From the NCBI RefSeq assembly GCF_963921235.1, contig NC_086101.1, positions 191,022,001 to 191,086,000 on the forward strand: a DNA stretch of 64,000 bases. The letters are read 5' to 3'. A program made the position numbers and the translations under genes. Positions within the stretch are counted from its first letter, which is position 1. Each line of letters begins with the position of its first letter. The notes under the pieces are model-generated. The model was not told the origin of the DNA and searched no databases. It worked only from the letters and a program-made list of their open reading frames with translations. The stretch is from Mobula hypostoma. Taxonomy: Eukaryota. This document shows positions 1 through 64,000 of the stretch, in pieces.

Positions 1-1229
1 TTGTTTAGTGTGTTTTTTTTTTCAGGCTGTGGTTTTGTCACAACCACGGATTCGGCAGCGCAACAGATGCGGCAATTCCGCGGGTGAATATGCACGTGTC
101 GTTCTTAGTACTTCTTTTCAGCCGCCGTGTAGGCTCCGTTTTCCATCTGAGAGTTTTAGTTAACGACCCCGTTAGACCTAGTGTTTATTGTCTTCTTTTC
201 CCTTTCGCATTAAAGTCTGTGAACTGTCGACCTGTTACAGATTCTCTCACTCCGCACTTGGGCCATACCCGCACCGGGTGACAGGTTTGGCGTAGGAGGG
301 GTTCAGGGTGGTGGTTATGTGTACAATAACGGACAGCGGGAGTAGGATAAAGGCTGGGGAGTGACGTGGCAGGGGTGCGGGAGTGAGGGTCATATGTCTG
401 GTAACGGGTACCCGGGATCTGACGTGGCGGAGGTGAGGGAGTGACGGTTATATGTATAATAACGGATACCCGGGAGTGGGTTACATGCTGGAAGCCAGTC
501 GGGGTTTCGAGGGTTCGTAATTGTCTGTTCCCGGAATCTGTTGGCTTTTGCAATCCTTCAGAGGGGAACTGACTGGAAATTCTGGGACACCGGTTACGGA
601 CAGCAGAGTTCTAGGAATTCCCTCGGAGTGATGGAAAGCTTACAGCAGGGTAGGAGGACAATCAGCCTATTGGTTTCATACTGCCCGTGTGTGAGAACAA
701 CCCACCCAGTCCCATTCCCCCATCCTCTATAAACAGCCCCACGAATTCCTTTTCCCGCTCCTCTTATCAAAAACCACTTCCTACGCCAGTCCCACGTTTC
801 ACTCCGAACACAGCCAGGGTGGGAAGAATGCATCCGAGCAATACTGTAGTTTAGTTATCTAGCGATTAACTGTCATTCTGCGACGTAATTTCCTACCACG
901 TCCACCAATGGGAAGAGCCTCCCACAATCCAAACTCTCATAATTTTAACTGCCTACCTCCCCTTCCCCCAACTAGGAATCCCTCCGACCTCCTTAACTGT
1001 AAGGAGATCATCCGGGGTGTGAATTAGAAGCAGGAGGCCACTCGGCACCGCTGGATCTCACCGCCATTGAATAAGATGCCGGCTGATCTGTTTAAACTCA
1101 ACGCCCAATCCTCCGCCATCGACCAACAGCCGCCCTCCCTCCTATTTATCGAGGGTTCCACTCTGGGGTACAAAACCCTGGGATCTATATGTGTGTTTCT
1201 CCAACTGTCCGGCCATCAGATCCCCTCCA

Positions 1230-1450
1230 CCAGAGGATGTGCAGTGTGTCAAGAAAGCGGATCAGTCAGGAGCGCTTACGGTTGGACAGTTTGCCACCAA
1301 CCTCTCACTCCCTCTGTGTGATACAACGCTCAAACACCTGCAGAGCTGCCACAGCGGACACCCGAACAAGGAGATGATGAGGACAATGGAAAACACTTAC
1401 TGTATCCCTGGACTGAGACGGACAGCAGAACAGTGCAGAGGCAAACCCAG
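1230..1450 (+). mobile_element. possible LTR-retroelement integrase zinc-binding (H2C2) remnant
   Basis: ORF 1191-1499 contains CHSGHPNKEMMRTMENTYCIPGLRRTAEQC, similar to the H-x-x-H...YW-PGL...C pattern of Gypsy/retroviral integrase N-termini. Degenerate. Confidence 0.3.
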
Positions 1451-1659
1451 AGAGAGCGCATCGCCGACACTGCAGTCTGGTGTCCGTTTTGCTTCCTAAA
1501 ACTGAAATGCAGAAGTTGCACGAAGTGCTCGTCATTTCCTTAAAGATCCCCCACTCTTATAAATTAGGTAAGTCACTGATTCTTAACTGAACAGGATTGG
1601 AATGTTGCAGGAACTCGCACATGTCTTCTGCCCTGACCATAGGAAAACTCCCTGAGGAG

Positions 1660-1775
1660 TTCGGAGAGTTCAGACGCGTTCCTAAAACTGAACTTGAGAG
1701 GGCAAAGGGTAGCAATAAAGTTTCAGCGGCACATATGATTAAGGAGGATCCCAAAGCTTTTCAAAAATTATTTAC
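1660..1775 (+). mobile_element. CR1 LINE ORF2 remnant
   Basis: KTELERAKGSNKVSAAHMIKEDPKAF resembles the CR1 ORF2 segment KKEIRRAKR...IKENPKAF. Confidence 0.4.
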
Positions 1776-2344
1776 TCGCTTTCACCAACTCGTGAATCCC
1801 TTTGGGATGCGTCTGGTGAATTTCGATCATTTATTCGATCTTCCGCAAAGATTCTGATTTCGCACCAGCGACTTTAAGTGAGGGCAGCTCTGACGAAATA
1901 CTCTGCTTCTCGGCGGGGCTGACGAGTTCATGGAAGGCGGTAATCAGAGTTAATAGCTGGCTGGAGTCGTCATGATGCTCCATCTACATTTTGTGTGATC
2001 TCAATACCTGGGTATATCGTCTCCCTCATACATTTCCAAAATAATTCCTACATTGAGCGATTGGTGAAAATTAAACTGTACATACTTAACACCACAATGT
2101 TGGCACTCTGTAATATTTCACTTCGATGCCACTGAACTCATAAGACGCTTTCGTAAAAAAAGTTCTTTACCCCAAAAAAAATTCAATCTTATTCTTACAA
2201 ACATTTTCAAACAAGTTTGATACTATCCGTCGTGGCAGTTTGCGGTAGAGTCTCACAAGTGCGAAAGTACATCACATTTTTATGTCCTTAAGTACAAAGA
2301 GCTTTTGGCATGTGGGCCTTTGTAAATCTAAGTAGTGAGTACTG

Positions 2345-2590
2345 GAATTAGCATGTTATGGTGACATTGTATAAGATGCTGATGAGTATTTGGGGATTTC
2401 GGGTCAAGCAGGAAAGATATCAATGTTTGAAAGAGTTCAGAGAAAATTTAAAAGACGTTGCCGGGACTTGAGTACCTGAGTTATTAGAGAAAGGTTAAAT
2501 ACGTTAGGTCTTTATTTCCTGAAGCATAGGAGAATGAGAGGAGATTTGACAGAGGGAAACAAAATGATGAGAGGCATGGAGAAGGCCTAT
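2345..2590 (+). mobile_element. CR1 LINE ORF2 C-terminal fragment
   Basis: Degenerate ERVQRKF...GLEYLSY.ERLN.LGLY...RRMRGDL motif, shared with other CR1 copies in the window. Confidence 0.7.
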
Positions 2591-2639
2591 CAATTCGTTA
2601 AAAGAAGACCTTCTAATTTTTAACAGAACATTTTAATTT

Positions 2640-2975
2640 TAATGCCCATTCCCGTTCCGACATGTCAGTCCATGGCCTCCTCTTATACACCAATGAGGTT
2701 TCCCTCGGGCTGCAGGAGCAACACCTTATATTCCGTCTGGGAGACCTTCAAACTGATGATATGAATATCGATTTCTCCTTCCATTAAAAAATAATCTCTC
2801 CCCCTCCCCTCTTATTCTATTCTCTGGTCTGGCCTCTTACCTCTTCTCACCTGCCTATCATGTGCACTGGTACCTTTCCTCCTCCCTTTCTTTTATGGTC
2901 CACTCTTTTCTCCTATCATATTCCTTCATCTCCAGTCCTTTACCTTTCCCATCCAACTGACGTCACCAGTCACCT
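2640..2975 (+). mobile_element. Penelope-like element 3' remnant (end of GIY-YIG domain)
   Basis: GAGCAACACCTTATATTCCGTCTGGGA...ATGAATATCGATTTCTC encodes EQHLIFRLG...MNIDFS, followed by a pyrimidine-rich UTR. An antisense copy lies at 12880-13315. Confidence 0.6.
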
Positions 2976-2985
2976 TCTCGATTGT

Positions 2986-3292
2986 ATAACCATATAACCA
3001 TATAACAATTACAGCACGGAAACAGGTCATATCGGCCCTTCTAGTCCGTGCCGGAATCTTACCCTATCCTATTCTCACCGACCTGCACTCAGCCCATAAC
3101 CCTCCATTCCTTTTCTGTCCATTTATCTATCCAATTTAACTTTAAACAACAACATCGAACCTGCCTCAACCACTTCTGCTGGAAGCTCGTTCCACACAGC
3201 CACCACTCTCTGAGTAAAGAAGTTCCCCCTCATGTTACTCCTAAACTTTTGTCCTCTAATTCTCAACCCATGCCCTCTTGTTTGAATCTTCC
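2986..3292 (-). mobile_element. CR1 LINE 3' end
   Basis: Minus ORF ...RGNFFTQRVVAVWNELPAEVVEAG...KLDR plus an (ATGGTTAT)n tail. Confidence 0.85.
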
Positions 3293-3299
3293 TTGTCCT

Positions 3300-3470
3300 T
3301 CTTCTCCACCCACCTTCTCGTTCTGGGATTCTCCCCCTTCCTTTCCAGTCCTGAAAAAAGGGTCTCATCCAGAAGCATTGACTGTTCATTCATTTCCATG
3401 GATGCTGCCTGACCTGCCGAGTTTCTCCTGAATTTTGAACGTATTGCTCTGGGTTTCCCAGCATCTGCAG
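3300..3470 (+). mobile_element. Penelope-associated terminal repeat (degenerate hammerhead-bearing unit)
   Basis: CCAGTCCTGAAAAAAGGGTCTC...TTGACTGT...GATGCTGCCTGACCTGC...CCAGCATCTGCAG, same family as 57700-57870. Confidence 0.6.
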
Positions 3471-3474
3471 GATT

Positions 3475-3830
3475 TCAAATTATGAAAGGTATAGATGGGG
3501 TCAATGCAAGGAGGCCTTTTCCACTGAGGTTGAGTGAGACTAGAACTAGAGGTCATGGGTTAAGGGTGAAGGGTGAAATGTTTAGGGGGAAGATGAGTGG
3601 GAATTTTTTTCATTCAGAATGAGGTCAGAGTGTGGAACAACCCGTCAGCAGAAGTGATAGATGCGGATTCGATCTCAACACTAAAGCAACTTCGGATAGG
3701 TCCACTGATGTAAGTGATATGAAGAGCTATGGTCCAAATGAAGGTCGATGGGACGAGGCAGCATAATGGTTCAGCATGGACTAGATGGACCGAAGAGCCT
3801 GTTTCTGTGTTGTACTGTTCAATGATTTTA
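3475..3830 (+). mobile_element. CR1 LINE 3' end
   Basis: Degenerate TRGHGLRVKGE.F...VWN motif and CR1 3' UTR. Confidence 0.7.
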
Positions 3831-3859
3831 TTACTCTACATTGAGGTAGATTTTAAGGC

Positions 3860-4180
3860 CAAGAGTCTATCGTGTTTTACAATAGGTCTGATAGCAGTTG
3901 GATTGAAGCTGTCCTTGAGGCTGGTGATACGTGCTTTCAGGCTTTTGTATCTTCTGCCTCATGGGAGAGGAGAGAAGAGGGAATCTCCAGGGTGTGTGGG
4001 CTGCTTGGTTATGCTGGCTCTTTACTGTGACAAAGTCCATAGAGCAGAGGCTGGTTCCTGCAATGTGCTGAGCTGTGTCTACAGATTCTTAAGATTATGT
4101 ACAGAACAGTTGCCATGCCATGACCTTATTCATGCAGACTGCATACTTTCGGTGGTGCATCGATAAAAATTGGTAAGATA
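3860..4180 (-). mobile_element. Rex1/Babar-type LINE 3' fragment
   Basis: Reverse complement encodes degenerate YRCT.ES...WHGNCS...LP.GRRYKSLKARITSLKDSF. Confidence 0.6.
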
Positions 4181-4209
4181 AATCCAGGATATACTGAATT
4201 CCTTTAGTC

Positions 4210-4710
4210 TCCTGAGGAAGTAGAGAAGGTCCAGAGGAGGTTCACAAGGATGATTCCAGGAATGAAAGGGTTATCATACGAGGAACATTTGATGGCTCTA
4301 GGTCTGTACTCACTGGTATTTAGAAGGATGGGGGGGGGGTGGAATCTCATTGAAACCTTTCAAATGTTGAAAGGCCTAGACAGAGTAGATGTGGAAAGGA
4401 CAGGGAGTCTAGGACAACAGGGCACGGCCTCAGAATAGAGGGGCATCCATATAAAACAGATGCGGAGAAATTTTTTTAGCCAGAGGATCGTGAATTTGTG
4501 GATTTTATTACCACAGGCAGCTGTGGAGGGCAGGTCGTTGGGTGTATTTAAAGCAGAGATTGATTGGTTCTTGATTGGACAGAGCATTAAAAGTTCCAGG
4601 GAGAAGGCCAGGGAGTGGGCAGAGGAGGGGAAAAAAATAATCAGCCATGATTGAATAGCAGAGCAGACACAATTCTCCAAATGGCCTATTTCTGCTCCTG
4701 TGTCTTATGG
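4210..4710 (+). mobile_element. CR1 LINE 3' end
   Basis: KVQRRFTRMIPGMKGLSYEEHLMALGLYSL...MRRNFFSQRIVNLW and a (GGTCTTAT)-type tail. Confidence 0.85.
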
Positions 4711-4830
4711 TCTTATGTTGATGAGTTTTCTTCGCTGTAACATCAATGTGGTTGGAGTAGGACAAGCTATTGTTAATAGTCACAGCTTGGAACTCAACCC
4801 TCTCAACATCAAGATCATTGATGTAGAGTG

Positions 4831-5878
4831 GGGCATGGCCATCTTTGTATGTGGCTGTATCAGGTTGTGTGTAGAACCCAGGTATGTGGGCACCAAGTAC
4901 CACTATGTGCCCAGGTTCTACCTGTCGCCCTGGCTACGAAGGATGGGTCTGGCCCCACTCCCGCACAACGCCCCAATCAGCTAGTCGTTGCCGCCATACC
5001 TGTCCTTCGTAGAAAAGTTCTTCCAAGAGAACACCTTTGACCACAGGGCCATCAGGCAGTAGTCGGCATGTAATGTCCTGCAGGCGCTGCAGGAGGAGGA
5101 CGTGATGGACACAGTGGGTTCGTTCCCTGAGCAGACTGTCCAGTTCATCTGGCAAAATGCCTCATCGTCAGATCTCACCAACAGGCACCAGGACCTCGCC
5201 TGGCTGGCGGTGAGAGGTGCCCTCCCAGTCAGATCCCTCCTGTACGCCCGGAACGTCGTCTCCGCGCCCCACTGCTCACGGGAGGACTGCAGTGAGGAGG
5301 AGTTTGTGACCCACCTCTTTGCACACTGTCAGTTCGCAGAGAGGGTGTGGAGGAGGATGGACGGGCTAGTGTCACGTTTCATCCCCAGCAGCTGTGTAAC
5401 AGAGGACTCTCTGATCTCCCGTAGGCTGTTCCCGGGGACGCACACGGAGACCAACGTCCGGTGCTGCTGTCAGATCATCAACTCGGTGAAAGACGCTCTT
5501 TGGTCGGCCCGAAACTTGATGATCTACCAGCACATGGAGATGTCCGTGGGAGAATACTGCCGACCGGCATGTTCTCGGCTGCAGGAGTACGTGCTGAGGG
5601 ACACACTGAAACTCGGTGCAGCCACCGCAAGGTCCCGGTGGGGAAGGACCACGGTATAGGTTTCTTCACCCGTGGGAGTGGGAGGGGTCGGGTGGCGGGG
5701 AGTATACCCCTCAACAGTGATGTGGTAAGGTGAACAACTGGAGTGCCACGTGGGTGGCCATAAGTATGGATATGTACACGACTATGATGGAAACGTATGT
5801 AAAGGATGGAAAGTTACTGAATGGTTTATTGTATATAATTTTATTTTTGAATAAAGTATATTTTGAAATTTTAAAAAA
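4831..5878 (+). mobile_element. Tx1-clade (L1-Tx1) non-LTR retrotransposon, 5'-truncated
   Basis: ORF 5102-5659 has a zf-RVT type motif (LAWLAVRGALPVR...CSREDC...EFVTHLFAHC). AATAAA and an A-rich end at about 5850-5878. It splits a Rex1/Babar fragment (4710-4830 and 5880-6020). Confidence 0.8.
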
Positions 5879-6179
5879 TGTATAATGCCATTCCTAACCC
5901 AGAACCATTCCCATAGTCTGAAGTCAATGACCAGCTTTTTTGTGCTGTTGACATTGAGTGAAGGGTTCTTGCCATGACACCATGTCATTAAGCTCTCTAT
6001 CTCCTACTTGTACTCCGTTTAGAGTCCACAGGAGGCTGATGGGGCCCTGATAGAGACTACTGAATCTTTGCTGCCTCAGACAAGGAACCAGATGACTGGA
6101 AGACAACATATGAAGGCTTAATTTATTCCAAAGAGTCGCAGAGATAATGACAGATCAGTTGCGATGAAGTCTTGGACAC

Positions 6180-6498
6180 GAAATGTCACTCTGTTTCTCG
6201 TTCCACACGAAACATCACTCTGTTTCTCGTTCCACACGAAACGTCACTCTGTTTCTCGTTCCACACGAAACATCACTCTGTTTCTCGTTCCACACGAAAT
6301 GTCACTCTGTTTCTCGTTCCACACGAAACATCACTCTGTTTCTCGTTCCACACGAAACGTCACTCTGTTTCTCGTTACACACGAAACGTCACTCTGTTTC
6401 TCGTTCCACACGAAACGTCACTCTGTTTCTCGTTCCACACGAAACGTCACTCTGTTTCTCTTTCCACACGAAACGTCACTCTGTTTCTCTTTCCACAT
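6180..6498 (+). repeat. 29-bp minisatellite, 11 copies
   Basis: Unit GAAA(CG/TG/CA)TCACTCTGTTTCTCGTTCCACAC starts at 6180, 6209, 6238, 6267, 6296, 6325, 6354, 6383, 6412, 6441 and 6470. Confidence 0.97.
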
Positions 6499-7227
6499 AC
6501 ACTGCCCGTCCAGCTGAGTATTTCCAGCCTTTTCAGGGTTTTTTTTATTTTAAATTTCCAATATCTGCCATTTTATTTTGAATGTCAACCAGTGATTCTT
6601 TGTATCAGTGGAAGGGGAAATACTGGAAAACATTTTACAGAGTAGAGGTTATTTACAGAAATGAGACAACAGCGGTTTGACCCATCTTTATACCCCTGAA
6701 GATCAATTCCAATGAAACCACAAGTACAAATCCCAGAATAAGGGAAGTCAGCTGCCATTGCAAAATGCTTTGTGCAGAATATGGATGAATTTCAACACAG
6801 ATGAATAAACAAGTCAGTAATTTCGTTAATTTTGCAGATGTGGCAACAAATTATTTCAACAGAACAGTGCATTGAGTTAGTACAAGGAGAAGCAATAACA
6901 GAATGCAGTATGAAGTGTTCCAGTTACAAAGAACATGCAACGCTGGCACACGATAAGGTGCAGTGTCACGACAGGGTAAATTGCAAGGTCAAGAGTCAAC
7001 CCAATCATACAATGATCAGTATTGTTATTACGTCAAGATAAGTACTGTGCAAAAGCTTTAGGCATTTGCATTTACAGTAGCTAGGGTCAACGTGGAGAAG
7101 ACAGTGAGGTTGTAAATCTGGCAGGAGCGAAAGGTGTTTGGAATGGCGAGACTGGTGTGCCATGGGAGCGGTGTGGAATCTGTGACACATAAGGAGTGCG
7201 AGAAGCAAAGGTGTTGGCAGTGCAGTT

Positions 7228-7840
7228 AAAGACTGGTCTAAGAACACTGAGGCTGTCTACAAGAAGGGTCAGAGCCGTCTCTATTTCCTGAAGAGACTGA
7301 GGTCCTTTAACATCTGCCGGACGATGCTGAGGATGTTCTCCGAGTCTGTGGTGGCCAGTGCTATCATGTTTGCTGTTGTGTGCTGGGACAGCAGGCTGAG
7401 GGTAGCAGACATCAACAGAATCAACAAACTCATTCGTAAGGCCAGTGATGTTGTGGGGATGGAACTGGACTCTCAGACGGTGGTGTCTGAAAAGAGGATG
7501 CTGTCTAAGTTGCATGCCATCTTGGTCAATGTCTCCCATCCACTACATAATGTACTGGGTGGGCACAGGAGTACATTCAGCCAGAGACTCATTCCACCGA
7601 GATGCAGCACAGAGCGTCATAGGAAGTCATTCCTGCCTGTGGCCATCAAACTTTACAACTCCTCCCTTGGAGGGTCAGACACCCTGAGCCAATAGGCTGG
7701 TCCTGGACTTATTTCCTGGCATAATTTACATAGTACTATTCAACTATTTATGGTTCTATTACTATTTATTATCTATGGTGCAACTGTAATGAAAACCAAT
7801 TTCCCCCAGGATCAATAAAGTATGACTATGACTATGACTA
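7228..7840 (+). mobile_element. Rex1 LINE (young family), 5'-truncated
   Basis: MLRMFSESVVASAIMFAVVCW...SFLPVAIKLYNSSL with a (CTATGA)n tail. Confidence 0.9.
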
Positions 7841-8019
7841 CCAAGTTTCCATACCATGCAGTGATGCAGCACGTTAAGGTGCTCTCTATTGCACATCCTC
7901 GTAAAGAGAGTTTTCTTGAATTGGATACTTGATTTCCTCACATGAGGACCTCAGTCAGCTTGAATTGGCAACAACAACTCTTCCAAAGTCTCCACCAGCA
8001 CAGGTGCACCACAAGGCTG

Positions 8020-9030
8020 TGCACTTAGCTCCCTGCTCTACTCGCTTTACTTATGTCTGTGTGGCTAAGCACAGCTCCAATGCCATATTCAAGATTGCTG
8101 ACACCACTGTTGTAGGCAAAATCAAAGGTGGTGACAAATCAGCATAGAGGAGGGAGACTGAAAATCTGGCTGACTGGAGCCACAATAACAACCTCTGACT
8201 CACTGTCAGCAAGACCAATGAGCTGATTATTGACTTCAGGAAGAGGAAAACAGAGGTCCATGAGCCAGTCCCCATCAGAGGTTCAGACGTGGAGAGGGTC
8301 AGCAACTTTAAATTCCTGGGTTATATCATTACAGAGGACCTGTCCTGGGCCCAGCATGTAACTGCAATTACAAAGCAAGGACAGCAGTGCCTCTACTTCA
8401 TTAGAAGTTTGCAAAGAATAGGCATGACATCTAAACCTTTGAAGAACTTCTAAAGATGTGTCGTGGAGAGTATGTTGACTGACTGCATCAAAGCCTGGTA
8501 TGGAAACACAAATGCCCTTGAAAGAAATATCCTGCAAAAAGTAGTGGGTCACAGGTAAAGCCCTCTCCACCATTGAGCACATCTACACAAAACATTGATG
8601 CAGAAAAGCAGCACCCAAGATCAGGGGACCCCCACCACCAGAACATGCTTCCTTCTCACTGATGCCATCAGGATGAAGGTACAGAAGCCTCATGACTCAC
8701 ACCACCAGGTTCTGGAACAGTTATTACCCTCAACCATCAAGCTCTTAAACCAAAGGGATAAATTCACTCAACTTCACTTCATCATCGAAATGTTTCCACA
8801 ACCTATGGACTCACTTTCAAGGATTCTTCATCTGTTGTCCTCAATATTTATTGCTTATTATTCATTTATTATTATTATTTCTTCCTTTTTATATTTGCAG
8901 TTAGTGTATTTTGCACACTGGTTGATTGCCAAAGCTGGTGAAGTCTTTCATTGATTCTATTATGAGTAATAACAGAGAAATCGATTTATTAAGTATGCCT
9001 GCAAGAAAACAAATCTCCGAGATATACACC
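8020..9030 (+). mobile_element. Rex1/Babar-type LINE (older family), RT C-terminus and 3' UTR
   Basis: Degenerate KFADDTTVVG motif (FKIADTTVVG), KTNELIIDFRKRK, FKFLG. Confidence 0.7.
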
Positions 9031-9231
9031 TGATTTGTACACCTTCCCCTCCCCCAATTTCTTATTCGGGCTTCTTTCCTCTTCCTTTCCAGACCCAAAG
9101 AAAGTTCTCAGCCCGAAACATTGACTTCCTTTCCATAGTTGCTGAGTTCCTCCAGCTTTGGATTTTCGTTGTCTGCAGAATCTCATGTGATTCTGATTTG
9201 CTGCGTTCCTGGAGCCTTTTCTGTGTGTTGC

Positions 9232-10600
9232 TTAAGAACATAGAACATAGAAATCTACAGCACATTACAGGCTCTTTGGCCCACAATGTTGTGCTGATCA
9301 TGTAATCTGCTCTAGAAACTGCTAAAATTTCCCTACCACATATAGTCTATTTTTCTAAGCTCCTTGTAACTATTTAAGAGGTTCTTAAAAAAAACCTATT
9401 GTATCCGCCTGTACCACCATTGCCAGCAATACATTCCACACACCCACCATTCTCTGCATGAAGAACTTACCCCTGATATCCCTCAGTACCTATTTCCAAG
9501 CACCTTAAAACTGTGCCCCCTCGTGTTAGCCACTTCAGTCCCGGGAAAAAGCCTCTGGCTATCCACACAGTCAATGCCCCTCATCATCTTATACGCCTCT
9601 ATCAGGTCAACTCTCATTCTTCGTCACTTCAGGGAGGAAAGGCTAAGTTCACTCAACCTGTTCTCATAAGGTACAACCTCCAATCCTGGCAATATACTTG
9701 TAAATCTCCTCTGCACTCTCTCTATTGTATCCACATCCTTCCTGTAGTGAGGTGAACAGAATTGAACACAGTACTCCACATGGGTCTAACCAAGGTCTAT
9801 TAAAGCTGAAACATTACCTCACGGCTCTTGATCTCAATCCCACAGTTGATGAAGGCAACACACCATATGCCTTCTTAACAGCATTGTTAACCTGCACAGC
9901 AGCTTTGAGTGTCCTATAGACACAGACCCCAAGATCTCTCTGATCCTCCATACCGCCAAGAGTCTTACCATTAATATTATATTCTATCTTCATATTTGAC
10001 ATACCGAAATGAACACTTTCACATTTATCTAAGTTGAAGTCCATCTCATACTTCTCAGCCCAGTTCTGCATCCTATTGATGTCCCACTGTAACCTCTGAC
10101 AACCTTCCAGATTATCCACAACACCCCAACCTTTGTGTCATCAGCAAACTTTCTAACTCACTCTTCTACTTCCTCATCAAGTCATTTATAAAAATCACAA
10201 AGAGTAGGGGTCCCAGAACAGATCTCTGTGGAACACCACTGGTCACTGACCTCCACGCAGAATACGAACCATTTACAACCACCTTTTGCCTTCTGTGGAC
10301 AAGCCAATTCTGGATTCACAAAACAATGTTCCCTTGGATCCCATGCCTCCTTATTTTCTGAATGAGCCTTAAATGGGGAACCTTATCAAATGTTTTACTG
10401 AAATCAATATACACTACGTCTACTACTCTATCTTCATCAATGTGTTTTGTTACATCCTCAAAGAATTCAAATCAGACTCGTAAGGCACGACCTGCTGTGG
10501 ACAAAGCCATGCTGACTATCCCTAATCAGATTAAGTCTCTCAAAATGTTCATAAATCCTGGCTCTCAGGATCTCCAGCAACTTGCCCACCACTGAGGTAA
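9232..10600 (-). mobile_element. CR1 LINE 3' portion
   Basis: Minus ORFs 9814-10119 and 10467-10703 (SLTSVVGKLLE...SQHGF...SCLTSLI) and a (TTCTATG)n tail at about 9235. Confidence 0.85.
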
Positions 10601-10604
10601 GACT

Positions 10605-11485
10605 GGAGGGGCAGGTAGAGGAAACAGGTAGGATGGAGGAGGTCAACAGGTTAGGATAATGGGTAAGAAAGTGGCATATTAAATACAATGTTGGAAAATC
10701 CATGGTGATGCACTTTGGTAGTAGAAATAAATGTGCAGACTATTTTCTAAACGGAGAGAAAATCCAGTAATCTGAGATGCAAAGGGACTTGGGAGTCCTT
10801 GTGCAGAACACACTGAAGGTTAACTTTCAGGTTGAGTCAGTGGTGAGGAAGGCAAATGCCATGTTGGCGTTCATTTCAAGAGGTCGAGAATACAAGAGCA
10901 AGGATGTGATGCTGAGGCTTTATAAGGCACTGGTGAGGCTTCACCTTGAGTATTGTGAAGAGTTTTGGGCTCCTCATCTTAGGAAAGATATGCTGGCATT
11001 GGAGAGGGTCCAGAGGAGATTCACAAGGATGATTCCAGGAATGAAAGGGTTATCACATGAAGAACATTTGATGGCTGAGGGTTTGTACTTGCTGGAATTC
11101 AGAAGGATGAGCGGGGGCACTTCATTGAAACCTTTCAGATGTTGAAAGGCCTAGACAGAGTAGATGTGGAAAGGATGTTTCCTATGGTGGGAGAGTCTAG
11201 GACATAAGGGCACAGCCTCAGGACAGAGGGGCGCCCTTTCAAAACACAGATGCGGAGAAATTTCTTTAACCAAAGGGTGGAATTTGTGGAATTTGTTGCC
11301 ACATGCACCTGTGGAATTCAAGTTGTTGGGTGTATTTAAAGCAGAGATTGATAGCTTCTTGATTGGACAGGGCATCAAAGGTTACGGGGAGAAGGCCAGG
11401 AACTGGGGCAGCCATGATTGAATGGCGGAGCAGACTTGCTGGGCCACGTGGCTTAATTCTGTTCCTGTGTCCTATGGTCTTATGT
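10605..11485 (+). mobile_element. CR1 LINE 3' portion
   Basis: ORF 10777-11145 QRDLGVLV...LYKALVRLHLEYC..FWAPHLRKD..ALERVQRRFTRMIPG. Confidence 0.85.
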
Positions 11486-11759
11486 GAGAATAATAACCAG
11501 TACCAATACCGTGGCTTCACAGTGGCTTTAGTGTTACCACCTACAAGATGCACTGCAATTAATCACCAAGGGTACTCAATTACTCCTCCCAGACCCACCA
11601 CCAACTCTCCCATCAGTAAGGAACAGGGCAGTGGCTGGCAATATCCTGATCTGACACAAAATGTACACATTGAAAGTAAATGATAGCACAGGATAGGCAT
11701 GATGGACTGAGTGGTCTCCCACACTCTGACTTTATGAAAAATTGTATTTCACATTATCA

Positions 11760-12340
11760 CTAAAGATGAGTCAATGTCCACGCAGTTGTTTGTATCATGG
11801 TCCTCAGTCAATCAACTACTTTTAGAAAGTAAGATCATATATTTTGGGTATATACCTCAAGAATGGTTGAAAAGAGATAAATATTTAATGAGAATACTGC
11901 TGGTGGCTGGTGAAAAGACTCTCACCAGGAAATGTTTATCACAGGAGCGCCCAGCTTTAAACGTATGGATACAAAATACAGTCGACATTTACAAAATGAA
12001 GAAGATAACAACATCTGTTAATCATAAGTTGGAACAATTTGATTCATACTGGGAAAAATGGTTTAACTACATAACACCTCATAGGCCTGATTTTATTCTC
12101 ACGTCAATGAATATGTTGTTAAAAAAAATCACTCCCTACCCTGTACATAGTTTTCTCCTTTTGATTGTTCTTTCTTTCCTCTCCTTTCTATAAGTGTATA
12201 CCTCAGATAAATATTATGTGGAGATCTGTGACAAATATGACTATATGATAAATATGTACAGTATCTGAAATACATGTTATGGAAGGTTTAGTTTGATGAT
12301 GAACTTCAAAAAAAAATAAATTACAAAAGAAAAGAAATAT
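11760..12340 (+). mobile_element. L1-clade LINE 3' end
   Basis: ILLVAGEKTLTRK.L...P.LNVWIQ...IYKMKKIT...FDSYWEKW, typical of the L1 ORF2 C-terminus, followed by an A-rich tail at about 12308-12340. Confidence 0.7.
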
Positions 12341-12599
12341 TCAACAAAAACACAGACCATCATATTGACAGAGGTCAGAAGGACAAATACTAGGGATCCT
12401 TTCAGGGGCTGAAGAGCTGAATTGACCAGAGCCAAAGGGCAAAAGTTAATCCTGTGGCCAACAGGATGGGTTGTGAATGTCCCGGTATCTAGAGGATTAG
12501 AGGAGAATTTCCCAACTCGTTGTGAAATGGAAACTCTCGCAATTACTTCTGTTCTCCTTTCTAGAATTTCACACTGTAAACTTGCTATTATTCGTAAAT

Positions 12600-12800
12600 T
12601 AGTGTGTGTGTATGTGTATATACACATGTGTGCATCCATATATGTGTGTGTTTATGTACATGTCTGCATATGTGTGTTTATACATTTGTGCTTTTGCATG
12701 CTAACATTAATAGTGCAGCTACAAGTATTTGTTTGTGCACATGCAGGCATGTGTATGTGCGTGTGTGTGTGTGTGGTATACATCTTTGTGTGTCCATGTT
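12600..12800. repeat. degenerate (TG/TA)-rich low-complexity tract
   Basis: Alternating purine-pyrimidine GTGTGT/ATGTGC runs. A similar tract lies at about 13440-13620. Confidence 0.8.
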
Positions 12801-12879
12801 CCTTTTTCCGAAGATGACAATGGCTAATATGAGAGGGCAGCATTTTAAGTTGATTCCACAAAAGTATAGGGAGATTTAA

Positions 12880-13315
12880 GAAACCCTCAGCAACACACAG
12901 AAAACACTGAAGGAACTCAGCAGGTCAGGCAGCATCTATGGACAGGAATAAACAATCAATGTTTCAAGCTGAGATCTTCATGAGGACTGGAAAGGAAGGG
13001 GGAAAATACCAGAATAAAAAAGTGGACAGAGGTGAAAGAGGATAACTAGAAGGTGATAGGTGAAGCCTGGTGGATAGGAAAGGTAAAGGGCAGGAGAGGA
13101 ACGAATCTGATAGGAGAGGAGCTTGGACCATAGGAGAAGGAGAAGGAGAAGGAGAAGGAGAAGGGGCACCAGGGGGAGGTGATAGCTTGGCGAGAAAAGG
13201 TAAGAGGCCAGAGTGGTTAATAGAAGAGGGGAGGGGTAGGGAATTTTTTTAACCAGAAGAAGAAATCGATATTCATGTCATCAGGTTGGAGATTACCAAG
13301 ACGGAAAATAAGGTA
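12880..13315 (-). mobile_element. Penelope-like element 3' remnant with terminal repeat
   Basis: Reverse complement of the LIFRLG...MNIDF end plus the GATGCTGCCTGACCTGCTGAGTTCC unit. Internal (GGAGAA)n at about 13135-13165. Confidence 0.6.
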
Positions 13316-14052
13316 AAAAAAACTCTTGTATAGGCACATAGATAATACAAAAATGGACAGCCAAGTGAGAGGGAACTGTTAGATTGATCTTGGAATCATG
13401 AGTCAAAGGGCCTATGCTGTGCTGTACTTTCTATGTTTTATGTTCTATGTGTGCACATGCTTGCAAATGCAAGCATTGTGTGTGTAAGCAGTTATCTCTG
13501 TAATTCACTGCAATTAAATGTGTCTGAATTTGTGAACTTGGTGGTCTGTGTGGGGCATGTATACTTTGGCAATAATATATTCTTCTGTCTTCACTACTGC
13601 AGTTGTGTGCACACCTATGTCTACCCACAGGTTTTTTCTCAATCCTTCCTCTCACACCCCATCAGCTCTCATACTCCTTCTTAAAGCCCTTCCACCCTCT
13701 GCCCCTCTTCCCTCACCTCCCCCTCTCTTTGCTACGCTACACCCCTGCCCCGCGTGAAATAAATGTGTCCAAATTTCTGTCCCTGGGTATTTATGAAGAT
13801 GTTTATCAGAGGAGAATACACGCTCATTCACTGTGGATGCTGGTATGGAGAATCAGTATTGCAGAGTAGCTCTTTTACAGGATGGAATTTGTACGTCAGA
13901 CCAGCCACCACCAACGTTCCCTTTATACAGCTGTGTGGATCAACCATTGCTCTGAGCAGGAAGTCTCTTCCTTGCCTCAAAACTGCATATTTTTGTAATA
14001 TGTATACTATGTATATTTAGAATGAAAATTGAAAAATCAAATACCTTTTAAT

Positions 14053-14062
14053 TTTATTTATT
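14053..14062 (-). terminator. putative polyadenylation signal of the Ig-receptor gene
   Basis: Overlapping AATAAATAAA on the minus strand followed by a GT/T-rich stretch. It lies at the end of an AT-rich, repeat-free segment about 530 nt after the stop codon. Confidence 0.45.
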
Positions 14063-14585
14063 AATTGAAGAGTAGTACAACAAAGAAAATATTTCATATT
14101 TCATAAACTTTTAAATTTAGACAATATCGACATTCAAAAGGCTGATAGTTTATTAACAATGTGATACAGACTTCCATTCTGTGTTTATTGTTACAATTTG
14201 TAACAGTATTGTAACTTGAAACACTGACAATGTAAATATGTTTCAAAGTAAAGGTTGTGGTACATTTATTATTTAGAAAATTTATGGATTATATTTACTA
14301 ACAAAATTAATTACACATTTATATTAACATAGATTTCAAAATTATATTAACATTAACATCATGAAAAAGAAAAATTCAGCAGTGTGGCAACAAAGGCTAC
14401 ACATACGAGAGCACCTAAGTCACGGTGCAGCCACACACCCATGCAGCTTGGAGGGAACAGCAGACCCCATACAACAAATGATTGCTGCTCAGATCAGCAT
14501 AAGCACTCAGTTGCAGAGAAGTTGGGGCAGGAGAAGTTCCTGTGTGTGAAGGGAGAAAAATGGGTTCTCGGTCTCCAACAGTGGA

Positions 14586-14601
14586 TTAGTCTGGATCATC
14601 T
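14586..14601 (-). CDS. Siglec-15-like receptor, exon 5 (cytoplasmic tail and stop)
   Basis: Acceptor TTTTATCCACAG|A GAT GAT CCA GAC TAA. Phase 2 matches the TM exon end (AG|), giving R-D-D-P-D-stop. Unique UTR-like sequence follows. Confidence 0.55.
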
Positions 14602-14909
14602 CTGTGGATAAAATAAGACCAATTAAAATCAGTTTCAGTTATTGTATGAGGAAGATACATTTCCCATTTATTGACATTTTAGAAATATTCCTGCACTCCG
14701 CCATCGGATTTCTGAATCCATGAACAGTGACGCACTGTCTACTCTCTTTTTGGACTACCTATTTATTTACTTTTCATATATTTCTTATTGTAACTTTTTG
14801 TATTTTTAATGTATTGCACGGTACTGCTGCCACAAAACAATAAATTTCACATGTCAGTGATAAACCAGATTTCCACTCCGATTCACAGAATTACAGAACA
14901 GTTCCAGTA

Positions 14910-15740
14910 TAGTCATAGTCATAGTCATACTTTATTGATCCCGGGGGAAATTGGTTTTCGTTACAGTTGCACCATAAATAATTAAATGGTAATAAAACCA
15001 TAAATAATTAAATAGTAAAATGTAAATTAAGCCAGGAAATAAGTCCAGGACCAGCCTATTGGCTCAGGGTGTCTGACCCTCCAAGGGAGGAGTTGTAAAG
15101 TTTGATGGCCACAGGCAGGAATGACTTCCTATGACGCTCAGTGTTGCATCTCGGTGGAATGAGTCTCTGGCTGAATGTAGTCCTGTGCCCAACCAGTACA
15201 TTATGTAGTGGATGGGAGACATTGTCCAAGATGGCATGCAACTTGGACAGCATTCTCTTTTCAGACACCACCATCAGAGAGTCGAGTTCCATCCCCACAA
15301 CATCACTGGCCTTACGAATGAGTTTGTTGATTCTGTTGGTGTCTGCTACCCTCAGCCTGCTGCCCCAGCACACAACATTTAACATTATCGCACTGGCCAC
15401 CACAGACTCGTAGAACATCCTCAGCATCGTCCGGCAGATGATAAAGGACATCAGTCTCTTCAGGAAATAGAGACGGCTCTGACCCTTCTTGTAGACAGCC
15501 TCAGTGTTCTTTGCCCAGTCCAGCTTATTGTCAATTCGTATCCCCAAGTATTTGTAATCCTCCACCATGTCCACACTGACCCCCTGGATGGAAACAGGGG
15601 TCACCGGTGCCTTAGCTCTCCTCAGGTCTACCGCCAACTCCTTAATCTTTTTCACATTAAGCTGCAGATAATTCTGCTCACACTACGTGACAAAGTTTCT
15701 TACCGTAGCCCTGTACTCAGCCTCACCTCCCTTGCTGATG
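14910..15740 (-). mobile_element. Rex1 LINE (young family), 5'-truncated
   Basis: ORF 15056-15655 and a (CTATGA)n tail. Confidence 0.9.
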
Positions 15741-15829
15741 ATAGAAGGATGCTTTAAGCACTTTATAGTTTGTCCACCCTGTCTCCCCTCACACATTCTC
15801 TATTTCCAACGCAGGGACGTTTCTTATTG

Positions 15830-16530
15830 AATGTGGGCCAGTATATCACAGAAACCAGCCTTCCCTCCATGGATTCTGCCTACACTTCCCACTGCCTCAT
15901 GAAAACATCCAACATAATCAGAGACCAGTCCCATCACACCTATTCTCCTTCCTCTCCCCTTCTTTCAGTCCAAAAGAGTCAAAAGCCTGAAAGCACATGC
16001 CAGTATCTCAGGGACAGCTTCTGCCCCACTGTTGTCAGACTCTTGAACTGACCTCCTCTATGACCATCTTATGAGCTCTCAATCCAGCACATCATGGTCC
16101 TGTCACTGTATCCGTCCACCTGCACTGTGCTTTCTCTGTAACTGTGACACAATGTTCTACACTCTTATATTTAATAGTTCTACCTCAATGTACTTGTGTG
16201 TGGAGAGAGCTCTCTGGATAGCACACAAGCATTTCACTGTATCTTGGTACACTTGACAATAATGTATCTATTACTCACTTTCAAGGATGCTACAACTCCT
16301 GCCCTCGGTATTATGTACAAACATACTTACTTATTCATTATTGTTATTTCATTACTTATTATTGCATTTGCAGAGTTTGTCTTCTTTTGCACATTGGCTG
16401 TTTGTAGTTTTTCATTGACTCCATTGTATTTGCTTATTCTATTGTGAATATCTATTGTAATTCTATTGAGTTTTGCAGCTACTGTGAATGCCCACAAGAA
16501 AATGAATCTCTGTGTAGCATAAGGCAATAT
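15830..16530 (+). mobile_element. Rex1/Babar-type LINE 3' remnants
   Basis: LPSMDSAYTSHC..KTSNIIRDQSH...DSFCPTVVRLLN and family 3' UTR pieces. Confidence 0.6.
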
Positions 16531-16532
16531 AT

Positions 16533-16895
16533 TTGTTTGTTTGTTCAGTATGTGCCATCTTGTATGACATGGGCAATCTTAGTCTTTCCGTGACCGTGAT
16601 TGTCCTTGGCAAATTTTTCTATGGAACTGGTCTTCCATTGCCTTCTTCTGGGCAGTGTCTTTACAAGATGGGTGACCCAGCCATTTTCAATACTCTGCCT
16701 GGCATCAGTGATCACATAACCAGGACTGGTGATATGCACCAGCTGCTCATACGACCATCCACCACCTGCTCCCATAGTCTCACATGACCCTGAATGGGGG
16801 CTAAGCAGGTGCTACACCCTGCCCAAAGGTGACCTGCAGGCTAACAGAGGGCAGGAGCACCTTACACCTCCTTTGGTAGAGATGTATCTCCACCC
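16533..16895 (-). mobile_element. RTE-tailed SINE-like element (Bov-A/Sauria-SINE-like 3' end)
   Basis: GAAGGCAATGG...AAATTTGCCAAGGACAATC...(AAAC)n on the minus strand. Second copy at 49075-49450 and a plus-strand partial copy at 36280-36365. Confidence 0.55.
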
Positions 16896-17159
16896 AGCTA
16901 CTCAGAAAGTAACATATACATACTTCGGTAATAAATGTACTTTGAACTTTGGGTCCACCAGTGCCCTTGACCTTTATGGGTTTGAGTGATGCTGCCAAAG
17001 GCATAGGTTGTCTGTCAGTCTTTGTGTGCAGTATTTCATTGAATATGTTGTATTTCTATGTTCTGCTGTGAATGCTTGCAGGAAAATTAATTCAGAATAG
17101 TATATAGTGACATTAACGTACTTTGATAACAAATGCCTTTGAACTTCATTACTAATAAC

Positions 17160-17370
17160 GGAGACACCAGAGGGTCTGCAGATGCTGGAAATCTTGAGCA
17201 ACACTCACACAATACTGGAAGAACTCAACAGGTCAGGCAGCATCAAAAGAGGGAAATGAACTGTCTCAGGCTGAGACCCTTCATCTGGACTGGCAAGGAA
17301 GGGGGCGGAAGCCAGAATGAAAATGCAGAGAAGTGGAAGGAACGCAAGCTAGCAGGTAATAGATTAGCTC
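17160..17370 (-). mobile_element. Penelope-associated terminal repeat
   Basis: Reverse complement contains CCAGTCCAGATGAAGGGTCTCAGCC...GATGCTGCCTGACCTG...CCAGCATCTGCAG. Confidence 0.6.
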
Positions 17371-17384
17371 AATTAGAGTCATAG

Positions 17385-17900
17385 AAAAGAACAGCACAGA
17401 AACATGCTCTTTGCCCACCTAGTCAGTGCTGCAGTGCTGAACGATTTAAACTGTCCAGTCCCATCGAACTGCAGCAGAACCATAGCCCCCCATATCACTA
17501 CCACCTACCTATGTACCTATCCAAACTTCTCTTAAAAGTTGAAATCAAACTCATAGGCAGCACTTGTGCAAGCAACTCATACCACACCCTCACAATCCTC
17601 TGAGTGAAGAAGCCTCCCCTCATGTTCATCTTAAATTTTTTGCCTTTCTCCCTTAATGCTTGGCCTCCAGTTGTTGTCCCACCCAACATCAGTGGAAAAA
17701 GCCTGCTTGCATCTACCCTATCTATACCCTCGTAATTTTGTACATCTCTATCAAATCTCCTCTCATTTTCCTGTGTTCCAAGGAATAAAGTCCTAACCTA
17801 GTCAATCTTTCCATATAGCTCATCTCTTTAGCCAGAGATAACCTGAGGCAACATCCTTGTAAATTTTCTCTGTACTCTTTCAGCCTTATTTACCATAAGA
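17385..17900 (-). mobile_element. CR1 LINE 3' end
   Basis: Minus ORF ...KFKMNMRGGFFTQRIVRVWYEL...FKRSLDRY. Confidence 0.8.
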
Positions 17901-17904
17901 CTAA

Positions 17905-19118
17905 AAGATATGGGAACAGAATTAGGCCATTTTGCCCATTGGGTCTGTTTTGCCATTTCATCATGGCTGATCCAATTTTCCTCTCAGCCCAGCCCCAGTC
18001 TCTTGTCTTCCTCCGTATCTCATAATTCCCTGATCAATCAAAAATCTATCAATCTCTCCCTTAAAGATACATAAAGACTTGGCCTCCAGAGAATACCACA
18101 GATTCGCCACTTTCAGATTTGCCAGAAATTCCTCCTCATCTCCGTACTAAAAGGACTCCCCTCTATTGTGAGCACGTGGCCAAGTGGTTAAGGCATTGGA
18201 CTAGGGATCTGAAGGTCGTGAGTTCGAGCCCCAGCCGATGCAACATGTGTTGTGTCCTTGAGCAAGGCACTTAATCACACATTGCTCTGCGACGACACTG
18301 GTGCCAAGCTGTATGGGTCCTAATGCCCTTCCCTTGGACAACATTGGTGTCGTAGAGAGGGGAGACTTGCAGCATGGGCAACTGCTGGTCTTCCATACAA
18401 CCTTGCCCAGGCCTGCGCCCTGGAGAGTGAAGGCTTTCCAGGCGCAGATCCATGGTCTCACAAGACTAACGGATGCCTTTACTTTACTATTGTGAGGCTA
18501 TGTCTTCTGGTCTTAGACTCTCCAACATTCGGAAACAACCTCTCCACATCCACTCTATCAAGGCCTTTCACCATTCAATAGGTTTCAATTAGGTCACTGC
18601 TCACTCTTCTGAATTCCAGTGAATAAAGGCCCAGAGCCATCAAACATTCTTCATATGACAAGCCATTCAATCCTGCAATCATTTTTGTGAACCTCCTTTG
18701 AATCCTCTACAGTTTCAGCACATCATTTCTAAGAGAAGGAGCCCAAAACTGCTCACAATACTCCATGGGGCCTCACCAGTGCTTTATAAAGTTTCAACAT
18801 TGCATCCTTGCTTTTATATTCTAGTCCTCTTGAAATGGATGCTAACATTGCATTTGCCTTCCTCACCACAGACTCAACCTGAAAATTAACCTTGAGAGAA
18901 TCCTGCACAAGGACTCTTCCCTTTGCACCTCAGTTTTCTGTATTTTCTCTCCATTTAGAAAACAGTCAACCCATGACCATACACTTCCTGACACTGTATT
19001 CCATTTGCCATTTCTTTGCCCATTCTCCTAATCTGTCTAAGTCCTTCTGTAGCCTCTCTACTTCCTCAAATTGACCTACCTCTCCACCTACCTTCATATC
19101 ATCTGCAAACTTTGCAAC
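17905..19118 (-). mobile_element. CR1 LINE (host of the SINE and LTR insertions; continues at 24034-24210)
   Basis: VAKFADDMKVGG...LQKDLDRLGEWAKKWQMEY. The sequence continues seamlessly on the far side of the LTR element (GVRQGSVLEPILFTLYIND). Confidence 0.85.
18173..18486 (+). mobile_element. tRNA-derived SINE with RTE-like (TTTAC)n tail
   Basis: Pol III A box TGGCCAAGTGG, B box GTTCGAGCC, central TGTGTCCTTGAGCAAGGCACTTAA, and a 10-bp TSD CTATTGTGAG (18163-18172 and 18487-18496). Near-identical copy at 34780-35090. Confidence 0.9.
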
Positions 19119-19965
19119 TGTGATAAAATACCAAATTATCAGAAGATTGATGCCGATAAGAGAGTTATGAGAGAGACAAATGGGAGAAACATTCAAAATG
19201 CTAATCAGAGAGAGACGAGAGAGATTACCGAAAAGAGACACAGTTCCAAGTATTGTTTAGACTGGTTGCTTTGAACCTGAACTGTTTGAAGTTTGATGGA
19301 CAGGCGATACTCCAGCAGGAGGATAAAAGGAACAGGTTCGCTAAGGCAAGGAACACACACCATGACACCACGAGATAACGAGACCCTGGAAGAGCGGTGT
19401 GCCCCCACAAGTTGGTGAGAGTTTTGGAGGTCTGGTCACGGGACCAACCATAGACGCACAGGGTGAGAAGGTACGATCGGCGGGAACCTGGTGTGTGTGT
19501 CCGCCCTCGCCTGGGGGCCGGGTTCACCGTAGAAGAACGATTGTATCCGGAACGGAGGGGTCACAGTCGGTGACCTCAGAAGACATTACAAAGGGCTCGC
19601 CCAAAAGCTAACTGCGAGGAATATCAAAGGTCTGTTGAATCCGATTTGAATATCATCATTCGCTCTCTCTCTCTCTCCCCCAAACGGCACAACAACGATT
19701 ACTGCGAACTGAACTGAACTGAACTCTGTGTCACTTGAGTCTGATCATTTTACCCTAGATTGGGATAGAGCTTGATTGATCCTATAATCCTAGTTCTGTG
19801 TACATGTGTGTTTTATCATTGCTAACCCGTTGCATTTATATCCTTACGTTTAGAGTACTGTGTTACTTATTTCTTTAATAAAACTTTCTTAGTTCCAGTA
19901 ATCCAGACTCCAACTAAGTGGTCCATTTCTGCTGGTTTGGCAACCCAGTTACGGGGTACGTAACA
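19119..19965 (+). repeat. 5' LTR
   Basis: TGTGATAAAATACC...GGGGTACGTAACA, a direct repeat of 23186-24033. Confidence 0.95.
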
Positions 19966-19969
19966 TAAG

Positions 19970-19987
19970 TGGGGGCTCGTCCGGGAT
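19970..19987 (+). other. primer-binding site complementary to tRNA-Pro
   Basis: TGGGGGCTCGTCCGGGAT, 4 nt after the 5' LTR. It is the same 18-mer as the well-known tRNA-Pro PBS. Confidence 0.9.
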
Positions 19988-20063
19988 TTTGAACGCTAAA
20001 TTTGGGACTGGGTAAATTGATTGGGTTAAAATTCCCGACAGAAAGAAAAGGCAAACAGCAGAA

Positions 20064-21200
20064 ATGGAGATTGAGGAATTTCTAAAGGCGCCAACCTTGG
20101 AGGCATTAGAGGATGCCAGGAAAGTAGAATTGGCAGCTGTGGCCAAACGGTTGAATCTTTTTAAGGGGAAGTCGACCATGAGGAGAGAAGAGATGCACAG
20201 AGCTATCATAGAACATTATGTGTCTAAAGGTGTGTTTCCCCAAGGGGAGCTGGAGGTGATATCTATTGAAAAACCTGGTGGAGACGCAGTACAGGTGCAG
20301 CTTGAAAAATTGAGACTCGAGCATGAGTTCTGGGTAAGACAGCTAGAACACGAAGAGAAACAGTTAGAACAACAACGAGAAGAGAGGCAGTTGGAGCGAG
20401 AAGAGAAACAGAGGGAAAGGGAATTTGAGCTGGAGAGGTTAAAGATAAGGGCCGAGCAGGGGCTCGTGCCGAACCAAGGTGGAGGGTTCAGGGTGACCCA
20501 GGAGGTTAGGCTGGTTCCCCCATTTGACGAGACCGATGTTGATCGGTACTTTCTCCATTTTGAAAAAGTTGCTGCAAGTCAGGACTGGCCAAGGGATAAG
20601 TGGGCTGTTTTGCTTCAGAGTGTACTTAAAGGAAAAGTCCAACAAGCTTACTCGGCTTTGTCCGCAGAAGATGCCCAGAAGTATGAGGTGGTGAAAGAGG
20701 CCATACTCAGGATTTATGAGTTGGTCCCGGAGGCAAACCGGCAGAGGTTCTGGAATGCGAGGAAGCAGTGGGACCGCACGTATTTAGAGTTTGCCCATGA
20801 GATGCAGATATATTGTGAGCGTTGGTGCGCCTCGAAGGGGGTAAATGGGGATTATGACAGACTGCTACAGCTGATCCTGATTGAGCAGTTTAAAGGTTGT
20901 GTCCCTGAAGGTATGAGACCCTACCTCGATGAGAAAGAGGCAGACACTTTAGCCGCAACTGCTAAGTTAGCGGATGAATACGCGTTGACACATAAAACGA
21001 AGTTTACCCGGAGTAAAGGCTACCAGAAGGGTAGTCAAGACGGCGGGGAGAGTCCGCCAGAAAAGTCATAAAGTAAGCTGGGGACTAGTGAGAAGGATAA
21101 GGTAGACCGGGAGCAGTTTGGTAGGAAGTCTCCTGGGGTTGTATGCTATAATTGTGGGAAAGTCGGACACTTTGCGTCCAGGTGCTTTGCCCCAAAGAAG
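20064..21200 (+). pseudogene. gag: Gypsy gag (coiled coil, SCAN-like domain, CCHC knuckle) with premature stop
   Basis: 335-aa ORF (FEKVAASQDWPRDKWAVLLQSVLKGK...YEVVKEAILRIYELVPEA.RQRF). After the TAA at about 21069 the frame continues to CYNCGKVGHFASRC. Confidence 0.85.
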
Positions 21201-21339
21201 GAGACAGGAAAAGGGAAAACAGCGGTTCTGACTGGCTGTATTGAGCTGGTAAGCAAACCGCTAGGAGAGAAGAGGTCTGATAAAGTTCAGGAAGGGCGCG
21301 AGAGGTTTATCTCGGCCGGATTGGTGTCGGTGAAGGAGG

Positions 21340-23010
21340 GGTTAAACCCAGTTCCAGGACGGATCTGGAGCTTGTCAGTCATTGATATTAAAGAGTGTGT
21401 TAGACTTTAGTTCAGAGACCCAAACTGGGAAAGTCAGGGTCATAAAAGGCGTTGGGAAAGGGACTGAGGCAGTACCTTTGCACCAGATACACCTAAAAAG
21501 TGACTTGGTCTCCGGACCGGTCACGATCGGGGTGAGGCCCGAACTACCGATGAAAGATGTGGAGGTCTTACTCGGTAATGACCTCGCCGGCGGAAATGTA
21601 GTAAAACTGACAAGCTAGCCTGCCAGCATTGAGGCCTCGCCCATGGACTCACAGGTTTATCCCATTTGCGCAGTGACTCAACGTGTGTCCAGAAAGGCTG
21701 CCGAAGTAATTGTAGAATTGGCTGAGACGTTTCTACCAGCCTTGTACCAGGGGGAGGTAGAAAGTGAAAAGAAGGAGCATAGTAGAACAGGAGGAAGTGT
21801 GGGAGCTGAGGCAGACTTAACATTAGCCACGAAGGAATTTGTACAGGCACAGGAGCGAGACGAGGAGCTGATGGTTTCGGCGGACACAGCTCTCTCTGAC
21901 GCAGAATTAAAAAGGGAGCCAGTAGGCTATTGTGTGGAGGAGGGAGTGCTAAGGAAGAAATGGAGACCAAGTACCGTGTCCACAGATGAGGAATGGGGGG
22001 TGGTGCCAAAAATTTATGGGGATGAGATTCTTAACCTGGCCCACAAGATACCCCTCGGTGGACATTTTGGGGGGAGGAAAACAGTCGGCGGAATCATGAA
22101 AGAGTTTTACTGGCTGCACAGGAGGAAGGATGATATTGACTATTGTAGACGTGAGTTAACACAGTTAGAGGCTATTAACATGTTAAAAGCTCACCATGAT
22201 CAGAAAACAGATCTAGCTGGTGATATCATGAAAATTAATGAGGCTAGGGTGCCACCTGATAAAGGGAGGACCCATTTTGAAAAGATAAGTGTGGTGCTGA
22301 CCAGATGGGAGAACTCTATTGTGTTGACCAACTTTGCTGATGAGTTCTCTCACTTAATCCCTAAACAAAGCGACCCGTTACAAGAGCTAATTAAACGGCA
22401 CGCACACATATGTCCGAATGTCCCGAAGTGATGCAAAGAGCTGGGACATGGTGTTGCTGTCACATCAGGTCAGCCTAGTGAGCAACATCCCTATAGAATG
22501 ATTAATTCAGTGACAAAAGGGCTAAAGAACACAGAAGTGTAGATTGGGGATGTAGTGGTCTGGAGTGACACGTGGGAGGAGCACATTGTGGCAGTAGAGG
22601 AGTTGTTTAAACGGCTGTCCGAAGCCAACCAGACAGTGAACCTCGCAAAAAGTGAATTCGGCCACGCAAAAATCACTTATCTGGGATTTGTGGTAAGACA
22701 GGGGCAGCTGGCACCGATGCAAGTTAAGGTGAAGACTATCTCTGACGTCCCAACCCCGACAGACAAGAGAGCCCTGAGAAGGTTCTTGGAGATGGTGGGG
22801 TACTATAGGAAGTTTTGCAAGAACTTTGCGGATATTACCCACCCTCTTACTAAGCTCTTGCCAAAGAATGCTATATTGGTATGGGACGACCCTTGTTATC
22901 TTGGTCTGGGACGAAAACCACTGAGAAGTTACACTCATCACAACTCATTAGTGTTTTTGGCCACTATGAAGTTTGCTAAGTTGGAGCCTGGTCTTAGAGG
23001 ATTATCAAAA
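21340..23010 (+). pseudogene. pol: Gypsy pol remnants: protease, integrase zinc finger, RT palm/thumb
   Basis: VEVLLGNDLAGG (protease C-terminus; DTG motif frameshifted), ILNLAHKIPLGGHFGGRKT...FYW (integrase H2C2), then *IGDVVVWSDTWEEH...VNLAKSEFG...YLGFVV...LRRFLEMVGYYRKF (RT with YIDD destroyed). Integrase core and RNase H are missing. Confidence 0.8.
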
Positions 23011-23185
23011 TAACACATATAAAAGGAACGGCAAATGTGATTGCTAACTGTCTGTCAAGGTGTTGTCAACTTAAAATTCTCTGCATTAGCCAAATAGCTG
23101 ATGAACATGTATATTTGTGTGTATCTAATAGTGTATTCATGCCTATAATTTTTACCCCAGTAAAAATCCTTGAAGGATAGAGGTA

Positions 23186-24033
23186 TGTGACAAAATACCA
23201 AGTTATCAGAAGATTGATGCCGATAAGAGAGATAAGAGAGAGACAAATGGGGGAAGCATTCAAAATGCTAATCAGAGAGAGGTGAGAGAGATTAACGAAA
23301 AGAGACACAGTTCTGAGTATTGTTTACACTGATTGCTTTGAACCTGAACTGTTTGAAGTTTGATGGACAGGCGATACCCCAGCAGGGGGATAAAAGGAGC
23401 AGGTTCGCTAAGGCAAGGAACACACACCACAACACCACGAGATAATGAGACCCTGGAAAAGTGGTGTGCCCCCACAAGCTGGTGGGATTTTTGGAGGTCT
23501 GGTCGCAGGACCAACCATAGACGCACAGAGGGAGACGGTACAGTCGGCGGGAACCTGGTGTGTGTGTGTCCACCCTTGCCTGGGGGCCGGGTTCACCGCA
23601 GAAGAACGATTGTATCCAGAACGGAGGGGTCACAGTCGGTGACCTCAGAAGACATTACAAAAGACTAGCCCGAAAGCTAACTGCGAGGAATATCAAAGGT
23701 CTGTTGAATCTGATTTGAATATCATCATTCGCTCTCTCTCTCTCCCCCAAACAGCACAACAGCGATTACTGCGAAATGAACTGAACTGAACTCTGTGTCA
23801 CTTGAGACTGATCATTTTACCCCTAGACTGCGATAGAGCTTGATTGATCCTATTATCCTAGTTCTGTGTACATGTGTGTTTTATCATTGCTAACCCGTTG
23901 CATTTATATCCTTACATTTAGAGTACTGTGTTACTTATTTCTTTAATAAAACTTTCTTAGTTCCAGTAATCCAGACTCCAACTAAGTGGTCCATTTCTGC
24001 TGGTTTGGCAACCCAGTTACGGGGTACGTAACA
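23186..24033 (+). repeat. 3' LTR
   Basis: TGTGACAAAATACC...GGGGTACGTAACA, preceded by the purine tract GAAGGATAGAGGTA. Confidence 0.95.
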
Positions 24034-25124
24034 CAATAAAGCCATCAATTCCGTCATTGATATACAATGTAAAAAGAATCGGTTCCAACACAGACCCCTG
24101 TCGTACACCACTAGTCACCGGCAGCCAACCAGAAAAGGCTCCGTTTATTCCCACTCTTTGCCTCCTGCCAATCAGCCACTGCTTTATCCATAGTCGAGTC
24201 TTTCCTGTAGGTAGGTAGCCTAAGCTGCACACAGTACTCCAAATTAGGCCTCACCAACTTATGCAATTGCTTATTCCAGTTACTAATAACTGCAAGTTTA
24301 AAGGGGGGAAAGGTAGACTGTGAGAAGGGACTGGATGAGCCAAGGCAGTTAACACCATATTGCTAATTAGCAATGGATAAATCAATGACAGAAGGTAAGA
24401 GGTTGGAATGAGGGGTACATTGAGAATTTAAGGATGGGAGAGAGAGTCTGTGTGTTCCTCAGGCTGGAGGATGGTGAACAGTGATGTCCCTGAGGCACCG
24501 AGCTGGGTCCAATTTTATTTTGGGCTCCTAAATACGTAGGCACTTCTAAATTTGCAAATGACGCAAAGCTTGCAAAGCAGCAAGGATAGCAATAGAAAGT
24601 GAAGAGACACGGATTGGGTGCTGGAGGGGCGGGCAAGTGGTAGGTCTAACAAAGTGATAACCTGGGAATGGATTATAAAGAGAGACCATGCAGACTTTGG
24701 CAGTGGGCCTGTGGCATTCGGGTAATTGAAAATGCTGGTTATGGCAGGAGAATCTATGCAAGTAGATGGGATAGTAAAGAAGTCTATAAGGCTTAGAGAT
24801 GGAATGAGGCCATTCAGCCCATTGAGTCTGCTCCATTATGGCTGATTTATTACCCTTCTTAGTCCCATTTTCCTGCCTTCTCCTTGTAACCTTTGGCACC
24901 CTGACTAATCAAGAATCTATCAACTTCCACTTTAAATATACCCAATGACTTGGCCTCCACGGCCGTCTGGCAAAGAACTTCACAGATTCATAACTCTCTG
25001 GCTAAAGATATTCCTCCTCAATGCCTACGTTCGTTGGTCCGGACATTGAGTATAAGATTTAAAAAGTCATGTTGCAGCCATGTACAACTTTGATTGGGTT
25101 GCCAAGTATTATATGTAACTGGAG

Positions 25125-25430
25125 TATTGGGGTGACATGCTGGTGTAGTGGTTCGTGCAATCACTTTACAGCAGTGAGCGGGGTTCAATTATCCCCGCTG
25201 TCTGTATGTTCCCCCTGTGAACACATGGGTTTCCTCCAGGTGCTCAGTTTTCTTCCCAATCCTCCCTTCATTCCAAAAACATGTGTTGAGGGTTGGTAGT
25301 TGTGGGCGCACTATGTTGGCGCTGGAAGCATGGGACTGTGGGCTGCCCCCAGCACCATCCTCACTGATTGGATTTGGTGCAAGTGATGCACTTCACTATA
25401 TGTTTCAGTGTACATGTGACAAATAAATTC
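25125..25430 (+). mobile_element. HE1/V-SINE-like tRNA SINE
   Basis: tRNA-like head, then the GGGTTTCCTCCAGGTGCTCAGTTTTCTTCCCA core, then a TACATGTGACAAATAAA tail. Many further copies occur (about 27110-27240, 33620-33880, 34080-34310, 35100-35360, 35850-36275, 44605-45050, 45180-45450, 55810-55975, 56840-57080, 62220-62480). Confidence 0.7.
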
Positions 25431-25439
25431 TGGGCTGTA

Positions 25440-25950
25440 CCTCCTGTACCTAATAAAGTGGCCACTGAGGATAAATGTGTGGTCTTCTGCTGCTGTCGCC
25501 CATCCACTTCAAGGATCAACGTGTTGTGTGTTCAGAGATGCTCTTCTGCACACCACTGGTGTAACATGTGGTTATTTAAGTTAATCTCACCTTGAGACAA
25601 TCGGGCCATTCTCCTCTGACATCTCTCAATAACAAGGTGTTTTCACCCACAGAACTGCTGCTCACTGGATGCTTTTTGATTGTTGCACTATTCTCCGTAA
25701 ATTCTACTATCTGTGGTGTGTGAAAATCCCAGAAGATCAGCAGTTTCTGAGATACTCAAACCAGCCTGTCTTGCAACAGCAGTCATTGCACAGTCAAGTC
25801 ACATAGATCAAATTTCTTCCCCATTCTGATGTTTGGCCTTTACAATATCTGAACTTCTTGACCACATCTGCATGCTTTTATGCATTTCATTGCTGCCACA
25901 TTATTGGCTGATTAGATTATCCCTGATAAAGAGGCTACCGAGTGTGTAAG
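25440..25950 (-). mobile_element. Tc1-like DNA transposon remnant
   Basis: Reverse complement encodes a degenerate Tc1 HTH region (QFCG.KHLVIE..QRRMARL...ITTCYTSGVQKSISEHTTR). A CCTAATAAAGTGGCCACTGAG terminal/direct repeat occurs at about 25449 and 25921. Confidence 0.6.
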
Positions 25951-25997
25951 TCACAATTCAGGCATTTAAAGGCAAATCTCCCAGCATCTTTACATAC

Positions 25998-26097
25998 CTG
26001 GGTTTGATCTTGTATAAAATGATGCCCATCACTAACAAGGTGAAAATTTTCATTCCGAGTGGGATACACAACAGCACAACGGGGGACATCTGCTTGA
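25998..26097 (-). CDS. Siglec-15-like receptor, exon 4 (transmembrane segment with central Lys)
   Basis: Acceptor CTTTCTCTTCAG and donor AG|GTATGT, phase 1 to 2. Encodes (V)KQMSPVVLLCIPLGMKIFTLLVMGIILYKIKP. Confidence 0.85.
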
Positions 26098-26339
26098 CTG
26101 AAGAGAAAGTGAGAGAGGTCAAACTAAATTCCAACAAAGTGGGAGAGAACCCAAAAATGCAGGGACATTTAAGTAAACTCTGTGGGCAGACTAAAGAGTG
26201 TGTAACTCAGAAGCAAGTGGCAATTGTCAGAAGGGAGATGAGATCGGCAAAGGACCAACAAAGTGGAGAGAACCGAGTAGGTTGGTCACAGGATTTCCCC
26301 TAAGACTGAGGCAGCAAGAAACCTTAATAATGACGAGAA

Positions 26340-27070
26340 TTTAGATCATAAGACACAGAGCAGAATAAGGCCAATCTGACATTCCATCATGGCTGATCTA
26401 TTAACCCTCTCAACTCCATACTCCTGTCTTCTTCCCATAACCCTTGCCACCGTGACTAATCAAGATCTTATTAATCTCCGCGTTAAATTTCTGCAATGAC
26501 TTGGCCTCCACAGCTGTCCGTGGCAATGAATTACACAGATTCACCACCCTCTGCCTAGAGAAACTCCTTCTCATCTCTGTTCTAAAGGGACATCCCTCTA
26601 TTGTGAGGCTGTGCCCTCTGGTCCTAGACTCTCCTACGATAGGAAACATCCTCTCCACATCGAACCTATCTAGGCTTTTCAATATTCAATAGGTTTGAAT
26701 AAGGTTCCGCCGCCCCCCCCCACCATTATTCTAAACTCCAGAGAGTACAGGCCAATGGCCAGTTAACCCCTTCATTTCTGGAATCAGTCCCATGAACCTT
26801 CCCTGGACCCTCTCCAATGCCGACACATCTTTTCTTAGATAAGGGGCTCAAAACTGCTCACAATACTCCAAGCCCAGTCTGACCAATGTCTTATAAAGCC
26901 ACATCATCACATCCTTGCTTTTATATTCGACTCCCGCCAAAATGAATGCTAACATTGCATTTGCCTTCCTCACTGACTCAACCTGCAAGTTAACCTATAG
27001 GGAGTCCTGCATGAGGACTCCCAAATCCCTTTGTACCTCTGATTTGCTAAACCCATTTTCATGTTCTTTC
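26340..27070 (-). mobile_element. CR1 LINE 3' portion
   Basis: Minus ORF LDRFDVERMFPIVGESRTRGHSL...FRTEMRRSFSRQRVVNLCNSLP. Confidence 0.8.
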
Positions 27071-27264
27071 CACACCAACCTAGATTCTATCAATCACCCC
27101 AACTAGGGGCATTTTACATAACCCGATTAACCCGCTGACTTGCACGCCTCTGGGGTGTGAAAGGAAGAACCAGAGTGTCAGAGAAATACAGGCATTCACA
27201 GGGAGATAGTACAAACTCCACACAGCTGGTGCTGGTGGTCAGCACTGGACACACAGATCTCTAG

Positions 27265-27900
27265 TGATTGGGGTTCACATCCATAGATAAATCAAAATTG
27301 CTGTTCTACTTGATAGGGTGGTTCAGAAAGCGAATGGTGTGTTTGAATTCATTAGTTGAGGGATTGAATTCAAGAACCATGAGAGTTGCAATTCTACAAA
27401 ACCCTATTTAGACCACACTTAGAGTACCGTGTTCACTTCCGATCACTTCATTACAGGAAGGATGTGGAAGATCCAGAGAGGGTACAGAGGAGATTTACCA
27501 GGATGCTGCCTGGATTAGTGAGCATGTCTCATGAGGATAGGTTGAGCGAGCTTGGGCTTTTCTCATTGGAGCAAAGGAGTTGAGGGCTAACTTGACAGAG
27601 ACGTACAAGATGATAAGAGGCATACAAGATGATAAGATGATAAGGGCTGAAATGACTAATAAGTCGAAACACAGTTTTAAAGTGATTGGAGGGAAGTATG
27701 GGGTGGGGGAGAATGTCAGAGGTAGGTCTTTACACACAGAGTGGTGGATGCTAGGAACGCACCCACCAGGGGTGATGGTACAGGAAGATACGTTAGGGAC
27801 ATTTAAGATACTGCTGGATAGGCAAATGAATGGATGGCAGAAAAATGGAGGCAATGTGGGAGAGAAGAGTTAGACTGATCTTTGGGTAGGTTATGAGGTC
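27265..27900 (+). mobile_element. CR1 LINE 3' portion
   Basis: FYKTLFRPHLEY.V.F.S.HYRKDVE..ERVQRRFTRMLPGL. Confidence 0.8.
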
Positions 27901-28008
27901 GACACAACATCGTTGGCCGAAGGGCCTGTACTGGGCTGTACGGTGCAGTGTTGCTTGCTCCCCTTCCTCCCTCACCCTCAGTGTACACCCCAGGGTGCGG
28001 TTTCTCAC

Positions 28009-28383
28009 CAGCTCTCATCCGCAGGTGGGCCTCATACAGGGACAGATGGATGATCAAGGACGAAGTATATCCATGGTCAGTCCTGGTCTTCAACTCAGCC
28101 AGACACAGGTAGCTGTGACTGTCCTCCACACTCAGCTGCTTTATCCTGGTCGAGGCGTCCCCCAGCTCTGGGTCCCCGATGAGCTCGTACCGAGTCACCC
28201 CGTTTTCCGCTGCCCACGATCCATTTGTTTGGCGCCTGAAGGTGACGATGTGTCGGTAAGGAGTCTTCCTCATCCACGTCACCGTGAGTGAGATAAAGCT
28301 CTGCGGAGGCCGTGTGAACTCACAGGGTAACGTGGCCGAAGCTCCCTCGGTTCCAGTCACCTCCAGATCTTTCCCATCAGAAG
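28009..28383 (-). CDS. Siglec-15-like receptor, exon 3 (second V-set Ig domain)
   Basis: Acceptor GTCCTCCTCTCAG, donor G|GTGAGA, 375 nt, phase 1-1. Motifs ATLPCEF...VTW...RYELIGDPELGDAS.RI..L..EDSHSYLC match V-set B, C, D, E and F strands. Confidence 0.92.
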
Positions 28384-28780
28384 CTGAGAGGAGGACAGAC
28401 ACCAGACAGTATTGATTCACGAATGGCTCCAAGCAAAGAGTGAGGAGAAAAGAGGGAGCTTTCTTAGACAAACTTGGAAATGTGAACCGATGCCTTGTAT
28501 CACACTGAATAAGTTTTAGACACAACACTGGACATCCCAGTAGGAAGGGTAGAGAGAACAGAGGCCCAATGCCCACAGAGATCTAGCCATGTGGTGAAGA
28601 TCTCCCTCCAGGGATTGGAGCCCATACTCTTGGTGGTGGGGTCTGAGGTCTCACACAGGTGTTGAAGGTCAGCGAAGATGTGGTTGGTCAGTAACTCAAT
28701 CATCTACATCCCAGAAGATCCCTGTCGCAGTTGGTGCCCAACGCACACACATGTTACCCCCATACATAATACATGCCCCC

Positions 28781-28782
<2 letters not shown>

Positions 28783-28810
<28 letters not shown>
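28783..28810 (+). repeat. (CA)n microsatellite
   Basis: About 14 perfect CA units. Confidence 0.95.
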
Positions 28811-28813
<3 letters not shown>

Positions 28814-28984
28814 TCTTCGGTTGGTCAGTTGTCCATCGAAATCCGATGACGATGTCCACTCCTTTAACGGTGAGATCTTTGATGACTATACAGTCCTATC
28901 CTGGACCCACAAGCTCTATTGCAGGTGGGACATGTATATGTGGTAGTGGTGGCAACCATGGCTGCATTTCTCCTGGCTCTCTTC

Positions 28985-31790
28985 TGCTGTCTTCTGGTTG
29001 TTCTTTCCATCTCCAGAATACGAACCCAGTCCCTTCACAGCTGTCGCCAAGTGGTACGGTCAGCAGCAACGTCCTCCAGGTCCTCGGGTCTGATCTTGCA
29101 CTTTCTTAAAGCAGTCTTCATCTGATCCTTACAGCGCTTCTTCGGCCCTCCAGCTGAGCATCGACCATGATGTAGCTGGCCGTATAACACTCTGCGGGGT
29201 AGCTGACATGGGGGCATCCTTATCACGTGCCCAAGCCACTGCAGCTGACACTGGGTGATCATGGCCTCAATACTCCTGCAGTTGGTCTTTACAAGTATTT
29301 CAGTGTGAGGTACCCGCTCATGCCAGGTAATTCCGAGGATGCGCTGGAGGCAGCTTATGTGGAAGTGCTCCAAGGACTTGATGTGACGGCGGTAGGTTAC
29401 CCAAGCTTCACAGCTATAAAGGAGGGTGGTGACACAGACCGCTTGGTATACGGCGACCTTTGAGGAGGGACGAAGGCTCCTGTTCTGAAAGACCCTACGC
29501 CAAAGTCTCCCAAAGGCAGCTGATGCCTGCTTAATGCAGCTCTGGATGCCGTTGTCAATGCTGCTATCCTCAGACAGAATGCTCCCCAGATATTTGAAAA
29601 ATGGCACTACTGACAGCTTTTCATCACCAACAGTGAAGGCAGGTAGAGTGGGTGGGACACTGGTACTCCATTGGCAAACCACTTCTGTCTTGGTGGTATT
29701 GACAGTGAGCCCCATCCTGCTGTACGCTCTCACCGCCACGGCAAGGACAGTCTGAAGATCCTCCGGAGTATGGGCCACAGAGCACAGTTGTCTGCATACT
29801 GCAGCTCCAGGACCCGCTCTCTACGGAGTTTGGTGGCTGTGTGGAGCCTCCTGATGACAAAGAGGTTGCCATCTAATCTGACGTCCACTGCCACCCTGCT
29901 GCTGTCTTCAATCTCATTGTGGAGAAGCTTGGTAACACACAAGAGGAAGATGTTAAGGAGCACAGGCACTGGTACACACCCCTGCCTCACCCCTGTGCGT
30001 ACAAGGAAGGGCTCGGACTCTTGTCCTCCTGTGGTCACCCGAGCAGTCATCCCATCATGGAACTGGTGGAGGAAGTTAACAAATTTATTGGGACAGCCAA
30101 ACCTGAGGAGGACATCCCATAAGAGCTCTCTTTGCACAGTGTTGAATGCTTTGGAGAGGTTGACAAAGGCCATAAGCAGGTCCTGATGTTGCTCCTGGCA
30201 CTTTTCCTGAAGCTGCTGGGCTGTAAAGATCATGTCGATCGTGCTCCTGTTCTTCCTAAATCCACACTGTGATTCAGGCAGCATTGACTCGGTGATTTTG
30301 CTAATCAGTCTCTGAAGCATCACCTTAGCCAGGACCTTTCCAGCAACAGAAAGCAGTGATATGCCCCTACTATTGCCGCAGATGGCCTTGTCACCCTTGT
30401 TCTTATAAATGACAACAATGTTTGAATTTCTCCATTGCTGTGGGATGTTCTCATCAGCCCAGGCCTTGGTGATGTACTGGTAGAGGGTGCGCATACACGT
30501 GTACCCTCCGTTCTTCAGTAACTCAGCAGGGATATTGTCAGTGCCAGGGGACTTGTTGTTCTTAAGGGAATGGACAACTGATAGAACCTCCTGGAAGGCT
30601 GGTGGTAAACTGAGGTAATGAATAGGAGGAAGTTCAGGCAGTTCGTCCAGGATGGTGGGGTCTGCGTCAGAGTCCTGATTAAGCAGGGTGTTAAAATGCT
30701 CAGCCCACCTCAGCAGAATGGTATTCTGATTCTTCAGAAGTGTTAGACCATCTGCTATTTTCAGGGGAGTAACAAATCAATTTATTCGGCCGTAGATGGT
30801 TTTGACAGCATTGTAAAAATTATGCATGCCATTATTATCAGCAAATGACTGGATTTCATGTGCCTTTTCAGTCCACCACTCATTTTGTATGGCCCGTATT
30901 GCCTTTTGCACTTTCCTCCGAGCTGCCTGCCGATGCTACCTGATGCTGGTGGATGACGGGTCGTCTAGTTGCCCGGTGTGCTTTGCATGTCCTTAAGCAA
31001 GTTGTGGATGGTGTCTGAGTTATCATCAAACCAGTCTTGGTGGTTCCTGCTGTTATGGCCGATGGATTGGGCTGCTGACACATGGAGCGCAGAGCTGATA
31101 TAGGTCCACTGTTGTTCCATGGTATTTTCTGAGCTCAGATAAGGTTCCAGCTCTCTTAGTTTCTCAGCTAGGATGTGTTGAAACTCACTTCTTGCTTCTG
31201 TGTTTCTCAGGCAGTTGCAATTTGGCTGCTTTTTATTGGGTTTTTGCAGCCGCAAGGGGGGACACACTTTCATATGGAGCTTGGCCACAATCATACAGTG
31301 GTCAGTCCAGCAGCCTGCACCTCTCATGGCACGGGTGATGAGAACATCCTTGATGTCACTACGTCTCACAATGAAGTCGATCATGTGCCAATGTTTAGAG
31401 TGAGGGTCCATCCACGAGGTCTTATATTCTGCCTTCTGCTGGAAGATGGTGTTGGTTATGGTAAGGTTATGCTCAGAGCAAAGAGTAAGCAGTCTCATGC
31501 CATCTGCATTCACCTTGCCAATACCATGCCTACCGAGCACTCCACTCCATATCCTGTTGAAGTTCCCAAGCAAAAGGATCTTATCATTCTTAGGGATCCG
31601 GCAAAGAGCTTCATCCAATGTTGATTAAAGCATTTCTTGGCCTCATTCTCAGAAGGCAAAGTTGGTGCATAGGCACTGAGAAGCATGGCATGGCGTTTCT
31701 TTGCCAGGGGGATACGGAGGGTCATTAATCTTTCAGTAATGCCAACAGGTGTTTCTGTGAGACTTGGTAGAGAGGTGTTCGTGATGGCCA
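28985..31790 (-). mobile_element. RTE-clade LINE (APE endonuclease + RT), frameshifted
   Basis: Minus ORFs SAYAPTLPS...DKILLLGNFN...WMDPHSKHWHMIDF, then GNSRGISLLSVAGKVLAK...ESQCGFRKNRSTIDMIF...GVRQGC...LQYADNCAL, then FKYLGSILS...QLQWLGHVIRM. Confidence 0.9.
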
Positions 31791-31821
31791 ATATGACTGC
31801 CACATACACAGAACCACCACC

Positions 31822-31823
<2 letters not shown>

Positions 31824-31861
<38 letters not shown>
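31824..31861 (+). repeat. (CA)n microsatellite
   Basis: About 19 perfect CA units. Confidence 0.95.
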
Positions 31862-31862
<1 letters not shown>

Positions 31863-34335
31863 TCCTCCCACACGTGTATGTACCCACAAACAAACACAAA
31901 CCCACACATCGCTCCTTCTTGTACCTTTACCACACTTCAGACTTCCACACACTTCTGGCTGATCTCACCGCACGCATGTCTCACCGAGGCACTTCCCACT
32001 CAAATGTACTCGTGAGCCAGTGACAGCCTTCGGATGTGGTAGTGACAGTGACGGTGGTGGTGGTGGGAGACACTGTCCAGTGGTGGGAGACCCTTTGGAT
32101 GTGACAATGACAGTGATGGTGCTGGGAGACATTGTCCGATGACCGCACAAGTAAGACCAGTCCACCCACTACCATCAACAGCTGGTTGATACAGTTGGCT
32201 TTGGGCCGCAACCTCTCACATTGCCTGGGTGCCTTTCTTCGTTCCGGTGTCCCGGGACACCCAGCCATTCAGGGAGCCGCTATTTAGCAGGAGGACGGGT
32301 CTATGAAGGCAGCTGTCACTTGAGAAGGTGTGGTCAGCCACCAGCTCAGATACTGGCACTCCTCAACCCAAGTCAGCCCAGGGGACATCTCCTCAGCAGG
32401 TGGCTGAGGGACTTGGTGTCCAAAAAGCATCTGCTGCACTCTGTTGGATTGGAGTGTAGAATTGTTATTTTTCTAGTAATTTGCTCTTCTGTGCTTGCTT
32501 CTAATTTTTATATAATCACCGTATGTAGACTTAATTGTTCAGTAAATTTTCTAGTGATTAGGGTATAGCTGATTCTGTACTTTCTCAGTTTTTCTCAGTC
32601 AGATATATGGGTTGGGGTCAGTAAGTTGTGGGCGTGCTATGTTGGTGCCAGAAGCATGGCGACACTTGTGGGATGCTCTCCAGAACATCTTTGGACTGTG
32701 TTGGTCGCTGACGTAAATGACACATTTCGCTGTATGTTTTGGCATGACAATTAAAGCTAATCTGATCTAACCTCCCATGCAGTCACCGGGGGATGTACAA
32801 AACTCCTTACAGACAGTGGTGGGAATTGAAGCAGGATGGCTGGCACTGTAAAGTGTTGTGCGAACTGCTACACAACCACAGCCCACCCCTACTTGCCTCT
32901 GAACTGTGGTGGCTGTTATGGGTGCACCACGCTGGCATGTCCGTTGTCACATGTAAGCCAAAGTTCAAACTTAACTTATCAAAGTATGTATACTTTATAT
33001 AACCTTGAGATTCGTCTCCTTGCAGGCAGCCACAAAACAAAGAAAACAAAAGAAGACCATCGAACACCCAATGTACAGTGAGAAGAAAAACAATAAAAGT
33101 AAGTAAATGGCATTCAGAACTGAAGTTCATGATTCAGAAGCCAGTTAGGTGCAGGCCACAGCCTCAGTTCAGTGCAAAGACCAGTAAACCTCGTGGAGCA
33201 GCGATCTAAACCAAATCGTCCCTCGCCCCTGGTCCTGATACCATGAGTTTTCAATCTGGCCCAGTGCTTCAATCATCCAAACCTGGGGTCATTCCTCACT
33301 CGCAGACTCAGGCCCTGCCGGACAAGGTAAGCAAGATAGACTTCCTTCCCAGACTATAGCAATGAAGTAGATTTGGTTTGACTAACTCTGCATTTCCACA
33401 ATTCATCCTAACTAGGATTAATTTTAGTTTCCATGACAATTTTATTTCAATGTTACATTTAAAACCCTGGAATGATATGGACTCACGTTCCCTTGATTGA
33501 TGACACAACCTCATGGTTTCAGCCAATGCCCTTTCTTTTAGTGGCCTGGCCAACACCAACACATCCCTTCTGGAAGCTGCTGATCCGATGCTGTTTAATT
33601 AATAAATATATTTATTTATTGAGAGATACAGCAGCATGGAACAGGCCCTTCCGGCACTTTGAGCTGCAACCCACCTATTTAACCCCAGCCTAATCACAGG
33701 ACAATTTACAATATCCCGCTAACTGGTACGTCTTTGGACTGTGGGAGGAAACCAGAGCACCCGGAGGAAGCCCATGCCCTCACGGGGAGAACGTACAAAC
33801 TCCTTACAGACAGCACTGGAATAAACTCCGAGCTCCAACATCCCGAGCTGTAAGGGCATTCCACTAACTGCCACGCTGTCTGCTTGGGATGCTGCACAAG
33901 TCAGTTTTTCATTGCTCTTCTGTGTAACTTCAACTTTGAACAAGCGGTGGCTTACTTAACTGTGGGAGTATGTCAGATAGCCCCTGTTTGCGGGAACGCA
34001 ACTTCCAGCGGGTTTCGCTACAGAGGGGTTAGTTCTGTAGGCCAGACATACAGGTTCGTGCTGGACTTCTTCTGCTGTCTATGTGGAATCTGTACGTACT
34101 TCTTGTGATGGCGGGTGCCTCGGTTTCCTTCCACACTCCAAAGACGTGCAGGTGGGCAGATTAGCAGGTTGTGGGCAAGCTATGTGAGTGCTGAAAGCAT
34201 GCGAGTTGCCTCCACAGACTCCTCGGACCGTATTGGTTGCTGATGCAAATGTGAAATCTTGCTGCCTGTTTCCATGTACGTGGGACAAACGAAGCTAAGT
34301 TTGGGCACCACGGTAGGGTAGTGGTCTGTGTAATT

Positions 34336-34770
34336 ATAGTCATAGTCATAGTCATACTTCATTGATCCCGAGGGAAATTTAGTTTCATTACAGTTGCACC
34401 AACCAAAAGTAGAGTATAAATATAGCAATATAAAACCATAAATAATTAAATAATTATATGTAAATTATGCCAAATGGAAATAAGTCCAGGACCAGCCTAT
34501 TGGCTCAGGGTGTCCTACCCACCAAGGGAGGAGTTGTAAAGTTTGATGGCCACAGGCAGGAATGACTTCCTATGACGCTCAGTGTTGCATCTCAGTGGAA
34601 TGAGTCTCTGGCTGAATGTACTCCTGTGCCCAACCAGTATATTATATAGTGGATGGGAGACATTGTCCAAGATGGCATGCAACTTAGACAGCATCCTCTT
34701 TTCAGACACCACCGTCAGAGAGTCCAGTTCCATCCCCACAACATCAGTGGCCTTACGAATGAGTTTGTTG
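34336..34770 (-). mobile_element. Rex1 LINE (young family), short 3' copy
   Basis: NKLIRKATDVVGMELDSL...SFLPVAIKLYNSSLGG and a (CTATGA)n tail. Confidence 0.9.
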
Positions 34771-34779
34771 AGTTTGTGA

Positions 34780-35090
34780 TGTGGGCACATGGCCAAGTGG
34801 TTAAGGCATTGGACTAGCGACCTGAAGGTCGTGAGTTCGAGCCCCAGCCGTGTTGTGTCCTTGAGCAAGGCACTTAATCACACATTGCTCTGCAACGACA
34901 CCGGTGCCAAGCTGTATGGGTCCTAATGCCCTTCCCTTGGACAACATTGGTGTCGTGGAGAGGGGAGACTTGCAGCATGGGCAACTGCTGATCTTCCATA
35001 CAACCTTACCCAGGCCTGCGCCCTGGAGAGTGAAGACTTTCCAGGTGCAGATCCATGGTCTCGCAAGACTAACGGATGCCTTTACTTTAC
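34780..35090 (+). mobile_element. tRNA-derived SINE (same family as 18173-18486)
   Basis: A box, B box, central domain and (TTTAC)n tail are nearly identical to the first copy. Confidence 0.9.
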
Positions 35091-35436
35091 TAGATACCCT
35101 AACAGCTCGAGGTGTCAGAGTTCAGAGCTCAGTTCCAGCGTCCCCTGTCAGAAAGTTTGCACGTTCTCTCTGTGAGTGAGCAGGTTTCCTCCCTCACTGC
35201 AATGACATGCTGCTTACAGGCTCATTGGTCATCGTAATTACAGACCACTACAGAGGGGTTACCCTTGTAGGTCCACATGTATGCTAGTTGGTCATCCTGT
35301 GATTAGGCTGGGGTTAAATCAGGGAGCTGCTGAGTGGGCAGCTCATTGGGCTGGAAAGACCAGTTCTACATTGTCCCTCTAAATAAATAAGAACAAAAAA
35401 TAAGCTTTAGTTTTAAACCTGAACGTTGCTCCTTAC

Positions 35437-35790
35437 CTCTGACCATCAGTTGTGTTACAATCATCCCACTGATGTCTGGAATGTTACACTGATACCAACC
35501 ACCGTCACTCCGCTTCAGACGCTGCACCATGATCGAGGCGTCCCCCTGGCTGAGGTCCCCCACGAATATGATCCGGCCGCCTTCTGCCTCCTGAATCATG
35601 TTGCTGCACTGGGAGTGGAAGGGACTGGGGTACGTACACTTGGCCACGGCATTGTAACCCCGCAGGTCGCCTTTTAACCATGTCACGGTGTAGGGGAGAG
35701 TGAGGTCGATGACAGTACACGGCAACACTGCAGAGCTTCCTTCCACTGCAAACACATCGTCGGCATAGGGAATGGTCCAAACAGTGGAGG
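35437..35790 (-). CDS. Siglec-15-like receptor, exon 2 (N-terminal V-set Ig domain)
   Basis: Acceptor TTCTCCCCTCTCTCAG, donor G|GTAAGG, 354 nt, phase 1-1. Encodes STVWTIPYADDVFAVEGSSAVLPCTV...VTWLK...AKCTYPSPFHSQCSN...RIIFVGDLSQGDASIMVQRLKRSDGGWYQC...TQLMVR. Confidence 0.92.
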
Positions 35791-36649
35791 CTGAGAGAGG
35801 GGAGAACGACGGGTTTTAATTGCTATGCTTAAATTTAGAGATGCATCGTGAACCAGGCCCTTCGTTGCCCAGCAACCCACCAATTTAACCCTGGCCTAAA
35901 CACAGGGCAATTTGGAATGACCAATTCACCTATTAACTGTGGGGTGTGGGAAGAAACTGGAGCACCCGGAGGAAACCCACGCACACACGGGAAGAGCGTA
36001 CAAACTCCTCACAGCCGCCACTGGCACTGACCTCTGAACTCCGACGCCCTGAGCTGTGATAACGTTGCATTAGCTGCCGCGTTACCGTGGCGCCCCCACT
36101 CCCCCCCCAATTCTCGCAAGCGGATGGCCAGTGGTGGCAGCTCAGTCGTGTGGTGAACAGAGACACTGCATCACAGCTCCAGTCACCCAGGTCCAATCCT
36201 GGATTCCAGCGCTGTCTGCATGCTCTCCCCGCCTCCAGTCTCCAGTTTCCTCGCTACGACCCTGGGATGCGGCGGGGCCAATGGCAAACCACCTGTGTGG
36301 AAAAATTTGCCAAGATCAATCATGGTCAAAGTCCGCGATCGCCCACATCATAGGACATGCCGTAATGATGATGATAACAGAGTGCACATTGACTAAGAAA
36401 CCCATCATCAGGCCTTCTGTCCGTGTTGGGGTTTATCAATTTTGCAGGAGGGGTCAGACTTCAAGCACTTTGCATGTCAGGTGCTACAAATAAAGAACTA
36501 CAGACAAGGGCAAGACCTTTGAATACAAGTCCTTGCCAGGTGGCAAACACCTGACTTACGCATAGCCTATACAGAGAAGCAAGCCGTGCCCTGGGAAAAG
36601 CATACAGTGAACATACACACTATCTATGCCCCTAATGATTTCATACACC

Positions 36650-37210
36650 TCTGTAAGCTGTATCAGAAACCGCAGAAACACATCAACACATCACAGGAAC
36701 CAACGTCCCCCCCTGCCCCCTCCCAGCCCACCTCCGTGGACTCTATCTGTACTTGTCACTCCTCAATAATAATCAAAGACCCCCAAACACCCCAGACATT
36801 CTCTCTTCTCCCTCCTCCCACTGGGCAGAAGATACGAAAGCCTGGAAGTATGTCCCACCAGGCTCGAGGTCAGCTTCTATCAATTGTTCATTGTGCACCG
36901 TGATGTAAGACTCTGGTACGATAAGATGCAGAGCAGGAGATTAGACTGTTCCACTTGAATCTGACACGTGGGTGTTTGATAATATGGACAACATCCTGTA
37001 CGATACGATGGACACTTGGCCTCACAATCTCACTCATTATGATCGTGCACTTCATCGTTTACCTGCACTGCACTTTCTCTGTAGCTGTTACACTTTATTC
37101 TGCATTCTCTTCTTGTTTTACTTTGTTCTACCTCAATGCACTCTGTTATGACTTGATCTGCAGGAACTGTCGGCGAGACAAGGTTTTCATTACAGCTTGA
37201 TAGATGTGAC
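36650..37210 (+). mobile_element. Rex1/Babar-type LINE 3' remnant
   Basis: PTSVDSICT..SSIIIKDP.TP..FSLLP..GQKIR and family 3' UTR. Confidence 0.55.
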
Positions 37211-37519
37211 AGTAATAAACCAAAGTTAGAGTTAGTAAACTGTGGGCATGTTGCTTTGGTAGCGGAAGCATAGTCACACTTGCGGGCTGCCTCCAGAACG
37301 TGCTCGGACTGCGTCGGTCGTTGCCGCAAGCAATGCATTTCACTGTATGTTTCGATGCACGTGTGACAAATAAGGCTAATCTTTCATTTTTTAAGTTTAA
37401 ATCTTTAAGAGAGGCATGGTAGCAAAGCAGTTACAATGATCAATAATGAAAATCCCCTGCCCAATCACCGGTTGAACATTAATGGAAGTGGAAAACAGAT
37501 TTGAGACCGGGTTCAGATT

Positions 37520-37990
37520 TGTGTGAGTATTGTGAATAGTTTCAGGTCACCCGCCTACAGGGAAGATGTCAAGGAGACTAAAAGAGTGCAGAGACAATTT
37601 ATAAGGATGATGCTGGGACTTGAGGACCTGAGTTATAGGGAAAGGCTGAGTAGTTTAGGACTATATTCCCTGGAGCACAGAAGAATGAGAGGAGATTTGA
37701 CAGAAGTTTATGTGGGTATATGTAGGGTAAATGCTAGCAGACTTTTTCCACCGAGGCTGGGTGAAATGAGAACTCACTAGCTCTAGTCTTGGAGTATTGT
37801 GAGCAGTTTTGGTTCCCTTATCTAAGAAAAGATGTGCTGACATTGGAAAGGATTCAAAGGAGGTTCATGAAAATGATTTCGAATTGAAAAGTTATCGTTT
37901 AAGGAGAGTTTGATGGCCCTGGGGCTGTGTTCACTGGAATTCAGAAGAATGAGGAAAGAAGCTCATTGAAACCTATCGAATGTTGAAAGG
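37520..37990 (+). mobile_element. CR1 LINE fragments
   Basis: SPAYREDV...RVQRQFIRMMLGLEDLSYRERL..LGLYSLEHRRMRGDL. Confidence 0.75.
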
Positions 37991-38379
37991 CCTCGATAGA
38001 ATTGAATTGAATTGATTTTATTTCTTACAACCTTCACATACATGAGGAGTAAAAATCTTTACATTATGTCTCTGTCTAAATATGCAATGTGGAACCATAG
38101 TAATTTATAATACTTCATAATAATTAAAACAGTTAATGTAATATAGAAATACACTCAAATCAGTGTGAGTTAATCAGTGTGGTGGCCTGGTGGAAGAAGC
38201 TGTCCTGGAGCCTGTTGTTCCTGGCTTTTATGCTGCAGTACCGTTTCCCAGATGGTAGCACCTGGACCGGACCATGGTTGGGGTGACTCAGGTCCCCAAT
38301 TATCCTTTGGGCCCTTTTTTCACACCAGTCTTTGTAAATGTCCTGAATCATGGGAAGTTCACAACTACAGATGAGCTGG

Positions 38380-39450
38380 GCTGTGGATGTGGAGAAGATG
38401 TTTCCTTTGGTGCAGGAATCTAAGACCAGAGGGGACAGCCGCTGGATAGAAGGACGACTAAGAGATAAGGAGGAATCTCTTTAGCAAGAAGGTGGTGAAT
38501 CTGTGGAATTCATTGCCACAGACGGCTGTGGAGACCAAGTAATTGGGTATACTTAAGGCAGAGATTGTTAAGTCAGGGCATGAAGGGATATAGAAACATA
38601 GAAACATTGAAAACCTACAGCACAATACAAGCCTTTCGGACCACAATGCTGTGCCGAACATGTACTTACTTCAGAAATTACCTAGGGTTACCAACAGCTC
38701 TCTATTTTTCTAAGTTCCATGTACCTATCCAGGAGTCTCTTAAAAGACCCTATTGTATCTGCCGCCACCAGCGCCGCCGGCAGCCCATTCCACACACTCA
38801 CCACTCTCTGCGTAAAAAAACTTAACCCTGACATCTCCTCTGTACCTACTTCCAAGCACCTTAAAACTGTGCCCTCTTGTGCTAGCCATTTCAGCCCTGG
38901 GAAAAAGCCTCTGACTATCCACATGATCAATGCCTCTCATCATCTTATACACCTCTGTCAGGTAACCTCTCATCCTCCGTCACTCCAAGGAGAAAAGGCC
39001 AAGTTCACTCAACCTATTCTCATAAGGCCTGCTCCCCAATCCAGGCAACATCCTTGTAAATCTATGTTTATATGGGGAGAAGGTAGGAAACTGGAGCTGA
39101 GAGGAAAAAATGGATCGGCCATGTTGAAATGGCAGAACAGACTTGATGGGCCAAATAGCCTAATTCTGCTCCTATATCTAAAAAAAACACATGAAAGGTA
39201 TAAAATATTGAAGGTGGAATGTCTTCACTCAGAGCATGGTGAGAGTGTGGAATGAGCTGTCAGCAGAAGTGATGAATTGGGCTTGATTGCAATATTTAAG
39301 AAAAATTTGGATAAATACATGGATGGGAGGGGTACAGAGCAGTAGGGTGCAGATGGGACAAGGTAGAGTATCAGTTCAACACATACTAGATGGGCCAAAG
39401 GGCCTGTTTGTGTGCTGTTATACTTTATGGTTCTCTGACTCTAATGACAA
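38380..39450. mobile_element. CR1 3' end (+) interrupted by a CR1 3' end (-, 38590-39065)
   Basis: Minus ORFs RGYLTEVYKMMRGIDHVDSQRLFPRAE and FFTQRVVSVWNGLP, with plus-strand CR1 tail pieces on both sides. Confidence 0.75.
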
Positions 39451-39769
39451 TGAGCCAATTGACATTAAAAGCCACCCTGTAGCTCTGAGCCTTTGTGGGG
39501 TGTGAGGCACAAGCTGCTCGGTGAGCAGTCTCCAGAACATTCGTGCCAGTTCCCGTTGTAGACTGAACTTCGATATTTCATCACTTCTGCAGCCAATGTT
39601 GACATTGCTTTCACAAGAACTTAGGAAATGAGAAGTCAAGGCAATTCATCTCCTTAAGCCCTGTCTGCCATTCATCGAGACCACGCCCAATCCTTTATCT
39701 CAATACCATCTCCCTTGCCTCTCAATGCTCTTAATGTCCAGAATCCTATCACTTTCTTTTTAAATGAAC

Positions 39770-40460
39770 AAAGACCATATGACCATACAACAGAGGAGCA
39801 GGATTAGGCCATTCAGCCCATCAAGTCTGCTCCACCTGCCCATTATGGCTGATTTATTATCCCTCTCCTGCCTTCTTCCCGTAACCTTTGACACCCTGAC
39901 TAATCAAGAACCTATCAACCTCTGCTTTAAATATACCAAATGACTGTCTGTGGCAATGAATTCCACAGATTGACCAACCCCCAGCTCAAGAAATACCTCC
40001 TCATCTCTGTTCTAAAGAGAAGTCCTTCTATTCTGAGGCTGTGCCCTCTAGTGCTAGCCCCCCCCATGATAGGAAACATCCTCTCCATATCCACTCAATC
40101 TAGGCCCTTCAATATTTGATAGGTTTTAATGAGATCACCATTCATTCTTTTCAACACCAGTAAGCACAGGCTCAGAGTCACCTCGTATGTTAACCTTTTC
40201 ATTCCCGGGATCATTCTCGTGAACTCCTTTGGACTCTAACACATCCTGAGGCCTAAAAATGCTCACAATACTCCAAATGTGCTCTGACCATTGCTTTGGA
40301 AAGCTTCAGCATTACAGTCTTGCTTTTATATTCTAGTCCTCTCAAAATGAATGCTAACATTGCATTTGCCTTCCTCACCACTGCAAATTTGGGAATCCTG
40401 CACTAGGGCTCTCGGGTCTCTTTGCACCTTTGGTTTCTGAATTTGCTCCCCATTTAGAAA
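39770..40460 (-). mobile_element. CR1 LINE 3' portion
   Basis: Reverse-complement CR1 3' UTR and ORF2 C-terminus. Confidence 0.75.
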
Positions 40461-40499
40461 ATAATCTACATCATGAGGAAATCTGCAGGTGCTGGAAAT

Positions 40500-41140
40500 C
40501 CGGAGTAATCGCTGAGGATCTCACCTACTCCCGACATATCGATGCCGCTATAAAGAAGGCAAGACAGTGGCTACACTTTATTAGGAGTTTGAAAAGATTT
40601 GGCATGTCAACAAATATACTCAAAAACTTCTATAGTCGTGCCGTGGAGAGCATTCTGACAGGCTGCATCACTGTCTGGTATGGAGGGGTTACTGCACAGG
40701 ACTGAAAGAAGCTGCAGAGGATTGTAAATCTAGTCAGCTCCATCTTGGGTACTAGCCAGCAAAGTACCCAGGAGATCTTCAGGGAGCGGTGTCTCAGAAA
40801 GGCAGCGTCCATTATTAAGGACCTCCAGCACCCAGGGCATGTCTTTTTCTCACTGTTACCATCAGGTAGGAGGTACAGAAGCCTGAAGGCACACACTCAG
40901 CAATTCAGGAACAGCTTCTTCCCTCTGCCATCTGGTTCCTAAATGGACATTGAACCTGTGAACACTACCTCACTTTTTAAATATATATGTGCATTTAATC
41001 TATTAAATATATGCATCCTGTCATTCATTCATTCATTTATTTATTTATTATTTCTACTTCTATATTATGTATTGCATTGAACTGCTGCTGCTAAATTAAC
41101 AAATTTCACGACACATGCCGGTGATAATAAACCTGATTCT
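40500..41140 (+). mobile_element. Rex1/Babar-type LINE 3' portion
   Basis: HIDAAIKKARQWLHFIRSLKRFGMS...FYSRAVESILTGCITVWYG and KAASIIKD..HPGH..FSLLPSGRRYRSL, with a (GATTCT)n tail. Confidence 0.85.
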
Positions 41141-41149
41141 GATTCTGAC

Positions 41150-41292
41150 AAAATGCTGGAGGAATTCAGCAGGTCAGACAGCATCTGTGGAAAAGAGTAA
41201 AGAGTGCTGATGAAGGGTCTTGGCCCGAAACTTTGACTGTTTACTTATCTGCATGGATGCTGCCTGGTCTGCTGAGTTGCTCCAGAATTTTG
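41150..41292. mobile_element. Penelope-derived inverted-repeat unit with central hammerhead core
   Basis: Arms of about 50 bp (41150-41201 and 41240-41292) are reverse complements. They flank CTGATGAAGGGTCTTGGCCCGAAAC. Confidence 0.7.
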
Positions 41293-41792
41293 CATGTGTT
41301 ACACCTTTATTCCTTCTGCCAAAGTGGATGACCATACACTTCCCTGCACTGTAGGAGGCAAAGCGAGGACGTTGGAGATTTTAGCAGCCTTGCCTCTGTC
41401 CTGGCCGTGAGTGCTTTAACTCAACAGAGCAATTCTTTAGGCTGCGTTTACTAGTACCCGCCCCTGAGCGAGAAACAAAATAACAAAACGGTTTCCAGAG
41501 CAGGCAGAATCCCCTCTGGTGTTCTGAAACTCGGCGACGAGAAACCTCAGTTACAGACCTGCAAACTCCCACATCCAGAAAGAGGAGAATATTCCAAGGG
41601 TTAGAGTTTGCTTGGAATACGGCAGCAATCAAGATCTACATCGATGATTCGGCTGAGGGGATGAAATATCAGCCTGGGGTCAGGTGCAATATACTACAGA
41701 AAAGTGTGAGGGAACCCACAGGGCTGAACAAAACAGAAATTTAGAGCATTTGTTAAATAGTGGAAGATCAAGTTCAAAGTTCAAAGTAAGTG

Positions 41793-42112
41793 CGAGGGGT
41801 GATTGATAAGTTCGTGTCCTAAGGTAGAAGGAGTCCATTTTAGAAAACCTAGCACATTTGTTTTCAACATAGTCCCCTCCTGCATTCACACACTTAGTCC
41901 AGCGCTCGTGGAGCATACGGATCTTGGACCTCCTGAAAGTGTCCACAGCAGGGATGATTGATAAGTTTGTGGCCTAAGGTAGAAGGAAATAAGATATTAA
42001 CTTCAAACTTTCTGCATAATCACTCAAAGAGTTGAACTGCATGTGCACGTAACGAGAGCTGTATAACTCATCGCCTTCTACCTTAGGCCACGAACTTATC
42101 AATCACCCCTTG
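41793..42112. mobile_element. Mariner-derived MITE (320 bp)
   Basis: TIRs CGAGGGGTGATTGATAAGTTCGTG.CCTAAGGTAGAAGG and its reverse complement, TA target at the right end, and an internal minus-strand transposase C-terminus (IRMLHERWTKCVNAGGDYVE). Confidence 0.85.
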
Positions 42113-42114
42113 TA

Positions 42115-43380
42115 TTTATGGGCTCTCAAGTGGCTTATGAGTCCAATCTTGGCTTTGAAAGTTCTTCCGCATTCAGGACAGGTGGCTCCAGATGGCAGAT
42201 CGGACTTTGGTTGTTGCTGCTTCTCTCTCCATTTTCTTCTCTTTTCTTCTAATTCTGCACATCTGTTGGCTTCGAAAGTTGCTGTTCCTCCTCCGATGAT
42301 GCCTTGCCAGAGTTTCCTGTCCTTGGCACTGGTTTCCCAATTGTTGATGTTGATGTTACATTTCTTCATGTTGGATTTTAAGACGTCTTTGAATCTCTTC
42401 TGTTGTCCGCCTCTTTTACGTTTGCCTTCTTTAAGCTGGGAGTAGAAGATTTGTTTCAGCAGATGTTCGTTTTTCATCTGAACGTTTTTGATCGCTCCAT
42501 CTTAGTTGGTTTTTGATGATGTAGGCTTCAACGCTTGTTGTTTTTGCTTTATTTAGCATGCTGACATTGGTTCTTCTATCCTCCCAGCTGATACTGAAGA
42601 TGTTTCGAAGACAATGTTGATGGAACTTTTCAAGTGCCTTCAGATGTCATCGGTATGTTGTCCAGGTTTCTGATGCATACAGGAGAGTTGGGATCACCAC
42701 TGCTTTGTACATTAACATTTTGGTGTCTGTTCAGATGGCACGATCATGAAAGACTCTTGTTTGGAGACATCCAAAAGCTGTTCCAGCGCATTGTTGGATC
42801 TCATTGTTAACATCAGGTAGGAGATACAGAAGCCTGAAGGCACAGTCTCAGCGATTCAGGAACAGCTTCTTCCCCTCTGCCATCTGATTCCTAAATGGAC
42901 ATTGAACCTTGGAAGACGATGTTGGGTCTCGTCATTAAGGTCGACATTGGAGGAGAGGTGACTTCCAAGATACGGAAAGTGGTCCACGTTTTCCAGGGTT
43001 GTTTCGCCAAGTTGAATTGATGGTTCTATCCGATTTGTCTCAGTTGGTGACGGTTGATAGATGATCTGAGTCTTCTTGGAATTGATGGTAAGTCCAAGTT
43101 TCGTGTATGCACGGTTCAAGGCAGTCAGAATCTGTTGTAGGTGGTTTTCTGAAAGAGCTGCAACACTGTTGTCATCTGCGTATTGGAACTCGATGAGGGA
43201 ACTCGTGGATGTCTTGTTTCTGGATTTGAGACGGGCAAGATTGAAAAGTCTGCCATCTGTTCTGTAGACAATTCCGATTCCTGGGAGTAGGTCATCCCTG
43301 ATTACGTGGATGATTGTCACAATGAAGATGGTGAACAAAGTTGGGGCAAAACAAAGTTGCTTTCTTTGGCTGTATATATG
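42115..43380 (-). mobile_element. RTE-clade LINE 3' portion
   Basis: DGRLFNLARLKS...FQYADD..VAALSE...HFPYLGSHLS; KQIFYSQLKEGKRKRGGQQKRFKD...CPECGRTFKAKIGLISHLRAH. A Rex1/Babar piece lies at about 42805-42910. Confidence 0.85.
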
Positions 43381-43831
43381 TGTGCGGTTGAATGACAATA
43401 AACTTCAGCTTGAACAATGACTATTGTGTAGTTAGTGACACACAAAGGCTGGCAAATGACAATGTACGAAGACAATGTGTACAAATATAGAAGTTATATA
43501 TTGATAAATAATACTAAGAACATGAGTTGTAGAGTCCTTAAATGTGATTTCACTGGTTATGGAATTAATTCAGGGTTGAGGTGAGCGAAGTTAACCACAC
43601 TGGGTCAAGAGCCTAATGGTTGAGGGATAATAACTGTTCCTGAACCTGGAGGAGTGGGACCTAAGGCTCCTGTACCTCTTTCCCTTATTAGCCTCAAATC
43701 CTGAGCCTCTTGTACCTCTGCAACTAGATCCTTGACTTTGTCATCGGGAGACCACTGTCAGTGCAGGTCAAAGATAACATCTCCACCTCCCTGACAATAA
43801 ACACAAATGAACCTCAAAGATGCCTGCTGGG

Positions 43832-44548
43832 CGATGTTTCCTCTAATTTGTAATAACCAGTGTGCGCAATTTTTTGCCCAATGACAACAACATGCGCACA
43901 CTGAATAATTTCTTCAATAAAAACAGCATAAATAAGTCAGTTCTAAAATCTGCAGACAAATCATCTCAAACTCCATGTCGTCAATGCCGTCCGCATCAGA
44001 AACCGGAAAAGGAACTGTGATTGTGTATGATAGTGAAATAAGCTTAACTTAAGTTTAATAAGCGAGGTTGAAGGTGACAATGTTTAATGTTGAAAGAGTT
44101 GGACAGAGTAGATGTGGAAAGGCTGTTTCCCTTGGTGGGTGAGTCCAGGACAAGAGGCCATAGTCTTAGAATTAGAGGGTACCCAGTTAAAACAGAGATG
44201 AGGAGAAATTTTTTTAGCCAGAGGGTCGTGGATTTGTGGAATTCATTGCCACATACAGCTGTGGAGGCTCGATCACTGAGGGTGTTTAAGGAGGAGATTG
44301 ATAGGTATCTAATTAGTCAGGGTATCAAGGGATATGGGGAAAAAGCCGGAAATTGGAACTAGATGGGAGAATTAGTTAGCTCATGGGGGAGTTGCGGAGC
44401 AGAGTTGATGGGCCGAATGGCCTACTTCTGCTCCTTTGTCTTGTGATCTTGTGATCTTATGACAACCTCTAGTGCGTAGTTTAAATTCCTTTGCGCACTA
44501 GTAGCAAAAGAATGTGTGTGCGTGTGTGTGACCTTAGAGAGAACATTG
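43832..44548. mobile_element. hAT-like non-autonomous element with a CR1 insertion
   Basis: 15-bp imperfect TIRs CGATGTTTCCTCTAA and TTAGAGAGAACATTG. No clear 8-bp TSD. Confidence 0.5.
44075..44460 (+). mobile_element. CR1 LINE 3' end (young)
   Basis: ORF 44087-44362, a (CTTGTGAT)n tail, and a possible TGACAA target duplication. Confidence 0.85.
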
Positions 44549-45739
44549 GTGGCTAGTCCATTGCTCTAATTTCCTGGCACTCATGACTTGTAGTAGCATC
44601 GCAGTTAGTGCAAGGTTTTACAGTGTGGTTATCGCGGTTAGCGGAAAGCTTTACAGTGCGTCAGCTGTAGGATCGGGGTTCAATTCCTGCCACTGTCTGG
44701 AAGGAGTTTGTACCTTCTCCCTGCGTCTGTGTGGGTTTCCTCTGTGTGCTCTGGTTTCCTCCCACAGTCCAAAGACATACAGTATACAGTGGGGTTAGGG
44801 TTAGTGAGCTGTGGCCACATTACGTTGGCACTGCAAGTACAGAGACACTTGCAGGCTGACCTCAGCGCATCCTCGGACTGCGTTGGTCATTAACGCAAAC
44901 GACACATCTCACTGTATGTTTCACAAAAACACAGAAAACCTACAGCACAGTACAGGCCCTTCAGCCCACGATGCTGTGCTGAACATGTACTTTAGAAATT
45001 ACCTGGGGTTTACCCATGGGTAATTTCGATGTACATGTGACAGATAAAGCCTATTTGTGTTGCTGAACTGCGGTGATCAGAGTTGTGTCAGTCGGTTCAA
45101 CAACTGAATGGTCGAGGAGAAGTAATTGTTACTGATCCAGTGGTGTGGGACTTCAGAATTTTTGTTTTTTAATGTTTTATTTATTTATTGAGACACAGCG
45201 CTGAACAAGCCTGTCCACTGCCGCTCAGCAATCCCTGATTTAACCCTAATTTAACCTTAATCAGAGGACAATTTACAATGATCAATTAACCTGCCAACTG
45301 GCAGATCTTTGCACTGTGGGAGGAAACGGGAGCACCTGGAGGAAACCCACACAGTCACAGGGAGAACGTACAGGCAGTGGCAGGAGTTGAACCCGGGTCA
45401 CTGGTACGGTAAAGTGTCGTGCTAACCACTATGTTACCGTGCCGCCGAGCTGTGAGAAGATGAAAATAGCCTGTATGGTGGGGATCTCTGCCTCCCGTCG
45501 ATACAACCAATGGTGGGGAGGGGTGTACCGGTGATGTTTTCGGCAGAATCTACTGCTCTCTGCAGCTTCGCACATTCCTATAACTTTCCAAAGGAGCCAC
45601 AGATAAACACCTGAAAGAATATCTGCCAGAAGGTGGCATTGCCTGGATGATGGGGATCTTTGTTGATGGACATTGTCTCCCTGAGGCAGCTCCTCCTGTA
45701 GATACCACATCTGGGGTGTTGGTCATAGGTTCTTCAAGT

Positions 45740-46890
45740 AGGCCTGTTCTGCGCTGTGTACTCAGCCCCCTGCTGTACTCACTGTACACCCATGATTGTG
45801 TAGCCAAGTTTCCATCAAACTCAATATATAAGTTTGCTGATGACACAACAATTGTGGCCATATCTCGGGTAATGATGAGTTTGAGTACAGAGAGGAAATT
45901 AAGAACCTGGTGGCATGGTGCGAAGACAATAACCTATCCCTCAACGTCAGGAAGATGAAGGAATTGGTTGTTGACTTCAGAAGGAGTAGTGGACCGCACG
46001 ACCCTATTTACATCAGTGGTGCGCAAGTGGAACAGGTCAAAAGCTTTAAGTTCCTCGGGGTCAATATCACAAATGACCTGACTTGGTCCAACCAAGCAGA
46101 GTTCACTGCCAAGAGGGCCCACCAGCGCCTTTACTTCCTGGGAAAACTAAAGAAATTTGGCCCGTCCCCTAAAACCCTCACTAATTTTTATAGATGCACC
46201 ATAGAAAGCATTCTTCCAGGGTGCATCACAGCCTGGTATGGAGTTGTCCTGTCCAAGACCGGAAAAAGCTGCAGAAGATCGTGAACACGGCGCAGCACAT
46301 CACACAAACCAATCTTCCGTCCGTGGACTCACTTTACACCGCACGCTGTTGGAGCAGTGCTGCCAGGATAATCAAGGACATGACCCACCCAGCCAACACA
46401 CTTTTCATCCCTCTCCCCTCCGGGAGAAGGCTCAGGAGCTTGAAGACTCGTACGGCCAGATTTGGGAACAGCTTCTTTCCAACTGTGATAAGACTGCTGA
46501 ACGGATCCTGACCCGGATCTGGGCCGTACCCTAGATAGGTATCTTATGGATAGGGGAATTAAGGGTTATGGGGACAAGGCGGAACCTGGTATTGATAGCA
46601 GATGATCAGCCATGATCTCAGAATGGCGGTGCAGGCTCGAAGGTCCGAATGGTCTACTTCTGCACCTATTGTCTATTGTCTATTGTCTATTGTCTAATAT
46701 CCGGACCTGCCTCTCGGTTTTTTTGCACTAACTTTACTTTCCATTTTTCTATTTTTTATTTATGATTTATAATTTAAATTTTTAATATTTACTATCGATT
46801 TGTAATCCAGGGAGCGGGAAGCGCAGAATCAAATATCGCTATGATGATTGTACATTCCAGTATCAACTGTTTGGTGACAATAAGGTATAA
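45740..46890 (+). mobile_element. Rex1/Babar-type LINE RT C-terminal portion
   Basis: LSPLLYSLYTHDCVAKFPSNSIYKFADDTTIV...KELVVDFRR...FKFLGVNITNDLTW. A CR1 3' fragment with a (CTATTGT)n tail is inserted at about 46532-46695. Confidence 0.88.
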
Positions 46891-47087
46891 AGTATAAAGT
46901 AAGGTCAACCCAGCTATCAGCTTCAACTATCCCGACCAGTATTCACTGTGCTGCCACTGGACAAAAGGCTGCCACAACCTGCTCCGATAGCTCCGCCTCT
47001 CAGTTTCCCAGATGCTGACCCTGCCCGTGGAGGTGAAGTGAAAACTTACACAGCTAAGTCAGTCTGAGCAAAATAAAAAGCACTTAC

Positions 47088-47148
47088 TGTCACTGAGTAC
47101 AGAGCCCAACAGCAGGGCAGCAGGCAGCCAGGAACCCAGTAAGCTCAT
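47088..47148 (-). CDS. Siglec-15-like receptor, exon 1 (signal peptide)
   Basis: GAG ATG start, then MSLLGSWLPAALLLGSVLSD, then donor A|GTAAGT in phase 1, matching exon 2. Lies in a repeat-free island. Confidence 0.8.
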
Positions 47149-47290
47149 CTCCAACTCTATCCTCAGTGTCCTGTTTGTCTCTGGACAATAAAATGCAGAA
47201 GTTTCGTTAAGGGTTGCTTCATTTCCTGACATATTCCTGTCCCACCCTGATCTCAACAACAAACAAGGGAAGCAACTTTCTATACATCAG
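47149..47290 (-). promoter_or_regulatory. proximal promoter/5' UTR of the Ig-receptor gene
   Basis: Minus-strand CAGGAAATGAAGC (ETS/ETS-IRF-like, 47216-47228) and AACGAAACT (IRF half-site-like, 47200-47208) just upstream of the ATG. Confidence 0.4.
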
Positions 47291-47759
47291 CAGACATGGC
47301 CCCAACAGTCACTACATGCCCATTATCACAAAGCACCATTGGAGCAGGCCACTCGGCCCATTGTCTCCCTTCAAGATCCAAGATCATTTATAGTCATGCC
47401 TCAGTACATGAGTGCAAGGAGAACAAATTAATTGTTACTCCAGATCTGATGCAGCACAAAAAAAACACAATAAGATAAAGAACACAACAAAAATATAATA
47501 AATATAAATATGAAAGCAACCCTATAAAACACAATGCACAAGTAACTGTTTTAGTGTGACCTTAAATACATGCGCTTAGCTTATATACATAGACTGAATA
47601 AAGTACATGAGGTGACGCTAGTTGCTGGAGTGTCTGAACACAAGATGATTCTGACAGCAGATGATAAAGTCACAAGGTGACTCTTGGCAAGAGGAACTCT
47701 TCGAAGTTTTCCATTCACCACGATTGTATCTATATCAGTATCGGGATTATTATCACTGA

Positions 47760-48930
47760 TATAAGGCCTTTGACAAGGTCCCGCATGGGAGGTTAGTTAG
47801 GAAAATTCAGTCGCTAGGTATACATGGAGAGATGGTAAATTGGATTAGACATTGGCTCAATGGAAGAAGCCAAAGAGTGGTAGTAGAGAATTGCTTCTCT
47901 GAGTGGAGGCCTGTGACTAGTGGTGTGCCACGGGGATCAGTGCTGGGTCCATTGTTATTTGTCATCTATATCAATGATCTGGATGATAATGTGGTAAATT
48001 GGATCAGCAAATTTGCTGATGATACAAAGATTGGAGGTGTAGTAGACAGTGAGGAAGGTTTTCAAAGCTTGCAGAGGGATTTGGACCAGCTGGAAAAATG
48101 AGCTGAAAAATAGCAGATGGAGTTTAATACTGACAAGTGTGAGGTATTGCACTTTGGAAGGACAAACCAAGGTAGAACATACAGGGTTAATGGTAAGGCA
48201 CCGAGGAGTGCAGTAGAACAGAGGGATCTGGGAATAGATACAAAATTCCCTAAGGGTGGTGTCACAGGTAGATAGGGTCATAAAGAGAACTTTTGGTACA
48301 TTGGCCTTTATTAATCAAAGTATTGAGTATAAGAGCTGGAATGTTATGATGAGGTTGTATAAGGCATTGGTGAGGCCGAATCTGGAGTATTGTGTTCAGT
48401 TTTGGTCACCAAATTACAGGAAGAATATTAATAAGGTTGAAAGAGTGCAGAGAAGGTTTATAATGATGTTGCCGGGACTTGAGAAACTCAGTTACAGAGA
48501 AAGGTTGAATAGGTTAGGACTTTATTCTCTGGAGCGTAGAAGAATGAGGGGAGATTTGATAGAGGTATATAAAATTATGATGGGTATAGATAGAGTGAAT
48601 GCAAGCAGGCTTTTTCCACTGAAGCAAGGGGAGAAAAAAACCAGAGGACATGGGTTAAGGGTGAGGGGGGAAAAGTTTAAAGGGAACATTAGGGGGGGCT
48701 TCTTCACACAGAGAGTGGTGGGAGTGTGGAATGAGCTGCCAGACGTGGTGGTAAATGTGCGTTCTCTTTTAACATTTAAGAATAAATTGGACAGATACAT
48801 GGATGGGAGGTGTATGGAGGGATATGGTCCCTGTGCAGGTCGGTGGGACTAGGCAGAAAATGGTTCGGCACAGCCAAGAAAGGCCAAAAGGCCTGTTTCT
48901 GTGCTGTAGTTTTTCTATGGTTTCTATAAG
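47760..48930 (+). mobile_element. CR1 LINE RT C-terminal portion (well preserved)
   Basis: [24 protein letters not shown]...SKFADDTKIGG, and ORF 48256-48852. Confidence 0.92.
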
Positions 48931-49074
48931 ATGTGAAAATTGTTGCCTTGAGCCACCAATACTGCAAAGACTTACAAACAGGTCAATTACAACAAGAATC
49001 AGAATCAGATTTCAGAGTCAGAATCACCAGATATACGTCGCAAAATGTGTTGTTTAACAGCAGCAGTAGAGTGC

Positions 49075-49450
49075 GTCCGTTCATTGTGTGCCGAGTCGTA
49101 TGACGTGGGCGATCGTGGTCTTTGACCAGGATTGTCCTTGGCAAATTCTTCTACTGAAGTGGTTTGTCATTGCCTTCTTCTGGACAGTGTCTTCTCAAGA
49201 TGATGACCCTAGCCATTATTAATACTGTTCAGAGATTGTCTGCCTGGTGTCAGTGGTCACATAACCAGGACTTGTGATCTGCTCCGGCTGCTCGTCCGAC
49301 CATCCAGCACCTGTTCCCATGGTTGCATGTGGCCCTAATCAGGGGTGGGGCGGTAAGCAGGAGCTACACCTTGCCCAAGGGTAACCTGCAGGCTAGCGGA
49401 GGGAAGGAGAGCCTTACATCTCCTTCCGTACAGACATCTCTCCACCCCGC
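49075..49450 (-). mobile_element. RTE-tailed SINE-like element (second copy)
   Basis: Collinear with 16533-16895. Confidence 0.55.
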
Positions 49451-49479
49451 CACCCAAGCGAGATACATACCACCATACA

Positions 49480-49910
49480 TGGATTTTCAGGCATTACAAC
49501 TAGTAGCTGCAATACATAAAAATCCATAAATCTCAGAAATATTGCAAAAACAAGGTAGTGTTCATGGGTTAATGGACCATTCAGATGGGCATGAACCTCC
49601 TTGATCATTGATTGTGGGTCCTCAGACCCCTGTATCTACTCCCCGATGACATGCCCCTAGCAGTGAGGGTGATTAGTGACGACGCTGCCTTCCTGAGGCA
49701 CCGCCCATTGAAGATCCCGTTGGACGTAGGGAGGGAGGGTTGTGCCCGGCACGGAGTTGTCTGTAAACCTCTGCAGCCTCTTGCAGCCCAGTGCATGGGA
49801 GGCTCCACGCCAGACTGTGGTGCAACCCATCAGAATGTTCTCCACTGTAATTCAGTGGAAATTTAGTGACAAACCAAATCTGAAACTCCAAAAAAAGTAG
49901 AACTTCTGTC
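49480..49910 (-). mobile_element. Rex1/Babar-type LINE 3' fragment
   Basis: ENILMGCTTVW.G...CKRLQR and RCLRKAASSLITL. Confidence 0.65.
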
Positions 49911-50094
49911 ACTACTTCAAGCCCCTTAGGAGATGGATTGCAAAGAAAATACTACCTAAAAAAAACAGTTTTCTCATCGCTCTTCGATGACCTCTACTTC
50001 AGTGCTCTGTTCCTGTGGCTAATCCTTCTGTCAAAGAACTTTAAAAGAATTTTACTCAGGTTTCTGGCAAGACAAGCATATAAAGCTCTTTGCT

Positions 50095-50285
50095 AGCTGA
50101 AACAGAACATGACAGCACAGGACAGGCCCCTCAGCCCATTCTGTTATGTAAAATTGTCACACAGAACACTACAGCACAGACAGGCCCCGGGCCCACTCTG
50201 TTACATGGAATTGTCACACAGAACACCACAGTACAGGACAGGCCCCTCGGCCTGCAATGTTGTGCCAACCCTTTAACCTAGTCTA
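50095..50285 (-). repeat. tandem triplication (about 58 bp) of a CR1 3'-terminal segment
   Basis: ACAGAAC...ACAGCACAG(G)ACAGGCCCC...TGTTA...AATTGTCAC repeated three times. Confidence 0.7.
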
Positions 50286-50289
50286 AGAT

Positions 50290-50510
50290 GGTGTGGGCGT
50301 GGCACTATTGATCAGAGATAGTGTCATGGCTGCAGAAAAGGAGGAAGACATGGAGGGATTGTCTGCAGAGTCTCTGTGGGTGGAAGTCAGGAACAGGAAG
50401 GGGTCAATAACTCTACTGGGTGTTTTTTATAGACCACCCAATAGTAACAGGGACATCGAGGAGCAGATAGGGAGACAGATTCTGGAAAGATGCAGTAATA
50501 ACAGGGTTGT
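50290..50510 (+). mobile_element. CR1 APE-endonuclease fragment
   Basis: GVALLIRDS...ESLWVEVRNRKG..TLLGVFYRPPNS. Confidence 0.85.
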
Positions 50511-50949
50511 ACGTTCTAGTATCAATTGTCTGGCGACAATAAAGTATATAGTATGTATCTCCTGCCCGGGAGTGTAGTGAGAAGAGAGCATGACCTGGAT
50601 GGTGGTCTTCGGTCATGGACCCAAACCAGGCCGCAGTGCATCCAGTTCGGAATCACTCCATCGTGCATCAATAGAGCTTTCTGGAACGCAATCTTGCATG
50701 CCAAGGGACAATTCTACACTAAGCTAGAATCAGAAATAATGCTCGATGGCTGTAGCAGGGCTTGCATGTTTGCATCCTACAAGCCGAGATCGGGTAACAT
50801 TAGTGGCAATAACCCATCACTTCCCGATGAACTCAATGATTTTTTGTACACTTTGAAAGGCAGAGCAATGACACCCCTACACCACCCCCCATAACTCCCG
50901 ATAACCCTGTGATCTCAGACTCTGAGCCTGATCTGTCTGGGACTCCTGC

Positions 50950-51440
50950 TCTTCATGATTTTTATAAATGATCTGGATGAGGGAGTGGAGGGATGGGTTA
51001 GTAAATTTGCTGATGACACAAAGGTTGGGGGTGTTGTGGATAGTGTGGAGGGCTGTCAGAGGTTACAGAGAGACATTGATAGGATGCAAAACTGGGCTGA
51101 GAAGTGGCAGATGGAGTTCAACCCAGATAAGTGTGAGGTGGTTCATTTTGGTAGGTCAAATATGATGGCAGAATATAGTATTAATGGTAAGACTCTTGGC
51201 AGTGTGGAGGATCAGAGGGATCTTGGGGTCCGAGTCCTTAGGACACTCAAAGCTTCTGCGCAGGTTGACTCTGTTGTTAAGAAAGCATACAGTGCATTGG
51301 CCTTCATCAATCATCGGATTGAGTTTAGGAGCCGAGATGTAATGTTGCAGCTATATAGGACATTTCTAAGGTAAGGACGTGTTCGGCACAGCTTTGTGGG
51401 CTGAAGGGCCTGTACTGTGCTATAGATTTTCTATGTTTCC
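50950..51440 (+). mobile_element. CR1 LINE RT fragment
   Basis: IFINDLDEGVEGWVSKFADDTKVGGVVDS...WQMEFNPDKCEV. Confidence 0.88.
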
Positions 51441-51748
51441 ATGAATCTAACCATTCCCTCCTATACAGCCTCCATTTTTCTTTCATTTTGTGCCTGATCT
51501 GTTGTGCTGATCCAATTAAACAGATGACTCCTGATGAATCGAATCCACCTTCACCTCACATTGACCGTATCCCTCTTTCTCTGCACATCCATGTGCATAT
51601 CTGGGAGTCTCCTCAATGCTGCCATGTCACCACCCTGACAGCGCTTTCCTGGCATCAGACACTCTCTGTGAAAAAAAATCTGACACAGCACACCGCCTTC
51701 GAACTGGCCCCCTCTCACCTTTAACGTATGCTTCCATTGCTGGACATT

Positions 51749-52600
51749 ACAGTCATAGTCATACTTTATTGATCCCGGGGGAAATTGGTTTTTGTTACAG
51801 TTGCACCATAAATAATAAATAGTGATAGAACCATAAATAATTAAATAGTAGTATGTAAATTATGCCAGGAAATAAGTCCAGGACCAGCCTATTGGCTCAG
51901 GGTGTCTGACCCTCCAAGGGAGGAGTTGTAAAGTTTGATGGCCACAGGCAGGAATGACTTCCTATGACACTCTGTGTTGCATCTCGGTGGAATGAGTCTC
52001 TGGCTGAATGTACTCCTGTGCCCACCCAGTACATTATGTCGTGGATGGGAGACATTGTCCAAGATGGCATGCAACTTAAACAGCATCCTCTTTTCAGACA
52101 CCACCGTCAGAGAGTCCAGTTCCATCCCCACAACATCACTGGCCTTACGAATGAGTTTGTTGATTCTACTGGTGTCTGCTACCCTCAGCCTGCTGCCCCA
52201 GCACACAACAGCAAACATGATAGCACTGGCCACCACAGACTCGTAGAACATCCTCAGCATCGTCCGGCAGATGTTAAAGGACCTCAGTCTCCTCAGGAAA
52301 TAGAGACGGCTCTGACCCTTCTTGTAGACAGCCTCAGTGTTCTTTAACCAGTCCAGTTTATTGTCAATTTGTATCCCCAGGTATTTGTAATCCTCCACCA
52401 TGTCCACACTGACCCCCTGGATGGAAACTGGGGTCACCGGTACCTTAGCTCTCCTCAGGTCTTCCACCAGCTCCTTAGTCTTTTTCACATTAATCTGCAA
52501 ATAATTCTGCTCACACCATGTGACAAAGTTTCCTACCGTAGCCCTGTACTCAGCCTCATCTCCCTTGCTGATGCATCCAACTATGGCAGAGTCATTATAA
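51749..52600 (-). mobile_element. Rex1 LINE (young family)
   Basis: ORF 51889-52635 and a (CTATGA)n tail. Confidence 0.9.
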
Positions 52601-52779
52601 TCCTGGGGATAAAAGGGCAGGCTGGCTGTTCCCATTATGCCACTGGTGTTTCGGGCAGCAACGAAGGCCCTCTGTCTCTGGCAGTGTCATAGCTTCCTTC
52701 ATCACCTCAGTAGCTTCCTCTCAGTTTTCACTACTGTCAATCATGCAAGTCCCAGGTGGAAGATCAGGAATACCTTCAC

Positions 52780-53040
52780 ACTCAGATGCAGAACGGTTCT
52801 TCATTGCTGATTCCTTAACAGTTTTGTTTGACCATTCAGGGTTGTTAGCCCTGAGCTGAACCCCCGAACCTGGAGGATCGGTGGACACTCTTAGTGTGTC
52901 CTCTACCCTTTGACCTGCTTGGCATGGGTGACCCTACCAAGAGCCAAAGCACAAAGCCCTGACTCCAGCCAACGTAGCTCTCCGGGTCACTGAGGCGCAC
53001 AGGCCTCCAAACCCAGCGAGGTTGTGGTCCTTTTAGAGGT
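52780..53040 (-). mobile_element. RTE-type 5' UTR / non-autonomous fragment
   Basis: GGTGACCCTACCAAGAGC...ACTCCAGCCAACGTAGCTCTCCGGG resembles recalled RTE 5' UTR sequence. Confidence 0.35.
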
Positions 53041-53147
53041 GGGTGCAAAAGGATAACTTTTATTTGTCACATCTAGATCAAAAACATACAGTGAAACCTG
53101 TCACTTGTGTCAAGAAGATACCAGATGGCATAAGAAATTCTGCGGGA

Positions 53148-53353
53148 GCTGGAAATGTGCAGCAACACCCACACGCAAAGTGCAGGAGGAACTCAGCAAG
53201 TCAGCCAGCAGCTATGGATGAAATAAACAGTCAACATTTCAGGCCTGATGATGGATTTCGGCTTGAAACTGTAACAGTTCATTCCCCTCTATAGATGTTG
53301 CCTAACTTGTAGAGTTCCTCCAGCATTTCATGTATGTTGCTCAAGATACCAGC
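53148..53353. mobile_element. Penelope-derived inverted-repeat unit with degenerate hammerhead core
   Basis: Arms of about 80 bp (53148-53231 and 53274-53353) are imperfect reverse complements around CTGATGA (53245) ... GAAAC (53265). Confidence 0.65.
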
Positions 53354-53949
53354 CGTCTACTCTAATCTGTATAAACTTCTCCCCTCAGCCTTTGCCACTC
53401 AAAAGACAGCAGCTCCTGCCTGTCTGACCTCCTGAGGCTGAGGTTGTCCTTGAGATGGAATTAAATGGTGCCTGATTTTGAAGTAAACTTATTAACAAAG
53501 CAAAGTACCTATATGATTTTATTGCACTATCTGACAAATTGCGCTGGGTTTAGATGATTCACTTTCTAGGATGTTACGACTCATGGTATCAGCTTTATTT
53601 ATTTAGTTATGTATTCATTTCTTATCCATCTTTTGTTTGCCTATTTATTTATTATTCATTATTCTGGGTTTTTTTTTTGTATTTCTACAGCTTTGTCTTC
53701 TTTTGCACACCGGCTTTGTGTGTCAGTCTTCATTCATTCCATTGTACTTCTTTGTTCTACTGGGAAGGCCTGCAAGAAAATTTAAACTTCAAAGTAAACT
53801 TACTATCAAAGTACATACAGTATATGTCACCATAAGCAACCCTGAGATTCGGAGATTTGTTTTCTTGCGGCTGTACTCAGTAAATCCAAAAACCATAATA
53901 GAATCAATGAAAGACCACACCCAAGCAATAAATGAAGAACATGGGATGA

Positions 53950-54350
53950 AGAGTCCTTGAAAGTGAGTCCATGGGCTATGGGAACAGCTCAGTGATGGGA
54001 TGCGTGAAGTTATCCCCTTTGGTTAAAGAGCCTGATGGTTGAGGGGTAGTAACTGTTCCTGACCCTGGTGGTGTGGGTCCTGGTGCTCCTGTATCTTCTT
54101 CCCAATGGCAGAAGCTAGAGGTAAACACATCCTGGGTGGTAGGGGGTCCCCGATGTCAGATGCTGTTTTCCTGCGACTATGCTCTGTGTAGATATGTTCA
54201 AAGGTGAGGACGGCTTTACCAAAGAAGAACTGGGCTGTGTCCACTACATTTTGTAGGATTTTCAGTTCGAGGGCATTGGCATTTCCATACCAGGTAGTGA
54301 TGGAACCAGTCAAAATACTCTCCATTACCCATCTATAGCAGCTTTTCCAA
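53950..54350 (-). mobile_element. Rex1/Babar-type LINE 3' fragment
   Basis: MESILTGSITTWYGNANALE.KILQNVVDTAQ. Confidence 0.7.
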
Positions 54351-54459
54351 GTTTTAGAGTAGAGCTACCAGGACTTGATGTTTCAATCCCTATGGTAAGT
54401 TGGCACTCTCGATGTTGGCAGTGGGTTTGGAGTGGTGACAAGGAGGGAGGGTAGGTACG

Positions 54460-54878
54460 TCATTGGGGTCATCAGGTGGGCACCCTCCTTCTTTGATGTT
54501 TCGTTGCTAAGCCCAGAGGGCTCAACGGTGCTACCTGGCGTCCCAGATACACCCCCTCAGTTCCATACCCTCCTGTCTTCATCTTGCAGCCCAGTTGATG
54601 TCTTTCCTTTTAATACAAATCCAGTTGCTGCTTTCTTCTGCTGCATTTGACAAGGACTTCATTGCTCATTGGAGGGAGTGACCCCTCACCCCCATCTTCT
54701 TCAATAGACTGGTCGTAGATGTAGCAACGAATCCCCTGCATTCCACTTCTACGGGGAAAATCTTGGTCTTCCAGCCATTCTGGGCAGCTTCAGTTGCCAG
54801 TTCAGAGTATTCGGTCTTTTTCCTCTCTTAAGCTTCTTCGACACCATCTTCCCATGGTACTGTCAATTCCACAACATA
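54460..54878 (-). mobile_element. HERO-like (restriction-like endonuclease) non-LTR retrotransposon 3' remnant
   Basis: Minus translation YVVELTVPWEDGVEEA*ERKKTEYSELATEAAQNGWKTKIFPVEVECRGF...AAEESSNWICIKR, the ELTVPW...K..KY...PVEVGCRG signature of RLE domains. Confidence 0.75.
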
Positions 54879-57219
54879 TAGATAACATAAATGAATCTTC
54901 AGATAGTATATGGTGACATATACTGTATGTACTTCGATAATAGATTTACTTTGAGCTTTAACCTATTTGAACTTTGATATAAATAATGATTACTTTCCTA
55001 ATTACCACACCCAAGATTCTTGGCAAAATCAGAACTGTACACTGTGTTTTTGTAATTGCACGGTTTATTGCTGTCTGCACTCTGGTTCGGAGGTCCTTTA
55101 CTGATTCTGTTGTAATTATTATTCTATTTATTGAGAATGCCCACAGGAAAACGAATCTCTGGTTTGTTTGTGGTGACATATATGTACTTTGATAATAAAT
55201 TTACTTTGAACTTTGAAAAGCAGAGTTGTTAAGAGATATTATACTAATGAAGTGCAGTGGTAAGGCAACACAGAAGTATTCTTAAACCCTTGTTAAACTC
55301 GACTTCTTGCGTCACACGTACTGCTTGATCTGATAACTTCCTACTGCATTAGCCTATGCAATCATGAAATCCAAGTTCCTTTCACAAGATCATTAAGAAA
55401 GCAAAAATTTATCAACTGTTCCAACCTCCGTTGAATTGAGTGGCTTCCCAGAGCATTTTAGTTCTGAATGCTATTTGCTTACTTTTATTGTTTGCACAAT
55501 TTGTTATTTTCTCTCTGCACGATGGGTGTTTGATGGTCTTTTTTGTTTTAATTATTTCCACTGAGTTTCTCTGTTTTGTGGTTGCCTGTAAGGAGACGAA
55601 TCTAAAGGTTGCATAATATTGACAAACTTTGATAATAACTGTACCTTCAACTTTGAACTTCAGAGGGAAGTTAAGATGCTGATGTGTCAAAGTCAAAGTT
55701 GAGTTTATTATCACGGACACAGGTGCAATGAAAAACTTACAGCAGCATCAGAGGCCCAGATCATCAGATAAGCAGCGTTCACAAGAAATATATAAATCAT
55801 TAATAATAACCACATAGGGTTTCTCTGGGTGCTCTGATTTCCTTCCAAATTCCAAAGATGTATGGGCTTGGGTTAGTAAATTATAGGCATGCTATGTTGA
55901 TGCTAGAAGCAAGGTGACACTCGTGGGCTGCCCCCAGCACATTTTTGGACTGTGTTGAACATTGAGGCAAATGATGTCAATAAACTAAAAATTCTTTACA
56001 TGGGTGTTTGACAGGCTGAAGGGCTTGTGTCACTATGATGATAAAACCCTGACCTCTGTTCACTGTTGACCTGGAAGTTAAATCCCTCTAAGAATGTTCA
56101 AGTTTATTTTCATTCAACCGTACACATGTATACTGTTAAACAAAACAATATTCTTCCGGACCAAAGTGCACAACACCATACATATAACTCACACACACAG
56201 CACATAAAGTAATATTACAATAAATAAATTAACAAATAATAAAAATAGATTCCAGAAGACTGGCATTTAGCATAAGGTGCAATTACAACACAAGTTAAAA
56301 AGTAAACAGTATAATGCTACTGGTGCTTCTTTCGTGATGGGTGGCATCAGGGAGGACTTAAATGTGACTTCAAAAGTAAAGAGTGGGAGGAATTCAACAG
56401 GTCAGACAGCATCTGTGGGGGGAAATGAACTGTTGGTGTTTCCAGTCAAAACCCTGGAGAGTGGAGAGGGTAGATGGGCAGAGTAAAGAGAAGGAATCTA
56501 TTTTTATTATTTGTTATTTTATAGTAATATTACTTTATGTATTGTGTGAGTTATATGTGCTGTGTTGCGCACCTTGGTGTTGTGCATCTCGGCTCAAAAC
56601 GCCATCTGTTCACTCTTTCCCATGGATGCCACCTGACCTATGGAGTTCCTCCAGATTTTTATGAGCATTGCTTTGATTTCCAGCATCTGCAGACTTTCTC
56701 TTGTTTGTGATTCCTTCTCCCGTATCAGATGCTGCTCGACCCGTCGAATTCCTTCTGCAGATTGCTTGTTCCCGATTCTCATGTCTGCTGTCTCCTAAAG
56801 TTTAGAGATCAGCTTTACTTGTCACATGTACATCAAAGTATCGAATGTCGTTCGAGTTGAGAATGTGCTGGGGGCAGTCTGCAAGTATTGCCACACTTCT
56901 GGTGCCAACATAGCTGACCCAGCTTACTGACCCTTATCCGTGCGCCTTTGGAATGTGGGAGGAGACCAGATCATCCGGAGGAAACTTACACGGTCGCGGG
57001 GCGAATGTACAAGCTCCTTACGGGCAGTGGTGGGAATTGAACCCTGATCACTAGCACTGTAAAGAGTTACACTAACTGCCACAGTACTGTGTCAGCTTTG
57101 ATTTAATAGAACTTGATCCTTACGTTGGTGATTGATCATTGGATTCCTGTTCAGTTTGCAACCTCGGTTTGCTCTCCGTGTCTAACAGTTCGGTTTGCTG
57201 TCAGTGTCCAACTGTTAAC

Positions 57220-57690
57220 ATTGACTAATTAATTGTCTTAACTCCTACGAAGAGATTCATTTGACAGATGTGCAGTGGAGAGCATCCCCACAAGCTGCAT
57301 CACTGTATGGAATGGAAACTACACTGCAGGAAGGCTGGACTACGGCTGGTGCAAGCTGCCCAATGCATCACTGGCACCAGCTGGCCCACCATCAAGGGCG
57401 TGCATACAGAAAGTTGCCAGCAAAGGGCTAGTAACATCATAAAGGATCCTACACACCCTGCCCGTGGACTGTGTGTCCCGCTCCCATTAGCTACAGCCAC
57501 ACCAGGACCACCAGGCACAAAAACAGTTAGTTTCCCCAAGCAGTAAGGCTGACCAACATGTCCACCCACTAGCCCAGCTCTCTACACCCTCCCCCCACCA
57601 CTACATTATCATTTCCTGTCAGTCACCTTGTGTACAGACACTCCTGTGCCCTGTGTCAATTTATGGGCGCACAATCAATCTTATTTATTG
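57220..57690 (+). mobile_element. Rex1/Babar-type LINE 3' fragment
   Basis: RASNIIKDPTHPARGLCVPLP and family UTR. Confidence 0.65.
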
Positions 57691-57743
57691 GATCTCCCCC
57701 GCCCCCTCCCACTTTCAAATCTCTTACTAGCTCTTCCTTCAGT

Positions 57744-57781
57744 TAGTCCTGACGAAGGGTCTCAGCCCGAAACGTCGACTG
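57744..57781 (+). ncRNA. minimal type I hammerhead ribozyme motif (Penelope-type)
   Basis: Stem I (T)AGTC/GACT(G), CTGACGA, extra A, stem II GGG/CCC, GAAAC, palindromic ACGT stem III, and a GTC cleavage triplet at 57774-57776. Confidence 0.7.
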
Positions 57782-58029
57782 TACCTCTTCCTAGAGATGC
57801 TGCCTGGCCTGCTGCGTTCACCAGCAACTTTTATGTGTGTTGCTTGAATTTCCAGCATCTGCAGAATTCCTCGTGTTTACAATCTTATTTATTTATATTT
57901 ATAGTGGTTTACATTATTATTGTGTTCTTTATCTTATTGCGTTTTTGTGCTGCTTCGGATCCGGAGTAACAATTATTTTGTCCTCCTTTACAGCTGTATG
58001 TTGGAAATGACATTAAACTATCTTGAATT

Positions 58030-58560
58030 CGCTCCAACGCGAACGACTGATGAAACCAGAGCCTGCGCGGTGCAGTTCCCGAGGAACATCACTAGAGGGG
58101 GCTATAGTCCCTCTCGCGTCGGTGTGATTGATTATTATAGTGGAGCCGGGGAAACTGTCCCGAGAGCACACATCCCAAGAAACCAACTACTGAGCGAGTA
58201 TCCATAGCTACTGTATCCTTGGAAACTACACCTAGATGGAGTTGCTATGGTTAATACGTCTACAATTGATTTACCGCTAAATAAAATGTCGCAGCCTTAT
58301 AAGCAGCTATGGAACCCACAGCCGCTTTGCTAGAAATGGTCCTGTTTTTACTGGTGTGTGGCCTCTCCTGCTATACTGCGCGTTTTGTAGGCTCGCTCAA
58401 AATTTAGTACGCAGCAGGCCATTTGGACCGTCTCGGTTGTGCCAGCCAAAACAAGGGCTATCTATCCGGACTGATCTCAGCATTGGGCCTGTCGTCCTCT
58501 TCAGGGAAATATGGGGAGGATTTCTACCTCTCCCACGCCCTCGGAGAGTGAGTTCCGGAC
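58030..58560. promoter_or_regulatory. CpG-rich promoter-like island with RFX X-box cluster and CTCF-like site
   Basis: GTATCCATAGCTAC (58198-58211), GTATCCTTGGAAAC (58213-58226), GTTGCTATGGTTAA (58241-58254), TCACTAGAGGGGGCTA (58089-58104), and a strong plus-strand donor AGA|GTGAGT at 58547/58548. Confidence 0.55.
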
Positions 58561-59884
58561 AATCCCCACCCCCACCCCCACCCCCACCCCCCAGTGGCCA
58601 GCCCTCAGGGAGAACTTTTCTACGTTCGCCCCACCAGTCCTTTCCACTCTTTGCTACTAACTCCTGTCCCCGTTTCCACAGCAACAAGACATTTAGAACA
58701 GAAATTAGGAGGAATTTCTTTAGCCAGAGGGTGGTGAATTGGTGGAATTCAGACAGCTGTAGAGGCCAAGTCATTGGGTATAGTTAAATATAGTAGATTC
58801 CTGATTAGTCAGGGTGTCAAAGGTTACAGGGGGAGGGCAGGAGAATGGGGTTGGACAGGAGAGGGAAAATATGGAATGACAGAGGAGACTGGATGGGCTG
58901 AATAGCCCAATTTTGCTCCCATGTTTCATGGTCTTGTGGACATTCTGCGTTCCTCCAGTTACTTGTGTGGGTTGCTCAAGATTCCCAGCATCTACAGAAT
59001 CTCATGTTTGCCCTGCTGGTTTCCCAGCCATGATATTGGCACACCCTCTTGGAACTCCTCTAAATCCCCTCCGGTGCAGAAGAGGAGTAGTGAGGTAGTG
59101 CTCACGATGGTGGAAGGGAAAATGTTAAGGAGTCTTAAGGCTCCTGTGCCTCCTCCCCGATGGTAGCAATGAGAAGAGAGCATATCCTGGGTGATGGAGG
59201 TCCTTAATGATGGAAGCCACCTTTCTGAGACACCACCCTTTAAAAATATCCTCGTTGGCGGGGAAGTTTGGAACATAGACCAGTAGAGGCACTTTGGCCC
59301 ACAATGTGCCAACCTAACCTACTCTAAGGTAAGTCTAACCCTTCCCTCCAAAGCCATCCATTTTTCCTTCATCCATAGATGTGCCTGGGTTTGTGCCCAT
59401 GGTGGATCTGGCGGAATCTACAACCGTCTGTAGCCTCTGCGAGAGAGGGGGACTGATGCCCTCACAATCTACCTCGCCGTCATCTTGGACCTTATTGCCT
59501 ACCCACACGGCTCTTTCGGCATGGCTGTAACAGTTGATTCCGTGTAACACACACAAAATGCTGGAGGAATTCAGCAGGTCAGCCAGCATCTAGAGAGGGG
59601 AATAAAGAGATGACACTTCCTGCTGAGACCCCTCATATCAGGACTGCCCCTTATTCTGCATTCCCTGACACTGCCTCGATGTGCTGACGTGATGAAATAA
59701 TCTGTATGGATGGCTTGTAAAACAAAGATTTTCACCATAGCTCAGGACATGTGACAATAATGAACCCAATTACAGGGAAATAATGAGAGTGGGAATCACT
59801 TGAAGGGGGCGATGGGGTTAATATACTGGGAGTCTGCATGTATCTGATAGACTGAATGGCCTCTGCTCTGTTGTCATACTGTCT

Positions 59885-61830
59885 TAAGACCATAAGTCGA
59901 TACGATATAGGAGCAGAAGTAGGCCATTCAGTCCATCGAGTCTCTCCGCCATTCAATCATGTGCTGGTTCAATTTTTCCAGTCATCCCCACTCGCCTGCC
60001 TTTTCTCCACACCATTTGATGCCCTGGTTAATCAACAACCTATCTATCTCTGCCTTAAAGGCTCCCAATGACTTGGCCTCCACAGCCACTCATGGCAACA
60101 AATTCCACAGATTTACCACCCTCTGACTAATTTCTCTGCATCGTTGTTCTAAATGGACGTCCTTCAATCCTGAAGTCATGCACTCTTGTCCAAGAATCCC
60201 CTACCATGGGAAATAACTTTGTCATATCTAATCTGTTCAGGCCTTTTAACATTCAGAATATTTCTATGAGATCCCCACCCCTTCTCCTGAACTCCAGGGA
60301 ATACAACCCAAGAGCTGCCAGACGTTCCTCATACAGTAACCCTTTCATTCCTGGAATCATTCTCGTGAATCTTCTTGAACCCCCTCCAATGTCAGTACAT
60401 CCTTCCTAAAATAAGGAGCCGAAAACTGCACACAATACTCCATGTGGTCTCACGAGTGCCCTATAGAGCCTCAACATCACATACCTGCTCTTATATTCTA
60501 TACCTCTAGAAATGAATGCCAACATTGCATTCACCTTCTTCACAACCGATTCAACCTGGAGGTTAACCTTTAGGGTATCCTACACAAGGACTCCAAAGTC
60601 CCTTTGCATCTCTGCATTTTGAATTCTCTCCCCATCTAAATAATAGTCTGCCCGTTTATTTTTTCCACCAAAGTGCATGACCATACACTTTCCAACATTG
60701 TACTTCATTTGCCACTTCTTTGCCCATTCCCCTAAACTATCTAAGTCTTTCTGCAGGCTCTCTGTTACCTCAACACTACCTGCTCCTCCACCTATCTTTG
60801 TATCATCAGCAAATTTAGCCACAAATCCATTAATCCCTTAGCCCAAGTCATTGACATCCATAGTAAACAGCAGTGGTCCCAGCACCGACCCCTGTGGAAC
60901 TCCACTGGTAACCAGCAGCCAGCCAGAATAGGATCCCTTTATTCCCACTCTCTGTTTTCTGCCGATCAGCCAATGCTCCACCCACGCTAGTAACTTCCCT
61001 GTAATTCCATGGGCTGTTATCTTGCTAAGCAGCCTCGTGTGTGGCACCTTGTCAAAGGCCTTCTGAAAATCCAAGTACACCACATCTGCATCTCCTTTGT
61101 CTACTCTGCTTGTATTTTCCTCAAAAAGCTGCAGTAGGTTAGTCAGGCAGGATTTTCCTTTCAGGAAACCATGCTGGCTTTGGCCTATCTTGTCGTGTGC
61201 CTCCAGATATTCTGTAATCTCATCCCTAACAATCGATTCCAACAACTCCCAACCACTGGTGTCAGGCTAACAGGTCTCTAGTTTCCTTTCTGCTGCCTCC
61301 CACCTTTCTTAAATAGCAGAGTAACATTTGCAATTTTCCAGTCATCCGGTACAATGCCAGAATGAAATCAGTTCTCGAAAGATCATTGTTAATGTCTCCG
61401 CAATCTCTCCAACTACTTCCTTCAGAACCTGACGGTGCATCCCATCAGGTCCAAGAGATTTATCCAGCCTCAGACCAGTAAGCTTCCTGAGCAGCTTCTC
61501 AGTCATAATTTTCACTGCACATGCTTCACTTCCCTGACCCTCTTGAATGTCTGGTATATTGCAGGTGTCTTCCACTGTGAAGACTGATGCAAAATACACA
61601 TTCAGTTCCTCTGCCATCTCTGCGTCTCTCATTACAATATCTCCAGCATCATTTTCTGTTGGTCTTACATCTACCCTCAACTCTCTTTTACCCTTTATAT
61701 ACTTTAAAAAGCTTTTAGTATCTTTTTTGATGTTGGTCACCAGCTTCCTTTCATAATTCATCTTTTCCTTCCTAATGACCTTCTTAGTTTCCTTCTGCCA
61801 GTTTTTATAAGCTTCCCAATCCTCTATCTT
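59885..61830 (-). mobile_element. CR1 LINE, about 1.9 kb, RT region
   Basis: Minus ORFs with SQHGFLKGKSCLTNL...VYLDFQKAFDKVPH...[14 protein letters not shown] and AKFADDTKIGG. Confidence 0.92.
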
Positions 61831-62507
61831 CTGACCATAGCCAACATCCTGCCGTTGGAGGGGGTTGGACAATTGTGGTTGGAGCTCTCACAATTTCCTC
61901 TTGTGCTTCCTTTAACGGCCTGTGGTGCACTTCATCCAGATGTGGAAACTTCTTCACATTTGAAGATGTGTAGCTGCTTAATGTTTCCTGTTTTAGCAGA
62001 GACTCAACGCCGCAGTGGTTAGTACTGATGACCCAGGTCCAGTCCTGAGCTCGGTTGCTGTCTGTGTGTGGATATTTTCCCTGTGGCCGTGTGGGTCTGG
62101 GCCACAGCAAAGTCTCCTTCACTTCCTGTCACAGGTCTCTCCCCAGCAATGCCACTCCCATCCCCCCAGACCGCAGCAGTAAGCCTTCCATCTTAAAGTT
62201 CAAAATTCAAAGCAACCTTATCATCAAAGTACATAGGGTTTTTAAAATTTATTTAGAGATACAGCACAGTAACTGGCCGTCTGTCCCCAGGAGTCAGCGC
62301 CCCATTCCCCGTTACACCAATGTGACCAATTAACTGACTAATCCGCACGCCTCTGGAATGTGCAAGGAAACCGGAGCACCCAAAGGAACGCTGTGTGGTC
62401 ACGGGAATAACGGAAATCCACGCAGTCACAGAGAGAACGTACAAGCTCCTTACAGGGAGCAGTGGGAATTGAACCTGGGCCAGTGGATGGAGCTGTAATA
62501 GTGTTAC

Positions 62508-63855
62508 ATAGTCATAGTCATATTTTATTGATCCCGAGGGAAACTGGGTTTCATTACAGTTGCACCAACCAAGAATAGAGTATAAATATAGCAATATAAA
62601 ACCATAAATAATTAAATAATAATATGTAAATTATGCCAGGAAATAAGTCCAGGACCAGCCTATTGGCTCAAGGTGTCTGACCCTCCAAGGGAGGAGTTGT
62701 AAAGTTTGATGGCCACAGGCAGGAATGACTTCCTATGACACTCAGTGTTGCATCTCAGTGGAATGAGTCTCTGGCTGAATGTACTCCTGTGCCCACCCAG
62801 TACATTATGTAGTGGATGGGAGACATTGTCCAAGATGGCATGCAACTTAGACAGCATCCTCTTTTCAGACACCACCGTCAGAGAGTCCAGTTCCATCCCC
62901 ACAACATCACTGGCCTTACGAATGAGTCTGTTGATTCTGTTGGTGTCTGTTACCCTCAGCCTGCTGCCCCAGCACACAACAGCAAACATGATAGCACTGG
63001 CCACCACAGACTCGTAGAACGTCCTCAGCATCGTCCGGCAGATGTTAAAGGACCTCAGTCTCTTCAGGAAATACAGACAGCTCTGACCCTTCTTGTAGAC
63101 AGCCTCAGTGTTCTTTGACCAGTCCAGTTTATTGTCAATTCATATCCTCAGGTATTTGTAATCCTCCACCATGTCCACACTGACCCCCTGGATGGAAACA
63201 GGGGTCACCGGTGACTTAGCTCTCCTCAGGTCTACCACCAGCTCCTTAGTCTTTTTCACATTAAGCTGCAGATAATTCTGCTCACACCATGTGACAAAGG
63301 TTTCTACCGTAGCCCTGTACTCAGCCTCATCTCCCTTGCTGATGCATCCAACTATGGCAGAGTCATCTGAAAACTTCTGAAGATGACGAGACTCTGTGCA
63401 GTAGTTGAAGTCCGAGGTGTAAATGGTGAAGAGAAAGGGAGACAAGACAGTCCTCTGCGGAACCCCAGTGCTGCTGATCACTCTGTTGGACACACAGTGT
63501 TGCAAGCACACGTACTGTGGTCTGCCAGTCAGGTAATCAAGAATCCATGATACCAGGGAAGCATCCACCTGCATCGCTGTCAGCTTCTCCCCCAGCAGAG
63601 CAGGGCGGATGGTGTTGAACACACTGGAGAAGTCAAAAAACATGACCCTCACAGTGCTCGCTGGTTTGTCCAGGTGGGCGTAGACACGGTTCAGCAGGTA
63701 GACGATGGCATCCTCAACTCCTAGTCGGGGCTGGTAGACGAACTGGAGGGGGATCTAAGTGTGGCCTGAACATAGGCCGGAGCAGCTCCAGAACAAGTCT
63801 CTCCAGGGTCTTCATGATGTGGGAGGTCAATGCCACCGGTCTGTAGTCATTGAGG
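62508..63855 (-). mobile_element. Rex1 LINE (young family), longest copy with RT core
   Basis: RVMFFDFSSVFNTI...STGVPQRTVLSPFLFTIYTSDF...KFSDDSAIVG and a (CTATGA)n tail. Confidence 0.92.
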
Positions 63856-64000
63856 CCACTGGTGCTATGCTACCATATCACCCCCTTAAATTATGCCCCC
63901 TGGTATTATCCGCTTAACTCTGACATGGACGGTCCCAAGCCCAGCTCTGAAAGGTTGGGCATGGGCAACCCCATCCTGTAAAAACCCAGAAACAGAGAAA

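Follow-up and report, generated by a model that had tools for sequence, protein, structure and literature searches.

LOC134346383 of Mobula hypostoma is likely to be an intact gene for an activating-type receptor, one of a multigene family of elasmobranchs that derives from the Siglec-15 lineage. It lies on the minus strand of the 64,000-nt stretch of DNA that was analyzed, referred to here as the window, and it encodes a type I membrane receptor with, in this order, a signal peptide, two V-set domains (V1 and V2), a transmembrane (TM) helix with a lysine at its center, and a short cytoplasmic tail (~8 residues, KIKPRDDPD).

Gene model and predicted isoforms

The gene consists of five exons with GT-AG at every junction, and the join, checked within the window, amounts to 906 nt. 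The four introns (11297, 7053, 1911, and 11396 nt; phases 1, 1, 1, and 2) begin with the donors GTAAGT, GTAAGG, GTGAGA, and GTATGT, and every acceptor is a pyrimidine tract followed by AG. The introns contain relics of LINE reverse transcriptase, LTR-element pol/integrase, and SCAN/gag sequences. The translation of the joined exons is identical at each of its 301 residues to P0004, the NCBI "uncharacterized protein LOC134346383 [Mobula hypostoma]," which is an independent gene model; thus, the gene is real, but it had been computer annotated beforehand. A first-pass annotation of the window had proposed a five-exon GT-AG gene of 906 nt (301 aa) with these phases, and the exact match to the RefSeq protein bears this out. 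It had also regarded the gene as hidden from single open reading frames and as spanning 14035 to 47150. The exon assembly is correct, but the gene was already a RefSeq model; likewise, the exons lie within that span, but the ATG is at 47148 rather than 47150. The features are as follows.

47088..47148, minus strand: exon 1 (61 nt), ATG and signal peptide (MSLLGSWLPAALLLGSVLSD), equal to residues 1 to 21 of P0004; donor GTAAGT, phase 1
35437..35790, minus strand: exon 2 (354 nt), V1 domain, residues 21 to 138; Pfam V-set E 5e-9
28009..28383, minus strand: exon 3 (375 nt), V2 domain and stalk, residues 139 to 263; Pfam V-set E 1e-12
25998..26097, minus strand: exon 4 (100 nt), TM segment with Lys280 (LLCIPLGMKIFTLLVMGIILY); phase 1 in, phase 2 out
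14586..14601, minus strand: coding part of exon 5 (16 nt), which finishes Arg297 and adds DDPD and TAA, as read from the sequence
14507..14601, minus strand: exon 5 in the alternative frame used when exon 4 is skipped, giving a 31-aa tail (EMIQTNPLLETENPFF...); M. birostris isoform X2 maps here
14035..14585, minus strand: putative 3' UTR with AATAAA signals at 14062-14053, as read from the sequence

The TM exon was not singled out by a hydrophobicity scan alone; it was listed by a splice-aware scan and confirmed by tblastn, in which 29 family proteins matched it. At the putative 3' end of the transcript, position 14035, where the first-pass annotation ended its span, lies ~20 nt past the two overlapping AATAAA signals and is a plausible poly(A) site.

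A second product is predicted from skipping of the TM exon, namely, a form of 298 aa that ends in the alternative-frame tail. M. birostris isoform X2 (P0005) maps to the corresponding interval at 97% identity, and 13 of 19 residues of the alternative tail are identical to the tail of the Pristis (sawfish) protein P0072. Gene predictions and conservation suggest that both membrane and soluble isoforms may be made.

Domain architecture and relation to Siglec-15

Both Ig exons passed the Pfam V-set cut-off with the E values listed above. V1 carries the pair Cys45-Cys122 plus an extra pair, Cys72/Cys82, and V2 carries Cys159-Cys232 and one N-glycosylation sequon, N192. The AF2 model (pLDDT 82) has a helix at residues 269 to 294, and its best Foldseek matches were JAML, pIgR, CD226, an scFv, and VCBP3, all of them tandem V-V proteins; these matches are only 14 to 19% identical and reflect the V-V arrangement. 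With exon 3 being V-set and the fold matches being V-V proteins, the second domain is not of the C2 set, and the tandem V-V ectodomain suggested in the first-pass annotation is upheld by both lines of evidence. A tblastn search with C2 domains and ITIM tails gave only noise, with no C2 or ITIM exon found in the 64-kb window. A 28-bit match at 47846-47920 was rejected, as its translation is neither Ig-like nor TM-like and it sits in transposon debris.

The V1 profile of the family had human Siglec-15 (7zoz) as its best match, at 93.5 bits (E 9e-26), followed by JAML, CD33, and pIgR at ≤54 bits, with the next single-domain families near 1e-12; the protein and profile searches that the first-pass annotation had suggested thus agree with its placement. 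The motifs W-x-M, VLPC-x-FTHP, a C-x(8-10)-C pair, GRF-x-x-GN, and Y-x-CRVE are common to the V1 and Siglec-15 sequences in the alignment. The C95-C104 pair has been described as unique to Siglec-15 (PMC10264397), and V1 keeps an extra pair of this type in Cys72/Cys82. The V1 profile was also run in an exhaustive search, the only one to reach bony-vertebrate sequences, which recovered named Siglec-15 proteins of mammal, bird, turtle, frog, lungfish, sturgeon, and carp as single-domain matches of 74 to 95 bits. A word-indexed search with the family alignment returned elasmobranch proteins only, plus one bird HHLA2. Siglec-15 is counted among four conserved fish Siglecs (PMC7226832). Furthermore, Lys280 stands in the same register as the TM lysine of Siglec-15 from mammal to chimaera, and the TM motif (I/A)(P/A)LG-x-K-x-L-x-LLV is common to the family, a chondrichthyan Siglec-15-like gene, and bony Siglec-15.

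It is very unlikely that this likeness is a generic V-set similarity and that the gene belongs to another V-set family (CD300/pIgR-like, TREM, NKp30, JAML/CAR, or TIM). Neither the extra disulfide nor the TM-Lys motif is characteristic of those families, and the V1 family profile sets Siglec-15 ~40 bits above all others, although the gene's own V1, which has diverged, places JAML first by phmmer (1e-6) and Siglec-15 at 2e-3. JAML is also the top Foldseek match, but on the V-V arrangement and low identity described above. The V2 profile sums for pIgR and CD276 equal that of Siglec-15; nonetheless, the scores of these two and of JAML are multi-domain sums, and in a single stretch pIgR, which has a CD300-like V fold and is among the matches, reaches 21 bits with the V2 profile, far below the 58 bits of Siglec-15. 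By phmmer, the best PDB match of V2 was the Siglec-15 V domain (7e-10). The affinity to CD300, TREM, or NKp30 that the first-pass annotation had kept in play found no backing, as neither domain had a member of these families among its best 60 PDB matches.

The first-pass annotation had also pointed to V-domain trees as a check. In our tree, the family V1 sequences group in a clade of their own (100), and the V2 domains also form a clade; family V1, the chondrichthyan Siglec-15-like V1, and the bony Siglec-15 V domain meet in a three-way fork (~125 columns). The chondrichthyan gene is a separate, well-conserved V1-V2-C2-TM(Lys)-KIKD gene found in sharks, rays, and Callorhinchus, and the F strand of its C2 domain has the motif YxCxAxN (e.g., GTYSCVAEN), resembling that of bony Siglec-15 (e.g., GRYTCTAAN). 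On these sequence comparisons, descent of the family from the Siglec-15 lineage holds, the V-V-C2-TM(Lys) gene fits better than the window gene as the Siglec-15 orthologue, and the chondrichthyan Siglec-15-like gene had two V domains already before the chimaera/elasmobranch split.

That LOC134346383 could itself be the ray's true one-to-one SIGLEC15 orthologue, with a V domain in place of C2, is hardly credible. Its V1 and TM segment are of the Siglec-15 type, but the distinct gene of sharks, rays, and Callorhinchus keeps the C2 domain, the family V1 clade stands apart from the V1 of that gene, and M. hypostoma has at least six paralogues, the window gene among them, on a single chromosome. 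LOC134346383 is very probably not the Siglec-15 orthologue; it is a member of a paralogue family. The Siglec-15-related receptor of the first-pass annotation is therefore right as a statement of descent, given a V1 and a TM exon of the Siglec-15 type, but the gene is very probably not an orthologue and is probably no canonical sialic-acid lectin.

Arginine loss and the paired-receptor family

The F-strand arginine R143 of Siglec-15 is needed for sialic acid and forms a salt bridge to its carboxylate (PMC10264397). In V1 of the window gene, Asn123 (C122-N123) occupies the position of this arginine, and in V2 Leu233 (C232-L233) does so. Most paralogues keep the V1 arginine (CRV), and LOC134346381 is one that bears it, whereas the clade of the window gene, which spans rays and skates, lacks it throughout; its six rows (two Mobula species, Hypanus, Hemitrygon, Pristis, and Leucoraja) group together with support of 100/97. 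Orthologues of 298 to 305 aa are present in Mobula birostris, Hypanus sabinus, and Hemitrygon akajei, and a word-indexed search with the gene's own V1 added close orthologues only. Because Asn replaces Arg143 and the residue is non-Arg clade-wide, the ligand is probably not canonically bound sialic acid. LOC134346383 is probably not a canonical sialic-acid lectin, and the whole lineage may use a non-sialic ligand. Some Siglecs do without the arginine in ligand binding, and lectin activity may therefore persist here.

The lost arginine and a diverged FTHP motif might also signal relaxed constraint in a decaying or nonfunctional duplicate whose model is merely predicted. Variation at the arginine position among close orthologues (N, Y, H, and H) and a V1 just 88 to 90% identical between the two Mobula species are in keeping with decay; however, the open reading frame is intact with canonical splice sites, and intact orthologues occur in six batoid species, from skates to mantas. 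The Ig-fold cysteines, the TM lysine, and the RDDPD end (also found in the Hypanus orthologue P0007) are conserved, as is the alternative-frame tail in sawfish. We consider decay unlikely and regard the gene as an intact receptor gene.

More than 80 elasmobranch proteins of the family were retrieved. They share the V1-V2 layout, after which comes either a Lys-bearing TM segment and a short tail or a plain TM segment and a tail carrying ITIMs of the VIYAAV type. Within a species, the ectodomains of the two types are 73 to 93% identical, indicating that these are paired receptors. Lys280 and a KIKPRDDPD tail devoid of signaling motifs are hallmarks of the activating type in the window protein; no ITIM partner was found for its own Arg-less clade. 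By tblastn, exon 1 of a paralogue, LOC134346382, was located in the window at 1461-1399, on the same strand and 13 kb downstream, and at least six M. hypostoma members lie on one chromosome record, so that the copies look tandemly arrayed. The relatives in elasmobranchs and the paralogous first exon in the window bear out the suspicion of a lineage-specific family in the first-pass annotation. No description of the family was found in the literature searched (Siglec and Siglec-15 in sharks and chondrichthyans; subscription journals lay outside its scope), and the literature searched on DAP12 in cartilaginous fish gave nothing bearing on it; a search on MDIR yielded no useful information. LOC134346383 itself is an ordinary, unnamed RefSeq-predicted gene.

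Comparison with known receptors and proposed function

The window protein resembles Siglec-15 (SIGLEC15; 7ZOZ) in its N-terminal V signature, the extra C'-C'' cysteine pair, the register of the TM lysine, the phase-1 design with one domain per exon, and its activating type without ITIM. It differs in having a V-set rather than a C2 second domain, Asn123 in place of the essential Arg143, and a tail of ~8 residues compared to ~45 in bird and mammal Siglec-15; moreover, it has many paralogues, some with ITIM tails, and the V-V-C2 gene is the better orthologue. Mammalian CD33-related Siglec pairs (Siglec-5/14 and Siglec-11/16) offer a parallel: near-identical ectodomains are shared between charged-TM, DAP12-type and ITIM members, copies seem to be tandemly arrayed and fast evolving, and arginine loss recurs in some members. 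Unlike those Siglecs, the ray family comes from the Siglec-15 lineage, with an independent origin, is V-V rather than V-C2(n), and is restricted to elasmobranchs. JAML and CD226, to which the predicted ectodomain is closest in structure, are also type I membrane proteins with two tandem V-set domains, but they lack the TM lysine and the Siglec-15 signature, and identity to them is only 14 to 19%. In concept, the family is also like NITR, LITR, and DICP of fishes and MDIR of skate, multigene, lineage-restricted paired Ig receptors with charged-TM and ITIM members. MDIRs have been described as CD300/TREM/pIgR-like, an affinity that the V1 profile result does not favor.

V1 corresponds to the V domain of Siglec-15, V2 is the second V domain also seen in the chondrichthyan Siglec-15-like gene (V1-V2-C2-TM), and the TM exon is that of Siglec-15, with the C2 exon absent. 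In the mechanism that we propose, and if the gene is expressed as predicted, ligand binding by the V1-V2 ectodomain would be passed on via a DAP12/DAP10-type ITAM adaptor held by Lys280, whereas skipping of the TM exon would yield a secreted form; in the Arg-less lineage, the ligand would probably be something other than canonically bound sialic acid. The TM lysine of Siglec-15 is required for DAP10/12 binding (PMC7226832). More tentatively, sharks and rays may have built from Siglec-15 a fast-evolving paired V-V family analogous to the CD33-related Siglecs, with the window gene representing an ancient ray-and-skate activating lineage that lacks the sialic-acid arginine, has membrane and conserved secreted forms, and senses a non-sialic, possibly pathogen-derived ligand.

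In mammals, the CD33-related group is known to include paired Siglecs, and adaptor-coupled innate receptors are poorly known in cartilaginous fishes. If the family-level picture is true, paired receptors evolved once more in cartilaginous fishes, this time from another Siglec, and comparative immunology would gain a defined set of candidates for innate receptors that couple to adaptors, in which the Arg-bearing and Arg-less lineages would form a natural contrast for the study of ligand shifts.

Gene model and domain architecture of LOC134346383

The first-pass annotation had described a complete five-exon gene of 906 nt with intron phases 1,1,1,2 encoding a V-V-TM protein. The exons read from the sequence, all on the minus strand, are listed below.

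Exons of LOC134346383
47148-47088, minus: exon 1, signal peptide; sequence read, donor GT
35790-35437, minus: exon 2, Ig (V1); sequence read, Pfam V-set
28383-28009, minus: exon 3, Ig (V2); sequence read, Pfam V-set
26097-25998, minus: exon 4, transmembrane; sequence read
14601-14586, minus: exon 5, coding end, 16 nt; sequence read

All acceptors consist of a pyrimidine tract plus AG and all donors are GT; the exons total 906 nt in phases 1,1,1,2, and their joined translation matches P0004, an independent RefSeq prediction ("uncharacterized protein LOC134346383 [Mobula hypostoma]"), at 301/301 residues. Mobula hypostoma, the source species of the window, is a devil ray (Batoidea, Myliobatiformes). 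The gene structure thus stands as first proposed, and the model is already public, but without a name. The noted gene boundary at 14035 lies about 20 nt past two overlapping AATAAA signals (14062-14053) and is a plausible transcript end.

Both Ig exons score above the Pfam V-set threshold. AlphaFold2, run on an alignment of 51 family sequences, gave a model (mean pLDDT, 82) with two beta-sandwiches plus a helix spanning 269-294; the top Foldseek matches of this model in the PDB, namely JAML, pIgR, CD226, a single-chain Fv, and VCBP3, are all tandem V-V. Neither a C2-like exon nor an ITIM-tail exon was found within the 64-kb window. Because of the two V-set matches, the V-V structural matches, and the lack of such exons in the window, the V-V-TM description holds.

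The introns (11.3, 7.1, 1.9, and 11.4 kb) contain LINE reverse-transcriptase pieces, LTR-element gag (SCAN-like), pol, integrase, and other relics. Intron 4 contains an LTR retrotransposon relic at 20064-23013 (plus): its gag-like ORF, open over 335 aa, encodes a SCAN-type capsid domain, and fragments of an integrase zinc-binding domain and of a reverse transcriptase come after it. Intron 2 holds a LINE-type element at 29038-31618 (minus) with an RVT_1 Pfam match (E 1e-22) at 29733-30494; the adjoining ORFs at 29038-29778 and 30968-31618 gave no match in the Pfam search, and (CA)n runs lie on either side of the element, near 28.75 kb and 31.8 kb.

The elasmobranch family and its arginine-less lineage

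Database searches retrieved more than 80 elasmobranch proteins related to LOC134346383 and, among the proteins returned, no close relative outside elasmobranchs, which supports the lineage-specific family suspected at first pass. A typical V1 domain is marked by the motifs VLPCTFTHP and Y-x-CRVE together with two additional cysteines that form a pair; a typical V2 contains SATLPC, TVTWMRK, and YLCL(A/V); in all members the residue after the V2 F-strand cysteine is Leu, never Arg. The C terminus is of two kinds. In one, the transmembrane segment has a central lysine (LCIPLGLKTLALLVMG) and the tail is short, about 10 residues; in the other, the transmembrane segment is plain and a tail of some 100 residues bears repeated CTYASI motifs and a VIYAAV ITIM at the end. 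In inhibitory members (e.g., P0047 and P0037), two to four repeats of D-S-C-T-Y-A-(S/E)-I precede this ITIM, the count differing among paralogues. Within species, Lys-type and ITIM-type ectodomains are 73 to 93% identical (86 to 93% in seven of nine compared pairs), and the two types are intermixed in domain trees. By these near-identical ectodomains and interleaved types, the family carries the sequence hallmarks of paired receptors, and it is related in kind to paired Siglec-type receptors and Siglec-15 derivatives.

At least six members share one M. hypostoma chromosome record. The first exon of LOC134346382 (protein P0019), at 1461-1399 (minus), comprises an ATG, the signal peptide MRSLWVCLCTVLLSVSVQGY, and donor GTAAGT, and has the 61-nt, phase-1 design of exon 1 of LOC134346383. 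It lies 13 kb downstream of the last exon of LOC134346383 on the shared strand, so that the two genes are arranged head-to-tail.

LOC134346383 itself has lost the FTHP motif of V1, carries Asn123 in place of Arg143, the sialic-acid-binding F-strand arginine of Siglec-15, and has Leu233 after the V2 F-strand cysteine. In the V1 tree it falls inside a six-row clade (support, 100/97) in which all six rows lack the arginine (Tyr in M. birostris, His in Hypanus and Hemitrygon, Asn in Pristis and Leucoraja), whereas most family V1 domains outside the clade retain it. The loss is therefore older than the split between skates and other rays. The Arg-less lineage has persisted intact ever since, which counts against LOC134346383 being a dying copy, a reading we disfavor. 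Full-length members of this clade are all Lys-type, and no ITIM-tailed partner for it was found among the retrieved family proteins.

In the predicted M. birostris isoform X2, the transmembrane exon is skipped and exon 5 is read in an alternative frame. This frame is present in the window at 14601-14507 (minus) and encodes a 31-residue tail, the first 19 residues of which are identical at 13 positions to the C terminus of P0072, a Pristis (sawfish) protein. The conservation of this frame, which the membrane form does not translate, suggests that the secreted isoform is a genuine, conserved product.

Relation to Siglec-15 and proposed receptor function

A profile built from 65 V1 domains matched human Siglec-15 (7ZOZ) at 93.5 bits (E 9e-26), compared to at most 54 bits for JAML, CD33, and multi-domain pIgR. 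The alignment spans the entire domain, including the cysteine pair matching C95-C104, which the structure paper terms unique to Siglec-15 (PMC10264397). Siglec-15 was also the top single-stretch match of the V2 profile (58 bits), less distinctly than for V1. Run exhaustively with HMMER, the V1 profile gave single-domain matches of 74 to 95 bits to proteins named Siglec-15 at source from a mammal, birds, a turtle, a frog, a lungfish, a sturgeon, and a carp. The transmembrane lysine, which is required for DAP10/DAP12 association in Siglec-15 (PMC7226832), and the residues flanking it keep a single register when the family is aligned with the chondrichthyan Siglec-15-like gene and bony Siglec-15. 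In the open-access literature searched, we found no paper on this family or on Siglec-15 relatives in cartilaginous fishes.

LOC134346383 is very unlikely to be the Siglec-15 orthologue. Sharks, rays, and Callorhinchus have a conserved V1-V2-C2-TM(Lys)-KIKD gene, coding for about 400 aa, whose C2 F-strand motif is similar to that of bony Siglec-15 and which shares a chromosome record with the family in every species checked. In the joint tree, the family V2 is sister to the V2 of this V-V-C2 gene (support, 95 to 99) and the family V1 forms a separate clade with full support, while the chondrichthyan Siglec-15-like V1, the bony Siglec-15 V, and the V2 group join at a three-way fork. On the simplest reading, we infer that the Siglec-15 V domain duplicated before the chimaera-elasmobranch split, that the V-V-C2 gene is the orthologue, and that the family budded from it, shedding C2 and gaining ITIM-tailed partners, with the order unrooted.

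The V-V-C2 proteins (P0064, P0066, P0074, P0075, P0077, P0080, P0083, P0084, and P0102) are mostly named Siglec-15 by NCBI. After the F-strand cysteine they usually have, in place of Arg, His in V2 and Leu in V1; therefore, in most species even the likely chondrichthyan orthologue may be without the canonical sialic-acid arginine. In Protopterus annectens, Siglec-15 isoform X2 (P0099) has two tandem V1-type V domains (residues 23-144 and 151-272); thus, within the Siglec-15 lineage, V duplication is found outside cartilaginous fishes too.

LOC134346383 is built like an adaptor-dependent activating receptor descended from Siglec-15. By analogy with Siglec-15 and other receptors with a central transmembrane lysine, Lys280 would recruit an ITAM adaptor of the DAP12/DAP10 type, and engagement of a ligand by V1-V2 would then activate the cell. 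The absent arginine suggests that this ligand would be something other than canonically bound sialic acid.

Follow-up and report, generated by a model that had tools for sequence, protein, structure and literature searches.

An arginine-less, Siglec-15-like receptor gene of rays and its place in a shark-and-ray receptor family

Can a protein that is built like a Siglec, but lacks the F-strand arginine by which Siglecs hold sialic acid, still be a sialic acid lectin, and if not, what kind of receptor is it? The question is raised by a gene of the ray Mobula hypostoma, contained in the 64,000-nucleotide stretch of DNA analysed here (the window). The original prediction regarded this arginine as essential, and the role is documented for R143 of Siglec-15, which forms a salt bridge to the sialic acid carboxylate, and whose replacement in the R143A variant abolishes binding (PMC10264397; PMC7226832).

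An intact, spliced and transcribed gene

The window contains a single five-exon gene on the minus strand (47148-14586), which is intact, spliced and transcribed. Its spliced coding sequence (906 nt) encodes a product identical to the RefSeq protein LOC134346383 of M. hypostoma (301 residues), all introns have GT-AG borders, and the protein is laid out as a signal peptide, two Ig domains (V1 and V2), a lysine-bearing transmembrane segment and an 11-residue tail (Table 1). A tblastn search of the window for further family exons or a C2 exon returned only four family-specific exons and one foreign signal-peptide exon, with no additional family Ig exon inside the 32.6-kb gene. Repeats in high copy flank the V1 exon.

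Transcripts of the gene were found in all four RNA-like runs of M. hypostoma. The V1 exon is exactly covered (0 differences, 0 gaps) by contigs from two small RNA-like runs, which represent other samples of the same species, and these contigs extend past both exon borders into other sequence; for the V2 exon, coverage is 0.95-0.97 in four runs. The exact match of the independent contigs to the V1 exon, with AAC likewise at codon 123, shows that the asparagine does not stem from an assembly error and that the gene is spliced. Reads of organism B have TAC (Tyr) at this codon, as does M. birostris.

Table 1. Features of the LOC134346383 gene, in coordinates of the window.
Feature	Position	Strand	Remarks
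Exon 1: start codon and signal peptide M-S-L-L-G-S-W-L-P-A-A-L-L-L-G-S-V-L-S-D	47088..47148	-	Exact peptide match to LOC134346383; GT donor, phase 1
Exon 2: V1, N-terminal V-set domain, Siglec-15-type four-cysteine scaffold	35437..35790	-	Pfam V-set E 1e-8; AG/GT borders
Cys122 codon TGT	35488-35486	-	V1 motif W-Y-Q-C-N-I-P
Asn123 codon AAC, column of Siglec-15 R143	35485-35483	-	V1; same letters in two other samples
Exon 3: V2, membrane-proximal V-set domain, long F-G hairpin	28009..28383	-	Pfam V-set E 1e-12
Cys232 codon	28105-28103	-	V2 motif S-Y-L-C-L-A-E-L
Leu233 codon CTG, column of Siglec-15 R143	28102-28100	-	V2
Exon 4: stalk end and transmembrane segment C-I-P-L-G-M-K-I-F-T-L-L-V-M-G	25998..26097	-	Spliced coding sequence match
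Lys280 codon AAA, exon 4	26050-26048	-	Transmembrane lysine
Exon 5: final four residues D-D-P-D and stop codon	14586..14601	-	Other frame used if exon 4 is skipped

The arginine column and the Siglec-15 scaffold

Both F-strand motifs are present where they had been placed, and two alignments assign the residue that follows the cysteine to the column of R143. In a MAFFT alignment of 75 domains, with mammalian Siglec-15 in human numbering as the reference, Asn123 and Leu233 share this column, and in a HMMER alignment of V2 with human Siglec-15 (PDB 7zoz, E 7e-10), Leu233 lies beneath R143 of the Y-F-C-R-V-E-F motif. The claim that both V domains lack the arginine is therefore correct, but as evidence it was overstated: V2 is membrane-proximal, and leucine occupies its R143 column in 32 of the 32 aligned V2 domains of the shark-and-ray family, so that only the absence from V1 is informative. 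The threonine in the D-A-S-T-R-I segment of V2, which had also been pointed out, is real, but it is no defect, being present in 26 of the 33 family V2 domains (Ile in the other 7).

In V1, the loss extends further. At the columns of the Siglec-15 contact residues (taken from PMC10264397), W44 is kept, while Y87 is replaced by Arg, R143 by Asn, E145 by Pro, Y154 by Ile and E155 by Val, and the F-G hairpin has 4 residues fewer than that of any orthologue. The Arg-bearing paralogues compared keep the W, R, V and E, with an aliphatic or aromatic residue (F or L) in the Y154 column and a variable residue (E, Q, R, G) in the E155 column. Since more than a lone substitution is involved, with the E145, Y154 and E155 equivalents lost and the hairpin shortened, the view that the protein is probably not a sialic acid lectin gains support.

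The Siglec-like homology proposed for the protein is upheld at the level of the family, through the sequence match of V2, the four-cysteine scaffold and W44 equivalent of V1, the transmembrane motif, and the C-R-V-E-L motif of paralogues. Siglec-15 7zoz is the best PDB sequence match of V2 (rank 1). V1 fills all four cysteine columns of the C64-C142 and C95-C104 pattern (PMC10264397), and V2 the first pair only. In a PDB search with V1 alone, Siglec-15 is found at E 0.054, and an orthogroup-only V1 profile ties Siglec-15 with sodium-channel beta-2 (Nav beta-2) and JAML (~1e-11). The transmembrane segment carries a P-L-G-x-K motif (C-I-P-L-G-M-K-I-F in the window, P-L-G-I-K in bird Siglec-15 and L-G-L-K in mammal Siglec-15). 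The V-set domain is N-terminal as in Siglecs, and the second domain is V-set rather than C2-set by Pfam. An AlphaFold model of the ectodomain (pLDDT 84.4, pTM 0.82) predicts two complete Ig domains.

Lysine-bearing and ITIM-bearing members of a shark-and-ray family

The sequences document a two-V-domain Siglec-15-like family of sharks and rays; no description of this family was found in a search of the literature on Siglecs, Siglec-15 included, in sharks, skates and elasmobranchs, with partial coverage that leaves its absence from the literature unproven. A check of paralogues and orthologues for the arginine gave a divided picture: it is present in 21 of the 33 V1 domains, in the Siglec-15-like motif C-R-V-E-L, whereas the orthogroup of the window gene, present in all four ray orders, is Arg-less in V1 (N, Y, H or S). 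In a tree of 33 two-V proteins, the window gene forms a clade with those of M. birostris, Hypanus and Hemitrygon (support 100/100), which is enlarged by Pristis and Leucoraja (85/99). Forcing Narcine into the orthogroup is not rejected (AU p 0.49) and gives a slightly better lnL, and the signal peptides, which were left out of the tree, likewise group the orthogroup genes. The orthogroup is nested in a batoid clade, the other members of which mostly carry C-R-V-E-L. Its branches are long (0.5-1.5 substitutions per site), yet at least 7 species of the four orders retain an open reading frame, and all four V1 cysteines and 27 V1 columns are invariant. For V1, a rough dN/dS of about 0.56 was obtained between the two Mobula species; it is based on only 15 differences and lacks the precision needed to separate relaxed from diversifying selection, so that constraint on V1 is moderate at best.

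Orthogroup members for which the transmembrane exon was recovered all have a lysine-type transmembrane segment and a short tail. Elsewhere in the family, tails of ~109 residues with ITIMs of the V-I-Y-A-E-V type occur besides transmembrane-lysine members with tails of ~10 residues. The suggestion of a paired receptor fits this combination of ITIM-tailed and lysine-bearing members within one family, with the orthogroup always on the lysine side. No ITIM tail was found among the recovered orthogroup members, nor a near-identical inhibitory partner for the orthogroup, the nearest non-orthologous V1 domains, including those of other M. hypostoma paralogues, being 41-47% identical to that of the window. 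For Siglec-15, the transmembrane lysine is reported to bind DAP10/DAP12 (PMC7226832).

Candidate function, alternatives and known systems

The reading that we favour as reasonably probable, judging from sequence, is that the window gene encodes an activating receptor that couples to an adaptor, belongs to a paired Siglec-15-like family and no longer binds sialic acid in the canonical manner. In this reading, the protein would be a cell-surface immune receptor with type I topology, from an elasmobranch family that goes back to Siglec-15. Its V1 domain would have given up canonical sialic acid binding and would bind a different ligand, which might be a protein or another kind of glycan, of host or microbial origin. 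Engagement of this ligand would allow the transmembrane lysine to pair with a DAP12-type ITAM adaptor and to transmit an activating signal, as in Siglec-15, so that the receptor would form the activating side of a family of paired activating and inhibitory receptors, and would itself be blind to sialic acid. V2, being highly conserved across paralogues, would more likely serve as a stalk or cis-interaction module than as a lectin domain. A more tentative proposal, which we hold to be possible but somewhat doubtful, is that a branch of this Siglec-15-derived paired family quit sialic acid for good before the ray orders split, rebuilt the F-G face of its lectin domain as a new binding site and retained a DAP12-type activating transmembrane segment all along, thereby becoming a sialic-acid-independent activating sensor. 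The ray orders diverged more than 200 million years ago.

It is unlikely that the protein is still a sialic acid lectin, working through a non-canonical basic residue (for example the Y87-column Arg on the C' side) or another face of V1. W44 is kept, and the Y87 sialic acid contact column holds Arg (D-L-R-G-Y) in 5 of the 7 orthologues (Mobula hypostoma, Hypanus, Hemitrygon, Pristis and Leucoraja), a residue that might substitute in the V1 pocket; but the column holds Trp in M. birostris and Gln in Narcine, the sugar-holding F-G residues of Siglec-15 have given way to others and their hairpin is shortened, and in Siglec-15 the R143A change by itself abolishes binding (PMC10264397; PMC7226832). 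We consider it quite unlikely that the main product is a secreted decoy, in which skipping of the transmembrane exon would join V2 to the last exon in its other frame, giving a soluble V1-V2 protein. When exon 4 is skipped, the window does encode a tail of 31 residues that is the same as the C-terminal end of isoform X2 annotated for M. birostris, and a similar tail is annotated in Pristis; the M. hypostoma RefSeq model is nonetheless the membrane form, with which a soluble form is compatible.

That the gene is instead a family member in decay or without function, left to drift once its ligand site was lost, appears very unlikely. The long branches of the orthogroup, the V1 dN/dS, the 4-residue deletion specific to M. 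hypostoma and the variability of the Arg-column residue among orthologues would all agree with drift, but they are set against the frame kept intact across four orders, the invariant V1 columns, correct splicing with transcripts in every RNA-like run of the species, and a confidently predicted structure. More improbable still is that the protein is not usefully related to Siglecs, and is a generic two-V adhesion or co-stimulatory molecule of the JAML, CAR or pIgR kind. Here the resemblances come mainly from fold comparison: Foldseek against the PDB gives JAML, pIgR and CD226 as the best whole-model matches, in VIA-align, nectins, antibody V domains and CAR score equally well at Z 13-14, and JAML is the best single-sequence PDB match of V1. 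In both fold searches only generic V-set or two-V proteins (antibody Fv included) were returned and 7zoz was not prominent; such searches cannot separate Siglec-15-like from other V domains, and the matches are partial or reflect only the V-set fold or the V-V layout. By contrast, V2 has Siglec-15 as its best match, the transmembrane motif is of Siglec-15 type, and F-T-H-P, the extra disulfide and C-R-V-E-L are found in tetrapod Siglec-15 as well as in the paralogues with 41-47% identity in V1.

Among known systems, Siglec-15 (human Q6ZMC9; 7zoz) shares with the window protein the V-set B-F disulfide and extra C'-C'' disulfide, the W44 equivalent, and a P-L-G-x-K transmembrane motif with an adaptor-binding lysine and no accompanying ITIM. 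It differs in having a C2-set rather than V-set second domain, a tail of about 50 rather than 11 residues, and the R143 that is Asn in V1 and Leu in V2, together with the Y87, E145, Y154 and E155 that V1 has not kept. JAML (PDB 3mj6) has the same tandem V-V ectodomain and is the best Foldseek match to the whole model (E 4e-16, TM 0.42), but its sequence match is limited to the E-F region, and neither a transmembrane motif nor a cysteine pattern is held in common; the resemblance is one of layout, not lineage. In the paired Siglecs (Siglec-5/14 and Siglec-11/16), related ectodomains are mounted on ITIM tails or on DAP12-recruiting charged transmembrane segments (PMC6288428). The ray family likewise combines related ectodomains with ITIM tails or a charged transmembrane residue, although the window orthogroup differs in that no inhibitory counterpart came to light whose ectodomain is nearly identical to its own.

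Loss of the essential arginine is recurrent in primate Siglec evolution, and is usually interpreted as a way of escaping pathogens that imitate the host's own sialic acids. The arginine, and sialic acid recognition with it, has been lost from human Siglec-XII (R122C), great-ape Siglec-5 and chimpanzee Siglec-14, which are still expressed (PMC6288428). Arg-less Siglecs are thus well known in primates, and the ray gene, likewise an expressed Siglec-family receptor without the arginine, is a Siglec-15-like case of a known phenomenon. In primates, the losses are single substitutions of recent date among CD33-related Siglecs, and because they are young, new function is hard to tell from decay. In the ray gene, which belongs to a Siglec-15-like lineage, the loss is common to all four ray orders, appears to predate their divergence, and is accompanied by a rebuilt F-G face; an Arg-less relative of Siglec-15 is there intact, expressed and putatively adaptor-competent, alongside paralogues that keep the arginine. 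It is a natural example of a receptor that arose from a lectin and now probably recognises another target, and the family offers a natural matched set for questions of ligand, comprising Arg-bearing activating, Arg-bearing inhibitory and old Arg-less activating members. If the more tentative proposal of an early and lasting loss is true, the ray gene would represent a long-lived activating sensor, whose ligand might for instance be microbial or stress-related, in place of the transient ‘dead’ Siglec of the primate type.

A transcribed five-exon gene among retroelements

The composition and ORF content of the window are those of a retroelement-rich vertebrate genome, with two open V-set exons on the minus strand (28.0-28.4 kb and 35.4-35.8 kb). 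Queried with the V2 region, a word-indexed protein search yielded 49 proteins from sharks and rays; M. hypostoma LOC134346383 (P0004, 301 aa) was the top match, and exact peptide matching and re-splicing showed that this protein is encoded letter for letter by five window exons (CDS 906 nt) with AG/GT borders throughout. The 32,563 nt gene span equals the P0004 span on record in assembly GCA_963921235.1. By tblastn with five family proteins, the window contains no family exons beyond those of this gene, except for the signal-peptide exon of an adjacent paralogue, P0019 (LOC134346382), the remainder of which lies past the left end of the window; the family is thus tandemly arrayed in one orientation. 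Over the repeats that flank the V1 exon, summed contig depth ranges in all runs from hundreds up to hundreds of thousands, and loose ends are numerous.

Features of the two-V-domain gene and its surroundings
Feature	Coordinates	Strand	Remark
Exon 1	47148-47088	minus	signal peptide
Exon 2	35790-35437	minus	V1
Exon 3	28383-28009	minus	V2
Exon 4	26097-25998	minus	transmembrane segment
Exon 5	14601-14586	minus	tail and stop
Asn123 codon	35485-35483	minus	AAC, directly after V1 F-strand Cys122
Leu233 codon	28102-28100	minus	CTG, directly after V2 Cys232
V1 F-G hairpin	35437-35460	minus	exon end
Exon-4-skipped tail	14507-14601	minus	follows exon 3
Adjacent signal-peptide exon	1461-1399	minus	95% match to P0019 residues 1-21
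LINE-type reverse-transcriptase remnant	42106-43404	minus	intron 1, same orientation as gene; Pfam RVT_1 E 1e-8
LINE-type reverse-transcriptase remnant	29035-31618	minus	intron 2, same orientation as gene; Pfam RVT_1 E 1e-22
LTR-retroelement-like fragments	20064-23013	plus	intron 4; 335-aa ORF with SCAN (gag-like) domain, integrase zinc-binding domain and reverse-transcriptase tail
V1 exon flanks	35295-35358, 35866-35998		high-copy repeats

Sixteen listed runs contain all or part of the V1 stretch; the four large DNA runs may be the assembly source. In four small runs, from other samples of the species, 0.57 of the V1-stretch words are present, near the exon share of the 601-nt query, together with 0.95-0.97 of the V2 exon. 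In alignments to 35200-36000, one contig in each of two small runs spans exactly the V1 exon, with no differences and no gaps, and runs on into letters absent from the V1 flanks, as a spliced cDNA would. The 'RNA?' label of the small runs is a guess, and they are read as transcripts because their contigs end exactly at exon borders. The gene is intact, spliced and transcribed, and the contigs, having no Arg, dispose of the assembly error considered in the original prediction. A second-species contig has 15 listed differences, its translation agreeing with the M. birostris orthologue P0005 at every changed residue, with TAC (Tyr) at the Asn codon.

Skipping of exon 4 would join exon 3 to the last exon in a different frame. 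The resulting tail of 31 residues (E-M-I-Q-T-N-P-L-L-E-T-E-N...) matches the C-terminus of annotated M. birostris isoform X2 exactly, and an annotated Pristis tail is similar. A conserved soluble isoform produced by transmembrane-exon skipping is likely.

The arginine position in V1 and V2

In Siglec-15, R143 on strand F forms a salt bridge with the sialic acid carboxylate, and R143A abolishes binding (PMC10264397); PMC7226832 describes the same role and reports that the transmembrane lysine binds DAP10/DAP12. The sugar is also contacted by Y87, W44 and Y154 and by backbone atoms of V150, R153 and E155; C64-C142 and C95-C104 are the disulfides (PMC10264397). In a HMMER search of V2 against all PDB sequences, human Siglec-15 (7zoz) ranked first (E 7e-10), with Y-L-C-L-A-E-L aligned under Y-F-C-R-V-E-F and Leu233 under R143. 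When 75 V domains were aligned with MAFFT, among them a mammalian Siglec-15 of human-matching numbering (R143, W44, Y87, Y154, C64, C95, C104, C142), both Asn123 and Leu233 fell in the R143 column. The residues originally read after the two cysteines, and the Siglec-15 motif given with them, with its essential Arg, are thus correct. V1 keeps W44 and both disulfides, and at Y87, E145, Y154 and E155 it has R, P, I and V, respectively. Its F-G hairpin is 4 residues shorter in M. hypostoma alone than in every orthologue, a difference confirmed by the gap-free cDNA-like contigs; the longer form occurs in M. birostris, Hypanus, Hemitrygon, Pristis and Leucoraja.

At the R143 column, 21 of the 33 aligned two-V proteins have R in V1 (the remaining twelve have N, H, S, Y, K, Q or G), and all 32 V2 domains counted have Leu. 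Because this Leu is fixed family-wide in the membrane-proximal domain, it is uninformative on the window gene in particular: arginine is absent from both domains, as originally read, but only the V1 loss is informative. Similarly, the Thr in V2 D-A-S-T-R-I is present but is the majority state (26 Thr, 7 Ile), and nothing special. The non-Arg V1 state requires at least six or seven changes on the maximum-likelihood tree, indicating recurrent arginine loss within the family.

The shark and ray family and the Arg-less orthogroup

Every ray genome sampled (Mobula, Hypanus, Hemitrygon, Pristis, Leucoraja, Amblyraja, Rhinoraja and Narcine) has several copies of the family, which also occurs in the sharks Pristiophorus, Heptranchias, Mustelus and Heterodontus, under inconsistent RefSeq names ('uncharacterized', 'Siglec-15', 'sialoadhesin-like', 'HAVCR1-like', 'pIgR-like'). 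Most members share the V1-V2 layout, and the V1 of most two-V members strongly resembles tetrapod Siglec-15 (G-W-S-M start, F-T-H-P past the B-strand cysteine, an extra cysteine pair, and strand-F Y-x-C-R-V-E-L-N). V2, with T-W-M-x-K and R-Y-E-L-x-G, is like the V domain found in V-C2 'Siglec-15' genes of sharks and rays, and the transmembrane C-I-P-L-G-L-K-T-L-A-L-L-V-M-G parallels P-L-G-I-K-V-L-I-L-L-V of bird Siglec-15 and L-G-L-K-V-L-L-L-V-G of mammal Siglec-15. Tails are of two kinds, one of ~10 residues with the transmembrane lysine, and one of ~109 residues without it, carrying V-I-Y-A-E-V and T-Y-A-S-I-L motifs. This division is characteristic of paired activating/inhibitory families and fits the earlier paired-receptor idea.

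Arginine is likewise missing from the ray and chimaera V-(V)-C2 genes named 'Siglec-15' in RefSeq, with Leu and Cys in the two V domains of P0071 (M. hypostoma LOC134346377) and His in P0100 (Rhinoraja) and P0120 and P0183 (Callorhinchus); those of white shark and whale shark keep it. The Arg-bearing candidate sialic acid binders of M. hypostoma are thus the V1-V2 paralogues.

The window gene groups with its M. birostris, Hypanus and Hemitrygon orthologues with support 100/100, and these four with Pristis and Leucoraja with 85/99; including Narcine as well gives a slightly better likelihood (AU p 0.49). This deep grouping, with long branches in Pristis, Leucoraja and Narcine, is probable. It agrees with the signal peptides, which are outside the tree data (M-S-L-L-x-x-W-L-P-A-x-L-L-L versus paralogue M-R-S-L-R-V-C-L-C-T-V-L-L), and with a D-L-R-G-Y motif past the C strand, which lies within the aligned V1 and so is not tree-independent. 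The Arg column holds N in M. hypostoma, Pristis, Leucoraja and Rhinoraja, Y in M. birostris, H in Hypanus and Hemitrygon, and S in Narcine, and the following residues likewise differ from V-E-L-N. Every member with a transmembrane exon has the lysine and the short tail. Ray orders split >200 million years ago and, if this date is right, the Arg-less state would have been maintained for that long.

Proposed function and alternatives

The window receptor combines a Siglec-15-type scaffold and transmembrane lysine with the absence of the canonical arginine and neighbouring contacts. By analogy with Siglec-15, the canonical carboxylate salt bridge would not be possible, making sialic acid reading unlikely and supporting the original view that the protein is probably not a sialic-acid lectin. 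In the most likely mechanism, Lys280 would pair the receptor with a DAP12-type adaptor, and binding of V1 to some other ligand would activate the cell. The receptor would then be a sialic-acid-blind activating arm beside Arg-bearing inhibitory and activating family members.

One rival, judged unlikely, is a generic two-V adhesion molecule. AlphaFold, given 37 family sequences, models residues 19-266 with confidence (pLDDT 84.4, pTM 0.82) as two complete Ig domains, with the F-G hairpin short in V1 and long in V2. Structure searches with this model returned V-set folds and the tandem-V layout, nothing more specific. An orthogroup-only V1 profile matched Siglec-15 over the whole domain at E 1.6e-11, no better than sodium-channel beta-2, and by sequence V1 taken alone is far drifted; its Siglec-15 ancestry is argued from the scaffold, paralogues, V2 and transmembrane motif. 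A non-canonical sialic acid site is a further unlikely rival, as is a mainly secreted decoy produced by exon 4 skipping.

Slow decay of the gene is the remaining unlikely rival. In all comparisons made, conservation is lower in V1 than in V2 (for example 43-47% and 62-63% identity, respectively, to other M. hypostoma paralogues); alongside this, 27 positions of V1, all four cysteines among them, do not vary among the seven orthologues, and the gene is transcribed. Between M. hypostoma and M. birostris, V1 has 10 non-synonymous and 5 synonymous changes (dN/dS ~0.56), numbers too small to decide but compatible with an immune receptor domain that is under moderate constraint or in part diversifying. 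The higher conservation of V2 holds among both paralogues and species, with long invariant runs (T-V-T-W-M-R-K-D-P-Y-R-H-I-V-T-F-R; S-Y-L-C-L-A-E-F), suggesting that its role is conserved or that gene conversion has homogenised it.

Recurrent arginine loss is also reported in primate CD33-related Siglecs (PMC6288428), and Arg-less and paired Siglecs are established concepts. Some isolated losses within the ray and shark family keep the remaining motif (C-K-V-D-L-N, C-Q-V-E-L-N, C-G-V-E-L-N), whereas the window orthogroup does not. The window gene is set apart from the known cases by how old its arginine loss appears to be, by its rebuilt F-G face and by its V-V architecture.
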